Made by a program: the position numbers and the translations under genes
IMG/VR virus record: IMGVR_UViG_2579778730_000001
DNA length: 64,000 nucleotides
Direction: 5' to 3' (one strand)
Source of the DNA: an uncultured virus (IMG/VR IMGVR_UViG_2579778730_000001)
Lineage: Duplodnaviria > Heunggongvirae > Uroviricota > Caudoviricetes
In this document: in pieces, positions 1 through 64,000 of the stretch
How the letters are laid out: each line of letters starts with the position of its first letter
Position numbering within the stretch: the stretch's first letter is position 1
The notes under the pieces: generated by a model
The model's database searches: none
Seen by the model: only the letters and a program-made list of their open reading frames with translations
What the model was told of the DNA's origin: nothing

Positions 1-70
1 TCACTGTCGCTTATAGTTAAGTAAGGTAAAGGAATTTTTCTCGTTACCACGCAATTTACTCGCTGCGCTA

Positions 71-922
71 ATGGCTTTTGTTAACTTGATAATTAACAAT
101 TTTAAGAGTGATGGATACATTATAATGTCCAACAAATTTCTGCTTGATATACCTAAAACATTTTTACTTACTGCCTATACATTTATTTGCGGCTTCACTT
201 ACATATGTGGATTTTGGTATAACTTTAAAATTGATTTGCAAATTGTTTTTAGCTTGCTGTCGCCCCTTGATATAATCAAATCATTTATTATACCTATATC
301 ATCAGCCATCGGCATAGTTATATTACAATTACTAATGAATTTTGTTAGTAACTATGGATACTCAAAAACTGATGATTTAATGAAACAAATTGAAAACATA
401 TACCTAACAGAGGAACCAAAATCTCAAGAACAAAAAAAAAGAAAGCTTTCAAATGTGATCACTTCCCAATTTGGTTTTGTAGCATTGCTTTCTGTCGGTA
501 TAACGATTTTAATTATCTATAAGTTTATTACGACTGAAGAAAGAATGTATTTCAATGTATTTATAATATTTGCAGCAGGCATTTTTGTGCTGACCGGCTT
601 TATTATATTTTGTGTTGATTCAGGGTTTGAGAAGGCTGAAAGATATTTTGTTATAGCTTTTTCCATTTGCATACTACCGGCTATAATTTATTTCATAGGT
701 GGGCATACTGGGAAAAACGCTATTGAAGATGAAAAAGCAATGATTATGATGGACAATAACGCATGCAGTAGCGATCCAAAAGAGCAATATGTTTTACTAT
801 CTCTATATGGTTCAAAAGGGATTAGCGCATCATTAAAAGACCACTCCATCTGTCTATTTGAAGCTGAAAAGACCAGTTTTAAGAGCCGTATGCCTACTCT
901 TCCCCAACAGCTAAGCGAATAA
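71..922 (+). CDS. Multi-pass membrane protein, hypothetical (AT-rich phage cargo); alternative start at 125
   Basis: 283 aa ORF, about 5 hydrophobic segments, soluble C-terminus with two Cys, AT-rich, followed by a terminator. Confidence 0.75.
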   Translation: MAFVNLIINNFKSDGYIIMSNKFLLDIPKTFLLTAYTFICGFTYICGFWYNFKIDLQIVFSLLSPLDIIKSFIIPISSAIGIVILQLLMNFVSNYGYSKTDDLMKQIENIYLTEEPKSQEQKKRKLSNVITSQFGFVALLSVGITILIIYKFITTEERMYFNVFIIFAAGIFVLTGFIIFCVDSGFEKAERYFVIAFSICILPAIIYFIGGHTGKNAIEDEKAMIMMDNNACSSDPKEQYVLLSLYGSKGISASLKDHSICLFEAEKTSFKSRMPTLPQQLSE

Positions 923-984
923 AAAAATAGGATATGTATACAGGAATTTCGGACTCGAGTTCAACCCTAGCCATCTCACCCAAT

Positions 985-1023
985 AAAAGAAAGGGTTACG
1001 CTTAAGCGTAGCCCTTTCTTTTT
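985..1023. terminator. Bidirectional intrinsic terminator
   Basis: aaaagaaagggttacgc-ttaa-gcgtagccctttctttt between convergent ORFs 71..922 and 1093..1404. Confidence 0.85.
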
Positions 1024-1092
1024 GTTCATGGCCACTTCGCGTCCACTCCGTTGGTTAAGTGCAAACAATATACATGCCGCACATCGACGATG

Positions 1093-1404
1093 TTACAATC
1101 CTTTTTTTAATCGCTTGCTGATGGCCTTAGATGCGGCATCACGTTGCATGTCTGACCAGCTTTCATAAGAGGTGTTTTTCGCGATGAAGCTCTCCCATTC
1201 ATCATTAGGAATGGCTTTAAAATCCTCAGCCGATTTAACGTGGAAACCTGACTTTTCGAATAGATCCTCAACCGAAGTAAATGATGAACATTTGCTTAGG
1301 AACTCAGGATTGAACATTTCACCAAATGTTAACTGCGTTGTGCTTCCAATCTCTTCAAGGTTCTTTTTTAACTTACTGATTTGGTGACTAAAACTTTTAG
1401 GCAT
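1093..1404 (-). CDS. Hypothetical protein, 103 aa (phage cargo)
   Basis: ATG preceded by AAGGGG, protein-like composition, flanked by terminators. Confidence 0.75.
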   Translation of the reverse strand: MPKSFSHQISKLKKNLEEIGSTTQLTFGEMFNPEFLSKCSSFTSVEDLFEKSGFHVKSAEDFKAIPNDEWESFIAKNTSYESWSDMQRDAASKAISKRLKKGL

Positions 1405-1550
1405 ATAAAACCCCTTGTTTATAAATGAAAACTAACGGCTTGATATAACGGGGCTATTATATTTTTTTATTTCATCATAAACCATAGCCAAACATGGTTA
1501 AGATCACACTTATGTTTTTTTATGCTCTGCCCTCCGTCAATTCAGACAAT

Positions 1551-1583
1551 AAAAAAAGGACGAATTAACACCTCCTTTTTTTT
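1551..1583. terminator. Probable terminator downstream of the DUF4760-like gene
   Basis: aaaaaaagga...tccttttttt inverted repeat. Confidence 0.5.
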
Positions 1584-1629
1584 AAATTTTATCACCTTAC
1601 CATCTGAAAATGATGCATATTGTTACTAA

Positions 1630-2214
1630 CTAATGCCTGCCTTTTTCTTTGGGGAACGGAAGATTAAACGGCAATCTCCACTCATTTTTGAGGCATTCAT
1701 TACGTCGTTTCATAATCCATCTGTTAGCCAGCCAACAAAAATTGGAATATATTCGTGGATTAACTTTTTGTCGTTCCTCTATGTACGGTTTACAAGCCAC
1801 ATAGAGGTTTATGACAGTGGAAGCATACACTTTGTACAAAAAGCCTTCATCGAAAAGCCCGTGTTTAATAGCATTTCCGCAACGCTCCCATTCATTGAAG
1901 ACCGTCATCAAAGCTCGAGCTTCTTTGGTTTGTCTGACTGAGTTCAATCCCCAATGACTCATTGGTTTTTTTTGTTTTCTAGGATCTTTTTTTAACAAAG
2001 TTAGTATTTCTTGCCAAGCAGCATCGACTTTGTCGCTTCTCTTATAAGAAGCTTCAAAATCTAAGGAGTTCTTTTCGCGAGATGTTTGGCGATTCTTTCT
2101 GATCGTTACCACAGCCACTATAAGAGCAACTATCGCCGCAATAACATTACTGAAGAATGTCGGGCTACTGTCCCAAAGATGAGAAATTATTTCATTCATT
2201 TCAATGAGTTGCAT
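1630..2214 (-). CDS. DUF4760-like protein with N-terminal TM anchor (start 2214 or 2199)
   Basis: TM segment VIAAIVALIVAVVTI plus C-terminal pattern FNEWE..GNAIKHGLFDE...PYIEER....Y.NF.WLANRW that I recognise as DUF4760. Confidence 0.75.
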   Translation of the reverse strand: MQLIEMNEIISHLWDSSPTFFSNVIAAIVALIVAVVTIRKNRQTSREKNSLDFEASYKRSDKVDAAWQEILTLLKKDPRKQKKPMSHWGLNSVRQTKEARALMTVFNEWERCGNAIKHGLFDEGFLYKVYASTVINLYVACKPYIEERQKVNPRIYSNFCWLANRWIMKRRNECLKNEWRLPFNLPFPKEKGRH

Positions 2215-2228
2215 TAGATTAAAAATAC

Positions 2229-2254
2229 AAAAAAGGCGGGGAAAATCCCCACCT
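2229..2254 (-). terminator. Intrinsic terminator between the small ORF and the DUF4760-like gene
   Basis: Minus strand AGGTGGGGA-TTT-TCCCCGCCT followed by TTTTT. Confidence 0.75.
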
Positions 2255-2280
2255 CTCGTCAATTCAGAAAATGAAACATC

Positions 2281-2319
2281 TTAGGATAAGCCCCAATCCT
2301 CTTCACGGAAAGTTTTCAT
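2281..2319 (-). CDS. Small ORF MKTFREEDWGLS (12 aa); in-frame upstream ATG at 2343 would give 20 aa
   Basis: GGAGGAG Shine-Dalgarno (2327-2333) 7 nt before the ATG; TAA at 2281-2283; not in the ORF track. Confidence 0.65.
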   Translation of the reverse strand: MKTFREEDWGLS

Positions 2320-2723
2320 AGTTTTGCTCCTCCAGTTAGTCATTTTTTACTCATAAATCTGTTTGGACGACCTTTATACACTGCATAAGTGACAACCACA
2401 AGCGCTGTACAACCGTTTTCAGTTACTGCTCCAAGTACCGTGACAGTAAGCTATTGGTTCCCGTCACTTTCTAACTTGTTACTAAGCTTAGCAAATGCAA
2501 TTCATCTAGCTAGGATGTTTAAGAAAAATTACATTAGATGATTAATATCAAACACTTAATTATAGCGCGCATTGAATACAGGATCTAGAAAACTGAAAAT
2601 CAGTGAAATTTCTTTCAATCTTTTCAGTTCGTGATTCCCGGCACGCCGCCAGTAGTGGCGCTGGCTGGCGGCCCGGTTTGCAGAAAAACAAAACTGCAAA
2701 ATTTTTGTGATCCAAAACGTGCA

Positions 2724-2742
2724 GGCGGGTGCGGTGTAGTGC
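2724..2742. other. Candidate cos (cohesive end) site
   Basis: GGCGGGTGCGGTGTAGTGC, loosely like the P2 19-nt cos, located between the last tail gene and the cargo/att end as in HP1-type genomes. Confidence 0.4.
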
Positions 2743-2887
2743 CTTTTTTGTCTGTGACGCATTTATTTTGTCGGCGTGTGGCTATGCCAGCGCAGCCAGG
2801 CGGCTGTGATCTGTTTCTTGAGTGAACGGGGGCGTAGGTAGGCTTAAGGCGCTCAGACGACGTTCTACGAAGCCTGACGATGGGTAT

Positions 2888-2909
2888 AAAAAAGCCCGCA
2901 TATGCGGGC
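2888..2909 (-). terminator. Terminator of the tail operon
   Basis: gcccgca-ta-tgcgggc followed by T6 on the minus strand, just after the stop at 2932. Confidence 0.8.
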
Positions 2910-2931
2910 GTTGTGAATGCCTGGGTGATCG

Positions 2932-4629
2932 TCAGGCGATGATGCTCTCATACTTGCTTCTGGTTTGCTGCGCAGCTGAAGCCGTCTGGCTGAATGCGCT
3001 GGCATTGGTAGGTGTGCTGACGCTGGGGTGGCTGTGGCTCGCGCACTGCTGCGCCAGCTGTGCCAGCAAGTCGATGGTATCCAGCATCATGGCAAGAACA
3101 TTAACGCTTTCATTACCAATATGTACCGTTGGCCCCATGACCTGCTGACCACCACTGGCAACGGATTTACGCAGTGCTGCAATCTTTTCTGTCAGCGCGC
3201 CCTGCGTATCAACGGTGATGTTACCGGCCACCGTAGTTGCCTGTTGCCCCGCGATGTCCGTTTCAGCGTCACCCTGTACGCTGGCCAGATATTTACCGGT
3301 GGCCAGCGCGTAATCGCCCGTAACCAGCTGCTGAATTGCTCCGGCCATCAGCGTAGCCGTTCCCAGCACAGTGGTCTTATCCGTAGCCTTAATCGTGGTT
3401 TCACGCGTCACCATCTCCCGCGTTTCAGTATCTGCCGTAACACTGCGGGTCATGGAAGTTTCGCGGATAGCCTGATCGGTTTTGCGTTCCCAGTCCCCTG
3501 CCTGCGTCACGCGCTGTGAAACTTCAGCGCGCTGCTGTTGCAGCTGTTCGCCGGGCTTAACATCCGGCAGGCTGGTGCCATCCGGTACGGTCTGGCGCAC
3601 AAATGGCTTATCGGGGCGGCCACCGGTAAAACCCACTTCTACCAGCGTGCCTTCTGGCGGAAACTGGAACATCCCCGAATCGTTACCTGCCATCGGCACC
3701 GGCAGCGGCACGGCGGTATAAACTGGCGTCGTGCTGTCCGGGTTGCCGTCCGCGTCGAGCAACTGCACATCAACGGCATAGCGCGGGCGGAACGGATCGG
3801 CGAAGTTTCCGCTGCTGGCCGCCTCACTGGGCGCAATCACTCGGGCAAATTTTGGCAGGTGCATCCCGCTGGCCAGCTCAGGGTAGTGGCTTTCAATCTG
3901 ACGCTGTACCGGTGATTTTTGCAGTGGCGCGCCGGTAGCCTTATCGCGAGGCGTCCAGGTTATGGCCATGTTTTCCGCAATCAGGTTGACCTTCGTCAGG
4001 CGCTGACCGTTCACTTCCACGCCTGGCCGCAGTGTCTGGATCATAGGAATGGTCATGCTGTTGCCGCCGGACGTGTCCTGGCTGAACTCATGCGGAATAT
4101 CAACCGGACGCCCGGCAAACAGCGCCTTATCAGCACCACCCACAAATACAGAACCGTCCGGCAGCTGATACCAGACGTAATCCGCGATACCAAAAACCCG
4201 GCCCAGATTATTCAGCAACTGGAATCCCGTGCCGGAATGCGTGAAGTGCGGCACCGGTTTATCACTGTAGGCAGTGTCAGGGACTGTTATGGTCAGGCCG
4301 CTTTGTTCAGTCAGCCAGGCTGCAATCTCGCGAAGCGTCGGATGCTGGAATGAGCAAGGCCACAGTTTTTCAAATACCCCGACCATTTCACGGACGAAAA
4401 GGCGCATGAAACCTTTTCCGGCTGGCTGTGAGCGCTCCACGTAGCCGGTAAACCATCGCAGCATGTGATCGCCGTATCCAATATCAAGGCGCACCACTTT
4501 GCCGGTGTAGTCCTGTTGCGTTTCAGCGGTGATAAATCCACGCCCGGCGGCGCTCAGCTCAAGCACCATATTCACGTCCGCCATATGAACTTCATCACCT
4601 GAAAGGTACAGGCGTTTAATCGGCTTCAT
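2932..4629 (-). CDS. Baseplate hub/spike-like tail protein (HP1 terminal tail gene type)
   Basis: 565 aa, last gene of the tail operon; C-terminal beta-repeat region ending in HSH. Confidence 0.7.
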   Translation of the reverse strand: MKPIKRLYLSGDEVHMADVNMVLELSAAGRGFITAETQQDYTGKVVRLDIGYGDHMLRWFTGYVERSQPAGKGFMRLFVREMVGVFEKLWPCSFQHPTLREIAAWLTEQSGLTITVPDTAYSDKPVPHFTHSGTGFQLLNNLGRVFGIADYVWYQLPDGSVFVGGADKALFAGRPVDIPHEFSQDTSGGNSMTIPMIQTLRPGVEVNGQRLTKVNLIAENMAITWTPRDKATGAPLQKSPVQRQIESHYPELASGMHLPKFARVIAPSEAASSGNFADPFRPRYAVDVQLLDADGNPDSTTPVYTAVPLPVPMAGNDSGMFQFPPEGTLVEVGFTGGRPDKPFVRQTVPDGTSLPDVKPGEQLQQQRAEVSQRVTQAGDWERKTDQAIRETSMTRSVTADTETREMVTRETTIKATDKTTVLGTATLMAGAIQQLVTGDYALATGKYLASVQGDAETDIAGQQATTVAGNITVDTQGALTEKIAALRKSVASGGQQVMGPTVHIGNESVNVLAMMLDTIDLLAQLAQQCASHSHPSVSTPTNASAFSQTASAAQQTRSKYESIIA

Positions 4630-4631
4630 AG

Positions 4632-5171
4632 TTACCCCAGCGCCTCGTTTACGGGCTTCAGCACTTTTTTCTCAAACCATGTCATTTTATCTGCATCCTC
4701 TCCGGCAGCTGCCTGTCCGCCTGCGCCAGCGGCCGTCTGCATCTTGCTGGTTTTGCGACCATTTGCGGCGGCCTCTTTCTTTTCAGGCACGCTGAGATAT
4801 TCAGTCAGCGTGAACGTTACCGCCCAGGACATGCGGCCGTCCTGTTGCGGCGCATCCAGTGTGCCGCTGAATGTCGCTTCACGAAGGTTTACTGCGCGTG
4901 CTACCGAATTGGCCACGCGGTAAACGACACGCCTTCCGGCCGCATCGGTGGCATTGGCCAGCTGAAAAATACGTGTCAGGGTGGCGGCATCTTTAAACGG
5001 AATTTCGCCATTTACGCGCAGCTCTTTGCCCTTGGCACCCTGCTCCGCCTTCGTCGTCGCACTGGTCTGCCCTGACTGGTCTTTATCGGGGAACTGCTGG
5101 CTTATTGTCACGCGCATGTTTTTCAGCGTGATGGCCTCGCCGTTAAGCGCCAGCGTTGCTGTCGTCGTCAT
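4632..5171 (-). CDS. Baseplate/tail protein
   Basis: 179 aa, coupled within the tail operon; HP1-type synteny. Confidence 0.65.
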   Translation of the reverse strand: MTTTATLALNGEAITLKNMRVTISQQFPDKDQSGQTSATTKAEQGAKGKELRVNGEIPFKDAATLTRIFQLANATDAAGRRVVYRVANSVARAVNLREATFSGTLDAPQQDGRMSWAVTFTLTEYLSVPEKKEAAANGRKTSKMQTAAGAGGQAAAGEDADKMTWFEKKVLKPVNEALG

Positions 5172-5862
5172 GGATAATGCTCCTGATACCGCTTAAGTCC
5201 TTGCCAGCCAGCATAATGGCGGCGCAGTAGACGGATGATCGGGCCGGTATGCCGCTCATCAACTGACGGAGAATATCCGCAGCGTTTCCGCTTCCGGTAA
5301 ATACCCAGCCCCGCGCAGACTTTGCGGACACGTCGCCCGCACCGGCGGCAATATCAGCCATCAGGCTGACGCGCTTTTCAATAAATTCGGTCAGGCTTTT
5401 TTTAAGGTCATCCATACTCATGGCTTTGGCCTGGCCCGCTTTTGCGACAGCGGCCGCAGCGCTAACGGCTCTCGCCGTAGGAACCGAAAGCGGAAGCGTT
5501 GCCCCCGGCCCGCCTGCGACCTTTGCGGGCTTCTGCATTTTCACGGTGGCAAGCTCTGCTGACGAACGGGCAAGGCGGCTTACCTGCGTAAACGCCGGGA
5601 CTGGAAAGACGTCGGTTAACGGGTCAAGGCGTGATAAAAATTCGTCCTGGGTCTGCCCGGTGGCCAGCAGGATCACCACGTCCGTCTTGCCGGTTACGCT
5701 TGCCAGCTTTTCACCCAGCCACGCAATGGCGTTGGCCGGACTAAGATATGCCCCGTTATCAGTTTGCTGGCCCAGTCCGTATACCCACGGATGAGCAGCC
5801 GTCATCGAGCAGTTGAGCGCCGGGAATTCTCCCGGCAAGGCCAGTTTCGCTTCACGCCACAT
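5143..5862 (-). CDS. Tail/baseplate-associated protein
   Basis: 239 aa, overlaps both neighbours; HP1-type synteny. Confidence 0.6.
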   Translation of the reverse strand: MWREAKLALPGEFPALNCSMTAAHPWVYGLGQQTDNGAYLSPANAIAWLGEKLASVTGKTDVVILLATGQTQDEFLSRLDPLTDVFPVPAFTQVSRLARSSAELATVKMQKPAKVAGGPGATLPLSVPTARAVSAAAAVAKAGQAKAMSMDDLKKSLTEFIEKRVSLMADIAAGAGDVSAKSARGWVFTGSGNAADILRQLMSGIPARSSVYCAAIMLAGKDLSGIRSIIHDDDSNAGA

Positions 5863-6439
5863 TCACCGGCTCCACAGGCCAGGCAATATCCGGCGCATTA
5901 CTGGTATCAACACGGCTAAGCAGAACGCGATATTTTTTCATTTCCCCAAGCAGCGCAATTTCTTCATCCGTGGCCATATCCAGCTCTACCGCATCCTGTA
6001 ACGGTGCGATGGTGTCATTTGCCACTTTGAGCATTTCCGCCTTCTGGTTTTCGGCTGATTCAACAAGCGCCTGACGCTCGGCCATGTCGTCTTTAATCCA
6101 GGCACTGCCGTCCCATTTTTCAAACGCACCGCCGGGGGCGATACCGGTTGTGCCGGGGGGAAGCGGGCCGGGTTCAGTGATGTAAATTTCCTGCCCGCTG
6201 GAAACGTCATATACGACTGTGCCGCGATGGTCTTCATGTTCTGACCAGGCCTGCTCTGCGTCGTCAAAAATCGCCACAAAACCGCGCTTAGCCGCAGGTG
6301 GTGAAACAGTGGTGCAGTGCGCTGGCAGACCGGTGAAAGGCTGAATATAGGCATCCCCTTCCCCGATAAATTCTTTTGTATCAGCCCGCAGATTGAAAAC
6401 AGTGATAGTGCGGGGCTTATTCGCCATTTTGAAGGTCAT
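5852..6439 (-). CDS. tfa: Tail fibre assembly chaperone (lambda Tfa-like)
   Basis: MTFKM..RTITVFNL..EDHRG...LQDAVELDMAT...YRVLLSRVDTS.APDI.WP pattern. Confidence 0.9.
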   Translation of the reverse strand: MTFKMANKPRTITVFNLRADTKEFIGEGDAYIQPFTGLPAHCTTVSPPAAKRGFVAIFDDAEQAWSEHEDHRGTVVYDVSSGQEIYITEPGPLPPGTTGIAPGGAFEKWDGSAWIKDDMAERQALVESAENQKAEMLKVANDTIAPLQDAVELDMATDEEIALLGEMKKYRVLLSRVDTSNAPDIAWPVEPVNVA

Positions 6440-7959
6440 TATGCGAGTCTCACGATGTAGTTGAATGCAATGTTTTTAACGGTGGTTTCTGCGTTACCTG
6501 CTGCCGCAACGGTAATGGCGTGCGTGTGCGCACCGATTGCCACAGAATGGGTATGCGCGCCGATAGCAACGGTGTGCGCATGAGCGCCTGCACTGGTCGT
6601 TGTAGCGTTATTGGAGCCACTGTGATAACCGCTCCCAAGTGTCCCCGCTCCCCTGCTGCTCCCCGTCCTGTCGGTATATCTGTGTGTATGCGCCCCGGTG
6701 TTATTGGTTGATTTCGTGCCGTAATCGAAAGACGACGTTGTTTTCGTCCCAAGATCGGTACTGGCTGCGGTGGCGGTATGTGTGTGTGATTTGTTGCCAT
6801 CGGCTTCAGCACTCAGCACTTTGCGTCCGTCCGGCCGCCCCTTGACGGTCTGGCCGCGCATGTCGGGGATCACACCATCCGGGTATGCCGTGGCCAGTAA
6901 CGGATAAACGCTTTTATCAAAACTCTGACCCTGCATTACCGCCCATTTCGGCGGGGCCACATCTGTTGGCCACGGCACCGGTACACCCACGGGCAGGACG
7001 TCATTTACACCCTGCACGGCAAGTTCACTGAGTCCAAGATTCTGGCGCGCCAGGGCTTTGTCGCCTACGTCATTCAGGTTCGCGTCTTTTCGCAGATAGT
7101 CGCTGACTGACTGCTGATCGCTGAGGCTACCCTTAGGCCGCAGATCCGTAATTTTTCCGCTGGCGTCGATACTGGCTACCGCAAACACAAAATGTTGCTC
7201 ACCACCCTGAACATAATTTTCCAGGGTATCAGCTACGGTGATTTTGCTCTGAACCGCCCAGGCGCTGGTGAGCGCGCCACGCCAGCACACATCCAGCCAG
7301 ACCTTAACTGCTTTGGCGGGTGCCGCAATTTTCAGATCGGCAGCCAGCTGCGCACGCAGTCCGGCGACGTAGCCCGCGCCTTTTGTCACGCTATACTGGG
7401 TGCCGCTTTTCCTGACAAGATAGCCATCCCCGATAAACGCAGCCGGGCCGTAAATATCCATATTCTCAGTACGCTGGCGCTCATCCATACCCGTCATGCG
7501 GGCAGTGAAATCAATCTGCCACGTTTCTGCCGGGGTATTGATTGCCGTCTCCGCTGCTGCACCGTTGAACTCAAGTAAAAAAGAGCGGGTAAGCACATTT
7601 CCCTGCTGCCCTGATGCTGTTTTCAGCTTCTGCTGCTCCGGGGCATGAACAACCATCGCCAGTACACCGCTGGCCTTGTTAACCAGTCCAACCCAGTTAA
7701 ACGAAAAATCGCCCACATCCGCCCCAAGCACCACAGAGTATGCAACGGCATTTTCGTTAACGATGCCGCTCCGCGACACTGCCTGCCGGTGAACAATCTG
7801 CGCCCCGCTCGGGATAGTTTCATCGCGACTAATGGGCGCGGATGGGTCCAGACCCGGCACCAGGGCAAAAACAAACTCATCCAGCGTAACCGGCTCATTA
7901 CTGAGACTCTGGCTGGCTTTCCACTGTTCGAAAGCGAAGGTAATCGCAGTCTGTGACAT
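6439..7959 (-). CDS. Tail fibre protein with collar domain and lambda Stf/T4 gp37-like His-box tip
   Basis: Start [16 protein letters not shown] collar; HTH repeats; ends [12 protein letters not shown]. Confidence 0.9.
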
Positions 7960-7961
7960 AT

Positions 7962-8564
7962 CTACTCCTGGAGGCTGGCGCTGAACGTCACGCTGCCGCT
8001 TTCTGTTTCGGCCAGTCGGGCCGGATAACACACGTACTCACCCTGATCCCAGCCGGCACGCATCGCCAGGCGGTCAGAGGTGATAACTTCAAACTGATAC
8101 CGGCGGCACGTCCTGCCGTACTGCCGGACTATCTGAATCATCAGCTGGGTATTTTCTGCAACCTGGCTGTCTGTCACGCGAACCAGAATTACGTCCCAGT
8201 CGATGCCGGGCTGACGCTCCAGCAGCTCAACATAACCAATTCCCAGGCGCTCAAAGATTGCTATGAAACCGGCAACTGAACCGGCATCAGCCGCGTTAAC
8301 AAAGGCATACGCCACCCGCTTGCGAAACAAAGCCAGCGGCTCACCGTCAAACCGGGTAATGTCGCGGTCATACGCGATGAGGTGCAGCAGCGGTTCAGCA
8401 CAGGTCAGCGGATCAAGCTGGCTGGCAGGCCATGTGATCCAGCCGTAAACGTCACGCCAGAATTTCCGGGCGGCATTCAGAAGTTTTTTGGGTTCGCCGT
8501 TATCCATCCAGAACGGCAGCACCAGTCCGGCCAGTTTTTTCAGGAAATCAGGCATTTTCGACAC
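7962..8564 (-). CDS. Phage tail protein (P2 gpI-like baseplate wedge)
   Basis: [19 protein letters not shown] motif; follows baseplate J. Confidence 0.8.
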
Positions 8565-9732
8565 TCACGGTTAATGACTTCAGCCGGGCCACATTCAGCT
8601 CACTGATGATGTCCGGCAGGGAAAAGGCCAGCGAGTCCACTTGTGCAAACGCCTGGTGAATTTCACGGCCCAGCATCGAGAAGCTGAAACGGGTATACGG
8701 CCACGTTTTTCCCACGTCGTAATCGGCGTTCTCGCGAAAGGCGCAGCGGATGAGGTTTTCCACACCGGTTTTCAGCGTGCTGCGCTCATCGCTGGTGAGG
8801 TTCGCCAGATTCTTCACATACACCGTGACGGCAAGATCGTGAAGGGTTTCAGGCATGGCGAAACACTGCATATCATCGCCGTGGCCGTGGTGGCCTTTCG
8901 TTGTGATGTAATCATTTACAGCGGCAATAAACGGCTCAGAAGTAACACCGGTATCAAGTAGCAGAAAGGCATTCGCCGTACCGGGGCCGCGCGGGGCATC
9001 ATGTTCAAAAAAGATACGATCGATACTCAGCCCGGCCACACCGGCAATCATTGAGCGATACACCGCGTCGGTGTGGTAATTACCTACCAGATTGAACTGG
9101 TTGCGGCAGCGCTCGCGCAGCTCATCATCGCTTTCCTCATCTGCGCCCGGCGAGGTCAGCCAGTCTTCTTCGTTGACGGCATGAGAGATACCCGCCACTG
9201 CTACCGGCAGGATGGCGTAGTAGCCGGGCGCAAGGTTATACGCCCCACCACTGGCAACGGCTCGTACCGGGATCAGCGCGCTGGCCTCGCCTGCCGGAAT
9301 GGTAAAATCTTCCGGGGTCGTCAGCTCGTACACGACGCCGTTAACCCTCGCGGTCTGGATCTGCGTGCCAGCCTTTACCGTCACCACAGCAGCCACATCA
9401 GATTTATAGAATCTGATCACACCCTGCGCCGCGCTGGCAGGTTTCGCCGTTACGTTGACCGCCCAGGCGAGCAGGCGAAGCAGCTGCCCGGAGGCAGTTG
9501 CTACAAACATATTCGCCAGCACGGTATTTACCATCACATCCTTGAGCCACAGCACCGGCGTGGTAACAATGGCCGTGATAAGCCGCCAGAACGGTGACAT
9601 GCGGGATGTGTTGGTGATAATTCCTTCTTCAGCGACGATGTTATTAAACCGCGCTCGTAATGCATCAGCGGTTACCGGCATGCCGGACTGTTTCACCACG
9701 TCTTCAAAATCTACCTGCGGTTTCTCTGTCAT
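8548..9732 (-). CDS. Baseplate J/gp47 family protein
   Basis: GADEESDDELRER motif; start MTEKPQ at 9732. Confidence 0.88.
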   Translation of the reverse strand: MTEKPQVDFEDVVKQSGMPVTADALRARFNNIVAEEGIITNTSRMSPFWRLITAIVTTPVLWLKDVMVNTVLANMFVATASGQLLRLLAWAVNVTAKPASAAQGVIRFYKSDVAAVVTVKAGTQIQTARVNGVVYELTTPEDFTIPAGEASALIPVRAVASGGAYNLAPGYYAILPVAVAGISHAVNEEDWLTSPGADEESDDELRERCRNQFNLVGNYHTDAVYRSMIAGVAGLSIDRIFFEHDAPRGPGTANAFLLLDTGVTSEPFIAAVNDYITTKGHHGHGDDMQCFAMPETLHDLAVTVYVKNLANLTSDERSTLKTGVENLIRCAFRENADYDVGKTWPYTRFSFSMLGREIHQAFAQVDSLAFSLPDIISELNVARLKSLTVSVENA

Positions 9733-10058
9733 AAATCCACCCGCGCCGATACGCCTCCAAAGTCCCATGTCCCGGCGGTTATCCATAGCCGCTTCAGGCT
9801 TTCTTCAGAAATAACCACCGTTCCCGGCTCAATACGTTCATCACTTTCAATCAGTAATTCCAGCCGGGTTAAAATGTCTGCCCGCATCGTCGGGCTACGC
9901 TCTGCCACTAATTCTGTAGCAAGCCCGCTTTCTAATATGGCGTGAATAATGTCCTGCCCGATGCTCTGGCTGTTGTTGCACAGCACAGGTTCATTACCGG
10001 GATTAAGCACAAAACTACGCCCTTCAATAAGCAGGTCGATATAAAGCAAGTCGCTCAT
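9729..10058 (-). CDS. DUF2590-like baseplate (gpW/gp25-like) protein
   Basis: YIDLLI...SIGQDIIHAILESGL; sits between TMP and J. Confidence 0.75.
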   Translation of the reverse strand: MSDLLYIDLLIEGRSFVLNPGNEPVLCNNSQSIGQDIIHAILESGLATELVAERSPTMRADILTRLELLIESDERIEPGTVVISEESLKRLWITAGTWDFGGVSARVDL

Positions 10059-11941
10059 GCGTGTAATTCCTGCCATTCAGCAAGCTGCCCAGGTGTTAAC
10101 GGCTGCTGCGTATTAATATTCAGAGTGCCAATCCTCTGGCTTTTGTCGGTTACGTTATTCGCGTTACTGGTGATACTTTTCCCGATGCCGCCCTTATCAA
10201 TGGCCGTTAATTTCCCACCGGTTGATAAGGTATTTTGTGTTACAGGTACATCGCCTTTATTCCCGCCCGCATCGATATTCACACCGGGAATTTTATTAAG
10301 GTGTCCTACAATCCATTTCCATGACTTGCTGAAACTGCCCTTAATGGTATTCCAGATATTATCGAATATACCTATCATCCCCTTGACCATTCCGCCCAGG
10401 GCTTTTACAGGAGAAAAACCGGTAAGCAGCGTAATAAATCCATTCCAGCCCTGTGAAATAAATTCCCATGCCTGACTGAAAACACCCGCGACCCATTCAA
10501 CGGCCTGCGCCACTACCTGAAACGCCTGGGTGTTCATTACCGCTGCTTTAATGGCATCCCAGTGCCTGACCAGCAAATAACAACCGGCAATCAGCAGGGC
10601 AATGGCGGCGATGATCAGCAGCACCGGCCATGACATAAGGTTTACGCCGATAGCGGCGAGCATGGCTGCGGTACGAACGGCCATCAACACCCCGCGCAGC
10701 GCGCCCAGTACAATCCCCCATCCGGCGAACACGAAAGTAGATATTCCCATGATGATATTCAGCCCCGCACCCACGGCGGCAAAACTCAGCACAGCCAGTA
10801 CGACATATCCCACCGCGCGGGCAATGTTGGGGAATATCTGCATCCAGCGTGCAAACGTCGCCCCCATATCGGCCAGTCGGTTCAGTAGCGGATAAAGTAC
10901 CGGGATCAACGTCAGCCCAATCACGGTCTGAACAGCCTTGATGATGGCCACAAAGCGATCCCACGGCTTGACCATCTTCGCGGCCATTTCCTGGGTGCGC
11001 TTCAGCCCGTCAGACCCGCCCAGCTCCGTGATATTGCGTTGCAGCAGGGCAACGTTGCCGTAAAGCTGCTTCACCACAGCGGAACTGTCGCCAAAGGCAT
11101 CATCAAGCTCTTGCTGTGCCTTCAGGTTTCCTTCCAGACTCTTGCCGTATTTGCCCTGAAGTTTTTGCAGCATTTCAGGCATGGAAAGAATACTGCCGTT
11201 TGCGTCCTCAAAAGACAGGCCCAGCTTTTTCGCACCGGCAATAGCGCCGGTCATAAAGCCTTCATATGCGCCGCTTGCTTCACTGCCCAAGGTGCGGCTC
11301 AGCTGTCCCAGCACTGCCAGCTGTTCATCAAGCCCGATGTTAAAGTTTGTGCCGACACCACGCGCACCTTCCATCAGGTCTTTGATTTTTCCCATCTCAG
11401 CACCAAACTGCTGGCGCATATACGTGGCCTTACCGGCCAGCTGTTCGGCAAACTGAACTTTACCCAGGCGCTCCGCATCAGACTGGAAGTTGGCGAACAT
11501 CTGCCCCATGAACTCGGAGGTTTCGGCCGTGGTAGTTTTAAGGGCAAACGCCAGCGTATTGGCGACCTTTGTTACCTTTGGCAGCTCCGTTGACGTCAGT
11601 CCGGCGATCGCACCGTTTATATCTGCCGTGGAATTAACAAAATCCACCGCGCTGGCTCCGTAAGTGGTACTGAACAGCATGGCATCACGCCGCACCGACT
11701 TTAACGAGGTGTCATCAATGCCCCGGGCCGATGCCTCATTAAGTGCGTCGTACATTTCAATTGCCGGTGACAGCGCACCTTTTACCGTTTCAGCCACGCC
11801 CCACATTGCCAGCGCGCCCGTGCCAATACGCCTGAAAGCTTCCCTTGAATTGTCTGCAAACGCCGTAACCGATTTTTGCGCCTGTTTAATCGGGCGCGTT
11901 AATTTGTCAACGAGGCTTAATGTAAAATCCAGCTGCTTCAT
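10055..11941 (-). CDS. Tail tape measure protein
   Basis: 628 aa, Ala/Gly-rich helical with hydrophobic segments; follows the tail chaperone. Confidence 0.9.
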   Translation of the reverse strand: MKQLDFTLSLVDKLTRPIKQAQKSVTAFADNSREAFRRIGTGALAMWGVAETVKGALSPAIEMYDALNEASARGIDDTSLKSVRRDAMLFSTTYGASAVDFVNSTADINGAIAGLTSTELPKVTKVANTLAFALKTTTAETSEFMGQMFANFQSDAERLGKVQFAEQLAGKATYMRQQFGAEMGKIKDLMEGARGVGTNFNIGLDEQLAVLGQLSRTLGSEASGAYEGFMTGAIAGAKKLGLSFEDANGSILSMPEMLQKLQGKYGKSLEGNLKAQQELDDAFGDSSAVVKQLYGNVALLQRNITELGGSDGLKRTQEMAAKMVKPWDRFVAIIKAVQTVIGLTLIPVLYPLLNRLADMGATFARWMQIFPNIARAVGYVVLAVLSFAAVGAGLNIIMGISTFVFAGWGIVLGALRGVLMAVRTAAMLAAIGVNLMSWPVLLIIAAIALLIAGCYLLVRHWDAIKAAVMNTQAFQVVAQAVEWVAGVFSQAWEFISQGWNGFITLLTGFSPVKALGGMVKGMIGIFDNIWNTIKGSFSKSWKWIVGHLNKIPGVNIDAGGNKGDVPVTQNTLSTGGKLTAIDKGGIGKSITSNANNVTDKSQRIGTLNINTQQPLTPGQLAEWQELHA

Positions 11942-12131
11942 CAGGAACCTTTGAACGCGGTGCCAATACCGTTGGCCACCGCAATGGTCATATTTTCCCA
12001 GTAGCGGTTATCCAGCCAGACAGCTGCGGCAATATCATCAATATTATCTTCCCCGATGGGCAAGTAATGGCGACGTAAAATTAAATATTGCGCGAGTCCA
12101 TTTGATTCTATCGCTTGGACTCGTTGCGTTA
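11941..12131 (-). CDS. -1 frameshift extension of the tail assembly chaperone (GT-like)
   Basis: A AAA AAC slippery site at 12138-12132; the -1 frame is open (LTQRVQAIESNGL...AFKGS) to a TGA overlapping the TMP ATG. Confidence 0.8.
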
Positions 12132-12386
12132 GTTTTTTACTTCGATTTCCAGTTCAGGCGCATAAATCTCGTTTACCTTGCCGACAATCTGCAACGCAGC
12201 ACCCGGACGGGAAATAATTCCCACCAGTGCTTCTTTACTTTCTGATGCCACAATACGATTCAGATAATTTGTTGCTGGCGCAACTTTATTATCCATCGAC
12301 ATTTCATTAATGAATTTATTATAGGCGGTCTGATTTGGTTCAAATACAAGTTCAGTACCAGCAACAACCAGTTTAATTTTTTCCAT
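12129..12386 (-). CDS. Tail assembly chaperone (G-like)
   Basis: 85 aa from MEKIKLVV; ends at the slippery sequence; upstream of TMP. Confidence 0.8.
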   Translation of the reverse strand: MEKIKLVVAGTELVFEPNQTAYNKFINEMSMDNKVAPATNYLNRIVASESKEALVGIISRPGAALQIVGKVNEIYAPELEIEVKN

Positions 12387-12648
12387 GATAAATACTCTCT
12401 CGTTTATTAATTTCATCTGCGAGCGCGTTATGTCGTGCAGCGCATTCAGAATAAAGAATCTGGTAATCCAGCAGCGCACCGGCGACGAACGCCCCGGTAG
12501 TGCCGTTAATGCGCGGCAGCTGCGCCGGGCATTTTGTTTTCAGGTTTTCCTGAAAGGGTACGTTCGGCGCTGGCTGAGGCGGCGTTGAACAACCGCACAA
12601 ACTCATCAGACACACAAACGTTAGTAAAAACAGGCTTGACGATTTCAT
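12373..12648 (-). CDS. o-spanin (Rz1-like lipoprotein)
   Basis: Signal peptide with lipobox LCGC; Pro-rich; overlaps the i-spanin 3' end. Confidence 0.75.
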   Translation of the reverse strand: MKSSSLFLLTFVCLMSLCGCSTPPQPAPNVPFQENLKTKCPAQLPRINGTTGAFVAGALLDYQILYSECAARHNALADEINKRESIYHGKN

Positions 12649-12865
12649 ACCTGATCTCTTTTGGCTGGCTTGCCTTCAGCGCTTCCAGCTTGCTTTCAAG
12701 TTCACGCGCCGACGTGCTGGCCATCACCTGGAATTTAACGCCGGTGGCGGCAGCGGCTTTCTGCGCGGCGAGATCGATACTGTCACGCTGCCATGTCGCG
12801 CCCTTCCAGCCCGCCATAAACGCCAGCACTATCGCTATCACGCAGAACCATGCGCCCCTGCTCAT
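12506..12865 (-). CDS. i-spanin (Rz-like)
   Basis: N-terminal TM then coiled coil; directly after the endolysin. Confidence 0.78.
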   Translation of the reverse strand: MSRGAWFCVIAIVLAFMAGWKGATWQRDSIDLAAQKAAAATGVKFQVMASTSARELESKLEALKASQPKEIRYEIVKPVFTNVCVSDEFVRLFNAASASAERTLSGKPENKMPGAAAAH

Positions 12866-13206
12866 CAGCGCACCCCGTTATGCTCAAGGCTGAAGTGATT
12901 GCCGTCAGGACGTGATTTGAAACGCCCGCCCCATGCGCCGCCCAGCGATTCCCAGTATTCACCTAAAGGCAGATACGCCTCACTTGCGGTCTGGTACTCA
13001 CCGTTGAGGAACAGATTAAAATCCACGGCCAGGCGCTGTGTATGCAGGCTGTTAGTTATGCCGCTGCCCTTCTTTGCATTCAGCGCCGCCTGTTCCGGTG
13101 TGCGGTATGCCTCACCAAAGGTCAGGCGGTAACCTTTTTCCTCAGCCCAGTGAATAAGATTCGCCACCATAATGGTGAACAGCTGCTGCTTTTCGCTAAG
13201 CGTCAT
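12865..13206 (-). CDS. Endolysin, M15-family peptidase
   Basis: SLHTQRLAVD and DGNHFS Zn-binding motifs. Confidence 0.88.
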   Translation of the reverse strand: MTLSEKQQLFTIMVANLIHWAEEKGYRLTFGEAYRTPEQAALNAKKGSGITNSLHTQRLAVDFNLFLNGEYQTASEAYLPLGEYWESLGGAWGGRFKSRPDGNHFSLEHNGVR

Positions 13207-13495
13207 GCTTTTCTTCCTTCTGCGCGTTGCCCTGGGCTTTTCGCCTTATCCAGATTTCAATAGCCTGATACCCCCCGATCGCCAGCGCTGTTCCCAGCCC
13301 GTTGATGGCCAGCGGGCTGGCATTCGGAATTTGCAGCAGTACCGCGCCTGCCACTACCGAAACCAGACTTCCCAGGATAAGGCGGCTTAAGAACAGACGA
13401 ACCGTAATAGGATCGTTGCCAGCCAGTAACTTACCGATGGCAATCAGCGCGCCGATGGCCAGTAGCGTGTAAAGACTCTTTTCATGTTCCTGCAT
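13196..13495 (-). CDS. Holin
   Basis: 99 aa, three hydrophobic segments, charged C-terminus, upstream of the endolysin. Confidence 0.82.
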   Translation of the reverse strand: MQEHEKSLYTLLAIGALIAIGKLLAGNDPITVRLFLSRLILGSLVSVVAGAVLLQIPNASPLAINGLGTALAIGGYQAIEIWIRRKAQGNAQKEEKHDA

Positions 13496-13504
13496 CTGTA
13501 ATCC

Positions 13505-13960
13505 TTAGCCGATCAGGTTTTCAGTGGCTTCCGGCTCCAGATACGGAATGCCGTCAATGTTAATAAAGCGCGGGTCTGTCACCTTGTACGGGATTTTGCG
13601 CGTGGCCAGCGCGCCACCTTTCGGATCAATATCCAGAATACTGCTGAGATTCATCTTGCAGCCGAATGCCTCAACTTTGGTTTCCTCCGTCCCGGCTTTC
13701 GCGTAGAAGAGAAAATCCTGCGGTGGAATGCCGCGCCACGATCCGGCCTGCTGCGCCAGCCCCTTCAGGATGGCCATCGATTTAATGCTAAGCTCCAGCT
13801 CACCTTCAGCTGATACATCCCCATCCACATAGCCATCAGGGACGCCGTGCGTCTGGGTAGCCGCTGTGTTATCGGTGATGTCGAGCGTGATTTTTTCCAC
13901 ATGCACCATCGTGCCATCCAGATAAAAATCAAATGACATGCCGCTGATACGCTTGGTCAT
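13505..13960 (-). CDS. Tail tube protein (DUF2597-like)
   Basis: RISGMSFD...GVPDGYVDGDV.AEGELEL; follows the sheath gene. Confidence 0.85.
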   Translation of the reverse strand: MTKRISGMSFDFYLDGTMVHVEKITLDITDNTAATQTHGVPDGYVDGDVSAEGELELSIKSMAILKGLAQQAGSWRGIPPQDFLFYAKAGTEETKVEAFGCKMNLSSILDIDPKGGALATRKIPYKVTDPRFINIDGIPYLEPEATENLIG

Positions 13961-15084
13961 GCGCTCGCCTCCAGAGTTTTATCGAGCAACAGGCTGATCG
14001 AGATTTGCAGCGGCACCTCATACGGGCGCAGCACAATGTAAATCTCAACGTGTTTACGGGTCTTCCAGACGATTTTCACATCCCCTTCTTTCGGCGGCTT
14101 CACTTCCCCCGGAAATGTCGTGCCATTAATTTCAGAGGCTTTCGACATTTCTCGCAGCGGACGGGCGAAAATTGACTGGTGCGCCGCGATACTCCCCGGC
14201 GTGCTGTTCAGTGAGCGATCGCCAATTTTCCCGAGGGCCAACAGCCGCACACGTCGCGCCACTTTGTCCGCAATACGCAGCGTTTCAATTGACTGATAAT
14301 CGCCACCCTCCACATCGAGCGTGCGGCCATCGGCCCAGTAAATGCCGTCAAAGTCGGGATACCACGCCGGAACACTGAAGCGCTGTGCCTCAAGCGCTTT
14401 GAGCGTCGCAATATGCAGCGCTTCGCCGGTGCCGTCTGCCGGAAGCTCATCACTCCCGAGATTCAGCAGCGCACCGGTTTTGGTACGCGCCGGGCTGTCC
14501 GCCACGGTCACTGCACGATTACACAGGCGACCTGCCAGCACGCCCGGCTCATTTCCCCACAGACGCGGAACAAGCATCACAGCTTTTTCAGCAACGCCGC
14601 TTTGCAGCGCAGACAGGCGCGCCAGATAGTCCGCCTGTGCTTCATCTTCTTCAAATCCGCCCACAGCGAGCAGAAACCATACCCAGCGGCCATACGTTGC
14701 AATGAGCGTGGCGCGTAGCGTTGCGGCAAGCGTAATCAGCGATTTATCGCTGACGTCATCACAAAGCACCACACCTTCAACCGAGCATGATCCCTGCGAG
14801 GCCAGTACCGCCTGTTCAACCGCTGCCGCGTCCGCGTCTTCCGCCACAACATGCACAAACGCCCACCAGTTCTGGCCAGCATTGGCCTGTGCGGCTTTCA
14901 AATCACTTTTAAGCACGCTCTGCGCCGGACCGAGCAGCTGATCAAAGTCAGTCTGCGAGTCCACGGCCTGCGTTACACCAACGCCTGCTTTCCCCTTACC
15001 GATAAACAGCACAGTGCGCTCAACCTCGTTTACTTCGCCCTGTAGCTGATTTACCTGGTTTACATCAACAGTTGGCCAGGTCAT
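13957..15084 (-). CDS. Tail sheath protein (DUF2586-like)
   Basis: MTWPTV.VNQVNQLQG...GRLC...ADSPAR; HP1-type sheath. Confidence 0.85.
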   Translation of the reverse strand: MTWPTVDVNQVNQLQGEVNEVERTVLFIGKGKAGVGVTQAVDSQTDFDQLLGPAQSVLKSDLKAAQANAGQNWWAFVHVVAEDADAAAVEQAVLASQGSCSVEGVVLCDDVSDKSLITLAATLRATLIATYGRWVWFLLAVGGFEEDEAQADYLARLSALQSGVAEKAVMLVPRLWGNEPGVLAGRLCNRAVTVADSPARTKTGALLNLGSDELPADGTGEALHIATLKALEAQRFSVPAWYPDFDGIYWADGRTLDVEGGDYQSIETLRIADKVARRVRLLALGKIGDRSLNSTPGSIAAHQSIFARPLREMSKASEINGTTFPGEVKPPKEGDVKIVWKTRKHVEIYIVLRPYEVPLQISISLLLDKTLEASA

Positions 15085-15788
15085 GTTTTCCCCTTGATAT
15101 CCTGTGCGTTAACGTCCCAGCCAAAGCCAATCGCCTGAAGCTGGCGCGCCAGCGCCTTGTTAAAGTCGTCGTCGCTCATACCCAAAAACTCACGGGCGGG
15201 AACGTCAATCACCCAGCTTGATTTTGCTACCGTGCCGCTCAGCTTGCGGATCAGCAGCCCGGCCTGTGCGTAAGGCATTTTTTCGGTAATTTCCCGGTAC
15301 GTTGGCTTTTTCCAGCGCTTTCCACGCTTTACCGTATATCCCAGCGCCCGAAGCTTTTTGGCCTGGGCTACCGTCGCCATTTTTCCGGTCTGATCCTGAT
15401 TTTTCTGGCCGCCGCGATTAACACGTACTGTCATGCCGTTTTGCTGGCTGTAGCCCACAACACCCGCCGGAACAGATCTGTTCCCGTTACGGTATGCGCC
15501 GCCCTGCAAATACACCCGCACGGCCGCAATTTCGGGCATTTCGCGAATGTGAAGCAGCTTTGGCAGGTTTCGCAGCATCTTGCCCTTTCGCTTTGTCGCC
15601 CTGCCCGGCCACGCTGCGCCATCAGGCGACTGCTGGTTACGAACGTTTCGCTTTGCTGCGGCAATCAGTCCGTATTTCGCCAGACGCCACAGCAGGCGCT
15701 GACGCTTACGGGGCGGCAGCTCCAGACTGGCCAGCGCCTCGCGTAGTTCGGCCAGCTGCTTCTTGTTAAGCTCGCCACCGGCAAACAT
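15081..15788 (-). CDS. Virion morphogenesis/tail completion protein (gpS-like)
   Basis: QQSPDG..W..R and PAREFLG motifs. Confidence 0.82.
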   Translation of the reverse strand: MFAGGELNKKQLAELREALASLELPPRKRQRLLWRLAKYGLIAAAKRNVRNQQSPDGAAWPGRATKRKGKMLRNLPKLLHIREMPEIAAVRVYLQGGAYRNGNRSVPAGVVGYSQQNGMTVRVNRGGQKNQDQTGKMATVAQAKKLRALGYTVKRGKRWKKPTYREITEKMPYAQAGLLIRKLSGTVAKSSWVIDVPAREFLGMSDDDFNKALARQLQAIGFGWDVNAQDIKGKT

Positions 15789-16288
15789 CAGGATTCGCCT
15801 ACCGGCGCGCCGGTTGAATCCGTGCCATACACAGTGCCGCTCAGCGCAGTGAAGATTTCAGGCTCCACCAGTGACCATCGCTCGCCCCGGAACGGGATCG
15901 GCCCCTTTTCATCAGGCCGGATCACTAGCTCGTCAGCCAGCGGCATGGTCAGCACCACCGTGGCGGTTTCTTCATCCTCTACCGTCACATCCCATACGGC
16001 TTCAGCACTGGTGATTCCGATATCATCGAGCACACCGTCTGCATGTTCATCCAGCCAGACTTCAAGCAGCGCGATCAGCAGCTGCGGCGCACAAAGGCGA
16101 TACGGGAAACGCTCCCAGGAGATCAGCGCGTTATAGCGAATGACTGATAACCGGTACTGCTCAAGGCCAATATCTTTGGCTGCGGCAACCAGCTGCATTT
16201 CATCTAACAGGCTGTCAAAACCCAGTTGCGCCCGCTCCGGCACGTTCTGACGGAAAAACTCACTCAGTGAATCCAGTTGGGTTTTCAT
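15788..16288 (-). CDS. Tail completion protein (gpR-like)
   Basis: Acidic 166 aa protein between head completion and gpS-like genes. Confidence 0.75.
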   Translation of the reverse strand: MKTQLDSLSEFFRQNVPERAQLGFDSLLDEMQLVAAAKDIGLEQYRLSVIRYNALISWERFPYRLCAPQLLIALLEVWLDEHADGVLDDIGITSAEAVWDVTVEDEETATVVLTMPLADELVIRPDEKGPIPFRGERWSLVEPEIFTALSGTVYGTDSTGAPVGES

Positions 16289-16737
16289 ACCTTTCTCACC
16301 GTTGCGCGCTTAAGCCCCTTCATGTGCCGGATTGTCACGGAAGATTCCGCCAGCAATCCGTTACGCGTTTCGTCGCTTTCCTGCCCAGGGTGGGACTCCC
16401 GACGGCCAATCGTGGCAAATTCACCCAGCAGATCAGCTTTTGCCCTGGCAAAGACCGCTTTCATGTACTGCGCGCACAGCCCGTTCTGTCCGTTCATGAC
16501 CGGTCCCGGCACCGCTGCGGCGGTTTCGAAACCGCCCGCACGGTGCAGGGCTTCGACCTTTTCAAGATCGGCGTTTACTTCTGCCACGGCCGCAAGCAGT
16601 GCCTGCGCCGTGATACTGGCATCCATATCGGGCGGTAGTGCGCGCTGCGACTGGAAGTCACGAAGATTTAAATCCGGCCAGAAACCGTTATTCGTTAACT
16701 CCAAATCCTGATATTCAATCGGTTTACCGCTAAACAT
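16285..16737 (-). CDS. Head completion/stabilization protein (gpL-like)
   Basis: NNGFWPDL...AVFARAKADL; start MFSGK with GGGGG RBS. Confidence 0.85.
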   Translation of the reverse strand: MFSGKPIEYQDLELTNNGFWPDLNLRDFQSQRALPPDMDASITAQALLAAVAEVNADLEKVEALHRAGGFETAAAVPGPVMNGQNGLCAQYMKAVFARAKADLLGEFATIGRRESHPGQESDETRNGLLAESSVTIRHMKGLKRATVRKV

Positions 16738-16831
16738 GGTTCCCCCGAAAAAGGCGGGCTGACCGGCATCCAAGGCGCATTACACAAGTGTGCTTTGCCC
16801 TCCGCCGCGCCCGCCCGGCTTGCGGTAGTCG

Positions 16832-17536
16832 TTATTGCTCTTTTGCCAGGCTGCGCAGTCGTGCAGCAATTTGCGCACGCTGTGTGGTTACACCCACTTT
16901 CTTGTAGAGACGTTCGGCGCTGGCCAGCAACGCGTCAGCCTTTTCAAGCGTTTCCGGATCATCCACCGCTGTAGCGCGCGGCTGGCCGTTATCGTCACGC
17001 AGCAACATCAGCCCGGCGAACTTGTACCATTTGGCCGTAATTTCCTCATGCAGCCGCCAGCGCTGCGTCACCTTCTCAAAGGTCAGAGAAAAATAAGGCT
17101 CCACACTTTCACCCATTGCGGCAGTGTCCTCCGCCCACGCCATTACCGTGTCAGCAACAAAGGTCGGGAAGTTGCTGCGGATGTTGTCCGGCGTGGCCTG
17201 GTGCTGCTCAATCGCCACATCAGCCAGTTCCAGCGCTTTATCCAGATAACCGGCGTCAAACAGCCAGACGACGAACCAGGAAAACACCGGGTTGCCGTAT
17301 TCGTTGCCACTGGCCAGATACGCGTCAACCGTGGGTTGCCAGCGAGGGATCAGCACATCACGTTTAAAGGCTTCACGTTCTGCGTTCGTTGGCAGCGCAC
17401 GCGCCATTTCAACGTCAGTTTTCAGCGCCTGAATCTGTAAATGCAGACTTTCTGCCATGTCTGCGGCCTGCTGCGCTTTTAGCTGCTGCTCCAGAGCTAC
17501 GCGCCGGTTGTGGCGCTGGCCGGGTGAAAGTGCCAT
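16832..17536 (-). CDS. Terminase small subunit (gpM-like)
   Basis: MALSPGQRH...VWLFDAG; follows the capsid gene. Confidence 0.85.
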   Translation of the reverse strand: MALSPGQRHNRRVALEQQLKAQQAADMAESLHLQIQALKTDVEMARALPTNAEREAFKRDVLIPRWQPTVDAYLASGNEYGNPVFSWFVVWLFDAGYLDKALELADVAIEQHQATPDNIRSNFPTFVADTVMAWAEDTAAMGESVEPYFSLTFEKVTQRWRLHEEITAKWYKFAGLMLLRDDNGQPRATAVDDPETLEKADALLASAERLYKKVGVTTQRAQIAARLRSLAKEQ

Positions 17537-17539
17537 TTA

Positions 17540-18559
17540 TCAGCCCTCTGTCGGTTCGGAGACCTGACCAATTGTTACGGCAGACTCGTCGATTGCCGCG
17601 TAAAGCTCCGGCACTTCAACCGCGTAGCCTTCATTACGCAGATACTTGTTCTCGTACTGCTTGCGGTCTTCAACAAACTCCGCCTTACGCTGACGCGTGC
17701 CGCGCTGGGTGTAGATATGCAGGTTTGACAGTGGGGTTACCACCATGCGCTTACCTGGCATAAATGGCGGCACAATGGCCTGGCGGCCCGCGATAGTGCT
17801 TCCCAGCATCTGCGCCGCGATTTTCTCAGTAGGCTTGTCAGCCCCCTGATACAGTCGGTACTGCTCAGCGGCCACCAGATCGGCCCCGACAAGTACCACC
17901 AGGCGCGGGTCGTTGCGGAACTGCTGCGGGATTTTGGTATTGATGAGATCGGAAGCCATCGCGTCGAGCGAGCGATAATCCCCTTTGTCATCCAGGGTAA
18001 GCGCCTCAGTGATGATTTGCTTGCCACCATCGAAACCTTTCATGCGCTCATGCCAGCCAACGTTGACGTCTTCGCCGTTCGGGTTTTCAGTCGGGTTGGT
18101 AGTTTCAGCAATGCTTTTACCGTTGAAGCCAATGCGCAGCATATCCAGCGCAAACGCCTGATTAGAGAAAGCCTGTACCAGCTGGAAAAACTCTGCTTCG
18201 CTTCCGGCGTTTGCCCACACAGAAAGCAGGTTCCAGCGCAGCGCAGCACATGAATCCGTTTCGACCAGCTTGTAATCGTTGCCGTCAACGCCCACGCGTT
18301 TGATAAAACGGCCATCGGCGTTGCGCCCGGTGTGAAGCGCTGATGCGCCTACAGACACAACCTGGCCGCTCAGCTGGTCAACATCTGCGCAGGTGATGAG
18401 GCTCAGAAATTCAACAGATTCCAGCAGCGCACTGCGCAGGGACGTTTCCTGCGGATCGGTTAATTTGAATGCGCGTGACGGGTTATTAACGCTGTAATGG
18501 CCCGCCAGTCCGGCGGAATACGCGTCAATAAAATCCAGCGCACGTTGATTCAGTTGCAT
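17540..18559 (-). CDS. Major capsid protein, P2 family (gpN)
   Basis: ALDMLRIGFNG...NPNGEDVNVGW...VTPLSNLHIYTQ. Confidence 0.93.
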   Translation of the reverse strand: MQLNQRALDFIDAYSAGLAGHYSVNNPSRAFKLTDPQETSLRSALLESVEFLSLITCADVDQLSGQVVSVGASALHTGRNADGRFIKRVGVDGNDYKLVETDSCAALRWNLLSVWANAGSEAEFFQLVQAFSNQAFALDMLRIGFNGKSIAETTNPTENPNGEDVNVGWHERMKGFDGGKQIITEALTLDDKGDYRSLDAMASDLINTKIPQQFRNDPRLVVLVGADLVAAEQYRLYQGADKPTEKIAAQMLGSTIAGRQAIVPPFMPGKRMVVTPLSNLHIYTQRGTRQRKAEFVEDRKQYENKYLRNEGYAVEVPELYAAIDESAVTIGQVSEPTEG

Positions 18560-18623
18560 ATATTCCCCTCGCGTTAACGCGATGAATAATTAAAAAATTC
18601 CGCTAAATAAATTCAGCTACTGA

Positions 18624-19439
18624 TTAAATGAAGTTGAATTTGCCGCTGCTTTTGCTTTTATCGCCGAACTGACGCTGCGGAAGCTTGGTGACTTTTTTAT
18701 CCAGCTTGCTGAAATTGGTCAGGATGGTAGGCAGACTTTCACGCAGTGAGGCAAACTCCTGGGTATCGACCACTTCAGCGATGGTATCAATATCACCCTG
18801 CGCGGTATTAACTGCTTCCTCCAGTGCTGCCAGACGTTGCTCAATAGCGTTCACGGCTTCGGCCAGCGCCTGTAATTTTTCGTCACTGCCAGGCGTATTA
18901 TCATCATCGCCTTCAGCAAAAGTGTGCTGCTTCGGTTTAATACCGAAAAGTTTTTGCCAGTTAGACATATCTGTTTCCTGTTTAAATTTTTTATCAGAGG
19001 TTATTACGCACGGGTAATAACCGGATTTAGGCTTATTACGTCTGCTGCTGAAACGTAATCGTGTTGTGCCAACGCTTGCGGGGCTGTCTGTAACAGCAAG
19101 CCCCTTGAGATACGTGCGCCCGGTGCCGCGCCAGTCTTCTTCCGGCTCAATAGAGAAAAAGACCAGCTGATCGTCACGGTTGGCGTAAATCAGGCTCATG
19201 CTGGGGCTGATTTTTGCGTAAAGCCGCGCCAGCCCGTCTTCACCTTCTTCCCAGCGCGCTTCCCGCACTTCCCCACAGGTTCCCCAGTCGCGTTCATGCT
19301 CCGGCCACAGTCTTGCCGCATAATGGTTAAAGTTATAGGTTTCGCCCATATCAATAATCCATTCACGGTAAATCTTTCTGCCGTCTACCGTATCCCCCTC
19401 GGTGGCAATACACAGCCAGTCAGTGACTAAATGAGACAT
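18624..19439 (-). CDS. Capsid scaffolding protein/protease (gpO)
   Basis: IATEGDTVDGR...YLKGLAVTDSPASVGT; start MSHLVTDW. Confidence 0.92.
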   Translation of the reverse strand: MSHLVTDWLCIATEGDTVDGRKIYREWIIDMGETYNFNHYAARLWPEHERDWGTCGEVREARWEEGEDGLARLYAKISPSMSLIYANRDDQLVFFSIEPEEDWRGTGRTYLKGLAVTDSPASVGTTRLRFSSRRNKPKSGYYPCVITSDKKFKQETDMSNWQKLFGIKPKQHTFAEGDDDNTPGSDEKLQALAEAVNAIEQRLAALEEAVNTAQGDIDTIAEVVDTQEFASLRESLPTILTNFSKLDKKVTKLPQRQFGDKSKSSGKFNFI

Positions 19440-19599
19440 TATTTCCTCTCGCCCCGCTGATATTGCAAAACGATTATTACGGATAATACAAAAGGCATCA
19501 CCCTTATTAATTCTTATTACTTCGGATAACAGTGAATACCCGAACGATAAGGAATAACCTCCGCATAATTTTTCAGGCAGCCACGGCATAATTAAATCT

Positions 19600-21372
19600 A
19601 TGGCTAAATACTCAGAAGAACTGAAAGGCGTTGTGCGCGCACTATATCTGCGTCGTTATACGCCAAAGGAAATTGCATCAGAATTAAATCTGCCGAATGC
19701 GCGGATCGTTTACTACTGGGCTGAAAAAAATAACTGGGCCGATTTGCTCAGCTTTGAAAGCACTGAAGAAGCGATTGAGCGCCGCTACCAGCTGCTTGCC
19801 GGTCGGGACAATAAGTCAGAGGTAGAGCTTAAGGAAATGGATTTGCTCATCGCGCACGCCACGAAACTGCGCGCCCAGAGCAATAAGCATAAAGAGAAGA
19901 TGGCCAGCGGAAACGGCGGCCATAAAGCGACAGAGGATGACAGGGACGGCGACAAGCCACGCGGCAAACGGAAGTACAAAAAGAATGACATTTCTTCCCT
20001 GACACAGGATGACTTTGACTCCTGGGCCGGTGAGCACCTTTTTGCCTATCAGAAGCATCTGCGCCTGAACATTGGTCAGCAGGTAAGGAACATCCTGAAA
20101 AGCCGCCAGATCGGCGCGACCTGGTATTTTGCCTACGAGGCCTTTGAAAACGCCGTGATGACCGGCGACCCGCAAATTTTTCTGTCAGCATCCAAAGCCC
20201 AGGCGGAAGTATTCCGCTCTTATATCGTTAACATCGCTGAACAGTATTTCGGGATCACGCTCACCGGCAACCCTATCCGCCTGAGTAACGGCGCAGAGCT
20301 GCGTTTCTTATCGACCAATAAAAACACCGCACAGTCATACAGTGGCCATCTCTACTGTGATGAATATTTCTGGGTGCCTAACTTCGCGAAACTCAACGAA
20401 GTGGCCAGCGCAATGGCCACGCACGATAAGTGGCGCACCACGTACTTTTCAACCCCATCAGCGAAAACGCACCAGGCTTATCCGTTCTGGACGGGTGAGG
20501 AATGGAAACAGGGCAGCAAGAAGCGCGCCGGTGTCCGGTTCCCGGACTTCAGCGAGATGCGCGACGGCGGGCGCTTATGCCCGGATGGACAGTGGCGCTA
20601 CATCATCACGATGGAAGATGCCATTGCAGGCGGCTTTAACCTGGCCAACATCGATAAGCTGCGAAATCGCTACAACCCAACCACGTTCAACATGCTCTAT
20701 ATGTGCGTGTTTGTTGACAGTAAAGATTCTGTTTTCAGCTTTGCTGACCTTGAAGCCTGCGGCGTCGAAACGGAAACCTGGCAGGATCACAACCCCGATG
20801 CACCGCGCCCGTTTGGTGATCGCCCGGTCTGGGGGGGATTTGACCCGGCGCGCAGCGGTGACCTGTCGTGCTTTGTGATTGTCGCCCCGCCCATGCTGGC
20901 CGCCGAAAAATTCCGCGTGCTGGCCGTGTTTAACTGGAAAGGCATGAACTTCCGCTGGCAGGCAAAGCAGATCGAAACCCTGTTCAAAAAATACAACTTC
21001 ACCTATCTGGGTGTGGATGTGACAGGGATTGGCCAAGGGGTATTTGACAACATTCAGCACTTTGCCCTGCGCGTGGCCGTAGCTATTCGCTATGACCGCA
21101 ACACGAAAAACCAGCTTGTGTTGAAGGCGGCCGATGTTGTGGAAAGCCAGCGTATTGAGTGGGACAAGAACCTGAAAGAGATCCCGGCCAGCTTTATGGC
21201 CGTTCGCCGCACCACAACGCAAAGCGGTGCCGCGATGACGTTTGTCGCTGACCGTAGCCCGGAGACTGGTCACGCGGAATCATTCTGGGCCATCACTCAC
21301 GCCCTGCATAACGAACCGCTGAATTACGAAAATAAACCTAAATCCCGGTGGGGAATCAAGAAGGCCGCATGA
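19600..21372 (+). CDS. Terminase large subunit, ATPase (gpP)
   Basis: KSRQIGAT Walker A, YCDEYFW Walker B, GFDPARSGD nuclease motif. Confidence 0.95.
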   Translation: MAKYSEELKGVVRALYLRRYTPKEIASELNLPNARIVYYWAEKNNWADLLSFESTEEAIERRYQLLAGRDNKSEVELKEMDLLIAHATKLRAQSNKHKEKMASGNGGHKATEDDRDGDKPRGKRKYKKNDISSLTQDDFDSWAGEHLFAYQKHLRLNIGQQVRNILKSRQIGATWYFAYEAFENAVMTGDPQIFLSASKAQAEVFRSYIVNIAEQYFGITLTGNPIRLSNGAELRFLSTNKNTAQSYSGHLYCDEYFWVPNFAKLNEVASAMATHDKWRTTYFSTPSAKTHQAYPFWTGEEWKQGSKKRAGVRFPDFSEMRDGGRLCPDGQWRYIITMEDAIAGGFNLANIDKLRNRYNPTTFNMLYMCVFVDSKDSVFSFADLEACGVETETWQDHNPDAPRPFGDRPVWGGFDPARSGDLSCFVIVAPPMLAAEKFRVLAVFNWKGMNFRWQAKQIETLFKKYNFTYLGVDVTGIGQGVFDNIQHFALRVAVAIRYDRNTKNQLVLKAADVVESQRIEWDKNLKEIPASFMAVRRTTTQSGAAMTFVADRSPETGHAESFWAITHALHNEPLNYENKPKSRWGIKKAA

Positions 21373-22409
21373 AAAAAAAGAACCGCTACCGGCAGCGCGA
21401 CGCGAAAGCGCAGCCGAAAAATAAAATGAGCATTTTGCGCTTTGGGAAACCGGAGCCGGTACTGACTACCGGCACCGATTATCATGATGTCTGGTATGAC
21501 AATGACGCAGACCACTACACGCTACCGATAGACCGCCTGGCTCTTGCCCAGCTGATAAACCTGAATGGCCAGCATGGGGGGATTATTCACGCCCGCAAGA
21601 ACATGATCACGTCTGATTACACTGGCGGCGGTCTGACCCGCGATGAACTGGAAGCTGCGGTTTTCGATTTTCTCACCTTCGGGGATGTTGCCCTGGCCAA
21701 GATTCGTAACGGATGGGGCGACGTGATCGCCATTGCGCCACTGCCCGGCCTGTATACCCGACGCCGTAAATCAGGGGAATTTGTCGTGCTTCAGGAAGGA
21801 GAACCGCTCGTGTACGAGCCAGAAGACGTCATTTTCATCAAAATGTATGACCCTCAGCAGCATGTTTACGGCCTGCCGGATTATATCGGCGGCATTCACA
21901 GCGCACTGCTCAACAGTGAAGCAGTCATATTCCGCCGCCGCTACTACCACAACGGCGCGCACACCGGTGGCATTCTCTATACCCGCGACGCGAGCATGAC
22001 AGATGAGATGGAGGAAGAGATTGAAACGCAGCTGCGTGACAGCAAGGGGATCGGTAACTTCTCAACTATCCTCGTAAACATTCCTGGCGGCGACAAAGAA
22101 GGGGTGCAGTTTATTCAGATGGGCGACATTTCCGCGAAGGATGAATTTGCCAGCGTGAAGAACATCAGCGCCCAGGACGTTCTGAACGCCCATCGGTTCC
22201 CCGCCGGGCTGGCCGGGCAAATCGCGCAGAATGCTGCCGGGCTGGGTGACCCTGAAAAAGCTGAAAAAACGTATAAAAAAAATGAGGTAATGCCGGTGCA
22301 GCGTCGCTTTATGGAAGCGCTCAGCGATGACAGCGATGTACCGCCTTTTCTGTACCTGAAATTCTCGATAGAAACTGCCAATAAAACAACGGATAAGGAT
22401 GCGGCATAA
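21369..22409 (+). CDS. Portal protein (gpQ, PBSX family)
   Basis: YDPQQHVYGLPDY...FRRRYYHNGAHTG. Confidence 0.93.
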   Translation: MKKKNRYRQRDAKAQPKNKMSILRFGKPEPVLTTGTDYHDVWYDNDADHYTLPIDRLALAQLINLNGQHGGIIHARKNMITSDYTGGGLTRDELEAAVFDFLTFGDVALAKIRNGWGDVIAIAPLPGLYTRRRKSGEFVVLQEGEPLVYEPEDVIFIKMYDPQQHVYGLPDYIGGIHSALLNSEAVIFRRRYYHNGAHTGGILYTRDASMTDEMEEEIETQLRDSKGIGNFSTILVNIPGGDKEGVQFIQMGDISAKDEFASVKNISAQDVLNAHRFPAGLAGQIAQNAAGLGDPEKAEKTYKKNEVMPVQRRFMEALSDDSDVPPFLYLKFSIETANKTTDKDAA

Positions 22410-22459
22410 TGCAAAAAAGGTTAAAATCCAGGCATTATTTGACAGCCGGAGAGCGGAAC

Positions 22460-22729
22460 GTGAGAGTGTTAAAAATTGAATGCCCGGAATGTGGCGCTAA
22501 GGCTGTGATCCGGAAAACGAACCGCAAACACCGGCAGATTGCGGATATTTACTGTTCCTGCGCTGACGTGGAGTGTGGTCATACTTTCGTTATGAACCTG
22601 ACTTTTTCCCACACCCTCAGCCCCAGCGCAAAAACGGGTGATGCCATGCTTCAGCAACTGCTAAGCACAATGTCACCCGATCAGAAACAGATGGCGCTTG
22701 ACCTACTGAAAGCCACGCCCGCCGCTTAA
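22460..22729 (+). CDS. ogr: Ogr/Delta-like Zn-finger late-gene activator
   Basis: CPECG...YCSC.DVECGHTF; probable GTG start at 22460 after GGAG. Confidence 0.88.
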   Translation: MRVLKIECPECGAKAVIRKTNRKHRQIADIYCSCADVECGHTFVMNLTFSHTLSPSAKTGDAMLQQLLSTMSPDQKQMALDLLKATPAA

Positions 22730-22906
22730 ACCCCCGCTTTGGGGGTTTTTAATTTCATTTCTGACTACGTCCTGCATTTCTTCAGCCATCTCGCTTATCC
22801 AAACCAGTGCGACAGTGCGATCTTTGAGGTTGGCACAATCAATGGTCGCAATCCTTGCAAGTAACTCGATGCGCTCCAGCTTCGCTGACGCCTCAAAAAA
22901 ATCCAT
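22703..22906 (-). CDS. Small SOS-inducible protein (position equivalent to phage 186 tum)
   Basis: MDFFEAS..., GGGGG RBS, LexA box directly upstream. Confidence 0.65.
   Translation of the reverse strand: MDFFEASAKLERIELLARIATIDCANLKDRTVALVWISEMAEEMQDVVRNEIKNPQSGGLSGGRGFQ
22728..22750. terminator. Hairpin terminator after ogr
   Basis: aaaccccc-gcttt-gggggttttt. Confidence 0.6.
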
Positions 22907-22926
22907 TTGACCCCCCAATAATTTTT

Positions 22927-22946
22927 TACTGTACATTCATACAGTA
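22927..22946. promoter_or_regulatory. LexA (SOS) box overlapping a TATACT -10 element
   Basis: TACTGTACATTCATACAGTA matches CTG-N10-CAG with consensus flanks. Confidence 0.85.
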
Positions 22947-23026
22947 TACATCCACTAGAGTTTTCCGAAAGACGTTTTGAATATTTTTTACAATAATCCA
23001 ATAAATATCATAACGTTGGTGACTAG

Positions 23027-25051
23027 CTATGCCCAGCCTGGCCAAATTTCTTCTGCCGGTGAGGCATAGCGCTCAATGAGTCGTCCATTTTTATAAATTA
23101 ACGATGATTGCCCAAAACTCAGGGCTGCGCCCCGCGTTAAAATGTCTATTTCTTCATCACTACCATCAAAACCACGGCGATTCAGATCCAGTTTTAACCG
23201 TCTGCGGGTTCCACCCTCAGTACAGTTATTGACAGAACTCCAAGGGGCGGCGATGCCGCCAGAAAAACCCGCCTCCGCTGGCGCTTCGGCCAACTTCGAA
23301 ACCTTCTGCCACTTTACCAGGCGCGTACAAATTTCAGAGCCAGGCAGGCGCGGGCTATACACTCCCTGCACCCGTTGAATATCTTCCGCGTATTCGTTGC
23401 CCTGCTTCGTAATTTCATAAGCGAGACGAACAACCAGATCCCGGCGCGCAACAAGGGGGCCGCCCTGCGCCTGTGTATATGACGCCCAGCATCCGACATC
23501 AGCAGCGGCCAGAACAGCATCCATTTCCTGGTCAACTAATCGCTGCTCACGCAGCCGACGCAGCTCGCGCCAGACCGTTACCGGCGCGCCGCCAATCTGC
23601 TGAAACTGGCGAATACGCCAGCGAGACGCCCACGCAGCCACAGATTTAGCCATATCACGCATACTTTCCCCGGTTTCGTCGTCCTGCTCCCCGTCCATAG
23701 CGTAACCGTCGATATTTTTAGATATGTATTTTGCGATATAGCCCGTCGCTGACCCCTTTTCAGGATCGATAGGCTCAACGTGAAAACGCGCCTTAAGCGC
23801 GTGTGGGGTCTGTAATTCTTCAGAATCTGCGATACGGGACTGATAGCAAAGAATGTCGCGCACCGTTTCGACATCCTGCGGGCGCATAAACAGCAGCATA
23901 TGCCAGTGCGGTGTCCCGTCGTGATGCGGCTCAACCACGCGGAAGCCAAACACATGAATCCCGGCGCGGGAAATAGCGGCGCGCGCCTTGGCCCACACAT
24001 TGCACAGATAACGCTGCGTGTCCTGCGGGTTACAGCCATTCCACTGGCCGACAAAACCGCCCTTGCTGTGTACAGCATGGAAGCGTGACGGCGCTGTGAT
24101 GGTATAGAACTCACCAGCCAGCCCCTGATCGTTGGCAATATCCTCAAAGCCACGCATACGCACCATCAATTCGCAACGACGTATGGCCGGATTGGCAACG
24201 CTGCGATGCACCATGCTATCCAGCGCAATGCGGTTTCCTTCATCGTCCATCAGGTCGAATTTTTTGAAAAACTCCAGGTTGCGCTTTTTCTGCTCGACCC
24301 ATTCGCCCAGGGTTTTACGCGAGACGTAAGCGCTGGCCGCTTTTTGCACCTGGCCAACAGCTATGGCCATATGCTCACGTTGCAGATCACGCGCTCGCTT
24401 CAGGCGCAGATACCACCACTCCGGCGCCATCAGGCGCAATATGCCGGACTGCGCCTGGCGCTCGGTTAATTTGTCTGCACAATAAGCGCCCCAGTAAGGG
24501 GCAGTGAAATTGATAGTTTGAGTAAGCGCGCCCAAATGGACGTATGCCAGGGCTGTGCGCCGGGAAATTTCCTCGTCGCTCCGGGCCTCACCCTCAAGTG
24601 AATCAGAAAAGTTATAAAGCTCCTGAGATAGCCAGGTTGCGACCTGCCCGGCCAGCTTCTTCAGCTCTGCCCGGTCAAGAGACGGCAGACGTGAAATCAT
24701 CTTGCCGAAAGGCAGACTGGAAACATCCGGCGACAAGGCATACCGCGCCATTACTGTGCGCAGCCGTGGCAATACGCTCTGACCAATCGTATGGCGTAAG
24801 AACGTATTGGCGCGACGACGCCCATCATGTGGGGCATTGAATAATTTTTCGTAGCGTTGGCCAAAATACCCGGCTAACCAGTCGGGCATTTCATGCAGGT
24901 ACTGGGAACGAAAATCATGATCGGCTGGATTCACCTGCCATAATTTGCGCTCAGTCAGCGTTACATCTTTCGGGGTTCCCGGTGCGAAATGCTCTCGCCG
25001 CCATGCATCGACAGCATGATGATTTCCTACCGACAAAACATCATCACTCAT
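23027..25051 (-). CDS. Rolling-circle replication endonuclease (P2 gpA-like)
   Basis: EPHHDGTPHWH HUH motif and YIAKYISKN catalytic tyrosines. Confidence 0.95.
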   Translation of the reverse strand: MSDDVLSVGNHHAVDAWRREHFAPGTPKDVTLTERKLWQVNPADHDFRSQYLHEMPDWLAGYFGQRYEKLFNAPHDGRRRANTFLRHTIGQSVLPRLRTVMARYALSPDVSSLPFGKMISRLPSLDRAELKKLAGQVATWLSQELYNFSDSLEGEARSDEEISRRTALAYVHLGALTQTINFTAPYWGAYCADKLTERQAQSGILRLMAPEWWYLRLKRARDLQREHMAIAVGQVQKAASAYVSRKTLGEWVEQKKRNLEFFKKFDLMDDEGNRIALDSMVHRSVANPAIRRCELMVRMRGFEDIANDQGLAGEFYTITAPSRFHAVHSKGGFVGQWNGCNPQDTQRYLCNVWAKARAAISRAGIHVFGFRVVEPHHDGTPHWHMLLFMRPQDVETVRDILCYQSRIADSEELQTPHALKARFHVEPIDPEKGSATGYIAKYISKNIDGYAMDGEQDDETGESMRDMAKSVAAWASRWRIRQFQQIGGAPVTVWRELRRLREQRLVDQEMDAVLAAADVGCWASYTQAQGGPLVARRDLVVRLAYEITKQGNEYAEDIQRVQGVYSPRLPGSEICTRLVKWQKVSKLAEAPAEAGFSGGIAAPWSSVNNCTEGGTRRRLKLDLNRRGFDGSDEEIDILTRGAALSFGQSSLIYKNGRLIERYASPAEEIWPGWA
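23222..23248 (-). other. Replication origin/nick site within rep
   Basis: GCCCCTTGGAGTTCTGTCAATAACTGT, close to the P2 ori sequence as recalled (GCGCCTCGGAGTCCTGTCAATAACTGT). Confidence 0.75.
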
Positions 25052-25190
25052 CGTAAACCGCCTATAGCATGCAGTTCCTTAATCACGCTGGCTGCGTTGC
25101 TATCAAACATATTCTTTAGACTTTCTCTTTGATTACATGGCATTGGTTCTGTAGCCTCGGGCAAAACTGAGTGTGACAAAAGGTACTGTG

Positions 25191-25493
25191 ATGCAACATA
25201 AATTGTTTAAGATGAAAGACAGTTTGAATTTGCCTTCATATGATTCAGCCATTGCTGCATGGCTTGAAAAACAGCAGGAATCCCTTCCCGGAGTTCCATA
25301 TAAAATCCTTATTTGCAACGAGAACGTTTTTTACAGAGCCATTACGTGTGATGGGCTGGACGAATACGTTGCAGCACGTGAGTTTCTCCTGTCTCTGGAT
25401 CTTGTAGATGCATCGGACTACGGAATGGGTTTGAAGGATTACGACTCTGTATTTTTGAGTCAGGAATATATTGACCGGGCATCTTCTCGGTAG
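25191..25493 (+). CDS. Hypothetical acidic protein, antisense to the early operon (start 25191 or 25173)
   Basis: About 100 aa, protein-like, AT-richer than its flanks, AAAGGT upstream. Confidence 0.6.
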   Translation: MQHKLFKMKDSLNLPSYDSAIAAWLEKQQESLPGVPYKILICNENVFYRAITCDGLDEYVAAREFLLSLDLVDASDYGMGLKDYDSVFLSQEYIDRASSR

Positions 25494-25541
25494 ATCCAGC
25501 AAACGCCACAACAAGGCACTGACTTTTAGTTAGAGAGGAGC

Positions 25542-25778
25542 TTACTGCCATGCCGCACCACCTTTACTTGCGATTGCGCACGCTTCAGCACGGATCAATT
25601 CAATTATCTCCGTAGCGCTCAACCCATCATTCGCAGCATGTGCCGCAAGCTTATCCAAGCGAAGCGAACATAGGTCAGCGGCTGCGGCTTTACCTTCCTG
25701 CGTGGCTTTAGTGAGCAGACCTGACAGGTCTTTCATCGGTGCCGGGGTCGTGTCAACGAACATACGTTTAGATGTCAT
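25542..25778 (-). CDS. DUF2732-like early protein
   Basis: RLDKLAAHA...LSATEIIELIR.EA pattern of P2-family early genes. Confidence 0.75.
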   Translation of the reverse strand: MTSKRMFVDTTPAPMKDLSGLLTKATQEGKAAAADLCSLRLDKLAAHAANDGLSATEIIELIRAEACAIASKGGAAWQ

Positions 25779-25846
25779 AAAGATTTCTCCAGGGCAAAAG
25801 AATCCCCGGCCACGTAAGGGGTGGCCTGAAAATTCAGATGGTTTGA

Positions 25847-26248
25847 TTAGTGGAAAGAAGGGTTTTTGATTACTGCGGAATAGTTAGGCGCAGGCGTCTG
25901 ATGTAGCTCATAGGTTGCGCGCCACCACTCGTGGATTAGCGCTTTGATCTCACCAACACCCAGCGCGCCCGCCACGTAATAATTGCTGCGAAGCCCGGCC
26001 AGCGCCTCAACTTGCGTGGCGTCGCTTTCTGCTTCACGGTAGACGCAGCACCAGTACGCAGCATTTATTGCCAGCCAGTGGCGTGGATTGGTGAGGTGCT
26101 CCGTATCGTTGAAGAAAAACGGATGCAGAATCACACGTCCGCCTTTAACAGTATTTTTGCTGGTGAAAGCTTCCGCATAATGCACAGGGACAAGCCAGGC
26201 CGAAAACTCCTGCGCCAGCGTTGTACTGTTTACTGAAATGATGCTCAT
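25847..26248 (-). CDS. Hypothetical early-operon protein
   Basis: 133 aa with AAGGAG RBS, abutting the upstream gene. Confidence 0.7.
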   Translation of the reverse strand: MSIISVNSTTLAQEFSAWLVPVHYAEAFTSKNTVKGGRVILHPFFFNDTEHLTNPRHWLAINAAYWCCVYREAESDATQVEALAGLRSNYYVAGALGVGEIKALIHEWWRATYELHQTPAPNYSAVIKNPSFH

Positions 26249-26659
26249 TTAAAGCTCCTTTAACTTTTCGCGTTGTTCAATGGTGTACAGAATTTCAGGG
26301 GCGATGATCATTTTTACGCCCCGCCCGACATGAACTTTTTTAACTTCAGGCCGGTTCGTTGTTCTGCGGGAAAAATCGCTATCACGCAGCGTTCCGAAAC
26401 CCTCAAGCGTCAGGCGCGCCCGCGAAATACCATGGCGTAGCTGGATCATGGCGCGGTAATCCAGACGCTCGAAAAGCTCAGCCCAGCAACAATTGCTCAG
26501 GTGCGCTTTAAAGACTCCGGCCCCCGAATTAACAGCAGCGGCATGAAGTACCACGCCACGCCATTCCGGGCTTAACTTATCCCACCAGTCAGCGGCCTCG
26601 CTGCGGTTGCTGAAGTGCTGGCGGCGTATACGTGACAACCAGACTTCGTTACTGGCCAT
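26249..26659 (-). CDS. Hypothetical early-operon protein
   Basis: Start MASNEVW; overlaps the fil-like gene. Confidence 0.7.
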   Translation of the reverse strand: MASNEVWLSRIRRQHFSNRSEAADWWDKLSPEWRGVVLHAAAVNSGAGVFKAHLSNCCWAELFERLDYRAMIQLRHGISRARLTLEGFGTLRDSDFSRRTTNRPEVKKVHVGRGVKMIIAPEILYTIEQREKLKEL

Positions 26660-26876
26660 GACGACCACCTACTGAGCCGCATAAACGACGCGCACTGGTA
26701 GTTAGAAGGCGAATCACCGCCCAGTTGCGCATTTTCACCGGCTCGCAAGCATTGAACTTGTATTGATGGCCGGGGTTCATACGCTGGCCGTTCGGCAACT
26801 CAAGCCAGCCGGTTGAACCACTGGCGAGCTGCTTGGATGGTGATTGTTTTTTCAGATAACAAACAAAGGCTTTCAT
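26649..26876 (-). CDS. Fil-family (filamentation) protein
   Basis: LKKQSPS...GWLELPNGQRMNP motif after cII, as in 186-type phages. Confidence 0.65.
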   Translation of the reverse strand: MKAFVCYLKKQSPSKQLASGSTGWLELPNGQRMNPGHQYKFNACEPVKMRNWAVIRLLTTSARRLCGSVGGRHGQ

Positions 26877-26886
26877 AAACTTCTCC

Positions 26887-27390
26887 TTAAATTAGGCCGG
26901 TGGCGCTAGTCGTGACGAGATCAACCGCAGCCGCCAAAATTGGGGCTGACTGAAAACGGTTTTCTACGGAATAGACGATTAAGGACAAGCTGCGTATCGC
27001 ATCGCTGGCACGGTCAAGAATTTGATTGCGGCGCGCAGCAGTCATTCGCTCTGCTGACACTGCTTCACCAGCTATGACACCAACGCTGGCCGCAGCCGTC
27101 AGCGCGCAAAACTGCATATTTTCTGCTGTGGCATTATTAACCGGCACTGACGGCTGACAATTCAACTGGCGAAGAAGACCATCAAGAATGCGGGGGTCTT
27201 CAGTTAGATCGACAATCTCTATCAGTTCCATAAGAGTGAGCTGATGGGCTTGATCAGGATTCAGTTTGCAGCGCAAGACAGCGGGCCGCATCCCAATCTT
27301 CTTAGCCAGTTGCTCGACGTTATGCGCACTAGCAAATGCACGGCAAGCCCTATCAAGGTAGTTATGTATGGATACCTTGTAATCGTACAT
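26887..27390 (-). CDS. cII: Phage regulatory protein CII (186-type)
   Basis: MYDYKVS...LRCKLNPDQAHQLT. Confidence 0.9.
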   Translation of the reverse strand: MYDYKVSIHNYLDRACRAFASAHNVEQLAKKIGMRPAVLRCKLNPDQAHQLTLMELIEIVDLTEDPRILDGLLRQLNCQPSVPVNNATAENMQFCALTAAASVGVIAGEAVSAERMTAARRNQILDRASDAIRSLSLIVYSVENRFQSAPILAAAVDLVTTSATGLI

Positions 27391-27420
27391 GATTCGCGGA
27401 TTCCTAATTGATAGGGTCTT

Positions 27421-27642
27421 TTACGCCTGGAGCGAAATACGGCATTCGCTCAGTGCTTCGATGGTGAGGGCCGCCATGTTGATTTCAACTCGGCCACGGG
27501 GCATGTCGCCTTTTGCACGAATAGGCAAACGCCCATCACGAATCATGTCGCGGGCAGTACCTTTAGCCGTACCAGTTAGGCGGCAGTACTCTTCGAGAGG
27601 TAAGTAAGGGGTGGGGATGGTGATTGTAATGTTAGGTCGCAT
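27421..27642 (-). CDS. Apl/Cox-like excisionase-repressor
   Basis: ITITIPTPYLPLEEYCRLTG...VEINMAALT winged helix; divergent from cI. Confidence 0.85.
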   Translation of the reverse strand: MRPNITITIPTPYLPLEEYCRLTGTAKGTARDMIRDGRLPIRAKGDMPRGRVEINMAALTIEALSECRISLQA

Positions 27643-27721
27643 ACGTCAAAATCCTCTTTTCATCTGAACTCGGCAAAGTTCAGCAACTTTCGCTTTTTGA
27701 AAACTACAAGGGCAAGGCTAC

Positions 27722-27765
27722 TTTTCATAATGAAAAATGTCAATGCGAACTTTTCATTTTGAGAA
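27722..27765. promoter_or_regulatory. Probable CI operators in the lysis/lysogeny switch
   Basis: Palindrome TTTTCATAATGAAAA (27722-27736) and related TTTTCATTTTGAGAA (27751-27765). Confidence 0.55.
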
Positions 27766-27784
27766 TGGATTTGCATGATGGGAT

Positions 27785-28363
27785 ATGCTGAAAATCGACT
27801 TTGATGGGGAAAGCGCTCCGGTACTGGATAGGATTCTTGAGGCTTATGGCTTTACGTCCAAACTGGCTTTAGCGCAGCATTTTAATCTTGCCGCAAGTAG
27901 CCTTTCAGGCAGATACCGTCGTGGTGGGTTCCCTGCTGATTTAGTTGTTCAATGCATGGCAGAAACAGGGGTTTCATTAGAATGGCTAGCTACTGGCTCA
28001 GGAAGAAAGTTTGATAATGACGAGTTGGACATTCTCAAGTTGCCTCGGCAGAAGTTAGTGGATGGACAGCTTTATGATTCTGGCTATGCAATGCTCGATA
28101 AGGTGTTTTTCCGGGCAGGCATTCCCCTACCGTCTGACCCATTTTGTCTTTTAGATGAGAGCGCGCAGTATATAATCGATCGCAAGTACGCTGAAATATT
28201 CGATGGCGAATGGTTAGTTAATATAGAAGGTAAAATCAGTGTTCGTACATTGGTACGAATACCTATAAGAAAAGTGCGTATCAGTGGTGTAGGAATGGCA
28301 TTCGACTGCGCATTAGATGATATTGAAGTTATCGGAAGAATTGTTTTAAAAATAACAAACTAA
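27785..28363 (+). CDS. cI: Repressor CI (186-type, non-autocleaving)
   Basis: LDRILEAYGF HTH, VSLEWLATG, 186-like C-terminal domain. Confidence 0.92.
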   Translation: MLKIDFDGESAPVLDRILEAYGFTSKLALAQHFNLAASSLSGRYRRGGFPADLVVQCMAETGVSLEWLATGSGRKFDNDELDILKLPRQKLVDGQLYDSGYAMLDKVFFRAGIPLPSDPFCLLDESAQYIIDRKYAEIFDGEWLVNIEGKISVRTLVRIPIRKVRISGVGMAFDCALDDIEVIGRIVLKITN

Positions 28364-28375
28364 TAAGGACATGAT

Positions 28376-28927
28376 ATGCTTGATTATAAAAAGGCTACAA
28401 CACAGCAATTAAAAGAAGAATACAAGCGTTTAGCTGCCGTTGTTTCCGACACACCTTTTGCTACTAAAAAGGAGTTTTATCACCTGCCGTCAATTTTAAA
28501 TGAAGGTGAACAACCCATTGCTATTGCAAGTGGAGCTATGGATGGCAATACATGGCTGATCACACTTACGAATCAGAGGGTTATTTTTTTAGATAAAGGG
28601 ATGTTATTTGGCGTCAAGCAAGTTGACGTAAACCTAAGCAACATTGTTAGCGTTGGTGGCAAAACTGGACTATTACTTGGGGAAATAAGCATTTCTACAA
28701 GCGGACAAAATTACACAATTAAAAATGTTATGAAAGGTGCGGTGATACCATTTACAAACTTGATAAATACCACTCGCAATAACAAACAAGATGAAAATAA
28801 AACCAAAGAATCAATCAATGATACTGACATAATCTCACAGATTGAACGAATTGCTGTACTTAAAGAAAAGGGCATACTTAGCGAAGAAGAATTTCAACAA
28901 CAAAAGCAACGCATTCTTAATCAGTAA
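28376..28927 (+). CDS. Bacterial PH-domain plus SHOCT protein (lysogenic-operon cargo)
   Basis: LTNQRVIFLDKG PH motif; C-terminal LKEKGILSEEEFQQQKQRIL SHOCT. Confidence 0.82.
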   Translation: MLDYKKATTQQLKEEYKRLAAVVSDTPFATKKEFYHLPSILNEGEQPIAIASGAMDGNTWLITLTNQRVIFLDKGMLFGVKQVDVNLSNIVSVGGKTGLLLGEISISTSGQNYTIKNVMKGAVIPFTNLINTTRNNKQDENKTKESINDTDIISQIERIAVLKEKGILSEEEFQQQKQRILNQ

Positions 28928-28929
28928 AT

Positions 28930-29970
28930 ATGTCTATTCGCAAACAACTAGATGGAAAATGGCTTCTTGATTTCTATCCCGAAGGGAAACCTAAGGGGAA
29001 GCCTAGCAAACGTATTCGTAAGACTTTCTCCACTAAAGGCGAGGCTCTGGCTTATCAGAATCACATCCTTGAAAACATACATATAAAACCGTGGCTGGAT
29101 GGTAAAGAAGATAGGCGCTCTTTACGAGATTTAGTAGGTCAGTGGTTCGATGAACACGGAGTAACCCTCGACGATGGTGAAAAACGCAAGGGGGCAATGG
29201 CGTTTGCCTGTGAAAGTATGGGGGAGCCGCTGGCGCATGAATTTAATGCAACCATGTTTTCCCTGTACCGCAAAAAAAGATTATCCGGTGAGATCGTCAG
29301 AACATCACGCGTAAAACAAGTCTCTCCACGGACAATGAATCTTGAACTTGCTTACTTTCGTGCCGTATTCAACGAGTTGAAGCGCTTAGGTCATTGGAAA
29401 CTGGATAATCCACTGGCAGGGGTTCGCCCCTTTAAATCTGAAGAAGGGGAACTGGCTTATCTTGAACAAGGCGAAATCAGTAGTCTTTTAGAGCAGTGCA
29501 AAGCCAGCAGGAACAGCAGTACTTTTTGGGTGGCCTGTGTGTGCCTGGCAACCGGTGCAAGATGGGATGAAGCGGAGTCACTGACAACAAAGCAGATTAA
29601 AAATCTGAAGGTGAGTTTCTTCAAGACTAAAGGCAACCGAAACCGAACCGTCCCTATTAGCAAACAGTTCTATGATTCGCTTCCAAAACCAGAAAAATCA
29701 GGGCGGCTTTTCACATCATGTTATTCAGCCTTCCGCAAAGCGGTGGAGCGGGCAGAACTTGATTTACCTAATGGACAGCTTTCGCATGTTTTACGTCATA
29801 CCTTTGCCTCACATTTTATGATGAATGGAGGTAACATTTTGGTATTGCAGCGCATTCTTGGCCACACGGATATCAAAATGACAATGCGTTATGCTCATTT
29901 TGCCCCTGACCATTTAGAAGAAGCAGCTCGCCTCAATCCTCTGGAGTATCAAGAAAATGAAACCAAGTGA
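28930..29970 (+). CDS. int: Tyrosine integrase
   Basis: LATGARWDEA, HVLRHTFASHF, LGH, RYAH catalytic motifs. Confidence 0.96.
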   Translation: MSIRKQLDGKWLLDFYPEGKPKGKPSKRIRKTFSTKGEALAYQNHILENIHIKPWLDGKEDRRSLRDLVGQWFDEHGVTLDDGEKRKGAMAFACESMGEPLAHEFNATMFSLYRKKRLSGEIVRTSRVKQVSPRTMNLELAYFRAVFNELKRLGHWKLDNPLAGVRPFKSEEGELAYLEQGEISSLLEQCKASRNSSTFWVACVCLATGARWDEAESLTTKQIKNLKVSFFKTKGNRNRTVPISKQFYDSLPKPEKSGRLFTSCYSAFRKAVERAELDLPNGQLSHVLRHTFASHFMMNGGNILVLQRILGHTDIKMTMRYAHFAPDHLEEAARLNPLEYQENETK

Positions 29971-30463
29971 TACCATAGCATTCATCAGTCTCATTGTTTC
30001 ATTGTTTGCTTTTGTGGCATCCACCTATCCGCATATCATGGACTGGAAGCGAAGCCGCCGCCAATCTCTTATATATTTTAAAGAACTTATCACCTCGTCA
30101 AGTTGGACAAACGAAGGGGATATAACATTCAGCCCTAAGTCCCATTTTAATATTAAGTTTTTAAATGTGCCGGGCCGTAGCAACATTTACGCAGAACTTG
30201 AAGTTAACCGAGATGAGGCAGCTACCCTTCGGGGAAAAATGACTCCAAACGGCACAATGTGGCTAACCTTAAATTTAATTGTTGGCTGGCGAGAGATTCC
30301 TTCAGCTGAGATTGTTTTGAAATACGATGAAGATGAAGATTTACTTATTTATAGCTTCAAGCATTACCTTGGACAGAACGGTTTGAATGATAATTTATCG
30401 AAATTCGACTTCAGCGGAATGCTATGGCGAAACACGCTTGAACTTGAGCGCCAAGAAACTTAG
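29957..30463 (+). CDS. Hypothetical protein with N-terminal TM, between int and att
   Basis: 168 aa, overlaps the int stop by 14 nt; IAFISLIVSLFAFVAS anchor. Confidence 0.72.
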   Translation: MKPSDTIAFISLIVSLFAFVASTYPHIMDWKRSRRQSLIYFKELITSSSWTNEGDITFSPKSHFNIKFLNVPGRSNIYAELEVNRDEAATLRGKMTPNGTMWLTLNLIVGWREIPSAEIVLKYDEDEDLLIYSFKHYLGQNGLNDNLSKFDFSGMLWRNTLELERQET

Positions 30464-30468
30464 GTTGA

Positions 30469-30561
30469 TGCCCCCTTTTTGCCCCCTTAGAACTCAAACA
30501 TGCAATAACACTCACCAACATTCAAACCATAACCTGTTGTTTTTCTTGTAAGTTATTGATT
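30469..30561. promoter_or_regulatory. Phage att arm: integrase arm-type repeats and IHF site
   Basis: Direct repeat TGCCCCCTT at 30469 and 30480; AATCAATAACTTA on the minus strand at 30549-30561 matches WATCAANNNNTTR. Confidence 0.6.
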
Positions 30562-30581
30562 TATAATGATGGGGCAGCGTT

Positions 30582-30626
30582 CTCATAATCGCTTGGTCGT
30601 TGGTTCAAACCCAACAGGGGCCACCA
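30582..30626 (+). other. att core: 3' half of a tRNA-Ile2/Met(CAU) gene (anticodon loop to CCA), not an intact tRNA
   Basis: CTCATAATCGCTTGGTCGTTGGTTCAAACCCAACAGGGGCCACCA; no acceptor 5' strand or D-arm upstream. Confidence 0.88.
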
Positions 30627-30634
30627 AATAAAAC

Positions 30635-30670
30635 AAGGAGTTAGATGAGAAATCGTCTAACTCCTTTTTC
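30635..30670 (+). terminator. tRNA terminator hairpin
   Basis: aaggagttagatga-gaaa-tcgtctaactcctt followed by a T-run. Confidence 0.85.
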
Positions 30671-30683
30671 TTTGGATGCAATT

Positions 30684-30707
30684 TGGGTCAGGTAATGGGT
30701 CAGGTAA
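30684..30707. repeat. Tandem 12-bp direct repeat, probable island integrase arm sites
   Basis: TGGGTCAGGTAA twice, about 60 bp from the att core. Confidence 0.6.
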
Positions 30708-30787
30708 GGAATTGCTACCCTGCCCTCTTCATCTCGCTGCCAGCATCCCCGGATAGTGATGAAAGCCAGTAGCACTGCCTGTAATAT

Positions 30788-31129
30788 TCACCGTACCGAA
30801 TTTTTACGGCTTTGCCGCAACAAGCCAGTTGCCTGCCGTGCTCGCAGAATGTCTACAGCCCGGAGATAAGGGGATTGTTCCTGCCAGTTAAATCCCTTCC
30901 TGTCGATACGCACCAGTTCGTATTTTTCCACCAGAAAATTCACGGCATCAGCCAGCGTGATTCCGGCATCGATATGTTCCTGTATAACACGTTCCTCACT
31001 GAACGGTGTGTCGTTGAGGGTGAGACCATAGTGCTGTTTCAGCAGGCGGGTCAGTAGCATTTGCCAGACAGCCACGGGTGCTAGGCAGGGCTTCGCCGCC
31101 CGCTGAGTTGTTGCAGGTAAAGTTTTCAT
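30788..31129 (-). CDS. cbtA: Type IV TA toxin, CbtA/YeeV/YpjF family
   Basis: [21 protein letters not shown]...[11 protein letters not shown]. Confidence 0.92.
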
Positions 31130-31149
31130 GTTTACTCTCGTGAAGGTAA

Positions 31150-31467
31150 TTAACTCTGAGTGGGGTAAATGGCGATGTATACGTAGCCGCAACTGCCAAG
31201 AGTATCGGCTTCGCAGGTGAAACCGTTGTGGTACAGGGTGACGCAGTGGGCGTGTTGGGGACTGAGTTCACCGGTGGTTAGCATCGACTCCATCTGGCGG
31301 ATAAAGTGCGGGCATGTTTCATCCAGCTTCCGGCATTCGGTGTCACTGAACCTGCCGGTGATGCTGGCCCTGTCAGGCAGATAGTGCAGTCGGTTACCCT
31401 CCTGCACCAGACGGGCTCCCAGGCGCGGCGTGATAGCCCGCTGCAGGCCCCAGTTGATGTGGGTCAT
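31150..31467 (-). CDS. cbeA: Type IV TA antitoxin, CbeA/YeeU family
   Basis: [21 protein letters not shown]...[18 protein letters not shown]. Confidence 0.92.
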
Positions 31468-31486
31468 GGCGGCTCTCCTTTTATTG

Positions 31487-31708
31487 TCAGTTCAGGGTAA
31501 TACTCATTAGGCAGGCATAAGGCCCGTTACGGTCCTGGCGGCGTTCGGCGTATACCGCGAGGACTCCTGTGATATCCGGCACATCCCTGCTGGTGTAATG
31601 GCAGACGCTACCGTGCCACTGATATTTTCCACTGCAGTAGCGAAAGATCCGGGACTCAGGATGCTGGCGGTATATCGTCATTGCCCGGCGTTTACTGATA
31701 ATTTTCAT
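31487..31708 (-). CDS. DUF987 (YeeT-like) protein
   Basis: MKIISKRRAMTIYRQHP...RQDRNGPYACLMSITLN. Confidence 0.85.
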   Translation of the reverse strand: MKIISKRRAMTIYRQHPESRIFRYCSGKYQWHGSVCHYTSRDVPDITGVLAVYAERRQDRNGPYACLMSITLN

Positions 31709-31716
31709 GTCATACC

Positions 31717-32193
31717 TCACAACAGACCGTGTTCTGCGAACGAATAGATTTGCCTGCCACCGACAATCAGGTGGTCAGGGACGCGGATATCCACCAGCTG
31801 AAGCACCTGAACCAGTCGCTGCGTGAGGGTTTTATCGGCCTGGCTGGGTGTCGTCTCGCCGGAAGGATGGTTATGCGCCAGTATCACCGCCGCCGCGTTG
31901 AAGTGCAGAGCACGTTTGACTACCTCCCGGGGATGCACCTCGGTGCGGTTAATCGTGCCGGTGAAGAGCGTTTCATGGGCAATCAACTGATTCTGGTTGT
32001 CCAGGTACAACACCCGGAACTCTTCCCGCTCAAGTGCGGCCATATGCAGTCGCAGCCATTCACGGAAAGCATGTGAGGAGGTGAAGGCCACGCCGGGCTC
32101 ATGCAGGTGCCGGTCCAGAGCCCTGAGTGCCCGCTGAATGAGACGCCGGTCCTGTGGTGTTATCTCGCCGGGTAAAAAGGAAAGCTGTTTCAT
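31717..32193 (-). CDS. RadC-like JAB-domain protein (YeeS/YkfG type)
   Basis: HPREVVK...AHNHPSG...SQAD. Confidence 0.93.
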   Translation of the reverse strand: MKQLSFLPGEITPQDRRLIQRALRALDRHLHEPGVAFTSSHAFREWLRLHMAALEREEFRVLYLDNQNQLIAHETLFTGTINRTEVHPREVVKRALHFNAAAVILAHNHPSGETTPSQADKTLTQRLVQVLQLVDIRVPDHLIVGGRQIYSFAEHGLL

Positions 32194-32208
32194 CTGTTGC
32201 TCCTTCGG

Positions 32209-32667
32209 TCAGTCGATAATACGCAGAATGGCGTGGGCCTCTGGATGTTGCAGGGCGTAGTCCCGCAGACGGTAATAGTGCTCCGTCATGGCATCGCATT
32301 CGGTGCGACAGGCGTGATGGCTGTATTCAATCAGGCAGACAGCAATACCTGCGGCTTCTGCACTCATTTGGGCAGCGTTGCCGTTCATGCTGTTGAGCAG
32401 ATGCCATTTATCGTCACCTTCAGCATCAGGGGCCATAAACGCGCCACCGTTACTCAGGGTGTATAACGACCAGATACCGCCGCTGTAGGTCGCACAGAAA
32501 CGCTCCATCCAGGCAAAAATATGCGGCTCCAGGGTTATCCACTGTGGGATAGTGCCAAAATGCTGCGGCCAGAAATCGATACGCTGTTCGTCAGGTAGCT
32601 GCGTTACGGTCAGTTCAAATTCGGACTCGTTAGCAGATGCAAGATTGTTTTGTGCCGCTGTTGTCAT
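32209..32667 (-). CDS. Antirestriction protein, KlcA/ArdB family
   Basis: YSGGIW..YTLSNGGAFMAP...MSAEAAGIAVCL. Confidence 0.9.
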   Translation of the reverse strand: MTTAAQNNLASANESEFELTVTQLPDEQRIDFWPQHFGTIPQWITLEPHIFAWMERFCATYSGGIWSLYTLSNGGAFMAPDAEGDDKWHLLNSMNGNAAQMSAEAAGIAVCLIEYSHHACRTECDAMTEHYYRLRDYALQHPEAHAILRIID

Positions 32668-32769
32668 GGGTATGTCTCCGTCAATAAAAAATGCCAGCGG
32701 CGATGGCTGGCGTATGGGGATATAAAGTGTGTTCGGGGGGGTGAAATGTTGCGGGTAAATGCTTCGCGG

Positions 32770-33009
32770 TCAGCGGGTGGAGGTGTCTGTACGGATGCCT
32801 GAGGTGCGGATATAGCGGTTAAGACCTTCACCGGCATCCGGCTCAAAGTTCCATGCCCGCCAGACCATCCGGCCTTCAGCGTCACGAACCACCAGGCGGA
32901 AGTGACTGCCCTGGTCGTCTTCGAGTGTGATATTGCTGTAAGTGGTAGTGACCGCTTGCGCTTGTCTCCGGGTGAAAGGCCCCGGTGGCAGCAACACGGA
33001 TTGGGACAT
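32770..33009 (-). CDS. DUF905 protein
   Basis: [13 protein letters not shown]...[18 protein letters not shown]. Confidence 0.88.
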
Positions 33010-33084
33010 TTTCGGGCTCCTGATAAAAGAAAACCCCGGCAGCCTGATGGCTGTCGGGGTGGGTTTGCGTAAGGAGAACGGCTA

Positions 33085-33552
33085 TCAGTCGTTACTGCAG
33101 TCTCCGAGAGTGGACAGAACTTTCTCAGCGTTCTTCCGTTCCGCAGTGAAAGTCCCCGCTTTACGGTCATTGACGTAAACGTCAAACTGCCCGGTCTTAC
33201 GGATATCCATAATGAAGTCATACCAGGCGTTATCGCCGTTACGCCAGCCAAGGGTTGAGGGAATGGCATATTGCTTATGGTCCATCACCACGGTGACTGT
33301 GGTGCCATCATCGTGCGAACTGACCATTCTGTTATCCGTCAGGGTCAGAAAAACTGAATGCTGGTAGAAACCATTCTGGTCAGGATTTCCAGTACAGTTG
33401 ATGGTAAACATCTTCCCACTGGTATCGGTCACGCTGTATTCCGTATTGCCCTGGCCATAGCCCTGCTGCCAGAATCCGGGAACCGCAGAGGCTGTAAAGC
33501 TGGTAAACAGTGAACATGCCAGTACAAACTGGCTTAGTGAATCTATTGTCAT
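33085..33552 (-). CDS. YfjT/YkfB-like exported protein
   Basis: Signal peptide (ASA) then VPGFWQQGYGQGN. Confidence 0.8.
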   Translation of the reverse strand: MTIDSLSQFVLACSLFTSFTASAVPGFWQQGYGQGNTEYSVTDTSGKMFTINCTGNPDQNGFYQHSVFLTLTDNRMVSSHDDGTTVTVVMDHKQYAIPSTLGWRNGDNAWYDFIMDIRKTGQFDVYVNDRKAGTFTAERKNAEKVLSTLGDCSND

Positions 33553-33575
33553 TTCTGTCTCCTTTATCGTTGTTT

Positions 33576-34019
33576 TTATTCGTGGTTCTCAGGGTTTGAG
33601 GGTATCAGCAGTCGCCCCATCAGTTTGCCGTCATGGGCGTACTCAAAGTATCTTTCTTTGGTATACGGGTCCGTCACCTCCTGGTATTCCAGTTTGATGT
33701 TATCGGCAATACAAAGCGCATTCATCAGCGGCTGGACGGTTTTTTCCTGCATATCCGCGAGGTAGTAGTAACTACCGCCCTCGCAGCCATCGGGCGACTC
33801 ACGGGTACGTAAGACCTGCAGGGTGAGACCAGATGAGAAGCCAACCTGTGACCATTCTTCGCTGACATCATCCTGGCGGCTGACCACATCGCTGAAGCGC
33901 GGCGGAGTGAGGTCCTTGAATTTGCTGATGGCCTTCAGTTCATCACTTCTGTCATCGCAGGCGCTCAGAAACAGAGTGGTGGCAACCAGTGCCAGCAGAG
34001 GCAGTGTTTTACGTTTCAT
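33576..34019 (-). CDS. YfjS/YafY-like lipoprotein
   Basis: MKRKTLPLLALVATTLFLSAC lipobox; true start at 34019. Confidence 0.82.
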   Translation of the reverse strand: MKRKTLPLLALVATTLFLSACDDRSDELKAISKFKDLTPPRFSDVVSRQDDVSEEWSQVGFSSGLTLQVLRTRESPDGCEGGSYYYLADMQEKTVQPLMNALCIADNIKLEYQEVTDPYTKERYFEYAHDGKLMGRLLIPSNPENHE

Positions 34020-34255
34020 TATTTTTTTCCTGAAATCAGTCGAACCACTTTGGCAAAGACATAAATGCCCACGAAAATACCCACCGGCACGCCGACGAAC
34101 GGTGTCAGCGCGACACTGGCGGCTCCTGCTGCACCTCCGCCCGTCAAGAGTGCAGCAACCGTCGCAAGGGTCAGGGCCGTGAGGCTGTCGGACACCCCGG
34201 TTTTGTTCAGAATGATGACGATGACAACAATGGCGATAATGGCAATGAATGGCAT
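34019..34255 (-). CDS. YpjK-like small membrane protein
   Basis: 78 aa hydrophobic; CP4-57 synteny. Confidence 0.75.
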   Translation of the reverse strand: MPFIAIIAIVVIVIILNKTGVSDSLTALTLATVAALLTGGGAAGAASVALTPFVGVPVGIFVGIYVFAKVVRLISGKK

Positions 34256-34291
34256 AGGCTCTCCCTGCGGATGAGTTGAGATAGACCTGCA

Positions 34292-34993
34292 CTATTCCGG
34301 TGGGCTGTCGGCCGGAATAAACGCAAGCAGTGACTGCTGGATAAAGCGAAAATGGGGTAAGGCCTGAATAAACACCGGGTCTTCAACCAGACTGCACAGA
34401 CTGTCGTTGCGGCGAAAAGTCTCTTGCAAGGGCTGAACCAGATGGATTTCATCCAGGGTGAATACGGCGATATGTCCGTCGTGTTCCGCCACCAGATACC
34501 AGGCCTGCTGGTGGATGAGTAACCGGCAGGGAGCCAGCCGCTCACAGCGCTGCCCCTCGGCAATCAGCGTCACCCGCTTGCGCCCGGTAATAGCCTGAAT
34601 CAGTCGCCAGAAACACAATGCGCCTGACGGCGAAGAAACCGGACTGGCTGGTGCTATTACGCAGGGGGACTCATCGCACATCAGCAGTGCGTTCACCAGA
34701 CGACGGTCAAAACCTGGAAAAAGACCGGCCATCCCGCTGCAGTGGGCAAAGATAAGCACGTCGGGTACCATCTGCGTCTCACTGCCCGCAGTGCGTAAGC
34801 GGCAATATCCGGACTGATACTCCAGGTCCAGATACATCAGCCGCTTGCGAAAATCACGCCGCAGCGTGCGCACCGACACACCAAACTCAGCGGCCAGCTT
34901 ACGCACACTCAGCGTTTCCCCCACCACCAGACGGCTGATTATCAGTGACAGTCTGACAGCCAGCCGGTCATGGCGGCGTTCTGCCTGTGTCAT
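34292..34993 (-). CDS. HTH-WYL transcriptional regulator (YfjR-like)
   Basis: [25 protein letters not shown] motif. Confidence 0.88.
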
Positions 34994-35209
34994 GAGACGT
35001 TCTCCGTGGAATTTAACTGACTGAAAATGATGTGATTATTTTAAATAGAGGGGCGGACAGGGTATGGACACAGCAGAAACTATTTTTTATTTCTGCAAAA
35101 GCCAGATGTAGCGGGGGTTACAGGCCATCCCTCGGCGAGTGAGGACCGCCAGCACGTTGCAATGCGGACAGGTGGTGTCCGATATTAACAACGTGGCAAC
35201 ATGAAACGG

Positions 35210-36031
35210 TCACTGCAGTTGCGTGAACATCGCTTCCGCCATCACCCACAGTGCCCGATTAAGTTTCACGTCCCCGTCAATACCGCGAACGGCACGAGTA
35301 TGCGACCGTCCTCCTTTGGCGTTACGCCCACTGAGACCGCCCTTAATCAGGTTCTCCTGAATACGCTGGTACGTGGTCCACAGGTCATTGCTCTCATCCT
35401 GCCAGCGGCGTGGGGAGAGTATTTGCGACTCCGTCACCGGCTGGTGGTCTTCACCAAAGCGGTATATGAGCGCAGCTTTTGCCAGTGCCTGCTGTGCCGG
35501 AGGCGGCAACAGCAACGACTGCATGGCATCCCGTTTCTCCTCCACCCGGTCAAAAATCCCCAGTACCTCATACGCGCCTTCAATCACCTGACTCACCACG
35601 TCCCCCTTGTGCGGCACCCGCACCTCGCCAAACGACTCACCACAGACAAGGCCGTTCTGACAAACCGCACGAAATAGTCCCGGCAGCATCTGGTACGAAC
35701 TGCTGCCATCGTGAGAGTTGAGCAGGATTATTTCCGGCACCTGCTTACCGGTTATCTGTCCCTCACGCCGTAGACGCAGCATATGCTTGGTGTGTTCGCG
35801 ACGCTCCGGATCACGCACACGGGTCTGACAGGCAAAGAATGGCTGGAAGCCTTCTCGCTGCAGGCTGTCCAGCAAGGAGATGGTGGGTATATAGGTGTAG
35901 CGTTCACTACGGGATTCATGTTTGTCCTCGCTGAACACACTGGGCACCACGCGAAACAGCTCCTCGCGGGTTAACGGACGGTCACGACGAATAATGTTTG
36001 CAGCGCCAAAGCGCGAAGCCAGACGGGTCAT
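35210..36031 (-). CDS. DUF932/DUF945 protein (YfjQ/YafZ-like)
   Basis: MTRLASRFG...LLNSHDGSSSYQMLPGLFRAVCQNG. Confidence 0.9.
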   Translation of the reverse strand: MTRLASRFGAANIIRRDRPLTREELFRVVPSVFSEDKHESRSERYTYIPTISLLDSLQREGFQPFFACQTRVRDPERREHTKHMLRLRREGQITGKQVPEIILLNSHDGSSSYQMLPGLFRAVCQNGLVCGESFGEVRVPHKGDVVSQVIEGAYEVLGIFDRVEEKRDAMQSLLLPPPAQQALAKAALIYRFGEDHQPVTESQILSPRRWQDESNDLWTTYQRIQENLIKGGLSGRNAKGGRSHTRAVRGIDGDVKLNRALWVMAEAMFTQLQ

Positions 36032-36122
36032 AAGCAGACTCCTCATAACGGGAAAACAAATAAAGGGGATCCCCGTCGCATCGGCGACAAGGTCAGGGAA
36101 ATAACAGGGATGGATTAAATAC

Positions 36123-36986
36123 TCAGAAGAAGAAATCCCAGACGGCGCGGGCCACAGAGACCACGGTGGTGCGCACGGCCTGAATGACGGCCCGCACTGG
36201 TGTGGATATCAGAGGAAAGGCACTGATGCTATCGAGTAGAGCACCGACGGTTTCACCAAAATCGCTTCGAGCCTGTTCCCGGACTACCGTCGTGCGAAAG
36301 GAAGGCTGGAGTTGCGACACCACCGGGCTGGTGGCCTCACGTGGCAGGCACTTAATCATCCGCTCGGCCATCACCCTAAGCCCCCATTGTAGACGGACCG
36401 ACACAGCACACACCGGATGTACGGGCTGGAACAGCTCATGCAGCAGGCAGATTTTGCGGCTGATATTCTGCTTCTGCGCGGTGGACAACGGTCCCCCACC
36501 GCTGGTGGGTTCGGCCTTGTCCGACTGGCTTATAACAAACAGCACCTTATGCCGGTATGCCTCCCCAATCACCTGATGATAAAAGTGCTCATCCACTGCC
36601 AGTGCCCGGTCATCAGCCTTGATCAACCACAGCACTAGGTCGAGGCGAGAAAGCTGCTCTCGGTACAGCGCAGCATATTCGTTATCGCGAGCGCCACTTT
36701 CGCCCACGCCGGGTAGATCCATCAGCGTCATATGGCGGTCGCCAACCTGCAGTCGAAAGCGCAGTGGCTCACGTGTACAGGCCGCGACATCGCTGACCGG
36801 TGATACCTCACTGGCAAACAGGGCATTGCAGAGTGAGGATTTACCGGCACCGCTCTTACCCATAATGCCGATTACTGGCTCGTAATGGGTTAACTGATTT
36901 ATCTGCTGCAATATACGTTCAGACACCCACTGTGGCAGGCCAGCAAGCGATTGCTGAAACGACTTCAAACCTTCAGAATTGTTCAT
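36123..36986 (-). CDS. Era-like GTPase (YfjP/YkfA/YeeP family)
   Basis: GKSGAGKSS G1, DLPG G3, SQSDK G4. Confidence 0.92.
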   Translation of the reverse strand: MNNSEGLKSFQQSLAGLPQWVSERILQQINQLTHYEPVIGIMGKSGAGKSSLCNALFASEVSPVSDVAACTREPLRFRLQVGDRHMTLMDLPGVGESGARDNEYAALYREQLSRLDLVLWLIKADDRALAVDEHFYHQVIGEAYRHKVLFVISQSDKAEPTSGGGPLSTAQKQNISRKICLLHELFQPVHPVCAVSVRLQWGLRVMAERMIKCLPREATSPVVSQLQPSFRTTVVREQARSDFGETVGALLDSISAFPLISTPVRAVIQAVRTTVVSVARAVWDFFF

Positions 36987-37528
36987 TACTACTCCTCTGA
37001 AAAATAATACAAAAACGGCGGAATCGTGAGATTCCGCCGTTAGTCAGGTATGTTCAGAAGAATGATATATGTCTGAAAATAATTTGAATTAAGGTAAGCG
37101 TTAAACCGCTACCGCCCGTGATCCAGGCCCCTGAGTCGTTAGGTTATTTTGGTATCCCTCATCCGCAGAGCAGGCCGATAGCCGACTGGAAAGCTAGGAT
37201 TACGTAGGCCCCCTTATTTTTGTCAACGTGAGCTATGGTAGAACTTAACCACTCTAAACGGCAAGGCAGCTTGTTTTATCTCATCATTCGATCCCCTCAA
37301 GCATGGAATCTGCATCTTGCAAACCGCTAACGTTTCCCTCGGCATCATAGAAAACCAACACAGTTGATAATGATCAAGGAAACAACCTTTAACCTAATGA
37401 AAAGAAGAATAAATCTTGTGTGTTGACAAAACACTGGGATAGTAGAGTTGATTATTAGACGATCGGTCAATATTATTAAGAAACGACTTAATAACTGAAT
37501 GGCATACGCTCAGACAGATGAGGTGAAA

Positions 37529-37639
37529 GTGTTTAAATCCTTATTTATCAACAAAACAGATGAACGTTACAGTGCACAACTTGCTGAAATCGCTGAAAGT
37601 GAGCTGCCAGAGGGGGATGTGGAGGTCAATGTTGACTAA
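37529..37639 (+). pseudogene. 5' fragment of an AcuI/YhdH-like MDR oxidoreductase, truncated at the IS junction
   Basis: GAGGT RBS and GTG start; VFKSLFINKTDERYSAQLAEIAESELPEGDVEVNVD* resembles the MDR N-terminus LPEGDV.V.V.YS. Confidence 0.65.
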
Positions 37640-37990
37640 AGGCGTACCTCAGTCGGACAGCTTTGCGAAGTACGCCGCGGCTTTTTTTAATATGTCCCGT
37701 TCGTCGGTAACCCGCTTCAGCTCTTTCTGGAGACGGCGGATCTCGGCCTGAGCATCTGACTGTTCTTTATTAGTGGAAGGATCCGGACCGTACTTCTTTA
37801 TCCAGGCGTAAAGGCTGTGGGTGGTGATATCGAGACGTGTTGCAACGCTGGCAACAGAATAACCGCGATCAACAACCTGTTTGACTGCTTCAGTTTTAAA
37901 CTCTTCGGGATAACGCTTACCGCTCATGGGCACCTCTCTTTAAGCCATCTTAAATGACTCTGAGGTGTCTGTTAAACCCGTGGCGATTCA
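37637..37990 (-). mobile_element. Truncated IS3-family element (one end plus orfA; orfB deleted)
   Basis: Terminal TGAATCGCCACGGGTTTAACAGACAC, orfA, A7G frameshift motif at 37681-37688; sequence breaks about 10 nt after the orfA stop. Confidence 0.88.
37649..37927 (-). CDS. IS3-family transposase OrfA
   Basis: KRYPEEFKTEAVKQV HTH...ERDILKKAAAYFAK. Confidence 0.9.
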   Translation of the reverse strand: MSGKRYPEEFKTEAVKQVVDRGYSVASVATRLDITTHSLYAWIKKYGPDPSTNKEQSDAQAEIRRLQKELKRVTDERDILKKAAAYFAKLSD

Positions 37991-38084
37991 GTGGTGTTGT
38001 GACCCCAGTTTCTATTTAAAATAGTTTCCTGCAAAAAACTGCTCGTAACCACCTGATATATTATTACCGCATAAATGATAAACA

Positions 38085-40739
38085 CTACTGATCAAACTTG
38101 GCTGGGTAAGGATCTTCTTTATCTTTATCCTTACAAGGATGCCGTAGCCATTTTTGCCAACCTTGAGGATCCTCCTGAATATCAATTTCGCTGTCAAAAT
38201 CCTCCAGCTCGCAACTATCTAACTTCTCTTCAACACTGTGTTTATGGCGTATAAATGATGCCAACTGATCCTGGTCGAAGGTACCTGCAAGGTAGGGATA
38301 ATTGATAATCATCTCAGCCGCCCCCTGGACTTGAAGCATTGTATTGATTCGACCAAAGAGGCGATCAACCCGTCCATTCCTCTGCTCGTTATCACCAGGA
38401 GTCCAGGCGATGCCATAATGATGAACTTGATTGCATTGAAGATGAAGATTCACGCCTTCCTGCAACACAGAGGTTGCTACCAGCACATTAGGGAAGAAAG
38501 GTGAATTAAATCCACGAATTAAACGTTCGCGATTTTTTGACTGCCCGCTGGCATACCAACTTGGACTACTCAAGCTAGTGAACTCGCGCCAAGTATATTG
38601 AGTATTATCTAGTTTCTGGCCAACAATTTTCACACATAGCGTTTCGAAAGTTTCAATGGCAGCCACAAAATAACGTAGCATCAGTGATCCATTCAATTTT
38701 GGGGTGACCCATTCTACAAAATGCTGATATCGCTGCTGGACCTCACCTGTTTGAGGTCGACGGTTGAACTCTGTAAACCAGCAATAGAGCTCAATGATCA
38801 CAGGGCTGGCAAACAGGTAACCCGTGCGAAGATAGTTGGCAAAGTTCTCAATAATTGCCATACCGTTAGGCTGGTCACGCCACTTAATCAATTGCTCTTT
38901 TGCTGGCCGCGGCAGCTCATGAAACATCAATCCCCAGGCTGTGGGCAAAGCAGTGATATATTTGATTTTCTGAGCTGTTGTCGACTGCTGCAGCCGGGCA
39001 TCTCTCGCGGCATCACCATAGCTGTCACGTTGACGTTCACCAGACTCTTTGCGGTAATGATAATGATAGGTCCCGGTCGTACCATCCAATGCAGGCTCAA
39101 GAAATAATGAAAAGAGGCTTTCAGGGCGACGGAAACGCAAACTAACGTTGGCGCAGTCGGTACTGCGCAGGCCCGTTTTCTTCATAACAAATAGCTCGGC
39201 AATTTTACTTGAAAGCTTTAGCTCGTTATCCGTTTCAGGCTCATCTGTCTCCCCGTCCTCCAGCATATGCTCATCAAAATCGGACTTTTCATTGGATTTT
39301 TCCGATAAAAGCTTAACAAAAATATCTCGGGACCAACCCGACTCTCGCCATTCTGCCAGCGCCTTTGCAGGTAGCTGCCAGACATTCATCAATCGCTCAG
39401 CCATTATTTCATCATAACGTGCGTTGATGCGCTGAGTAATTTCGCGTACAGATGGTATTCGACGAACAAAAACCAAATGCTTACTACAATGTAGCGGCTG
39501 AGACTGCTTGAACGGATCACTGGTAAAGCAGGCCTCTACCAGAGTGTCGTATTTGGGATGATCTGGAAAGCGGTTATAGATATCGTGAAACTGCCGGGTC
39601 AAGCTATTGAGCAGAGCAGAATCCGGCGCGTGGTTGAAGTCATTATGGATTTGCCCCTCTTCATCACTACTATTATCCCGCTCACTTGCGGTACTGCCCG
39701 TTGATTCAAACCCTTCAAGATAGCCATATAGCATGCGCCTGCCGCCACCTGCCTTTTTCTCTTTGTCCAGTTGAACCACGAGTTGTTTCTGATATAGAGC
39801 AAAAAACAACTCAGCATCCATCTTATTAGTAAAACTGGAAATGCTAGCGCGCTCATGACGATATTCATATTTGCTGTGGCTGCTCTCTCTGCCCTGCATT
39901 TTGCGCAGTCGGCGGATGGCAAAATCATTCATCAGCGCACGGACATCATCCTCTGCATAACGTTTTGGCATGTCACTGAAGTAGCTAAATATGTCATAAA
40001 CATTTCGCGATGCTGAGTGATTTGGAGTTGCCGTCAACAACAGTACATTGCTCCCCAGCCGGTCCTGCGCATCACCAAAGAAGGCCTGAGCGGCGGCGGC
40101 ACGCTGTGATCCGCTTCGGTTACGAAAGTAATGAGCCTCATCGATTATAATTAAGTCAAACCCTCCTTTTCCAAGAGCTTGCTTAATCTGCTGACGATAT
40201 AACACGCCATAAGACGCGGCAGCATTTAAAGCATCTTTTTTTTCATCTGGAGGGACCAGACCGCTTAGTGAATGGATAGTAGTAAGGTAAAAATGGTGAG
40301 ATTTTTTTTCCACAGCGGCCGCCAGCTCCGCCAGTCTGCCATAAATTTGTGGGGCATATTTTGTCTTACCCTCTAAAGTGGTAAAGGCATTATGTTCAGC
40401 CCGATAGTGTATCTCTGTGAAAATGCTAAATTCTCTCTCCCAGTTATCACAGAGCGTCCTGTTAGGTGCCATAACCAGAATGCGTGCATCAGGTTTTGCC
40501 TGCCATAACAACAACATTACTCCCATCGCCTGATAAGTTTTCCCCATGCCGACTTCATCAGCAAGGAGTGCCAGTCGTTGTTTATTCAGCAAATTCCACA
40601 ACCCAGCCACCCCCTCTGCCTGCTTCGCCGCCATGCTGGAAGCACCGGATTGATACTGCCAGTGCGTATCAGTTGCATCGAAATTCATCACGGCTGAAAC
40701 CTCAACCGGGGTAATGATCTGTTTTAACTTATTCGCCAT
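38085..40739 (-). CDS. SNF2-like SF2 helicase/ATPase
   Basis: LADEVGMGKT, DEAH, LTATP, QEGVNLH, EQRNGRVDR. Confidence 0.9.
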   Translation of the reverse strand: MANKLKQIITPVEVSAVMNFDATDTHWQYQSGASSMAAKQAEGVAGLWNLLNKQRLALLADEVGMGKTYQAMGVMLLLWQAKPDARILVMAPNRTLCDNWEREFSIFTEIHYRAEHNAFTTLEGKTKYAPQIYGRLAELAAAVEKKSHHFYLTTIHSLSGLVPPDEKKDALNAAASYGVLYRQQIKQALGKGGFDLIIIDEAHYFRNRSGSQRAAAAQAFFGDAQDRLGSNVLLLTATPNHSASRNVYDIFSYFSDMPKRYAEDDVRALMNDFAIRRLRKMQGRESSHSKYEYRHERASISSFTNKMDAELFFALYQKQLVVQLDKEKKAGGGRRMLYGYLEGFESTGSTASERDNSSDEEGQIHNDFNHAPDSALLNSLTRQFHDIYNRFPDHPKYDTLVEACFTSDPFKQSQPLHCSKHLVFVRRIPSVREITQRINARYDEIMAERLMNVWQLPAKALAEWRESGWSRDIFVKLLSEKSNEKSDFDEHMLEDGETDEPETDNELKLSSKIAELFVMKKTGLRSTDCANVSLRFRRPESLFSLFLEPALDGTTGTYHYHYRKESGERQRDSYGDAARDARLQQSTTAQKIKYITALPTAWGLMFHELPRPAKEQLIKWRDQPNGMAIIENFANYLRTGYLFASPVIIELYCWFTEFNRRPQTGEVQQRYQHFVEWVTPKLNGSLMLRYFVAAIETFETLCVKIVGQKLDNTQYTWREFTSLSSPSWYASGQSKNRERLIRGFNSPFFPNVLVATSVLQEGVNLHLQCNQVHHYGIAWTPGDNEQRNGRVDRLFGRINTMLQVQGAAEMIINYPYLAGTFDQDQLASFIRHKHSVEEKLDSCELEDFDSEIDIQEDPQGWQKWLRHPCKDKDKEDPYPAKFDQ

Positions 40740-42630
40740 AACTACAGTCTTCCATGATAGCAGCGAGATAACGTAGGCTAGTGGCATCGCTAGTTAGGGG
40801 GGGAATTGCAACCTGTAGAGACTCCCACAAGTGCACAGCCACAGATATGGCTTCAGCCCCTTGTTTGTGACGTATGCTTTTAACACGCTTTCTTGCCAGA
40901 GCGGCCAGAGTGTTAACTTCTTGGGCCAGAAACCAGTTAAATACTAGCTGAGTCGGTTGATTTATACGCTCCCTGGCTATTTCAGCCAATTCCTGTAAGC
41001 AACCTGGTTCACTGAACAAACGACGATACAGCTGAGTGCCATCGTCCGCGTCTGCTAGCCAGTTGCGCCGTTGTTGGATAGCCTGAAAGAGGCGGAAATA
41101 GCTAGTGGCATCTAAATTCATGGCTTGCGCCATCCCCTCACTTTGCTCTTCATCCTGCGCGCCAGCACAGCGCAGCATAAGGCGATCACTCAATGCGGGA
41201 TCCACTGAATTCAGATAGCTGTTAAGTAAGTCATCTAGCGACTTAAAGCTCAACGCACGCCGGTGTTCAATACCGCTTTCAACGATCATGCCCTGCCAGT
41301 CGGTTATTCCAGTTCTACGAAGGGTATAAAAAGGGTTATCCAATACGGCATTGCTTTTTAATACCGTCAATTGCCGGGGCGATTTCAGACCTATACCGGT
41401 AGCTTTCCATACCAATTCATTTGCCCCGTTGATACCGGGCAATATCAGTTGATAACCTGACGCAGGCTTACCACCGAACCATTGCCCGGAAATCTGATAC
41501 TCACATCGAGTCCAGTCAAAAATAACGCTCAGATCGAAAGGTTGAAGTTCATCAGGCTCCAGCGCCTCTTCCTCCAACAATGCTTCACTGGCGAAATTCT
41601 CTTCATTAACATCATCCCATTCTTTGCCGCAAATCGTGATGTTACGAGAGACCGGATGCACAATTCCCGCTTCTACATTCCAGTTTGCCTCAGGTAAGCT
41701 GCTGCAACCCGGGTTGGTGAAATTCCAGGACCCCACGGCAAGTTGCGTACCGGTATTGCTTTTCGCCAGCCAGAGCTTGGCGTGGGTCATCAATGCCCTA
41801 TCGTCCTTGGGCACTGGAGAGCGATACACGGTAAGCTTTTTATTTGTAATCATTGCCTGAATACTGTCACTCCATCGAGTGCGGATATAACGTCCCTCAA
41901 CCAAATCCGGAACCAGTTCTACGAGCACTTCATGCCCAATATTGTCGATAAACCCTGCTAAATCCTCAGCAAGATAAGGCGACCAAACACTGAGTGTATG
42001 AATCTCACCGCCGTTTTTTAATGCATCTAGCAGTGTGCAACCAGCCAGACTGTGAATAAATGACCAATCAGGATCATCACCGAGAAACTTGCGACGGGTT
42101 GGGAAAAATTCTTCATCATTCAGACTGTTATCAATTGTGGTAAAAAATCGTTTTACCTGCTGGTATTGGGCATTACTTGCAACACAACGAAAATCCACAG
42201 TTTCTTGATTTCGCCCCCACCCACTAAGCGTAAGGTTGGCACTGCCCGCACCCACAATAATCTTTCTGTAGTGATCTTCGAGATAAAATACTTTTGGGTG
42301 AAACAGCCCGCGCTCTTTATCCAGATAAGACTCTTCGCTTTGAGCCAGCTTACGCACCGACACCGGATATACCGCAATGGAGGTACGTTTCGGCTTTTCT
42401 TTCGCAATCATGCGCGGATCGCAGTAGATGCGGAAATCAATACCACTCTCATTCAGCGCACGCTGCAGACCTTCGTAATCCATACGACTAACGGGCGGGT
42501 CCATACCCAACACAGCAGGAAGTACCCACGTTTCAACAAAAGAGATATCCAGATTAAAGGTGGTGAGCCAGACACGTTTCAACATACCCATATCAGCAAT
42601 TTGCTTTTTGAAGACATCTAACAGCTTCAT
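40729..42630 (-). CDS. Phospholipase D-superfamily protein with two HxK motifs (probable nuclease/phosphodiesterase)
   Basis: FHPKVFYLE...GSANLT and THAKLWL...GSWNFT. Confidence 0.82.
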   Translation of the reverse strand: MKLLDVFKKQIADMGMLKRVWLTTFNLDISFVETWVLPAVLGMDPPVSRMDYEGLQRALNESGIDFRIYCDPRMIAKEKPKRTSIAVYPVSVRKLAQSEESYLDKERGLFHPKVFYLEDHYRKIIVGAGSANLTLSGWGRNQETVDFRCVASNAQYQQVKRFFTTIDNSLNDEEFFPTRRKFLGDDPDWSFIHSLAGCTLLDALKNGGEIHTLSVWSPYLAEDLAGFIDNIGHEVLVELVPDLVEGRYIRTRWSDSIQAMITNKKLTVYRSPVPKDDRALMTHAKLWLAKSNTGTQLAVGSWNFTNPGCSSLPEANWNVEAGIVHPVSRNITICGKEWDDVNEENFASEALLEEEALEPDELQPFDLSVIFDWTRCEYQISGQWFGGKPASGYQLILPGINGANELVWKATGIGLKSPRQLTVLKSNAVLDNPFYTLRRTGITDWQGMIVESGIEHRRALSFKSLDDLLNSYLNSVDPALSDRLMLRCAGAQDEEQSEGMAQAMNLDATSYFRLFQAIQQRRNWLADADDGTQLYRRLFSEPGCLQELAEIARERINQPTQLVFNWFLAQEVNTLAALARKRVKSIRHKQGAEAISVAVHLWESLQVAIPPLTSDATSLRYLAAIMEDCSYGE

Positions 42631-44009
42631 GCAGAATGCCCCCATAAACCGTTCAGCAAATGTCTGAACTGTGGTAGATAATAACGGTTTACCCAGTCGC
42701 TATTCTGACGATCTTCGCGTAGCGAACATGGTGGTACCTGCAGCAAAATATCATCACCTTCAAGCAGGAGCCACGGGAACTGCCCCCTTGACTCCATTAT
42801 CTTGTGATGATAATCCAGCAAGCCTCGAACCTGATCTTCCAGCGACGGCATACAGGCCAGTGCTAATAGTTGCTGAAAACGTCTGGCGGGCGTACCGGAA
42901 AGCGAGGAAAGGAGCACATCATTTTCCAGAAGCTGAGCCGCCTTTTGTGGCAGATCAAGTTCCGTAAGACCGCGCGACTGCCAGAATTGACGAAATTCTG
43001 CCAAAGTCTGACTACTCTGTCGGCGTAAGCCTGAAAACATCAGGTCGATCAGGGATAAAAATGGCTCCGCCTGACTGATATGTTGTAACGCCCTGAGGTC
43101 ACTTTCATTCATTTCAGGCATACTTTTCGCCTGATGCATGGCACGTTTGAAAACTTCAGCATCTGTAAGCTCTAACTCGTCCAAACGTTCCTGCTTGAGT
43201 ACCCGATAAATAGCACCCGCTGCATATTTATCTAACCCCGTTCTTTGTAGCCAGAATATTCGCGAATAATCCCCGACCATTTTCGGGTCGCGGAATGCCT
43301 TTACATACGCCTTTTTTAGGCCGACAGGAATATCTTCGAAAAATGGGTTGAGGTCGCGCTTATGTGAGGCCTGCATTTTCAATTGCATGTAAGTCAATGC
43401 CGCTGCATGTAATTTTTTCAGCTCTGGTACATTCCGAATAAATGCCTCTGCTGCCTGCCACACTGGCTTGCTTTCCGGCAGATCATAGCGATAATCAGTA
43501 GAGAAAAAATGCATTTTCATCATTGGCGATTTATAGCGCCCATTGGTACCAAGAGCGATCTGATTAGTCAGTAACTCACTACTTTTCTCATGACCAAAAA
43601 ATATCTGAGGATTTTTATTTGCAGCGTTCCATTTAGATCTGGCTTTATTAATACCCTGCACACCAGTGAGAGTGACACCTCTTTTTTCAGCCGCCAGCAT
43701 GGAGTAGATATAAATATTTTCCAAATGGATCAGACAGGCAACTCTAAACTCATGTAATTGCTTTTTGGGATACAGACCTTTCATCACGCCTGAAGTTTGC
43801 AGCTTTTCATCGACCAGTATCTGGCGCAATACGCTGTGATGCAGCAGATTCAGCGTATATTGCCGTACATCATTTGCGATAGAAGTAATACGGCTATGAA
43901 AGATGTCCTGCCCCCAGGACGACCAGATGACTAATTGCCCAAGCGGATCCACATTCAACTCACCCGTTAGCGAGTCATCGTATTCAGTCAGAAATTTCTC
44001 GATGTACAT
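42627..44009 (-). CDS. Hypothetical protein, first gene of a three-gene module
   Basis: 460 aa; N-terminal FLTEYD..G...DPLG motif; ATGA overlap with the PLD gene. Confidence 0.8.
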   Translation of the reverse strand: MYIEKFLTEYDDSLTGELNVDPLGQLVIWSSWGQDIFHSRITSIANDVRQYTLNLLHHSVLRQILVDEKLQTSGVMKGLYPKKQLHEFRVACLIHLENIYIYSMLAAEKRGVTLTGVQGINKARSKWNAANKNPQIFFGHEKSSELLTNQIALGTNGRYKSPMMKMHFFSTDYRYDLPESKPVWQAAEAFIRNVPELKKLHAAALTYMQLKMQASHKRDLNPFFEDIPVGLKKAYVKAFRDPKMVGDYSRIFWLQRTGLDKYAAGAIYRVLKQERLDELELTDAEVFKRAMHQAKSMPEMNESDLRALQHISQAEPFLSLIDLMFSGLRRQSSQTLAEFRQFWQSRGLTELDLPQKAAQLLENDVLLSSLSGTPARRFQQLLALACMPSLEDQVRGLLDYHHKIMESRGQFPWLLLEGDDILLQVPPCSLREDRQNSDWVNRYYLPQFRHLLNGLWGHSA

Positions 44010-44149
44010 TTCGTTGCGTCAGTCGCTTATGCCCACAGGGCTAACAACACGCAATCAGTGCACTGCGAAAGCCCTTCCATGTTCCACTTTCTTTCCTGGC
44101 ACTTACCAAATCAGCAAATCAGTGGCCGATATTGATGAGTGCTAAAATG

Positions 44150-44183
44150 CAGATAACCAGAAGCTGTAGCTTCTGGTTATCTG
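44150..44183. repeat. Perfect 16-bp inverted repeat
   Basis: cagataaccagaagct-gt-agcttctggttatctg, 6 nt after the UvrD stop. Confidence 0.85.
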
Positions 44184-44189
44184 GCTGGA

Positions 44190-46313
44190 TTACTCGCTTT
44201 CAGGCTCCAGTAAAAAACTAGGTTTACCGTAAGACGAAACAAACAATCCTTTTACCGCGCGCGTTGCAGCCACATGGAGCAACGCTCGTTCATTAAATAA
44301 TGCATCGCGCTGTTCTACAGGGTCATCAGATGCAATTGCTTTGACTTCCGGCACAACACCATCGTTGATGCCCGCAAGAAACACATACTGGAACTCCAAC
44401 CCCTTAATGCGGTGCATCGTTGCCATACGCACACCAGGGCGTTGATCACTATCACCACTATCCTGACCTAAATTATAGGTCTCGATTCCAGCATCATTCA
44501 GAGCAGAAGCATAACGCTCGTAAGCATGCTTCGTACGAGCGGTAATGCAGATATCCTGGGAACGGACATCATTGGCTAACAACGCCTGAATTTGCTTGAT
44601 AATCGTCGCAGCCTCTTCTTTAAAATCTGAAGCATGAGTGATCATGGGTTTTTCACCATGAAGCAATGATAAATAATCGTTGCTGGCATCAGTTTCACCA
44701 TCCAGGTTGTCAACCTTAACGCCGGTTAACAACCCGACAGCAAACTGTCGCGTCTCTTCTGTAGTCCGGTAGTTAATTTTCAGTTTTTTACTACGGCGCC
44801 CACGAACGTTAATCCCACACTGACCTAGAACGACTTTATTGCGGTAAATACGCTGATGTCCATCACCCACGATAAAGAGATCGTTAGGAGACTCTGGAAC
44901 CAGGCTACGAATAAGGGTAAAGGCCGGTGCGCCTATATCCTGAGCTTCATCGACTACGATACTGCTATAAGGCAATTGCACCTGTTTTTCTTTAAACAGA
45001 ATGATAGCCTCATGCATGGCATCTCCCATCTCTCGCAGTTTGGCTCGCGCCATTTGTGCCCGGAACTCTTCGAACACAGGCCAGATTTTCGCACGCTGAA
45101 TACGGGATAACGCCGTGCCACGACCAATACGACTCACCTTCAGATATTCTTCACGGCTGTAAACCGCATTCGGCTGAACAACACGTTGCCACTCTTCAGA
45201 ATAAAAGTTATCCGGTAATCCCAATTCAGCAGGAACTTGCTGCAAGGCATAGTTCCAGCATTTACGTCGCCCTTCATCGCTGTCATAGACCACGCGGAAA
45301 TCATATCCATGGCGTTTAAGCTGCTCGCTCATCCAGGCATCAATGTTAACAACTTCAATACGCGCCATCTCCTCACGGCTACACAAACGCTGGAGGTTGG
45401 CGCGAATATCCGCCGCCAGGTTACGGGTGAAGGTTGTGAACAGAACTTTTTTACCGGGTTTATCGGCCAGGCGTTGGGATAACCAACGTGCACGATGCAT
45501 CGCAACAACTGTTTTACCCGTGCCTGCACCACCTAACACTCGCACCGGACCATTTGCCGGAGACTCCACCAGTTTTCGCTGGCTCGGGTGCAGGAATACA
45601 CGCCATTTTTCCAGTGGCGCATTGAGCATTTGCAGTAGCTCCTGTTCATTTTCAACGACATGGAAACGACGTTTACTTCTCTCAATTGCCTCAATAAAGT
45701 CGTTGGTATCAACAGGCTCATCACGGTGATCGTTAAACTCCTCCAGCACTTCCTGGTAATCCAGACCTTCTGCCAGCCAGTGTAGGGGCTCCCAGGCTTC
45801 TGCCGGCATCACGCTTTCCAGCTGATTCAGCCCTGTGGTATCCACAAGAGCCATCACCTGCTCAATAAACACAGGAGGAACACCCAGCGCGAGGATCTGC
45901 TCTGCCGTATACGCAGCAAAGAGTTTGGGTTTATCGACAACAGTCGGCTCGGGGGTAGGTTTGATATAGCTGGTATCAATCACCTGAATCGCACCGGTTA
46001 CCGGGTGAATCGCACATTCGTGTCGCCGCGCCCAGTCGTAGGCTTCGTCGTGCTTATCCACCCACATCAGCATATACAGAGCACCCTGCTCAGGTTTCAG
46101 GACGATCCCCCGGTAGGTTTGGTCTATACGCACGGAATGCACATTATTGCTGCGTGCATCGTGGATCTTTTCGTAGTTCAGCCCATTACTCGTCGGATCC
46201 TGGCGGAACTTAGAGATGAATTCCTGGACCTTTTTTTGCTGCGCTTTAGGAATCCGCGCAAAAGCCCCCAGAAAACCATCAGAAAGTGCCACCTTTGGCG
46301 TTGGAATCGTCAT
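44190..46313 (-). CDS. UvrD/REP-like SF1 helicase with N-terminal RelE/ParE-like domain
   Basis: GGAGTGKT, VDEAQD, GDGHQRIY, NYRT, TMHRIKGLEF, VAATRA; N-terminus SDGF...QKKV...SVRIDQTYRGI. Confidence 0.88.
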   Translation of the reverse strand: MTIPTPKVALSDGFLGAFARIPKAQQKKVQEFISKFRQDPTSNGLNYEKIHDARSNNVHSVRIDQTYRGIVLKPEQGALYMLMWVDKHDEAYDWARRHECAIHPVTGAIQVIDTSYIKPTPEPTVVDKPKLFAAYTAEQILALGVPPVFIEQVMALVDTTGLNQLESVMPAEAWEPLHWLAEGLDYQEVLEEFNDHRDEPVDTNDFIEAIERSKRRFHVVENEQELLQMLNAPLEKWRVFLHPSQRKLVESPANGPVRVLGGAGTGKTVVAMHRARWLSQRLADKPGKKVLFTTFTRNLAADIRANLQRLCSREEMARIEVVNIDAWMSEQLKRHGYDFRVVYDSDEGRRKCWNYALQQVPAELGLPDNFYSEEWQRVVQPNAVYSREEYLKVSRIGRGTALSRIQRAKIWPVFEEFRAQMARAKLREMGDAMHEAIILFKEKQVQLPYSSIVVDEAQDIGAPAFTLIRSLVPESPNDLFIVGDGHQRIYRNKVVLGQCGINVRGRRSKKLKINYRTTEETRQFAVGLLTGVKVDNLDGETDASNDYLSLLHGEKPMITHASDFKEEAATIIKQIQALLANDVRSQDICITARTKHAYERYASALNDAGIETYNLGQDSGDSDQRPGVRMATMHRIKGLEFQYVFLAGINDGVVPEVKAIASDDPVEQRDALFNERALLHVAATRAVKGLFVSSYGKPSFLLEPESE

Positions 46314-49300
46314 TTGTCACCTCCGGACAGATGCTGCAATGTATTTTCGTCAATTGGCCCGAATGCAACGTGCCAACCTTTACTTGCGAATAAAGCAGTA
46401 AACTCCTGATTATCAATAATCAAGGCTTGCTTTTGTAATGGCCAGGCGAGATCGGCTTCTGCAATAATTTCGCCATCGTCATGCTGCAATTCATATCCAA
46501 CCGTCGGTGCCGGTAGTGATAACGACTGAAGCAAAGCGATTTCTTCTGCGCCCAATAAGCCAAACTCAAGTATTTCTGCCCAGCTCTCGTCAGGCTGAAT
46601 ATCCACTACAACCGAAGTCTGCATTTTTACCGTTTCAGCCTCCTGCGGTAAATGAACCGCTTTACGGCTGGTAAATGTCATATCTGGCAGGAACTGCAGT
46701 AAATTCACCATCCACCAGAAACCGTTAAATCCGGCTTCATAGCCATCATCCTGGGAATAACGATCGTCAAAGCAAATATGCAGCCTCAACCAATTTCGCA
46801 TTTGTTCAATGCTTGTCGTTGATTTAATGGCTTGTTGCGGTACAACAGCTGCCAGCTCAATGAACTGTTGTGATGAACTACAGCTATCCAGTAAACCACC
46901 AAATACAAAAGGTTCATCAGGCAAAAGTGCATTCAACCGATAAGCGGGAGCGTTCTCCTGCATTTCATAGGCGTACTTTTGTTTGGCTCCAGTATCCTGC
47001 GACTTTTTAGGATCCAGCCACACCCAGGCAAAGGCAGCGGCCATTTTCTGCCATAGCATAGTTTTATTACCGGGATCAGAGAGATAATCGAGTAGCAGTG
47101 CAAAACTGTTTCTCTCCCGGAATGAACCTTCAAGCGTAGCAAAGTTTGTATCATGGAACAGGTTATAAAACTTAGGCTGTTTCATATCCGGATTATGGCC
47201 AAGCCCCATAACATTCTGTACATGTTTAATGCCTTGTTCTTGAAGGTCAGCCCAGGTCAGTGTCCATACCCAAAAATTACCGCTGTCTTTAATCGCCTGC
47301 CGTTTTTGGACATCATCCGACACGCTATCTTTATGAAAAGCAAAACCATCCAGGAAAATTGCTACCGGTTTTATCTTTTCTGACTGCATCAGAGGGTAGA
47401 GCACATAATCTGGTCGGCTAAGGATGCCAACCCCTTCTTTAACCCCTAAATCAATCTGTGCTTTGAGATGCCAGCTCATCGCCGGTTCTGTACGGGTATT
47501 AATAATCCAGCCTGCATTCTGATGGGCATAACTCCGGCTCACGAGAAGATTTTTGTTATCCTGCAGGCAGTGAATGAACCGTTTTTCCAGTTCACTCCCC
47601 ATCATGGCATCAAGCGAAATGTTTTTGATGGAATCAATAACGCGTATAGAAGCACTGGCCTTCAGGATTTTCGCCAGTAAGAGACGCGCCTGATCTCTTG
47701 ATACATACTTCATACGCCCGCGGTCACGGTAAGCGTAAACACAGCGATAGCAGCCGTCTTTATGCGTATCATGGTTGCAGCTGCATTCCACTAGCGCCTT
47801 GTAGGCCAGCTCAAGTAATTTCAGAAGGTTGTCAGGTGTACGCATCAATTCTTTGAGTGAGCCAGTCCCCCCTGGTACGGTGTCGTAAATCACCAGATAC
47901 TGACGCCAGGATTCGCCCTCATTTTCCGGCTCGCGATACACCACGCCTTTCAGATGATCCACGTTACCTTTGAAGTAATGTTTAAGCCCAAGCTGAATGG
48001 CTGCACCCAGGGAGGCTTCCACCACGCGATCGTTGCTGTAGCTGGTCACTGGCAGCAGGATACGCAATGCCTCAGATTCCAGTTGGCGATAAAGGTAGAG
48101 ATAATCTTCAAACTTCGCTTTTTCGGGTTCAGCGCGATATTTACAGCTCAGGTCATGACGAGGTTCATGATCGCGAGGGCGCTGCACCATGCCGCAGCCG
48201 AGGCAAACTTTAAACCCGGTGCGTTTCTTTGCCTCTCCTGCGATCATCAGTTCATTGGCATCATCCGCCATTTTGCCAAAGTTGATATCTCGCAGAGTCA
48301 CTTTGCTCAAAAACTCAAAGCCAAACGGGATTTCTCCTTCATCAATGGCATAAGCGGCCGATACATCCTCTTTTTCGAAGCTGACCAGCAGCTGTCGCTG
48401 GAAGAATGCCGGTTCTCGGCTATCGCTCTCATCACTGATCTGGCTGTCCCGGGCGCTTGAGCGGGCATAAACCTGGCGAAGCTTCAGTAACGTCGTTTTT
48501 TGTCCGGCATCAGCCCAACCTGGTGTGCCGCATTTAGGGCAGTATTTATGCTGATCGCCGGTCTGATCGATATTCTCGCTGTAGTTACAGTGGCTGCAAA
48601 TACGCCAGTTTTCAGGCTCAGACAATTTAAGATCAATCTGTTCGATTTCAACTTTATGCCCGCCCGCATAGAAGTTATTCAACGGGGCCAGTTCAGCCAG
48701 CGCCGTTGATGCCGGACGTTCGTATTCGTAGGTCGTGTTCTGATACTCACGCGTCTCCCCACCGTCTTTACGCCGCCACAGCACAGAACGCAGCGTAATA
48801 CCGGCCTCCGGGAAGGCATAGTTGGGAAGTAATCCTTCATCGGTGAGGAAATTAAGCGTTTGCTTGTTATTGATCTGGTTCACCAGGGCCATCAGCGCCT
48901 GACGTTCCGAAGTCAACTCGCGCATATCGCTGTCAAAGTTTTGATCGTGCGGATCGCTCTCCAGCTTGTCGATACTGCGCTTGAGTTTATCAATCCGGGA
49001 ACGCAACGATTTGCGATCTTCCACCAGCAGTTTTAATGCTTGTTCGATACGTTGAACCAGAGAACGCTGCCCTGATGCCCCTTGCAAATATGACAGTAAC
49101 TGTAGACGAGTGTCTTCCGTAAGATCCGGGAAGATGGACGAAAACTGCTGAGCAATATCCGCATGATGTTGTTCAACATAACGCAGGAAGTTATAAGGGA
49201 ACCCAGACTTGTGTCCAAACTCCAGCTCGTCCAGCATCTGCTTCACGTTTTTGCTGATAGCAGATGCCGGGACGCCGGTTTTCACCCAGTTGTCCATGCA

Positions 49301-52300
49301 GAATGCGGCCAGCTGACGCTCCAGGATAGCCGTTGCGTTCAGGAACACACCAGGGGCCTGTACCTGCCCTTGCATCATCTCCAGAGGCTCTTCAAAGAAG
49401 AACTGATCGTGCGGGTTCCCCTCAGCCACCGTGATGTTAAGTGCATTGCCGTCTTTACGCCCGGCACGACCAGTACGCTGTAAGTAATTAGCCTGCGCGG
49501 GTGGAACAGAACAGAGTAATACCGTAGAAAGGTCACCCACATCGATACCCATCTCCAGCGTCGGTGTTGCCGAAAGCAGGTTTATATTCCATGGCTGTTT
49601 ACCGCGGTAGAACGATTGTTCCGTAGCCTCACGATCTTCACGGCTCAGTAATCCGGTATGCTCTGCCCCCTGAACACGAGCGATGTCCATATTATCCCAG
49701 TGCCAGGTCACTGTATTTTCAGTTTCCTGATAGCGGCCTTCACAGCGCAGAGAAAGACATGGCGCGTTTCGCCAGTGCCACCCCTGATCGGCCGGTGCCC
49801 GAACAACCTCACGACAGCAAGAGCAGTTTAGCTGAACAACATCTCGGCTCACTACCAGCGCTGAAGGTACTAGCCCCCAAGCTTCTTTGCCTTTTGTGTC
49901 AAAGTCTTTTACCAACCCGGCCATTTTTAGTGTCGCAAACAGACGTCGTAAAACCGTCTCGGCCAGGCTGCTGATAAACAGATTATTGCCGTTGCTGAGC
50001 GTTCGGTTGATCCAATGCTGATACCAGCTGGGGTTGGATTTCGCACCAATCAGACGATGGAAGCCATTTATTTTTTCAAACGAGGCATAGGCCGGTTTAC
50101 GCGTTTTCGGACCAATAGATGGCATATAGCGTGAAGTTCGCTCCTTCTGCGTCATCATAAAGGTCTTGCCCTCACGACGATAACTTTCGAAAGCCGGATG
50201 CAGAACAGCTCCCGCCTGCCGCTGATGCCAAAGAACGCCAATCACCAGGTGTGCCACCTGCTCAACGCTGACCCCAACCATTTCGTCACCCAGCTCTTCG
50301 ACAAGCTGTTGGTGAAGCGTCGTTATCGCTGAATTGAAACGTGCAACATCAATTCCTGCAGCTGCGTAACCGGTGGCCTCCAGCGTACGTCCAATTCGTG
50401 CGCGTAGGGTAAATTCGCTGTATACCTCCCAGTCGAGACGAAGAGAAACCAGCTCCGGTAAATCGGAACTCTCTGCCAGCTGGCCTTCGTTCTTCAACGT
50501 CTGGTAATCGTTCATCCACTGCATGTTGGGCGCGATGAAGCTCGCGGCAAAATGAGCATCATCCGGTGAACGTTCACGCGTCTGCTGGCAGACACGTGTC
50601 GCAAAGGCATCCAACGGTAACGTTTCTTTTTCACCCAACACGCTGGCGATTTGTCCGCGTACCATCAACGGCCAGGTTCGGGCGGTAAAGAAACTGGCGC
50701 GGTGTGCGGCATCCTGTACCGAGTCAGAAAACGTAATCAGTTTTTTATGTTCGTTGAACTGGCTGCCATAAAGCTGATGGATCATCACCGCCGACAGGCT
50801 GGCTGCCTGTGACCCAAGAATCGAAATACCCTGTTTGCTGTTGCAGTACGGGCATTCGTTGGCAAATTCCAGCTCATCCTTACGCTCTTTGAGCATATCC
50901 GGGATAAGTACTTGTAGCAGACCAGTATGGCCACAATGCCCGCACTGCACGTTAGATTGCTGATTGAGCTTTAAACAGGAAGGGCACAGCTTCTGGTGAA
51001 CACCGCTGACAGGTTTATCGTTGTTATCCGGGAAGGCCAGTACAATAGAACGGCCTTTTTCGAAGAACTGACGATAAATACCGTCCAGATCAGTTTCGAG
51101 TTGAACGCTCTGACCATGGCGCAGGCTCGCCCACCCGGTAGCATGGCAGTCACGACAGTGAATAACGGGAAGATAATGTTCGCGATCTTCCACCGCGACA
51201 TCATCAGCAAAAACAAGCTCAGGTGTTTTTGACACGCTGGCAACCAGGCGGCGCATCTCGCGCAACCACAGCTGAGAACGTAGTTGCACAAAAGGCAGTA
51301 CGGGCCTCGCTTTGTTCACCTGTAGGCGCTTTTCCCGATCTTCCTGTTTTTCTGGAACGTCCAGGCGCGCCTGGGCAATCAGTGCCAGAATGCTTTGCAG
51401 CACGCGGGTTGCATGCCCGGCGCTTTCCGCCAGCATCACCTGGAGATTTTCCAGGCACTGCTGTTCCGACAAAATTCCCCCCTGCAAATCCTCAAGGAGT
51501 ACGTGCAGGATGCTGTGGCGACGTAACAATGAGCCCAACTCAATACGCTTTTCACGTCCGAGATCGCTGTCCAGATCGGCAGGTAATTGCAGTGAACTAT
51601 TCGGGAACCACAGCGGAATTTGTCCGTTCAGATAATCTACCGGGCTGGCGTACGTTTGCGGATCCAGCGCTGCGCTGACATCCTGTCCCGGATACTGACT
51701 GTACTCGATGGTATAACCTTGCAGATACTCTGCCGCCGTGTAGCGATCTTCGCGAATAACCGCGTCATCGCTAAACGGCTGATCAAAGATCGTTTTTGCG
51801 TAATCGAGTAGTTGTCCCAGTTCGTCACCTACGGTAGCCGACGTCCCCACGCAGGCAAAACGCTTGTCATCAACCCCGATATGATGCTTTAAGCGGCGCA
51901 CCAGACAGGCCAGATCCGACCCCTGCGCACCATCAAACGTATGCAGTTCATCCACCACCAGATAACGCAGTGACCCTGGCTGGTTATAGCGCCAGAGCTT
52001 CTGATCGCCGGGGCGCATCAGCAGGTAATCCAGCATCTTATAGTTAGTCAGCAGGATATCCGGTGGGTTCTCGCGCAGGGTATGTTTGCAGGTGATGACT
52101 TTATCTGCAGACATCTTTTTGCTGGGTTCGATTTCACTATCGCCGACAAACAGGCCGACGGTTACTTTGCCATGCAACTGCGGATCGCTGGCGATAGTTT
52201 TGGCGAAACGGCTGGCCTGATCGGTTGCCAGAGCGTTCATCGGGTAAATGATGATCGCTTTAACACCGGCCTCTGATGCCCCCGCACAATGGTTAAGCAG

Positions 52301-52651
52301 CGGGAACATAAAACATTCCGTTTTACCAGAACCCGTCCCGGTCGCCACCAGCGTCGGTTGAGGCATCTCGATACCCAGGCGCTGAAACGCCTGCGCCTGA
52401 TGCGCGTGCGGTGGGAACGGCAGCGTCAGGTTAGGGAAGAAGTTCAGCGGTAAGTCACTTTTACGAAACGGCAGCTGAGCGGAAAGATACGGCCCTTTCA
52501 GCAGCGTTTCCGGCTGGGACAGAAATTGCTCCAGCATCGAGACGTTATTATTTTCTTCACCATTAAACAGCGGGCTGTTAAGCGGGAAGGCTGCCCGTAA
52601 AAAGGAAGCAACGCTGTCGGCAACCTGCCGACTGACAACAGAAGGCAGCAT
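46310..52651 (-). CDS. YprA/DrmA-B-like DEAD/DEAH helicase with DUF1998 Zn cluster and C-terminal PD-(D/E)xK-like nuclease
   Basis: TGTGSGKT, PMNALATDQ, DELH, TLEMGIDVG, QRTGRAGR, YDTVPGGTG, CSC...CYRC, RPDY...IFLDGFAFH. Confidence 0.88.
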   Translation of the reverse strand: MLPSVVSRQVADSVASFLRAAFPLNSPLFNGEENNNVSMLEQFLSQPETLLKGPYLSAQLPFRKSDLPLNFFPNLTLPFPPHAHQAQAFQRLGIEMPQPTLVATGTGSGKTECFMFPLLNHCAGASEAGVKAIIIYPMNALATDQASRFAKTIASDPQLHGKVTVGLFVGDSEIEPSKKMSADKVITCKHTLRENPPDILLTNYKMLDYLLMRPGDQKLWRYNQPGSLRYLVVDELHTFDGAQGSDLACLVRRLKHHIGVDDKRFACVGTSATVGDELGQLLDYAKTIFDQPFSDDAVIREDRYTAAEYLQGYTIEYSQYPGQDVSAALDPQTYASPVDYLNGQIPLWFPNSSLQLPADLDSDLGREKRIELGSLLRRHSILHVLLEDLQGGILSEQQCLENLQVMLAESAGHATRVLQSILALIAQARLDVPEKQEDREKRLQVNKARPVLPFVQLRSQLWLREMRRLVASVSKTPELVFADDVAVEDREHYLPVIHCRDCHATGWASLRHGQSVQLETDLDGIYRQFFEKGRSIVLAFPDNNDKPVSGVHQKLCPSCLKLNQQSNVQCGHCGHTGLLQVLIPDMLKERKDELEFANECPYCNSKQGISILGSQAASLSAVMIHQLYGSQFNEHKKLITFSDSVQDAAHRASFFTARTWPLMVRGQIASVLGEKETLPLDAFATRVCQQTRERSPDDAHFAASFIAPNMQWMNDYQTLKNEGQLAESSDLPELVSLRLDWEVYSEFTLRARIGRTLEATGYAAAGIDVARFNSAITTLHQQLVEELGDEMVGVSVEQVAHLVIGVLWHQRQAGAVLHPAFESYRREGKTFMMTQKERTSRYMPSIGPKTRKPAYASFEKINGFHRLIGAKSNPSWYQHWINRTLSNGNNLFISSLAETVLRRLFATLKMAGLVKDFDTKGKEAWGLVPSALVVSRDVVQLNCSCCREVVRAPADQGWHWRNAPCLSLRCEGRYQETENTVTWHWDNMDIARVQGAEHTGLLSREDREATEQSFYRGKQPWNINLLSATPTLEMGIDVGDLSTVLLCSVPPAQANYLQRTGRAGRKDGNALNITVAEGNPHDQFFFEEPLEMMQGQVQAPGVFLNATAILERQLAAFCMDNWVKTGVPASAISKNVKQMLDELEFGHKSGFPYNFLRYVEQHHADIAQQFSSIFPDLTEDTRLQLLSYLQGASGQRSLVQRIEQALKLLVEDRKSLRSRIDKLKRSIDKLESDPHDQNFDSDMRELTSERQALMALVNQINNKQTLNFLTDEGLLPNYAFPEAGITLRSVLWRRKDGGETREYQNTTYEYERPASTALAELAPLNNFYAGGHKVEIEQIDLKLSEPENWRICSHCNYSENIDQTGDQHKYCPKCGTPGWADAGQKTTLLKLRQVYARSSARDSQISDESDSREPAFFQRQLLVSFEKEDVSAAYAIDEGEIPFGFEFLSKVTLRDINFGKMADDANELMIAGEAKKRTGFKVCLGCGMVQRPRDHEPRHDLSCKYRAEPEKAKFEDYLYLYRQLESEALRILLPVTSYSNDRVVEASLGAAIQLGLKHYFKGNVDHLKGVVYREPENEGESWRQYLVIYDTVPGGTGSLKELMRTPDNLLKLLELAYKALVECSCNHDTHKDGCYRCVYAYRDRGRMKYVSRDQARLLLAKILKASASIRVIDSIKNISLDAMMGSELEKRFIHCLQDNKNLLVSRSYAHQNAGWIINTRTEPAMSWHLKAQIDLGVKEGVGILSRPDYVLYPLMQSEKIKPVAIFLDGFAFHKDSVSDDVQKRQAIKDSGNFWVWTLTWADLQEQGIKHVQNVMGLGHNPDMKQPKFYNLFHDTNFATLEGSFRERNSFALLLDYLSDPGNKTMLWQKMAAAFAWVWLDPKKSQDTGAKQKYAYEMQENAPAYRLNALLPDEPFVFGGLLDSCSSSQQFIELAAVVPQQAIKSTTSIEQMRNWLRLHICFDDRYSQDDGYEAGFNGFWWMVNLLQFLPDMTFTSRKAVHLPQEAETVKMQTSVVVDIQPDESWAEILEFGLLGAEEIALLQSLSLPAPTVGYELQHDDGEIIAEADLAWPLQKQALIIDNQEFTALFASKGWHVAFGPIDENTLQHLSGGDK

Positions 52652-55600
52652 CAGGCGCTCTCCTTATCTTGTGCAAAGAATGACCAGGCAACTTTATAGT
52701 CGTCTTCACGGTCGGGTTTGATAAAAGGTGCCTGCCAGGTGACGGTTCGGCGCTCGCCTTCGTCGCTGCGGGTATAGTCATCAAAAGTGACGCTGACAGT
52801 GCCGGTTTGCAGATGCTTGACATCATCCCAGCCGATGGCTTGATCGGTGCAGTCGCCGCCAGTCCATTCAGGGCTGTCGACGTTAAAGACAAAACCATTT
52901 TTCAGGTCCGCTTTACGTGCGGTACGCGGCAGGCCGACGCCCACCAGCCCTTTGCTTGGGGTAAAAATAATGCGGCCGTTTTGATCGTACCAGGTGTCCG
53001 CTTCGTACTGGCGCATGACCGGGAACTGAACGCGATAGATGGTGAGCAGTTCTTCAAGAGTTAACCCTAGCGCCTGCGCCACCAGTACGTCGATTTCCAC
53101 CAATGCCTGGCGGCGGCTGTAGTCGGAGCGTAAAGCGCAGTTACGCTGCCACTCAGGGGTCAGATTAGCGAAGAAATCTTGTGGAAGTTGCGGGAGATTG
53201 CGGCTCCAATATTCTTTTTTGAATTCAGTTATATAAACGGAGCTCCACAATTTTTTATAATGCTCTGTTATACTAGCCAAACTCATCGACCTTGCATGTA
53301 AAGATGCTCTAAACTTCTCATTATTTAATAATGGGAGTTGATTAACTAACGACTGATTTGCATGCCCCATTCCAGTACACTTGACTCTATAATCTACGAC
53401 AATGGACAAAGACATTGAAAAGAAATCGAGCAAATCAGAGTTATTTTTAAAAATAGTACTTAGACAAGTATTAATATGGGAAATACCTGGAGGTATTATA
53501 GTTGCGATAAAAGTCCGCTCAGAAGTTGAACCAATCATTTCCCGATTAACAAATCTATAACTATTAGTCACAGGAAGAACATTACCATTCCAAGAAACTG
53601 TCGGAATTCGACTTAGAAAATCGGAATACTCACAATTAGGAATATAATTAACCCTAGGAATATAATTATCAGGAATGGTCATCAAATCAATAGAGTCATA
53701 GTCACTATTTAATTTGCATACGCTCCGTGGAGTTTTATAATAAGCATTACCCACAAAGAAATGCGGACCAGATAATATCCATTGAGAAACACCAGAAGGA
53801 AACTCTGTTTTCCTTTTAGTTGTACCATCTCTTTGAGCAAATGTTTCATCAAACATCACGGTAGAATAATAATCGCTTTTTATTGAAGATAGTTTTTTTG
53901 ATTTAACATCAAATTTTCGTAGAACATCCAGTAATTGTACCGTATGTAAAGCTGGAAGCCTCGCATGCAGTTCCGGGGTTGAATTATCATCAAATATTCC
54001 CGCAAACAAACGTAACTCATCAATAGTAATTGTCAATACTCTTGATTTATGGGGGGATATATTCCAATTTATTTTCAGCTTTTCTCCATTGTAAGATTCT
54101 TCTTTGATGCCAGGGATCTCCCCTTGATTGTCATGCAACAAACTTGAATCTATCGTATGAACAGAGAACAAATTTGACATGTGCGTAAACGAAGGCGAAT
54201 CTTGCAATGGGCCATAAATATTAATGCTAAATGTTGTTGCATGATGAACCTCGGGGAAAAGTCCTAATTCATTTTGAAATTGATAATGGTCCCGCAAACG
54301 GCCGTAAATTTTGGCGCGAAGATACCCCGCTTTGCTATCATCATAAACACCATCCGGGTGCAATAACCCTGAAACACCACGCTTCGAAATAAGCCGCCAT
54401 GAAATTGGTAAAAAACATTTATACAAATTTGTTTTTTGCCCTAATAAGCATGAAAAATTTTGCTGACTATTAAGATAGTTCTGTAATCCAACAGCGGATT
54501 CAAACTCGCTCCGCCAAGCATCTTCTAGTCCATGGATCCGTGCAAAAGATTCCTCTCGCAGAGAGGATATATTGGCAGCGCTAAGATTGCTCAGTACAAG
54601 CTCAGGTTTATAATCTCCCAATATTCCGCTTTCTTCCCATACAACCTTCAGCCATGGCGGGTTTCCGAGCATCAGGTCAAAACCGCCGCGCTCGGCGAAC
54701 AGATCGCAGAATTCCAGATCCCAATGGAAGAAACGATGTTGCTTCTTCAGCGCATCAACAATCGCCAGACGCGGCAAATGACGGAACAGCACATCGGTTT
54801 TCAGGCGACCTGCGCCGGAAAACAGCGAAGACTCTTCACGCACCATGCCCTCGTCGGCAAACAGATCGCCGGTAGCCTGTTCTGTACTTTCTATCACTCT
54901 TTCCGTGACGACAATACCGTCAAGCAGAGTCTCCATCTCCATCAGCCACATACCGCGATCCGGCAGTTCATCCGCTTTGTCGATTGGCCAGAACCATAGA
55001 GCACACCAGTAGTCCATCACCCAGCGCAGTTTCTGATAGCTACTGTTATCTTCAAGGCGACCGCTGAAGGTTTCATCTTTGCTACTTAAAGAAGAGCGAA
55101 CTTGAGCCGTGCTTTCCGCAGGCCAAACCGGGTAATTGTCGGCGGTTTTCTGGCGCTCGGCTTTCAGCTGCTGACGGAACGTGTTCCAGAGTGCTTCCAC
55201 TTTGCTACTGATGCGCTGCACATCGACAATCTCATGCGGTGCAAAGCTTTTGGTAAACTCTTTGCGCCAGCTATCCAGCGCTTTGAAATCATCCGGATAG
55301 CGCTGCTTAACGGTTTTGTCGCTGTAGTTGGCCATACCGCTGTCCGGCAGCAGGAAGTGGAAAATCTGCTTCTCTTCGCGCGGAATATTCATCGCCAGTT
55401 CAGCCGGTTCGCTGTTAAGCCAGCTCGGATCTTTCGCTTTTTTGTAGGTCAGCTCGCTCTTGTTGAACACCTGACGGCGTGCGCCCACCAACGAGTTGCC
55501 GCAGTGCAGCTGGTAGCCAAACCACGGTACAAATGCATCGCCGCTGATGGCGTTCAGCCACAGCGACACTTCCGCCAGCTCCACCGCCACCGGGTTTAAG

Positions 55601-57573
55601 TCCACGCCGAATACGTTGTTGTCGGCAATGTACATCTTCACCCGTTGCAGCTCCTGGGTGTAGCGATCCTGAGGAATACGGCGACCTTCCGCCTGCTGTT
55701 TGTGGAACAGGTAAGCTTCCGCCAGCTGGTTGATGGCTTCGTTAAGGAACGCTGCGCTGCCCATCGCCGGTTCGCACACGGTGAGGTTTAATATGGCGTC
55801 GGCTTTGGCGTGCGGATCGGTAATCGGATCAATTTGCTCTTTAAACAGCTCTTTCAGGGCATATTTGACTAACGAGCGGGTCAGCACTTCCGGGGTGTAG
55901 TAAGAGGCGGATTTTTCGCGGTCACGCCCGGCCATGCGATAGATAAAGCTGCCTTTACGGTGAATACGCAGGCTGCCGTCTTTTTCGTAGACCTTCTCGT
56001 CGTCGTGGTATTTGCCGATCTCGTCTTTGCTGACGAAGTAGCCTGTCTCCAGCTCGTTAAACTCTTCTCCGGCTTTTTTGACCTCGTAGAGGTCATCACT
56101 GGCAAAGAACCCTCGGTAAGAGAGCAGCGCTTCATACACTGCACCTAACTGGTTGATACCCAATTGGCGATAGGAGATACGCCCCCGGCGATTAAAACGT
56201 CCTTTACCCGGGCGGCTTAACGACATCGCCTGAATAATTTGTTGCAGGGTTTCGTTGCGGAACACCACACGGTTAAGAATACGGGTGTTATTCGCTTCAA
56301 AAAGATGACTTTCCAGACGCGGCACGCTGAACTGATGGCTGTGAATAGTGATCCGGTCGCCGCTCTCCAGGTCGCTCTGCATTTTCACGCCGCCGCTGTA
56401 GCCGTCACGCACCAGTTTGAACAGCATATTCAGGCTATCGTGGAAGTAGCGCCCATTGCGATCTTCTTCGCTGGTCAGCGGGATCATCTCCAGATCGCGC
56501 AGCGTTTCCAAGCTGTAGCCCTGTAGATAAGTTTTGGCGGTCATCGGCGCATAGCCTAGTTCCGGGCGCGCTTCGATATAGAACAGGAACAACAGACGAT
56601 ACATATACCGCAGGCATTCGCGGCTCAACTCATCCGGGTTAATAGCACGTTTCCCGGTATAATAAGCCAGCTCGTTGTCGATGAGATAACGCATCGCTTC
56701 ATTACCCAACAGCTCAATGCTCTCACGCAGGGCATATTTCAGATCTTCCGACACGCCAAACGCATGTTTGTGCGAATTGTCATCCAGCGAATCGAGGTAC
56801 GGCGCACCGCTGCCTGGCAACAGCGAATCTTTGTGTAGCAATACCGACGTGGCTTTCAACGTATCCGTTTCACGACGGCTTAAAATTTCTTCAAAGTCAA
56901 AGCGCAGCAGGCGGTTTTGCGCCCACTTAGTACGATCCAGCAATAACAGCTGGCGGTTACCGAGCAACAGCACAAAACGCGGTGGTTCATTTTGCGTGAA
57001 GACCGCCGTGGAGAGCAGATCCTGCCAGCTACGGTATTCGCCGTTCGCTTTTTTACGCAGACTGTCGCGCTTATGTTTATCGGTATCTGCCGGGAACTGC
57101 GCAGTCAGCAGCGACAGCGCCAGCGGATCCAGCGTTCCTTCATCCTGATCATGTGCTTCAACAATCCACAGCCACGGACTACCGTCGGTACTATTGTAAC
57201 GAGCCAACACTGGCAAAGGCGTATCGTCATCCAGCATCTGTATGTGCGGATTGAGTTCATAACCCAATGCCTTTAATAGCGGCTGCCAGCGAGTGCGCTG
57301 ATCGGCAAGACGCTGCGGGATCTGGCGCTGTTTTTCATGATCAGTGAGTCTACGGAAAAACTCTGTCGCCAGGCTGTTAAGCTGGTTCCACGGCGCGCGG
57401 TAACCCGCCTCAACCTCTTTGCCCTGTTCACGGGCAGCGCGTTCAGCTTCGCGAGCGGCATTTTCCTGCTCAATCCAGGGCTCCAGAACATCGCGGATGT
57501 CGCTGGTAAAGACTTCGCCCAGATAATGGTTGGAGTAAAATTCGTTTTCGTTATTAATACCGACCAGCGCCAT
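52651..57573 (-). CDS. Large N6-adenine DNA methyltransferase (Eco57I/PglX-like, gamma class)
   Basis: SASYYTPE, motif I CEPAMGSAAFL, GVDLNP, motif IV GNPPW. Confidence 0.9.
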   Translation of the reverse strand: MALVGINNENEFYSNHYLGEVFTSDIRDVLEPWIEQENAAREAERAAREQGKEVEAGYRAPWNQLNSLATEFFRRLTDHEKQRQIPQRLADQRTRWQPLLKALGYELNPHIQMLDDDTPLPVLARYNSTDGSPWLWIVEAHDQDEGTLDPLALSLLTAQFPADTDKHKRDSLRKKANGEYRSWQDLLSTAVFTQNEPPRFVLLLGNRQLLLLDRTKWAQNRLLRFDFEEILSRRETDTLKATSVLLHKDSLLPGSGAPYLDSLDDNSHKHAFGVSEDLKYALRESIELLGNEAMRYLIDNELAYYTGKRAINPDELSRECLRYMYRLLFLFYIEARPELGYAPMTAKTYLQGYSLETLRDLEMIPLTSEEDRNGRYFHDSLNMLFKLVRDGYSGGVKMQSDLESGDRITIHSHQFSVPRLESHLFEANNTRILNRVVFRNETLQQIIQAMSLSRPGKGRFNRRGRISYRQLGINQLGAVYEALLSYRGFFASDDLYEVKKAGEEFNELETGYFVSKDEIGKYHDDEKVYEKDGSLRIHRKGSFIYRMAGRDREKSASYYTPEVLTRSLVKYALKELFKEQIDPITDPHAKADAILNLTVCEPAMGSAAFLNEAINQLAEAYLFHKQQAEGRRIPQDRYTQELQRVKMYIADNNVFGVDLNPVAVELAEVSLWLNAISGDAFVPWFGYQLHCGNSLVGARRQVFNKSELTYKKAKDPSWLNSEPAELAMNIPREEKQIFHFLLPDSGMANYSDKTVKQRYPDDFKALDSWRKEFTKSFAPHEIVDVQRISSKVEALWNTFRQQLKAERQKTADNYPVWPAESTAQVRSSLSSKDETFSGRLEDNSSYQKLRWVMDYWCALWFWPIDKADELPDRGMWLMEMETLLDGIVVTERVIESTEQATGDLFADEGMVREESSLFSGAGRLKTDVLFRHLPRLAIVDALKKQHRFFHWDLEFCDLFAERGGFDLMLGNPPWLKVVWEESGILGDYKPELVLSNLSAANISSLREESFARIHGLEDAWRSEFESAVGLQNYLNSQQNFSCLLGQKTNLYKCFLPISWRLISKRGVSGLLHPDGVYDDSKAGYLRAKIYGRLRDHYQFQNELGLFPEVHHATTFSINIYGPLQDSPSFTHMSNLFSVHTIDSSLLHDNQGEIPGIKEESYNGEKLKINWNISPHKSRVLTITIDELRLFAGIFDDNSTPELHARLPALHTVQLLDVLRKFDVKSKKLSSIKSDYYSTVMFDETFAQRDGTTKRKTEFPSGVSQWILSGPHFFVGNAYYKTPRSVCKLNSDYDSIDLMTIPDNYIPRVNYIPNCEYSDFLSRIPTVSWNGNVLPVTNSYRFVNREMIGSTSERTFIATIIPPGISHINTCLSTIFKNNSDLLDFFSMSLSIVVDYRVKCTGMGHANQSLVNQLPLLNNEKFRASLHARSMSLASITEHYKKLWSSVYITEFKKEYWSRNLPQLPQDFFANLTPEWQRNCALRSDYSRRQALVEIDVLVAQALGLTLEELLTIYRVQFPVMRQYEADTWYDQNGRIIFTPSKGLVGVGLPRTARKADLKNGFVFNVDSPEWTGGDCTDQAIGWDDVKHLQTGTVSVTFDDYTRSDEGERRTVTWQAPFIKPDREDDYKVAWSFFAQDKESA

Positions 57574-57575
57574 AA

Positions 57576-60434
57576 TTAGCCCTCCGCTCCGGTGATTACA
57601 GCAATAACCTGAATGTAGGGCTCTTTTTCGGTGGTCATGGTGTCCTCAATCCATTGGATATAGCTGTCAAAATTGTGTTCGATTTCGCGCTGACGTTGTT
57701 CTTTGCGGCTCTTTTTCACTGAAAGCTGCTGTTTATTATCGGCAAAATCCAGTTCCAGTTGGCTCAGCTGACGCCCACGCAGAACGTCCAGCTTTTGCAG
57801 ATGTTCACTGAGTTGCTGATTGATATGCTCCTCAAAAGCATTTCGATCGTGAACAAACACATCCCGCGCATGGGCGATTGCCGCTTCCAGCAGAACCTGC
57901 TGGCGTTGGTGGTTACGATCTTTACCACCACTGTTAGTCAATTTGCTTCTCAATTGCGGATGTCGTTTCAGAAACTCAGCAAAAGGCAGGCTACCGCTTA
58001 ACGTTTCGTGGTTAAAGCTCACCACCAGCCACGGATTCACCATCGGGTGCGACTTACGGTTCGGGAACAGCCCGGAAAGGATGAAGTGATCTTCATCAGG
58101 CTCAAACAGGTGCGGCAGGCGCATCACCGGAGCCTGGTGGCGACCAAAGGCGGACTGAATTTTGTCGTCTAACCACTGCACGACCGGGTTAATTTGCCAG
58201 AGATACTGCACATCGGGCCAGGCATGTTGCTCACCACGCGCACGCGAAATTGATTCCGTGATAACGGTTTTGTCCTGGCTTAGATAAAGCTGCCAGTTTT
58301 CCGGCGCAATTTCCAGCGGTAACTGGTTAAAGCGACGGCGTAACTCCTCCGGTGCGACCAGCGATAAGGTGTTATCAGGTAAGGTATCGTATTGCACGGT
58401 CTGACCGCTGGCCTTCAGATAGCCCAGCGCTTTTTCGCAGTATGCCTGCTCATTAGCAAACAGGCTAATGTCGCTTTCGGTCACGGCTGAGGCATCGTTG
58501 GACACTGCGCTGCAGATTTCGCCAAACAGGTCGTTTCCAGTATTTTCAGTGACATTGCTATTCAACAGATCATCGAACAGGCTGGCACCATCGTCCTGCA
58601 TCATGAATTCAGCAACCTGCTCTTCTTCCTCTTCCTGCGTAAATTTGCCAGTAAATTCGGAGCTGTCACCGATATTCTTCTGCGCCTGTTCGTCTTTATT
58701 GATCAGCACTTCCAACACACGCATATCACCGTTGATCTGCGGTTCACTGGCTTCAGTCAGCAAGTAACGGATCTGTGGCTGGTGTTTTTGTCCGTAGCGG
58801 TCAATACGTCCGTTACGCTGCTGGAATACCATCAGCGACCACGGAATATCGAAGTGAATCATTTTATGGCTGAGGTGATGCAGGTTGATACCTTCAGACG
58901 CCACATCCGAGCAGATGAGCAGGCGTAGCGGAGACTGGGTTTTGCCAAACGCTTCGACGGTTTCCATCAGAACTGTATCGCCCTGATCGCCTCGCAACGT
59001 GGCAATTTGATCGTCTTTCAGCTTGAGATCGGAACGCAGTTGCTGCCCAAGGAACTCGAGCGTTTTGATACTCTCGGTAAAGATCACCAAACGATCTTCT
59101 GTGTTATTCGCTTTCCAGCGGAGATCGTTACGGATGGTCTCCAGCAACAACTGATACTTGCTGAACTGACTGGCATCAATATTATTGAGCGCCAGCAGCA
59201 GTGACTCTAATTCGTTAATCTGGCTCTGACTGTTTATTTCTTTGCGGTTCTCAAGCCGCTTCAGGCGGTTAGCCACCACGCTGGCACATGCCATTGGACT
59301 TGAGAACAACGCTTTTTCGAGCGCAATTTTGAACAGGCGGCCTTTGTTTGATTGCGAGTCTTCATCATCGTCGTCACGGAACTGGCTCTCAACCAGCCGA
59401 CGATAAGCTTCTTCTTCGGCCCCGGTTGCCGGGTGCGTGAGTTTGACGATATTACGTTCCGGAAACTCGCCAGCCATCTGATCTTTCACGTCTTTTTTGA
59501 AGCGACGCACAACCAGATTTTTATCGGCAAAATCGGCGTATTCATACTCTTTCGGATTAGCAATGGCCGTCGGGTCGAGCATATTCATCAGGCTGGCAAA
59601 ACTTTCAGCCTTACCGTCATGCGGCGTGGCCGAGAGCATAATCAGCGTATCGCTGCGTCCGGCAAGCAATTTTGCCAGTTTGCTGCGCAAGGAGCTGGTC
59701 CCACGTTCAGCGACGTTATGCGCTTCATCGATAACAATAATATCCCACCAGGCATTTTCCAGGTGGTGGCGATATTCGATGTCCTGTTTCAGAGTATCGA
59801 TGGAGATAATGGTCTTATCGAAATAGTGAAACGGGTTGTGGTTGGTTGGGATACGGTTACGCACCTTTTGTAAACCAGCGGAATCAAGCCGCGTCAACGG
59901 AATAGCAAAACGGCTCCAGAACTCTTTCTGGAATTGCGTGAGCATGGATTTAACCGCCAGCACCAGAATGCGTTTGCCACGTCCGCGGCGAATCAGCTCT
60001 GAAACCAAGATACCGGCTTCCAGCGTTTTACCCAGCCCTACCGCATCAGCAATTAATATCCGCTGGCGCGGCTGCGCCAGTGCCATGCGCGTGGGATCGA
60101 GCTGAAAGGGCATGGAATCCATCGCAGCCTGATGTCCAAAATGGACTTTGCTGTCAGTCGGGACGCGTTGGCGTAGCTGGCTCTCTATGTACAATTGAGC
60201 CGCCTGGTAATTGGCTGACTCATCTTCCACCAGATTTGTTTTTGCTGGATCAAGAATCTCGACTTTTTGCTCCAGCTTTGTCAGAAATAGCCCTTCTTTA
60301 CCGCGTACCAGCTCCGAAATTCCATCACAGGTCAGCAGGTGACCACCATCTCCGCTGTCATCCGCCCGGCGAATGCGCCACTCTGCATCACGAATAACCA
60401 CCCGCATCCCAGGTGCATAATTTTGCTTATTCAT
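57576..60434 (-). CDS. SNF2-family helicase (DrmD/BrxHII-like)
   Basis: IADAVGLGKT, DEAH, LSATPH, SEGINL, QRNGRIDRYGQ. Confidence 0.9.
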   Translation of the reverse strand: MNKQNYAPGMRVVIRDAEWRIRRADDSGDGGHLLTCDGISELVRGKEGLFLTKLEQKVEILDPAKTNLVEDESANYQAAQLYIESQLRQRVPTDSKVHFGHQAAMDSMPFQLDPTRMALAQPRQRILIADAVGLGKTLEAGILVSELIRRGRGKRILVLAVKSMLTQFQKEFWSRFAIPLTRLDSAGLQKVRNRIPTNHNPFHYFDKTIISIDTLKQDIEYRHHLENAWWDIIVIDEAHNVAERGTSSLRSKLAKLLAGRSDTLIMLSATPHDGKAESFASLMNMLDPTAIANPKEYEYADFADKNLVVRRFKKDVKDQMAGEFPERNIVKLTHPATGAEEEAYRRLVESQFRDDDDEDSQSNKGRLFKIALEKALFSSPMACASVVANRLKRLENRKEINSQSQINELESLLLALNNIDASQFSKYQLLLETIRNDLRWKANNTEDRLVIFTESIKTLEFLGQQLRSDLKLKDDQIATLRGDQGDTVLMETVEAFGKTQSPLRLLICSDVASEGINLHHLSHKMIHFDIPWSLMVFQQRNGRIDRYGQKHQPQIRYLLTEASEPQINGDMRVLEVLINKDEQAQKNIGDSSEFTGKFTQEEEEEQVAEFMMQDDGASLFDDLLNSNVTENTGNDLFGEICSAVSNDASAVTESDISLFANEQAYCEKALGYLKASGQTVQYDTLPDNTLSLVAPEELRRRFNQLPLEIAPENWQLYLSQDKTVITESISRARGEQHAWPDVQYLWQINPVVQWLDDKIQSAFGRHQAPVMRLPHLFEPDEDHFILSGLFPNRKSHPMVNPWLVVSFNHETLSGSLPFAEFLKRHPQLRSKLTNSGGKDRNHQRQQVLLEAAIAHARDVFVHDRNAFEEHINQQLSEHLQKLDVLRGRQLSQLELDFADNKQQLSVKKSRKEQRQREIEHNFDSYIQWIEDTMTTEKEPYIQVIAVITGAEG

Positions 60435-60623
60435 CGGTTTTTCTGTCTGTATGAGGCAGTGGCGGTAACACTATCCCGAGCGATGTGGTGCGGCACACTG
60501 CGATAAAAAAGAGGGCCTTAAAGATAACATGAAGGGCAGCGTCAGGGGGATAAAATGGAATGTAATGCGCAGAAATCACGCATAAATTTCAAACAACGAT
60601 AGTTAAAAAGTGAGCTGGGTCAA

Positions 60624-60650
60624 CTCCCCCACACTGAGTCGGTGGGGGAG
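60624..60650. terminator. GC-rich hairpin after the DruE-like gene
   Basis: ctcccccac...gtgggggag, a few nt past the stop; U-tract weak. Confidence 0.5.
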
Positions 60651-60657
60651 AATTCGT

Positions 60658-63600
60658 TTAGCCTGCGATGATATAACTCTTCAATCCATTATCCGGGGCT
60701 ATAACCAATGCCCGGCATGTTGCCAGGCGCTCGACCTGATTCGGTATTCGTCCTGAAAAATCGAAGAATGTGTCACCTGTACAACGCCAGTAACTCAGTC
60801 CCATATCGAGCAACACATAATGTTCACTGCCATCGCTGAAGGTCACGGTCAGTTCACGTCCGTGATCGGTGTTCTGATTATCTCCTGCTAACCATGAGAT
60901 TTTCCCTGACCAGGCTGGCCCAAGGTAGCCCTCTTCCAGCAACGTGGTCATAACTTGCTGGCGATCCTGCTCATCAAGCCATGCGTTATAGAGTGAATCG
61001 TGTTGGCGAGAACTGTACTCTAACTTTTTAACTGAAACAGTGAGTTCGGCACGTTCTGCCAGCCCCTGTTCAACCAATTCCGTCAAAATTTCACCTAACA
61101 AACGTACAGTAAATGGGCTATTGAGATAACGATCACTATAATGGACGTGAGTAATTTCGCGTCCATTAGTAAAAACCTTCTTCCAGCCAGCATGCTGCTG
61201 AGCTATCAGTGCCCAGAAACGCGAACCAAAACCTTCCACCTGACCGTCAAGTTGTTGGCTGAGATTGATGCGTACCGCCCCGGCGGGCAATGCTGGCAGT
61301 AAGTCTTCTGCACTCAAAGTCTGACCCGAGAATGTTTTTCTGGACGCCCCTTTAATCGTCACTACCGGCGATGCCGAGCTTTGTCCCCATAATTCACCGG
61401 GCGAAACGGTGGCACTGTCGGCAGCGGCCCACTGTTGGGTTTGCCCCTCACGAGTGACCTGTGCCAGTAAGTGCCCATTCCCTTGCACAAGTTGCGCAGT
61501 GTCTATAGATTTCACTTGCAAGCATTCACCCGGTATCGCCGCTAGCGCGGAAAGCTGATGTCTGGTGCTATCAGCTAAGTTTTCCAGCTGCGTGGCAATC
61601 AGCAACTCAACATTGCCCCCAGAGGAAGCAAACTGGAGTAACTCTTTAAATAATGGCCATTGCGCAAAACTCCACTGTTCCTGCGACCCAGCAAGAACCA
61701 ACGAGCAAGAATCATAAACCTCGCTGTTCAGGCATTGCGCAATACGCAAACTGAGTGGGTTGGTTTCAACCCGACTACTTTCTCCGAAGTACTGATATTC
61801 TGGCGCGAGATTAAGCCGCTGTAGACGAAGATTAGTGAGCAGGGTTAATGCCTGGTGACGATCTAATTTGCCGACATAATGCTGACTGTCGTAGCTGAGC
61901 AAGCAGTGGTGGCAGAATTTATCACAGCTGCAATCGAGCAATTTTCTGGCGTAATTAAAGACATCCGACCAATTATCGATCAATTGCACTGCATAACCCG
62001 CACCACCAGCATTATTATCGTAAATAAAGATAGAATATCCAGTGAAGCCATCGATATCGCGCGCTTGCTGTGTCGTCACGCCCAGCTCAGTATTTTCGAT
62101 ACCCAATTTATGCGCTAATCCTTCACGCAAAGCAACCGCAAGGGAACGCGCGGCAACATCATCCCTGATCAGTAAGCCACTATCATCACTGAGTTGCAGC
62201 TCAACCATATCTGTACGGCTGCTATATCCCAACCACAGATCTTTATGAACATGACCGTGGCACAATTTATTGTTCCCCTGCCGATCATTACTACCGCCTC
62301 TCAACAGGTAGTGTGTATTTTCCTTCTCCGGGTTCTTTAGATTCTCCGGAGTACGCTGGGGCTGGGTTTGAGATTCTGCCCGGCCACAGGAAAGACAAAT
62401 TGCGTAGCCATGACCAAATTCACCCTCACTAAAGTGGAACAATTCCCCGCTATGACTAAAACGGTAACGTCCGAGTCCAGCATCGGGTAAGGAGACCCAT
62501 ACCGAAGAAGGTACAAGAACACGAGGATCTTTCCAGGGAAGTTGCGCAGGCATGGATACATCATTATGTGCCTGATAACGAATGTCTGTCGCGAAACCGA
62601 CAGGCTGTAAATGCCGCTTCACATCAAGCTGCTGTATATCTGCCTTGCAGTGGCAACATTCGACAGGCCGGGTGGCGCTGGTCGCTCCCGCGCCGCATTT
62701 ACGGCAATGCCAGAACCACGGAATATGATGATCGCCAGACAGCTCCTGCCCGCTGGCAAGTACTTTACCAAGCATAATACCCGAGGAACGATATACTTTT
62801 CCGCCCAATACCACATCAGCACCAGGAGCATATTCACGTAATGCTGTGGGCAGGTCACGGCTGGGCAGTTTTTCAATGCGGCGAGAAAAGTTTTCTCCCC
62901 CTTCATTAGGGTCAGCCTGAGTGGCTTTTATTGCGCGACGTCTTTCCAGTTCATCCGCAGTCAGATAATTGAAATTGACCACGCCAACCGGGAAACCATG
63001 ACCCGGCAGGAACGCTTCACTGATGAGTTTAGAAAACAGATAAGCACCGCGATAATCACGAAGCTGATAAGTGATTGCTTTGCCTGCTGGCGTTTCTTCC
63101 CACGCGCTGTTATCTGCTTTCAACGCTTCGATGTTTTCCAACAGTATGGCAAGTTGGCTTCTCCAACGAGTATCAACCAGCTGCATCATCGTTTGCGTAC
63201 GAGTCAAGAGCTGTGGCGGCGTCAATGACATCAGTACAGTTCCCTGGGTAAGGCGTTTAAGTTTATCCGCCAGCTGATCGGCCTGATGATTTAACCAATG
63301 GAGAAAACGAAGACACTGGCTCTCATCACCTTCAAAGAACCATTTACAACTCAGTTTTGTCGCATCAGGAACTTCAGCCCGTAAAAACGCACCTAAAACC
63401 AATGCGTTAACATGCCGCTGAACAATACTACTGCTACCAAAACGAACCCGTGGGGCACTCGCAACGGTGTTGAACGCCCAGAGAGGGTCTTTGAATACCT
63501 CCATTCCATGCGCGGTGTTTTTACATAACGTAATGGCGGCAGATGCGCTTTCACCGCGACGGCCAGCACGGCCAGCACGCTGCAAATAATTCGCCGGAGC

Positions 63601-64000
63601 CGGAGGAACGTTATTCATCGCGACCAAACTCATACCACCAATATCCACGCCCATTTCCATGGTCGTGGAACAGTTCAACACATTGACTTTCCCTGCTTTA
63701 AATTGTTTTTCATTAAACTGGTTCTTCTCTGGTGTTCGCTGCGCTGAGTGTTCCTCCAGACGATACCAGCTATCTTTCAGGGCCAATCGATCACTGCGAG
63801 TAGACCATACCCCCTCCTCCCGAGCATGTTGAATGCGTTCATTACATTCCAGCCAGTTCAGGCGCTCTTCTCGCGCCATTTCTCCACCACCAGATAAACG
63901 CCAGTGACGCGCAGGAAGCTCAGGCATTTCAATCAATACAGCTTTTTCAGGTGCTATCTCTTTGCTACCTGGTAAATACGGAGAATAACCCAATAAAGTG
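60658..64000 (-). CDS. C-terminal half of a DUF1998 DEAD/DEAH helicase, Druantia type III DruE-like (5' end outside the window)
   Basis: EHSAQ, CSTTMEMGVDIG, QRAGRAGR, YDNNAGGAG, CSCDKFCHHC, C-terminal DRYL...HGREL domain. Confidence 0.8.
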   Translation of the reverse strand, partial: TLLGYSPYLPGSKEIAPEKAVLIEMPELPARHWRLSGGGEMAREERLNWLECNERIQHAREEGVWSTRSDRLALKDSWYRLEEHSAQRTPEKNQFNEKQFKAGKVNVLNCSTTMEMGVDIGGMSLVAMNNVPPAPANYLQRAGRAGRRGESASAAITLCKNTAHGMEVFKDPLWAFNTVASAPRVRFGSSSIVQRHVNALVLGAFLRAEVPDATKLSCKWFFEGDESQCLRFLHWLNHQADQLADKLKRLTQGTVLMSLTPPQLLTRTQTMMQLVDTRWRSQLAILLENIEALKADNSAWEETPAGKAITYQLRDYRGAYLFSKLISEAFLPGHGFPVGVVNFNYLTADELERRRAIKATQADPNEGGENFSRRIEKLPSRDLPTALREYAPGADVVLGGKVYRSSGIMLGKVLASGQELSGDHHIPWFWHCRKCGAGATSATRPVECCHCKADIQQLDVKRHLQPVGFATDIRYQAHNDVSMPAQLPWKDPRVLVPSSVWVSLPDAGLGRYRFSHSGELFHFSEGEFGHGYAICLSCGRAESQTQPQRTPENLKNPEKENTHYLLRGGSNDRQGNNKLCHGHVHKDLWLGYSSRTDMVELQLSDDSGLLIRDDVAARSLAVALREGLAHKLGIENTELGVTTQQARDIDGFTGYSIFIYDNNAGGAGYAVQLIDNWSDVFNYARKLLDCSCDKFCHHCLLSYDSQHYVGKLDRHQALTLLTNLRLQRLNLAPEYQYFGESSRVETNPLSLRIAQCLNSEVYDSCSLVLAGSQEQWSFAQWPLFKELLQFASSGGNVELLIATQLENLADSTRHQLSALAAIPGECLQVKSIDTAQLVQGNGHLLAQVTREGQTQQWAAADSATVSPGELWGQSSASPVVTIKGASRKTFSGQTLSAEDLLPALPAGAVRINLSQQLDGQVEGFGSRFWALIAQQHAGWKKVFTNGREITHVHYSDRYLNSPFTVRLLGEILTELVEQGLAERAELTVSVKKLEYSSRQHDSLYNAWLDEQDRQQVMTTLLEEGYLGPAWSGKISWLAGDNQNTDHGRELTVTFSDGSEHYVLLDMGLSYWRCTGDTFFDFSGRIPNQVERLATCRALVIAPDNGLKSYIIAG

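Follow-up and report, generated by a model that had tools for sequence, protein, structure and literature searches.

The question raised by this locus is what an unannotated ORF of 12 codons does when it is separated from a membrane-protein gene by a strong intrinsic terminator. The locus lies in a window of 64,000 nucleotides (the whole stretch of DNA analyzed here) from an uncultured virus of the class Caudoviricetes. A first-pass annotation, made from the sequence alone, had suggested either a two-part system in which an abundant peptide restrains a toxic membrane protein, or a translation-coupled attenuator. In the present study, we analyzed the layout of the module, its conservation and its relation to known systems, and we found that micro-ORFs with the same core also occur alone in phages that lack DUF4760.

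Layout of the module in the window

The module is read on the minus strand in the order promoter, Shine-Dalgarno (SD) sequence, 12-codon ORF (sORF), strong intrinsic terminator and DUF4760 gene. The features of the module and its surroundings, with the basis of each assignment, are as follows.

2373-2401, minus strand: sigma-70-type promoter, TTGTGG (2401-2396), 17 nt, TATAAA (2378-2373); sequence and alignment of relatives
2327-2333, minus strand: SD sequence GGAGGAG, 7 nt 5' of the ATG; sequence
2281-2319, minus strand: 12-codon ORF plus TAA, with the core E-E-[D/N]-W three residues from the C-terminus; sequence and relatives
2221-2257, minus strand: intrinsic terminator, hairpin 2257-2231 plus T-rich tail; hairpin scan and folding
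1630-2199, minus strand: DUF4760 gene, 189 aa from the conserved ATG at 2199 (194 aa from the ATG at 2214); Pfam PF15956
2894-2909, minus strand: terminator ending the phage tail/baseplate operon, upstream of the module; terminator scan
2257-2276, no strand assigned: 20-nt direct repeat, upstream copy, directly before the terminator stem; repeat comparison
1535-1554, no strand assigned: 20-nt direct repeat, downstream copy, directly after the DUF4760 gene; repeat comparison

The promoter, the SD sequence with its 7-nt spacing and the GC hairpin with a U-tract behind the peptide had all been proposed in the first-pass annotation and were recovered here, its coordinates being off by 1-2 bases at most. 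The -10 element was invariant and the -35 element nearly invariant in 8 of 9 aligned enterobacterial relatives. A generic consensus scan missed this promoter because the -35 element matches at only 3 of 6 positions. Transcription of the module probably starts at this promoter. An alternative in-frame ATG of the sORF, at 2343, has no SD sequence and is not conserved. The terminator hairpin comprises 12 pairs (6 of them G-C) and a 3-nt loop, with a folding energy of -18.4 kcal/mol, and its stem begins 23 nt past the sORF stop. The region 1000-3000 contained 5 terminator-like sites, compared with 2.1 +/- 1.6 in shuffles, and the alignment revealed compensatory changes that preserve the stem across relatives. 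An Rfam search of positions 1-6000 identified no family at the leader; the best match, L20_leader (22.9 bits; gathering score, 58.7), was driven by the terminator alone.

The module is low-GC cargo between the prophage baseplate gene and a tRNA at the prophage end, which bears out the prophage cargo slot proposed earlier. The GC content was 0.30-0.43 across positions 1-2800 versus 0.55-0.60 across the tail genes, and the tail operon ends in a terminator of its own. The baseplate gene (2932-4629) matched PHROG 2258 with an E-value of 6.5e-266. The tRNA(CAT) gene is located outside the window, 217 nt to the left of its first base, and is preceded by UDG, rpoD and dnaG. A megablast search with positions 1000-2950 had no hits among E. 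coli genomes or among GenBank phages. The two copies of the 20-nt repeat, which are 90% identical and 722 nt apart, flank the terminator and the DUF4760 gene; they may mark a recombination joint or be what is left of a second module.

Family and predicted fold of the DUF4760 protein

The ORF at 2214/2199-1630 matched Pfam DUF4760 (PF15956) with 111.8 bits (gathering cut-off 25) and an E-value of 4e-32, over profile positions 2-141 of 141; homologues begin at the second ATG, 2199. As the first-pass annotation had supposed, the product is membrane-anchored, with one N-terminal membrane helix followed by an all-helical domain, the soluble part covering residues from about 45 to 189. The gene has no clear SD sequence. 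In the alignment of 34 homologues, residues 45-58 and residues 107-115 each form an invariant block. DUF4760 as a whole comprises 874 clusters. The protein belongs to PHROG 2284, whose function is uncharacterized in PHROGs, and PADLOC holds no model for the three cargo proteins, DUF4760 among them. A literature search under PF15956 returned nothing; DUF4760 was named in the available part of one genomic-island study, and PMC13586616 does not mention DUF4760, a leader peptide or a terminator. Thus, the earlier statement that DUF4760 has no assigned function holds for PADLOC, PHROGs and the searched literature.

We further compared the AF2 model of the protein (mean pLDDT 83.3) with known structures. 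Foldseek against the PDB gave no match at an E-value of 0.001 or better, a sequence profile gave no match among PDB sequences, and a BFVD structure search returned one viral protein (E-value 2.5e-4). With VIA-align against 48,161 chains, the top three matches were EDS1-family EP domains, with 123-181 residues aligned and Z-scores of 10.3, 10.1 and 8.0; with this tool, helical models can attain Z-scores of 13-14 by chance. The next fold group consisted of GST C-terminal domains (Z no higher than 7.3). The likeness to the plant EDS1/PAD4 EP domain comes with a sequence identity of just 8-9%, and the lipase-like domain and the partner of EDS1/PAD4 are absent from the DUF4760 module. The predicted likeness is a lead and not a membership. 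The best fold matches bind small nucleotides, so the ligand of DUF4760 could be a non-peptide. The core motif was not fused inside any of 203 DUF4760 proteins, and the Pfam, Foldseek and profile searches detected no export signal and no recognizable enzyme or transporter domain in the module.

Conservation of the micro-ORF and its linkage to DUF4760

We collected 60 loci with a relative of the window protein, of which 55 had at least 200 nt of upstream sequence and were assessable. The first-pass annotation had proposed scanning upstream of homologues for an SD sequence, a short ORF and a terminator. An SD sequence and an sORF with the core motif were found in 55 of 55 loci, a count that overstates independence, since these loci are related to one another and six contigs or more are present in two collections. 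The lack of a conserved upstream sORF, which would have counted against the first-pass reading, was thus not observed. These loci encode 35 distinct peptides of 9-21 residues, all with the core E-E-[D/N]-W, and the Glu and Trp residues were invariant in 35/35. Synonymous third positions vary in the core (second Glu, GAG in 21 and GAA in 18; Asp, GAT in 16 and GAC in 6), and the number of residues past the core ranges from 1 to 6. Each tabulated locus has an SD-like site 3-11 nt 5' of the sORF and a hairpin with a T tract 6-35 nt past its stop. One sORF is present per tabulated locus of the window subfamily, except for L024, which has two. The hosts of the linked module include enterobacteria, Vibrio (phage E8498), Halomonadaceae and Alteromonadales.

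The sORF was defined by the same motif that was then counted, a circularity that is offset in part by a scan of the module's own genome and by a residue-swapped control (described below). Across the 4.26 Mb genome (8.5 Mb over both strands), a single ORF combined an SD sequence, an ATG, a length of at most 25 codons and the core motif with a stop within 10 codons, and it was this sORF. Chance occurrence is excluded. Selection acts on the peptide rather than on the RNA: Glu and Trp are invariant amid synonymous variation, and pairing between the motif codons and the spacer did not exceed that of shuffled sequences (mean z -0.1; 3 of 26 below -1.5). Apart from the ORF and the terminator, the sequence diverges among relatives. 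Pairing of the Glu/Asp codons with the spacer into a hairpin was considered as a cause of motif conservation and rejected; such a hairpin is present in a few loci (L016, L021 and L025) and is not general. Upstream of other DUF4760 subfamilies we found different micro-ORFs, and the peptide type tracks the DUF4760 subfamily; therefore, peptide and protein diversify together.

The peptide gene is unannotated in RefSeq E. coli SCU-101, Vibrio phage E8498 and phage PhiM1, in line with the earlier expectation that gene callers overlook it. No description of the peptide was found in the searched literature, where five-letter motif strings gave unrelated matches only. A search with the L010-type module gave no match in E. 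coli genomes. A single-protein locus search with L035 identified nothing.

Free-standing micro-ORFs in phages that lack DUF4760

The core E-E-[D/N]-W also occurs in micro-ORFs 8-25 codons long that stand alone, in phages without DUF4760. An exact 21-nt pattern (motif tail plus TAA) gave 15 matches in viral contigs, compared with 0 for the residue-swapped control, and 9 of the 15 were free-standing. PF15956 was absent from 10 of 10 contigs with a free-standing micro-ORF in a whole-contig search, 7 of these contigs being at least 90% complete. The free-standing copies represent at least six phage lineages without DUF4760, and their carriers include rV5-like coliphages and the Pectobacterium phages Khlen and PhiM1. 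In the rV5-like coliphages, a host-type promoter, an SD sequence and an 8-codon ORF were present in 4 of 4 named phages aligned, with one synonymous difference. This region is contained in 117 GenBank records, and the last six residues of the peptide are identical to those of the E. coli prophage peptide. According to its record, the rV5-like phage RudolfGeigy was isolated in Basel with E. coli K-12 as the host, and it is one of the K-12 phages available in common collections.

In phiKMV-like Pectobacterium phages, the free-standing copy was present in 2 of 5 aligned relatives, and the other three had an unlike 8-codon ORF at that position. Several free-standing copies have neither a terminator nor a regulable gene downstream; a new promoter follows some of them, and others overlap the stop codon of the gene before them. 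Two free-standing variants are found in tandem on one contig, and in one lineage the gene in front of the micro-ORF itself has an acidic-aromatic tail. In a GenBank search with the L235 region, the sole match was a 37-nt terminator.

These results revealed an asymmetry: DUF4760 of the window subfamily without an sORF was seen in 0 of 55 loci, and the sORF without PF15956 in 10 of 10 contigs. The peptide thus exists without DUF4760, and DUF4760 without the peptide was not seen, which favors a pair resembling a toxin-antitoxin (TA) system. The peptide-partner reading of the first-pass annotation, in terms of TA or abortive infection (Abi), gains indirect support from the free-standing copies.

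Comparison with known systems

The available sections of PMC5086642 describe type III TA systems (ToxIN, TenpIN and CptIN) as one promoter followed by the antitoxin, a Rho-independent terminator and the toxin, the terminator being thought to keep the antitoxin in excess. The DUF4760 module has the same order of promoter, upstream element, terminator and gene. However, the type III antitoxin consists of tandem RNA repeats, whereas the DUF4760 module has in this place an ORF of 9-21 codons that is translated and whose amino-acid sequence is conserved. The downstream protein also differs, being a ToxN-type endoribonuclease in type III systems and a predicted one-helix membrane protein with an all-helical domain here; Pfam, Foldseek and profile searches gave no ToxN-like match for the DUF4760 protein. 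As far as the available text of PMC5086642 and PMC3475682 goes, phages can evade type III systems by means of antitoxin mimics.

The microcin C operon, as described in the available part of PMC4231749, consists of mccA, an intrinsic terminator and mccB, and yields an abundant short transcript with minor read-through. It resembles the DUF4760 module in that an intrinsic terminator stands behind a gene only a few codons long. MccA is the substrate of MccB, an adenylating enzyme, whereas DUF4760 has no recognizable enzyme domain. Moreover, according to the same text, upstream RNA attenuates the mcc terminator and ribosome binding restores it; no competing structure was detected in the DUF4760 module.

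Attenuators of the trpL, hisL and pheL type and arrest peptides also place a short translated ORF and a terminator before the regulated gene, and this arrangement is present in the DUF4760 module. Leader-peptide attenuators differ in having an antiterminator, of which none was detected here, and a run of codons for the sensed amino acid, compared with one Trp and two Glu per peptide here. The DUF4760 gene has no link to Trp or Glu. In addition, the peptide sequence itself is conserved here, and the peptide gene also occurs with nothing to regulate.

The protein family has been catalogued before. In the available part of Rousset et al. 2022 (PMC9122126, Table S5B), DUF4760 appears as P2 hotspot systems #82 and #3, with 44 and 1102 occurrences, respectively, among 18,150 loci. 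The protein is listed alone there, with no mention of the micro-ORF or the terminator and no DUF4760 phenotype reported in that part. The E. coli loci L017-L020 encode the system #82 protein, judged by the same first residues as in the available part of Table S5B, and their proteins share 47% identity with residues 3-180 of the window protein, together with the two invariant blocks. System #82 and the window protein thus belong to the same family and subfamily and are both single-membrane-helix prophage cargo. They differ in location, since system #82 sits between gpQ (portal) and gpA (replication) and the window module sits at the tail-gene end of a different prophage, by tRNA(CAT). The E. 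coli relative of the module does lie between portal and replication genes.

A possible peptide antidote and the rival explanations

We tentatively favor, at a likelihood slightly short of even, a two-gene prophage cargo module whose peptide, made in excess, targets the cognate DUF4760 protein in trans, most likely as an inhibitor in the manner of an antitoxin. In this model, the micro-gene, 12 codons long in the window and 9-21 codons long in relatives, would be transcribed from a constitutive promoter and translated well. The strong intrinsic terminator would stop most transcripts, and a minority would continue into the DUF4760 gene, which lacks a good ribosome-binding site; the peptide would be plentiful and the membrane protein scarce because of these two features. 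The peptide would then act on the cytoplasmic helical domain of the cognate DUF4760, most likely holding the protein inactive. If the peptide supply failed, for example when an infecting phage shuts off host expression, DUF4760 would be freed and might harm the cell or the infecting phage, that is, act by abortive infection or exclusion. Virulent phages with the micro-gene alone would bring their own antidote. The layout, with one promoter, a strong SD sequence on the sORF, a terminator and a weak or absent SD sequence on DUF4760, is compatible with this model, and the location of the E. coli relatives in the P2 gpQ-gpA anti-phage hotspot was counted as fitting defense. Counted against it, the lifetime of peptides this small (8-12 residues) is usually short, and few of them serve as stable ligands.

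A different role would be that of a cis-acting leader or arrest peptide, in which the nascent peptide or the ribosome on the sORF alters the terminator and DUF4760 is switched on under translation stress. The order of sORF, terminator and gene is that of an attenuator, the conservation near the C-terminus is arrest-peptide-like, the gap from stop to stem is confined to 6-35 nt, and in the available part of PMC4231749 the ribosome on the 7-codon ORF of microcin C governs the next terminator. However, no conserved antiterminator was detected, and the translation-coupled attenuator of the first-pass annotation loses ground accordingly. Duplexes of the SD-sORF-spacer segment with the 5' arm of the terminator had a mean z of -0.15, with 1 of 28 below -2, and did not come close to the terminators in strength; when the 3' arm was left out of the fold, no recurrent pairing partner emerged. 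A classical attenuator is not supported, the duplexes being no better than shuffles. Furthermore, the Trp codon lies anywhere from about 22 to 56 nt from the stem, a ribosome sitting at the sORF stop would fall short of the stem, the same peptide is found free-standing with neither terminator nor regulated gene, and the peptide varies by DUF4760 subfamily although the ribosome tunnel is constant. We therefore regard a cis-acting role as unlikely. The short terminated transcript could also be a regulatory RNA in which the ORF is incidental or secondary, and the RNA from promoter to terminator, of about 140 nt, has a typical sRNA size. This explanation is highly improbable, given that no Rfam family matched, that conservation tracks codons and not base pairs, and that the sequence diverges outside the ORF and the terminator.

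The remaining rivals grant the peptide a function of its own. It may have a host or phage target unrelated to DUF4760 and serve temperate and virulent phages alike; DUF4760 would be merely co-transcribed or work alongside. The free-standing copies in at least six lineages lacking DUF4760 fit this explanation, as do the acidic-aromatic composition, which recalls short protein-tail motifs, and the lineage in which the micro-ORF lies behind a gene with such a tail. The strict linkage in 55 of 55 (kin) loci, from Vibrio to Halomonadaceae, argues against it, and the tracking of peptide type with DUF4760 subfamily would be unexpected if the two were functionally unrelated; we hold it to be improbable, to about the degree of a cis-acting leader. 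Alternatively, DUF4760 may modify or export the peptide as its substrate, or guard against it, with the terminator providing excess substrate as in mccA/mccB. The layout and the stoichiometry logic match the microcin C operon as given in the available part of PMC4231749, and the two invariant blocks, which are rich in charged residues, could form an active site. Nevertheless, neither an export signal nor a recognizable enzyme or transporter domain was found, the 1 to 6 residues past the core speak against a defined C-terminal modification, and the free-standing copies of virulent phages have no partner enzyme. A precursor role is thus very unlikely.

Implications of the proposed peptide antidote

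The protein family is already in print, as P2-hotspot systems in the available part of Rousset et al. 2022 (PMC9122126); for the peptide, no published description was found. DUF4760, catalogued there as single genes, ranks with the most frequent genes in the P2 anti-phage hotspot by the counts given above. In the window subfamily it is paired with an unannotated micro-gene in every assessable locus, and virulent phages carry the micro-gene alone. An orphan family thereby becomes a testable two-part system, and a family of 8-codon phage genes invisible to annotation pipelines is added. More broadly, though we consider it doubtful, the gene-encoded peptides of 8-21 residues might be the antidotes of a new and widespread phage-borne TA/Abi class whose DUF4760 effectors are possibly distant relatives of the EDS1/PAD4 EP domains; the 8-codon anti-defense genes of virulent phages (rV5-like, PhiM1) would then disarm these effectors and rank among the shortest functional genes known. 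If the antidote model is true, the module would be a peptide counterpart of RNA-antitoxin systems, and the free-standing genes would represent a new kind of phage counter-defense.

Architecture and genomic setting of the module

The first-pass annotation had described a Shine-Dalgarno site, a 12-codon ORF, a terminator and a DUF4760 gene on the minus strand, and this layout was found as claimed:

2401-2373, minus: promoter TTGTGG-17-TATAAA, read from the sequence
2333-2327, minus: Shine-Dalgarno GGAGGAG, with the ATG 7 nt further on
2319-2281, minus: micro-ORF of 12 codons with a TAA stop, read from the sequence
2257-2231, minus: hairpin of 12 pairs with a T-rich tail, -18.4 kcal/mol, after a 23-nt gap from the micro-ORF stop
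2214 or 2199 (alternative ATGs) to 1630, minus: DUF4760 ORF (Pfam DUF4760, E 4e-32)

The homologues of the DUF4760 protein start where the second ATG (2199) lies, and no recognisable Shine-Dalgarno site precedes the DUF4760 ORF in the window. The alignment of relatives (A3) shows a short conserved block (2360-2372, minus) immediately past the -10 hexamer. In several relatives, this block is nearly palindromic about the predicted start site and is possibly an operator. A 20-nt direct repeat (2257-2276 and 1535-1554; 90% identical, 722 nt apart) flanks the terminator and the DUF4760 gene, and the bases past its downstream copy look like the beginning of the module's terminator stem. This repeat may have been left behind by a second module, or it may serve as a recombination joint at which cassettes are exchanged.

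On the same strand as the module, 2932-8564 carries phage genes for the baseplate, the tail fibre and tail-fibre assembly, and a terminator (2909-2894, minus) closes this operon. The GC content falls from 0.55-0.60 in the tail genes to 0.30-0.43 in 1-2800, and a tRNA(CAT) gene, preceded by UDG, rpoD and dnaG, lies 217 nt left of the window. The low GC content, the operon-end terminator and the nearby tRNA indicated that the module is cargo lying past the last structural gene and before the tRNA on the attachment side, which bears out the cargo slot proposed earlier. Two further ORFs were observed in the low-GC region. The 103-codon ORF at 1093-1404 (minus) matches only the last quarter (286-382 of 395) of PHROG 2211, of unknown function, and is probably what remains of a larger, truncated cargo gene. 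The ORF at 71-922 (plus, opposite to the module; 283 codons, GC about 0.30) is very AT-rich and encodes a multi-pass membrane protein, which had no match in PADLOC or PHROG and none above the Pfam cut-off. Inside the tail-fibre-assembly gene, a partial Rfam IS009 match (5898-6000, minus; 46.9 bits against a gathering score of 117), truncated where the searched stretch ends, is probably a match to coding sequence and not an RNA gene.

The distribution of the module is sporadic. Among 201 genomes of the same taxonomic family, the subfamily profile matched strongly only in the window's genome and weakly in three others, with no match in the other genome of the window's genus. Across the class, PF15956 was found in 18 of 401 sampled genomes, including two weak matches in unpublished genomes (G141 and G308).

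Conservation of the micro-ORF among relatives

Relatives were collected from viral contigs (28 loci), species genomes (4), metagenomes (24) and GenBank phages (Vibrio phage E8498, ORF10a); the DUF4760 frame was located by profile, and the region upstream was scanned. DUF4760 proteins were encoded at 60 loci, of which 55 had at least 200 nt upstream, and the other five, cut at a contig end, were not assessable. It was observed that all 55 assessable loci carried a Shine-Dalgarno site and an ATG-initiated ORF of 9-21 codons with [E/D]-[E/D]-x-W, so that the conserved upstream ORF sought by the first-pass annotation was recovered. These loci are kin, at least six contigs being present in two collections, and they collapse to 39 DNA versions, which encode 35 distinct peptides.

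Residues of the distinct peptides, numbered from the Trp
Trp: 35 of 35
-2: Glu, 35 of 35
-3: Glu 32, Asp 3
-1: Asp 18, Asn 12, Leu 4, Lys 1
+1: Gly 18, Asp 12, other 5
-5: usually hydrophobic or aromatic
Stop: 1-6 residues past the Trp

In the relatives, a hairpin with a T tract follows the micro-ORF stop by 6-35 nt, its stem shows compensatory changes, and DUF4760 starts 7-43 nt past the hairpin. To control for chance, a search of this kind was run on the window's own genome (8.5 Mb over both strands together), and the window's micro-ORF was the sole match; the bare 12-nt motif occurs there five times. The ORF is unannotated in the RefSeq record of E. coli SCU-101 and the GenBank record of phage E8498, in line with the earlier expectation that gene callers would miss it.

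Other DUF4760 subfamilies were accompanied by other micro-ORFs. The three weakly matching genomes encode DUF4760 of the type of system #3, an entry in the P2-hotspot catalogue of Rousset et al. 2022, and all three have a Shine-Dalgarno site, a 10-15-codon micro-ORF with a different acidic-aromatic-Gly motif, and a hairpin. In one more subfamily, an 8-codon ORF with a sequence unlike either of these is present twice in tandem before a terminator, and a relative whose protein is 83% identical retains this arrangement with a single synonymous change. These results indicated that the peptide type follows the protein type. Among 24 distant members of the class sample (including L049 and L050, from unpublished genomes), inspected by eye only, such a layout was seen in at least two and was uncertain in one; nothing obvious was seen in the remainder.

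Free-standing copies of the peptide gene

Viral contigs were scanned with DNA patterns written from the motif codons. An Arg-core-Gly pattern matched 45 stretches, and DUF4760 lay downstream of all its small-ORF matches with a start codon. A pattern with Asn before the core matched at least 119 stretches; in the 80 examined, two small-ORF matches were followed by DUF4760, and eight others lay in 8-12-codon ORFs (six with an SD-like site) with no DUF4760 within 900 nt. An exact 21-nt pattern (the last six residues plus TAA) gave 15 matches, namely six known DUF4760 loci and nine free-standing copies from at least six lineages; the control with the last two residues swapped gave none. PF15956 was found in none of ten contigs with a free-standing copy, each searched over its full length (estimated completeness 84, 100, 100, 100, 100, 60, 100, 6, 96 and 100%); the same search did recover the family from E. 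coli SCU-101 and the window's genome.

The contexts of the free-standing copies were varied: a promoter of its own upstream with a terminator and a fresh promoter downstream; an overlap with the stop of an Rz-like spanin ahead of provirus terminase genes; a position between polynucleotide kinase and RNA polymerase genes in a phiKMV-like phage; a position beside tRNA genes in Escherichia phage Av-05; and two variants in tandem on one fragment. In two phage lineages (L235, 3700-3840; L239, about 4012-4030), the gene preceding the micro-ORF itself ends in an acidic-aromatic tail resembling those of single-strand-binding proteins, which may be accidental or may hint at mimicry of these tails by the peptides.

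In rV5-like coliphages, the region of the free-standing gene was present in 117 GenBank records (116 covering at least 80% of the query), with at least 90% identity in nearly all. Phages ECP2303, RudolfGeigy, V18 and FFH2 keep a host-type promoter, a Shine-Dalgarno site and an 8-codon ORF with one synonymous difference; three of the four records lack an annotation of this ORF, and the ECP2303 record has a longer in-frame CDS annotated across it. The last six residues of this peptide are those of the peptide before DUF4760 in E. coli P2-like prophages. Another copy occurs in Pectobacterium phage Khlen, in a region where PhiM1, PP90 and Slant share 97-99% identity with it. Of five aligned relatives, Khlen and PhiM1 keep the motif, and Rambam, Momine and Peat1 have at the same spot an 8-codon ORF of another sequence, which weakens the case for this lineage. 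Two such sequences were seen (L241 and L243, about 590-620; L242, about 730-760), and from this comparison the slot seems to turn over between related Pectobacterium phages.

The DUF4760 protein and its published record

The AlphaFold model, built from 34 homologues, was all-helical (mean pLDDT 83.3, pTM 0.66), with a long hydrophobic N-terminal helix. Because basic residues follow this helix, the helical domain should face the cytoplasm. The protein matches PHROG 2284 ("unknown function"), has no PADLOC model, and its named homologues are all "DUF4760 domain-containing" or "hypothetical"; in a library of representatives at 50% identity, 874 clusters belong to the family at E 0.001 or better. 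In one member of 425 residues (P0057), the whole DUF4760 unit, membrane helix included, is duplicated in tandem. Foldseek found nothing against the PDB. With an exhaustive aligner over 48,161 chains, the top three matches were EP domains of the EDS1 family (8zf0_C, Z 10.3, rmsd 3.4, 123 residues aligned; 7xey_B, Z 10.1, rmsd 3.9, 127 aligned; 4nfu_A, Z 8.0), followed by GST C-terminal domains (Z 7.3 or less). Since helical models can reach such Z scores by chance, this predicted likeness is only a lead.

Rousset et al. 2022 (PMC9122126) surveyed 18,150 loci of the gpQ-gpA hotspot of P2-like prophages and listed two DUF4760 systems, #3 (1102 occurrences, four TM) and #82 (44 occurrences, one TM); eight systems were cloned. 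The accessible part of that article mentions no micro-ORF, terminator or phenotype for the DUF4760 systems, and a literature search for the family and for the peptide motif found no description of the peptide in print. The system #82 protein is the E. coli relative among our loci. Portal and replication genes flank one E. coli example, which lies beside ParM-type partition genes; this type occurs in 15 of 5426 complete E. coli genomes.

Possible roles of the peptide

The first-pass annotation had offered a translation-coupled attenuator as one alternative. Each leader was folded with and without the 3' arm of the terminator, and the best duplex of the SD-micro-ORF-spacer segment with the 5' arm was scored against 300 shuffles. 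The antiterminator duplex was no better than the shuffles (mean z -0.15, with one of 28 loci below -2), and the duplexes had energies of +1.2 to -12.6 kcal/mol, compared with -11 to -20 in the case of the terminators. Between the Trp codon and the stem lie roughly 22 to 56 nt, depending on the locus, and the stem would be out of reach of a ribosome sitting at the micro-ORF stop. These results indicated that a classical or steric attenuator is unsupported. A hairpin between Glu/Asp codons and spacer, striking in three loci, was not general (mean z -0.1). A cis-acting leader is rather unlikely in our estimate, and so, to the same degree, is a peptide directed at an independent target; a subtler ribosome effect on the terminator may operate, like the one in the microcin C operon (PMC4231749). 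The second Glu is encoded by GAG 21 and GAA 18 times, and Asp by GAT 16 and GAC 6 times, so the amino acids are kept while silent positions drift; an RNA reading of the element is highly improbable. We give equally little credence to the peptide as a substrate.

The dependence between the two genes was one-way: the protein never occurred without the peptide at the 55 assessable loci, and the peptide occurs without the protein. A one-way dependence this strict is what would be predicted for a harmful protein paired with its antidote. Type III toxin-antitoxin or abortive-infection systems have the same order of promoter, antidote, terminator and effector, and phage-borne antitoxin mimics are known for them (PMC5086642); in the present module, unlike in those systems, the antidote would be a translated peptide. 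Collectively, we tentatively favour, at slightly less than even confidence, the reading that DUF4760 is a harmful protein and the micro-gene peptide its antidote, in which the translated peptide would act against the DUF4760 effector.

Follow-up and report, generated by a model that had tools for sequence, protein, structure and literature searches.

A predicted intact ARMADA Type II operon on a satellite-phage-like island, with a mosaic segment in its methyltransferase gene armB

The four-gene operon described here is almost certainly an ARMADA Type II system, with the proteins ArmA, ArmB, ArmC and ArmD (defined in Bell et al., bioRxiv 2025; PMC12458937). It lies in a 64,000-nt stretch of DNA, hereafter the window, and very probably constitutes an intact armA-armB-armC-armD anti-phage system that arrived by horizontal transfer on a satellite-phage-like island. 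Judged from its sequence, this copy is likely to be functional. ARMADA II has already been defined, catalogued, published and tested in E. coli; as a system, then, the operon is already known and the window copy adds little. What makes it of interest beyond that is mainly a swapped segment within armB, the methyltransferase gene. The genes, from the ORF list of the whole window, are:

57576..60434, minus strand: armA, 952 aa
52651..57573, minus strand: armB, 1640 aa
46310..52651, minus strand: armC, 2113 aa
44190..46313, minus strand: armD, 707 aa

The ORF list gives exactly these four minus-strand genes with the lengths reported in the first-pass annotation, and the tight coupling described there was borne out when the junctions were read: armA and armB are separated by a 2-nt gap (TAA-TT-ATG), armB and armC overlap by 1 nt (TGATG), and armC and armD overlap by 4 nt (ATGA). 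The catalytic motifs, which had been called intact, can be read directly as Walker A in ArmA, ArmC and ArmD and NPPW in ArmB. The genes also occur together in other genomes. Complete E. coli genomes that align over at least 80% of the 16.2-kb operon number 521 of 5426, and at 7/7 enterobacterial species loci all four arm genes are present in the same order. Values of dN/dS are 0.028 for armA, 0.054 for armB, 0.045 for armC and 0.033 for armD, with dS of about 1.15-1.22 in armA, armC and armD. Given the 521 aligning genomes and dN/dS of 0.03-0.05, the operon is far beyond chance, and these substitution rates indicate that it is held under strong purifying selection here.

Type II follows a strict order, namely a BrxHII-like SNF2 helicase, a PglX-like methyltransferase, a YprA-like helicase and a fusion of RelE-like and GajB-like parts (PMC12458937). 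Gene order and domains in the window agree with this definition, and the ARMADA type II label, which had been put forward tentatively in the first-pass annotation, is confirmed by order, domains and orthology to the reference proteins. Identity to the EDL933 proteins, whose accessions are the references in Table S2 of the preprint (PMC12458937), is 94.1% for ArmA (WP_001041505.1, gapless), 80.8% for ArmB, 90.3% for ArmC (WP_000937974.1, the Type II reference, gapless over 2113 residues) and 93.9% for ArmD. For ATCC 8739 the corresponding values are 93.7%, 81.6%, 90.3% and 93.9%. Gene lengths equal those of the EDL933 and ATCC 8739 systems except for small differences in ArmB and ArmD. In the portion of Table S1 consulted, at least 7,546 rows are labelled ARMADA Type II, and an ArmC that is 98.5% identical to the window protein (locus L013) is entered as an 'ARMADA Type II helicase' (PMC12458937). 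Mutations that reduce or abolish defence in E. coli fall at ArmA K136 and D236, ArmB G605 and N971, ArmC K110 and D234, and ArmD K266 and D454 (PMC12458937). These residues are conserved in the window proteins in 8/8 cases, K267 and D455 of the window ArmD corresponding to E. coli K266 and D454 with a shift of +1 from a one-residue insertion.

Anti-phage protection has been shown for the E. coli orthologues and may be assigned to the window copy by orthology. When cloned on a BAC, ARMADA II blocked 13/80 phages with a non-abortive phenotype, and protection was lost on deletion of any one gene; in the native ATCC 8739 background, protection extended to 30/66 phages (PMC12458937). Each of the four single deletions in EDL933 was phage-sensitive (Li et al., mBio 2026; PMC13463889). 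Defence in E. coli also depends on the ATPase site of each of the three motors and on the methyltransferase NPPW site (PMC12458937). The earlier proposal of an anti-phage system with three motors is thus backed by published experiments on the orthologues.

Domain-level features of ArmC and ArmD are:

47738-48007, minus strand: MZB/DUF1998 domain of ArmC, aa 1549-1638
47066..47602, minus strand: putative Vsr-type PD-(D/E)xK nuclease domain of ArmC, predicted active, aa ~1684-1862
45969-46313, minus strand: RelE-like domain of ArmD, aa 1-~115

By sequence, ArmA is an SNF2/RapA-like (BrxHII/DrmD-like) helicase: it matches Pfam SNF2-rel_dom (9.9e-17) and Helicase_C, its PADLOC matches are DrmD (1.1e-99, 333 bits) and BrxHII (5.3e-61, 205 bits), and its Walker A motif is GLGKT, containing K136. 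On the NCBIfam model NF038317 (DISARM_DrmD) it scores 349.6 bits, under the cut-off of 610. ArmC is assigned, from its Pfam matches to DEAD (5.2e-22), MZB (9.8e-13) and Helicase_C, to the YprA-family DEAD/DEAH helicases with a fused DUF1998 and, from its identity to the Type II reference and to the ArmC entered in Table S1, to the ARMADA II clade; its Walker A motif is GSGKT, containing K110, and its best PADLOC matches are DruE3 and DruE1 (DruE3 343 bits versus 48.7 for DrmA).

The structural evidence for a Vsr-type nuclease at the C terminus of ArmC is coherent but weak. The signature SRPD1748...D1768GFAFH1773K can be read directly, and D1748, D1768, G1769, H1773, D1780 and R1784 are invariant in 36/36 aligned homologues. 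In the wide VIA-align search, the predicted fold of this region (pLDDT 87.4) gave matches to 3hrl (Z 5.3), 3r3p (Z 5.2) and the FASTKD4 RAP domain (Z 5.2), all weak and under the tool's clear level, and an equally weak match to Vsr itself (1cw0; Z 4.9, 102 aligned residues, 20% identity). Foldseek on a three-domain model of the ArmC C terminus returned nothing at or below E 0.07, and for residues 1641-2113 Pfam at E up to 5 gave nothing above chance level. For the E. coli orthologue, HHpred detects Vsr at E 5.2e-5 (Table S2 of the preprint; PMC12458937).

ArmD, described earlier as a RelE/UvrD fusion, was confirmed as such, the N-terminal domain by folding and the helicase by Pfam, which makes it a RelE-like domain joined to a UvrD/GajB-like helicase. 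The SF1 helicase spans aa ~241-695 (UvrD-helicase 6.7e-24, UvrD_C 2e-23; PADLOC GajB 4.5e-38) and carries the Walker A motif GTGKT with K267. Residues 1-240 were modelled by AlphaFold2 with pLDDT 88.2 and pTM 0.83, and the 14 best Foldseek PDB rows for the N terminus are all RelE/YoeB/YafQ/ParE-type toxins (TM on target 0.61-0.74; 3bpq_B, E 9.1e-4, TM on target 0.73). By sequence, Pfam at E up to 5 gave nothing above chance level for residues 1-240, and phmmer of ArmD 1-240 and ArmC 1641-2113 against the PDB missed the RelE domain, its sole match being a rubredoxin at E 1.5.

The flanks of the operon define the cassette in which it travels and what remains of its expected partner:

60435..60657, minus strand: region upstream of armA, presumed promoter, 223 nt, moving with the cassette
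44143..44182, minus strand: terminator-like hairpin just past the armD stop, a 14-bp stem followed by CAUUUUAG
38085..44009, minus strand: PDC-M27 A/B/C, a candidate defence system of 460, 638 and 900 aa that moves together with armABCD
60658..64000, minus strand: 3' part of a Druantia III druE remnant (PADLOC DruE3, 1099 bits)

The three closest relatives (L013-L015) match the window at 95.5-99.7% identity over a block that begins exactly at position 60657 and stops at 37991, so that the shared cassette is 22.7 kb long. The operon in these relatives is 97-99% identical to the window copy, the gene upstream of the shared block differs from that of the window, and in the Citrobacter relative the upstream ORF (L014:2-1957) belongs to no PADLOC or Pfam family. 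One sigma-70-like site lies upstream of armA at 60623-60596; promoter-like sites are not enriched overall, with 13 found and 16.6 expected from shuffles. The hairpin past armD folds at -25.6 kcal/mol (z = -6.67), a stability reached by 0/200 shuffles, and was missed by the consensus terminator scan because of its short T run. The GC content of the arm region (about 47-53% versus 57% for the genome) and the satellite-like genes of the island point to a foreign origin of the operon: among them are genes for an integrase and a YfjJ/HUH-type Rep, together with a CbtA/CbeA/RadC/antirestriction module, in agreement with published descriptions of such elements. A tRNA gene was found neither in the window nor in the 20 kb to its right.

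PADLOC identifies PDC-M27A, PDC-M27B and PDC-M27C at 677, 923 and 1501 bits, respectively; the literature searched contains no mention of this system. Several observations suggest that armABCD and PDC-M27ABC might cooperate as a seven-gene unit in which PDC-M27 takes the partner role of Druantia III or Zorya II: (i) PDC-M27 directly follows armD at 6/7 enterobacterial species loci, even at 79% ArmC identity. (ii) The 22.7-kb block shared with the closest relatives opens exactly at the armA promoter region and closes shortly past PDC-M27C. (iii) PDC-M27 would supply a PLD nuclease (PLDc_2 in PDC-M27B) and a further SNF2 helicase, both recognised by Pfam. However, armD and PDC-M27A are separated by a 180-nt gap with the strong hairpin, E. 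coli ARMADA II is active without PDC-M27, and linkage on a mobile island is no proof of cooperation. We therefore regard cooperation as unlikely, and the recurrent linkage as suggesting a candidate synergy partner outside E. coli.

Druantia III is, on the sequence of this genome, dead. The druE remnant keeps residues 330-2104 only of E. coli DruE (90.3% identity by tblastn) and has lost the RecA1 lobe (about residues 93-297). Its frame continues past the window to approximately window-equivalent position 65946, where an IS1 element starts, and the IS1 transposase abuts the break. DruH, ZorA, ZorB and ZorE had no tblastn match anywhere in the 4.26-Mb assembly, and Zorya II is accordingly scored as absent. 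Because Druantia III and ARMADA II synergise in E. coli (PMC12458937, PMC13463889), the truncated DruE and missing DruH could leave an intact operon silent here, or without effect, if for instance it depends on the lost system. We consider this improbable. ARMADA II by itself protects both when cloned in BL21-AI and in Druantia-deleted ATCC 8739 (PMC12458937), all ORFs in the window copy are intact with the low dN/dS given above, and the closest relatives likewise have no DruE at the position upstream of armA, yet keep the operon at nearly full identity. A natural copy under purifying selection in a non-E. coli host, with neither Druantia III nor Zorya II, instead supports the self-sufficiency of ARMADA II.

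ArmB is, by sequence, a PglX-like N6-adenine DNA methyltransferase that carries the SAM-binding GxG and catalytic NPPW motifs. It matches the Pfam Eco57I-type methyltransferase family (5.3e-12) and scores 25-27 bits on NCBIfam PglX models; G605 lies within EPAMGSAAF and N971 within GNPPW, the NPPW motif occupying residues 970-973. Its activity is assumed, given 81-82% identity to the two tested alleles. The swapped segment lies behind the catalytic motif:

53134..54696, minus strand: armB mosaic segment, aa ~960-1480, after NPPW; putative target-recognition module
53944-54336, minus strand: mosaic block 1, aa 1080-1210
53134-53616, minus strand: mosaic block 2, aa 1320-1480

In pairwise tables of 11 ArmB sequences, residues ~960-1480 are mosaic, two blocks within them reassorting independently of each other across lineages and genera. 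The dS of the segment is 0.38, three times lower than that of armA, armC and armD. The window ArmB is 93.8% identical to that of E. coli SMS-3-5. Its blocks share only 41-65% identity with those of both tested strains, which thus carry a different 960-1480 allele. Several armB alleles circulate in E. coli, with counts of 338, 18 and 6 of ~526. Family-wide hypervariability of residues 1080-1480 was considered and rejected: among 109 ArmB-like proteins, mean pairwise identity is 47-67% in this region versus 30-47% in residues 41-200 and 761-920, so that it is no less conserved than the remainder, in a set that was picked by similarity to 1080-1480 itself and is biased in this test. For both reasons we call the mosaic signal lineage incongruence rather than hypervariability. 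The mBio paper names armB as the variable gene of the island and neither locates nor interprets the variation (PMC13463889).

We give close to an even chance to the following reading of this segment. The post-catalytic part of ArmB, ~960-1480, would be a two-module specificity determinant whose blocks (~1080-1210 and ~1320-1480) come from an old shared pool and are reshuffled as ARMADA II operons recombine across lineages and genera, providing motif-specific discrimination of self from non-self. On the specificity reading, the window would hold a rare armB allele imported after its backbone had diverged from the E. coli type. The confinement of the variation to the part behind NPPW, the independent reassortment of the two blocks and the low dS suggest that ArmB is the specificity subunit, and the alleles amount to ready-made natural chimeras. 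If the reading is right, ARMADA II would tell self from non-self epigenetically, as BREX and Type I restriction-modification do, with one m6A motif per allele. This would conflict with the published view that recognition rests purely on structure; in the mBio paper, ArmC is expected to respond to DNA structure and not to sequence (PMC13463889). The main text of the preprint uses the word 'methylation' 0 times and reports no methylation motif (PMC12458937), and the mBio text mentions methylation for other systems only, reporting neither a motif nor ArmB-dependent methylation (PMC13463889).

A mechanism can be outlined on this basis. As specificity subunit, ArmB would mark host DNA as self by adenine methylation of a motif read by aa ~960-1480. 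Where incoming DNA lacks the mark, ArmB and the SNF2 translocase ArmA would jointly license ArmC, and this YprA-type protein would load on DNA with single-stranded regions and cut through its C-terminal Vsr-type nuclease. ArmD would add UvrD-type helicase activity and possibly act as an RNase through its RelE-like domain. Together the four genes would give direct, non-abortive protection, as in the E. coli orthologues, and ARMADA II would work here without its IS1-destroyed Druantia III partner, linked instead to the candidate system PDC-M27. We hold this outline tentatively, at somewhat less than even odds that its main steps are right; the methylation-based self/non-self role of ArmB and the roles of ArmA and ArmD are ones that we infer.

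ArmB might instead be a self-contained Type IIG restriction-modification enzyme, with the three helicases accessory or belonging to other systems. The best PADLOC match of ArmB carries the PADLOC-DB 2.0 label REase_MTase_IIG (PDLC03614, 926 bits, residues 96-1558), an MmeI-family TRD cluster emerged from an atlas search as a feature-level lead (score 0.91), and a few ArmB homologues contain the Pfam domain MmeI_Mtase. However, no nuclease domain was found in ArmB: residues 1-601 had no Pfam match even at E up to 5, and a phmmer search of the PDB (E up to 1) yielded 0 matches; Pfam MmeI_TRD did not match the window protein either. [quoted passage not shown] The stand-alone enzyme is thus very improbable, and the four-protein system remains the preferred reading.

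The weakest alternative, which treats the operon as a DISARM class I or BREX variant and not as a separate system, draws on the DrmD and BrxHII matches of ArmA and on the lesser PADLOC matches of ArmB to DrmMI (191 bits) and, weakly, PglX (21.7 bits), and is scarcely credible given the sub-threshold DrmD score, the closer match of ArmC to DruE than to DrmA, the fusion of DUF1998 into ArmC, the lack of a PLD DrmC, and a published tree that sets ARMADA as its own clade beside Druantia (PMC12458937). That the operon is neither canonical DISARM nor canonical BREX had been argued earlier from the missing PglZ and BrxC and the missing separate DrmB and DrmC, and the argument stands for the 8 ORFs that PADLOC scanned. 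Among the same 8 ORFs, PADLOC found no PglZ, BrxC or BrxL, and Pfam found no PglZ or BrxC/PglY either there or among 34 flanking ORFs.

Compared with known systems, the window operon stands closest to the E. coli ARMADA II loci (EDL933 z5899-z5902, ATCC 8739 and NCTC 12900), with which it shares the four genes and their order, the RelE-UvrD fusion, the DUF1998 helicase and the Vsr-type nuclease signature in ArmC. The carrier is in both cases a satellite-like island with a CbtA/CbeA/RadC/ArdB module. The window host differs in being one of the Enterobacteriaceae outside the genus Escherichia (57% GC; DnaA 92.5% identical to that of E. coli), and PDC-M27 follows armD in the window but not in the three E. 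coli loci inspected. Druantia type III (DruH-DruE), which usually neighbours ARMADA II in E. coli, contributes in DruE the nearest YprA-family relative of ArmC. ARMADA has no DruH and adds a methyltransferase, an SNF2 helicase and a UvrD helicase, and the C terminus is PLD-type in DruE and putatively Vsr-type in ArmC.

DISARM class I has in common with ARMADA II an SNF2 helicase, an N6-adenine methyltransferase and a YprA-family helicase with DUF1998, and both are presumed to be modification-linked, DNA-targeting defences. In ARMADA II, by contrast, no separate DrmB exists, the nuclease would be the Vsr-type domain of ArmC in place of a PLD DrmC among the four genes, and the RelE-UvrD protein is extra; PDC-M27B, with its PLD domain, has no DrmC match in PADLOC. 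Like BREX PglX and the MmeI-type (Type IIL) enzymes, ArmB is a gamma-class NPPW adenine methyltransferase that has a large segment on the C-terminal side of its catalytic motif. In PglX and MmeI the TRD lies C-terminal to that motif. In ARMADA II the methyltransferase active site is required for defence itself, beyond self-protection, as found for E. coli ArmB (PMC12458937).

The four genes at 44190..60434 are a member of ARMADA Type II, an anti-phage system whose exact four-gene architecture is covered by two papers, Bell et al., bioRxiv 2025 (PMC12458937) and Li et al., mBio 2026 (PMC13463889). In the ORF listing they read as follows:

57576-60434, minus strand: armA, 952 aa
52651-57573, minus strand: armB, 1640 aa
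46310-52651, minus strand: armC, 2113 aa
44190-46313, minus strand: armD, 707 aa

The first-pass annotation had described four coupled genes of these lengths, and both coordinates and junctions are exactly as it stated. Read from the sequence in order, the junctions are TAA-TT-ATG (a 2-nt gap), TGATG (a 1-nt overlap) and ATGA (a 4-nt overlap). The intergenic region 5' of armA spans 223 nt, and a 14-bp hairpin lies 3' of the armD stop (-25.6 kcal/mol, z = -6.67; equally stable shuffles, 0/200). Pfam domains are SNF2-related and Helicase_C in ArmA, an Eco57I-type adenine methylase in ArmB, DEAD, Helicase_C and MZB/DUF1998 in ArmC, and a UvrD helicase in ArmD. PADLOC matches ArmA best to DrmD and then to BrxHII, ArmB to REase_MTase_IIG (926 bits) and DrmMI (191 bits), ArmC at the top to DruE3 and DruE1, far above DrmA, and ArmD to GajB.

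The definition of ARMADA Type II is a fixed gene order that starts with ArmA, a BrxHII/RapA-like helicase, with ArmB as a PglX-like methyltransferase, ArmC as a YprA-like helicase carrying a Vsr-type nuclease at its C-terminus, and ArmD as a fusion of a RelE-like domain to a GajB-like helicase (PMC12458937). The window operon agrees with this definition, with five defining features present at the sequence level and a putative nuclease in ArmC, and the tentative ARMADA type II label of the first-pass annotation is thereby confirmed. By megablast, the 16.2-kb operon has matches in 526 of the 5426 complete E. coli genomes, all with a DNA identity of 80-90%, and coverage reaches at least 80% in 521 of the 526. 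We compared the proteins with those of EDL933 and ATCC 8739, in which ARMADA II has been tested, and of a further strain, SMS-3-5; the EDL933 accessions are the same as the reference sequences in Table S2 of the preprint (PMC12458937). ArmA and ArmC are equal in length to their E. coli orthologues and align without gaps.

Protein identity of the window operon to three E. coli strains
ArmA: EDL933 94.1%, ATCC 8739 93.7%, SMS-3-5 94.1%
ArmB: EDL933 80.8%, ATCC 8739 81.6%, SMS-3-5 93.8%
ArmC: EDL933 90.3%, ATCC 8739 90.3%, SMS-3-5 90.5%
ArmD: EDL933 93.9%, ATCC 8739 93.9%, SMS-3-5 93.6%

Eight defence-critical residues are kept: ArmA K136 and D236, ArmB G605 and N971, ArmC K110 and D234, and ArmD K266 and D454, the last two in E. 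coli numbering and offset by one in the window protein owing to a one-residue insertion. In E. coli, defence was weakened or lost when any of them was mutated (PMC12458937). The dN/dS values against SMS-3-5 (Nei-Gojobori) are low (armA 0.028, armB 0.054, armC 0.045, armD 0.033); thus armABCD is maintained by selection.

Neither a RelE domain in ArmD nor a nuclease in ArmC was detected in Pfam and PDB sequence searches. We folded ArmD 1-240 and ArmC 1641-2113 with homologue alignments. For the ArmD model (pLDDT 88.2, pTM 0.83), the 14 best rows of a Foldseek search of the PDB are all RelE, YoeB, YafQ or ParE-type toxins. Across 35 sequences, E48, R62, R68, H88 and Y92 do not vary, a set that may resemble the catalytic residues of YoeB. 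The top Foldseek match, 3bpq_B (E 9.1e-4, TM on target 0.73), is the entry that the preprint also obtained through HHpred (PMC12458937). The ArmC model (pLDDT 87.4) had no Foldseek match at or below E 0.07. A Foldseek-independent search returned 3hrl (Z 5.3), I-Bth0305I (3r3p, 5.2), a RAP domain (5.2) and Vsr (1cw0, 4.9) for model residues 44-222, and the Vsr-like domains of PvuRts1I and AbaSI for residues 376-473; these top structural rows appear coherent, though their Z scores are only modest. The region carries the signature SRPD1748...D1768-G-F-A-F-H1773-K, and D1748, D1768, G1769, H1773, D1780 and R1784 are invariant in 36/36 homologues, at identities down to 21%. The modelled C-terminal region is consistent with a putative Vsr-type nuclease, in line with the published assignment.

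ArmB is out of step, with 94% identity to SMS-3-5 and 81-82% to EDL933 and ATCC 8739. It is about 84% identical to ArmB of the three closest relatives (Mangrovibacter plantisponsor, Citrobacter sp. FP75 and Enterobacter wuhouensis), whose ArmA, ArmC and ArmD are 97-99% identical. In an alignment of 11 sequences, ArmB 1-960 and 1480-1640 follow the operon lineages and ~960-1480 does not:

53134-54696: armB mosaic segment, aa ~960-1480, starting around NPPW (970-973)

The segment consists of two independently assorting blocks, ArmB 1080-1210 and 1320-1480. ATCC 8739 matches Escherichia sp. E1V33 residue for residue in the second block (100%) and at 51% in the first; identity of ATCC 8739 to Mangrovibacter/E. 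wuhouensis-type ArmB is 95-96% in the first and 56-57% in the second, and that of EDL933 to Citrobacter FP75 is 97% and 55%, respectively. Against SMS-3-5, dS is 0.38 in the segment, roughly one third of the value for the other genes (armA 1.15, armC 1.22, armD 1.15); the exchange of the segment therefore took place long after the backbones split. The low dS indicates a recent cross-genus exchange of ~960-1480. Matches spanning 80% or more of the 1.56-kb segment occur in 338/526 E. coli genomes for the EDL933 type, 18/508 for the window type and 6/526 for the ATCC 8739 type, which leaves at least about 160 genomes with other alleles or recombinants. The mBio paper already stated that island diversity is mostly armB variation, which it neither places nor interprets (PMC13463889). 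Lower conservation of the segment than of other ArmB parts was not seen in 109 ArmB-like proteins, a set selected on that segment. We infer that ~960-1480 is a putative target-recognition module, because gamma-class MTases, MmeI and PglX among them, have their domains in an order that would place it there, an MmeI_TRD cluster is an atlas lead for ArmB (score 0.91) and a few ArmB homologues contain an MmeI_Mtase domain.

The E. coli orthologues confer direct, non-abortive protection that needs all four genes, the ATPase sites and the NPPW site (PMC12458937, PMC13463889). ArmB would write a motif-specific m6A mark of self; unmarked DNA, engaged by ArmB and ArmA, would license ArmC to translocate, and licensed ArmC would cut the DNA with its putative nuclease. 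ArmD would act as an SF1 helicase and perhaps also as an RNase. In the view of the mBio authors, DNA structure would be recognised, not sequence (PMC13463889); the armB mosaic speaks for a role of sequence as well. Neither paper contains methylation data for ARMADA II (PMC12458937, PMC13463889), and our literature search found no later paper on the mechanism.

The operon sits within a defence island with a GC content of about 47-53%, versus 57% for the genome. Its immediate neighbours include:

60658-64000, upstream of armA: DruE3 (Druantia III) reading frame, PADLOC
60658-64000 and L004:1-4713, the sequence continuing past the right edge of the window (window-equivalent up to ~66713): druE remnant and IS1 region
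38085-44009, 3' of the armD hairpin: PDC-M27 A/B/C, a PADLOC candidate defence system, matched almost end to end

The whole 4.26-Mb assembly matches E. coli DruE only over residues 330-2104 (90.3% identity), druE being truncated at about residue 330 by IS1, whose transposase adjoins the break; no counterpart of DruH, ZorA, ZorB or ZorE was found there. The DruE RecA1 lobe and DruH are gone in this genome. Druantia III, the usual partner in E. coli, is very probably dead here, because druH deletion abolishes its defence in EDL933 (PMC13463889). PDC-M27 comprises an uncharacterised 460-aa protein, a PLD-domain protein and a SNF2-type helicase, and no mention of it was found in the literature searched.

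Surveying one genome per species, we found 11 loci; seven of them are enterobacterial, and all seven have the armA-B-C-D order. ArmC identity is 98-99% in the three closest relatives, 90% in Escherichia sp. E1V33 and 79% in Yersinia proxima, an Enterobacter MAG and Serratia sp. PL17. PDC-M27 lies directly 3' of armD in 6/7 and a DruE C-terminus 5' of armA in 4/7; the three closest relatives lack any druE at that position. Homology of the window with their loci runs exactly from 60657 to 37991, and armABCD with PDC-M27 is therefore a 22.7-kb unit moving between genera. Table S1 of the preprint already carries the Mangrovibacter ArmC under the label 'ARMADA Type II helicase' (PMC12458937). The remaining four loci are either remotely related (34-36% identity) or short; they include a Spirochaetia contig with adjacent ArmC-like and ArmD-like genes (L020:2-6861; 36% and 47% identity) and a Sphingobacterium MAG with ArmC-like, ArmA-like and ArmB-like genes in the ARMADA Type I order (L023:10001-19792). 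DnaA of the host shares 92.5% identity with E. coli DnaA, which places the host in the Enterobacteriaceae but outside E. coli. The cassette is sporadic among species representatives (0/1 other genome of the genus), with ArmD at E <=1e-100 in 1/300 other sampled genomes of the family; the ArmD 90% cluster has 814 members, with names from Morganella, Klebsiella, Citrobacter, Raoultella and Salmonella.

Beyond IS1, L004:5199-11111 encodes a YfjJ/HUH-type Rep, DUF3987, Fic and an integrase. The island gene make-up is that of satellite-like elements described in the preprint (PMC12458937), for which Druantia preprints of later date use the name SPIDER elements. Neither a tRNA nor an attachment site was found in the window or in the 20 kb to its right. 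A KAP-family P-loop NTPase gene adjoins the integrase (L004:11836-14067), with Nu1-like and gpD-like phage remnants farther out. On the other side, beyond PDC-M27, a 'moron' module of the carrier island at 30788-36986 encodes a CbtA toxin, CbeA antitoxin, RadC, an ArdB-type antirestriction protein, YfjS/YafY, DUF932 and a GTPase. Directly abutting the island, a P2-like prophage fills the window from 1 to about 30460, with genes for an integrase, CI- and CII-type regulators, gpA replication protein, portal, terminase, capsid, baseplate and tail fibre. Low-GC stretches mark both prophage ends (1-2000, 35.5%, with a DUF4760 gene; 28001-30000, 41.5%; genome 57%).

Among the known systems, DISARM was rejected as the identity of the operon, which has neither a separate DrmB nor DrmC and a DrmD score below the model cut-off, and so was BREX, with neither PglZ nor BrxC among the scanned ORFs; the earlier reading of the operon as neither canonical system holds. 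A working Druantia III was also rejected. The Druantia-less setting, the linkage to PDC-M27 and the armB mosaic are of modest residual value in an operon that is real, was rightly labelled from the start and is already known as a system.
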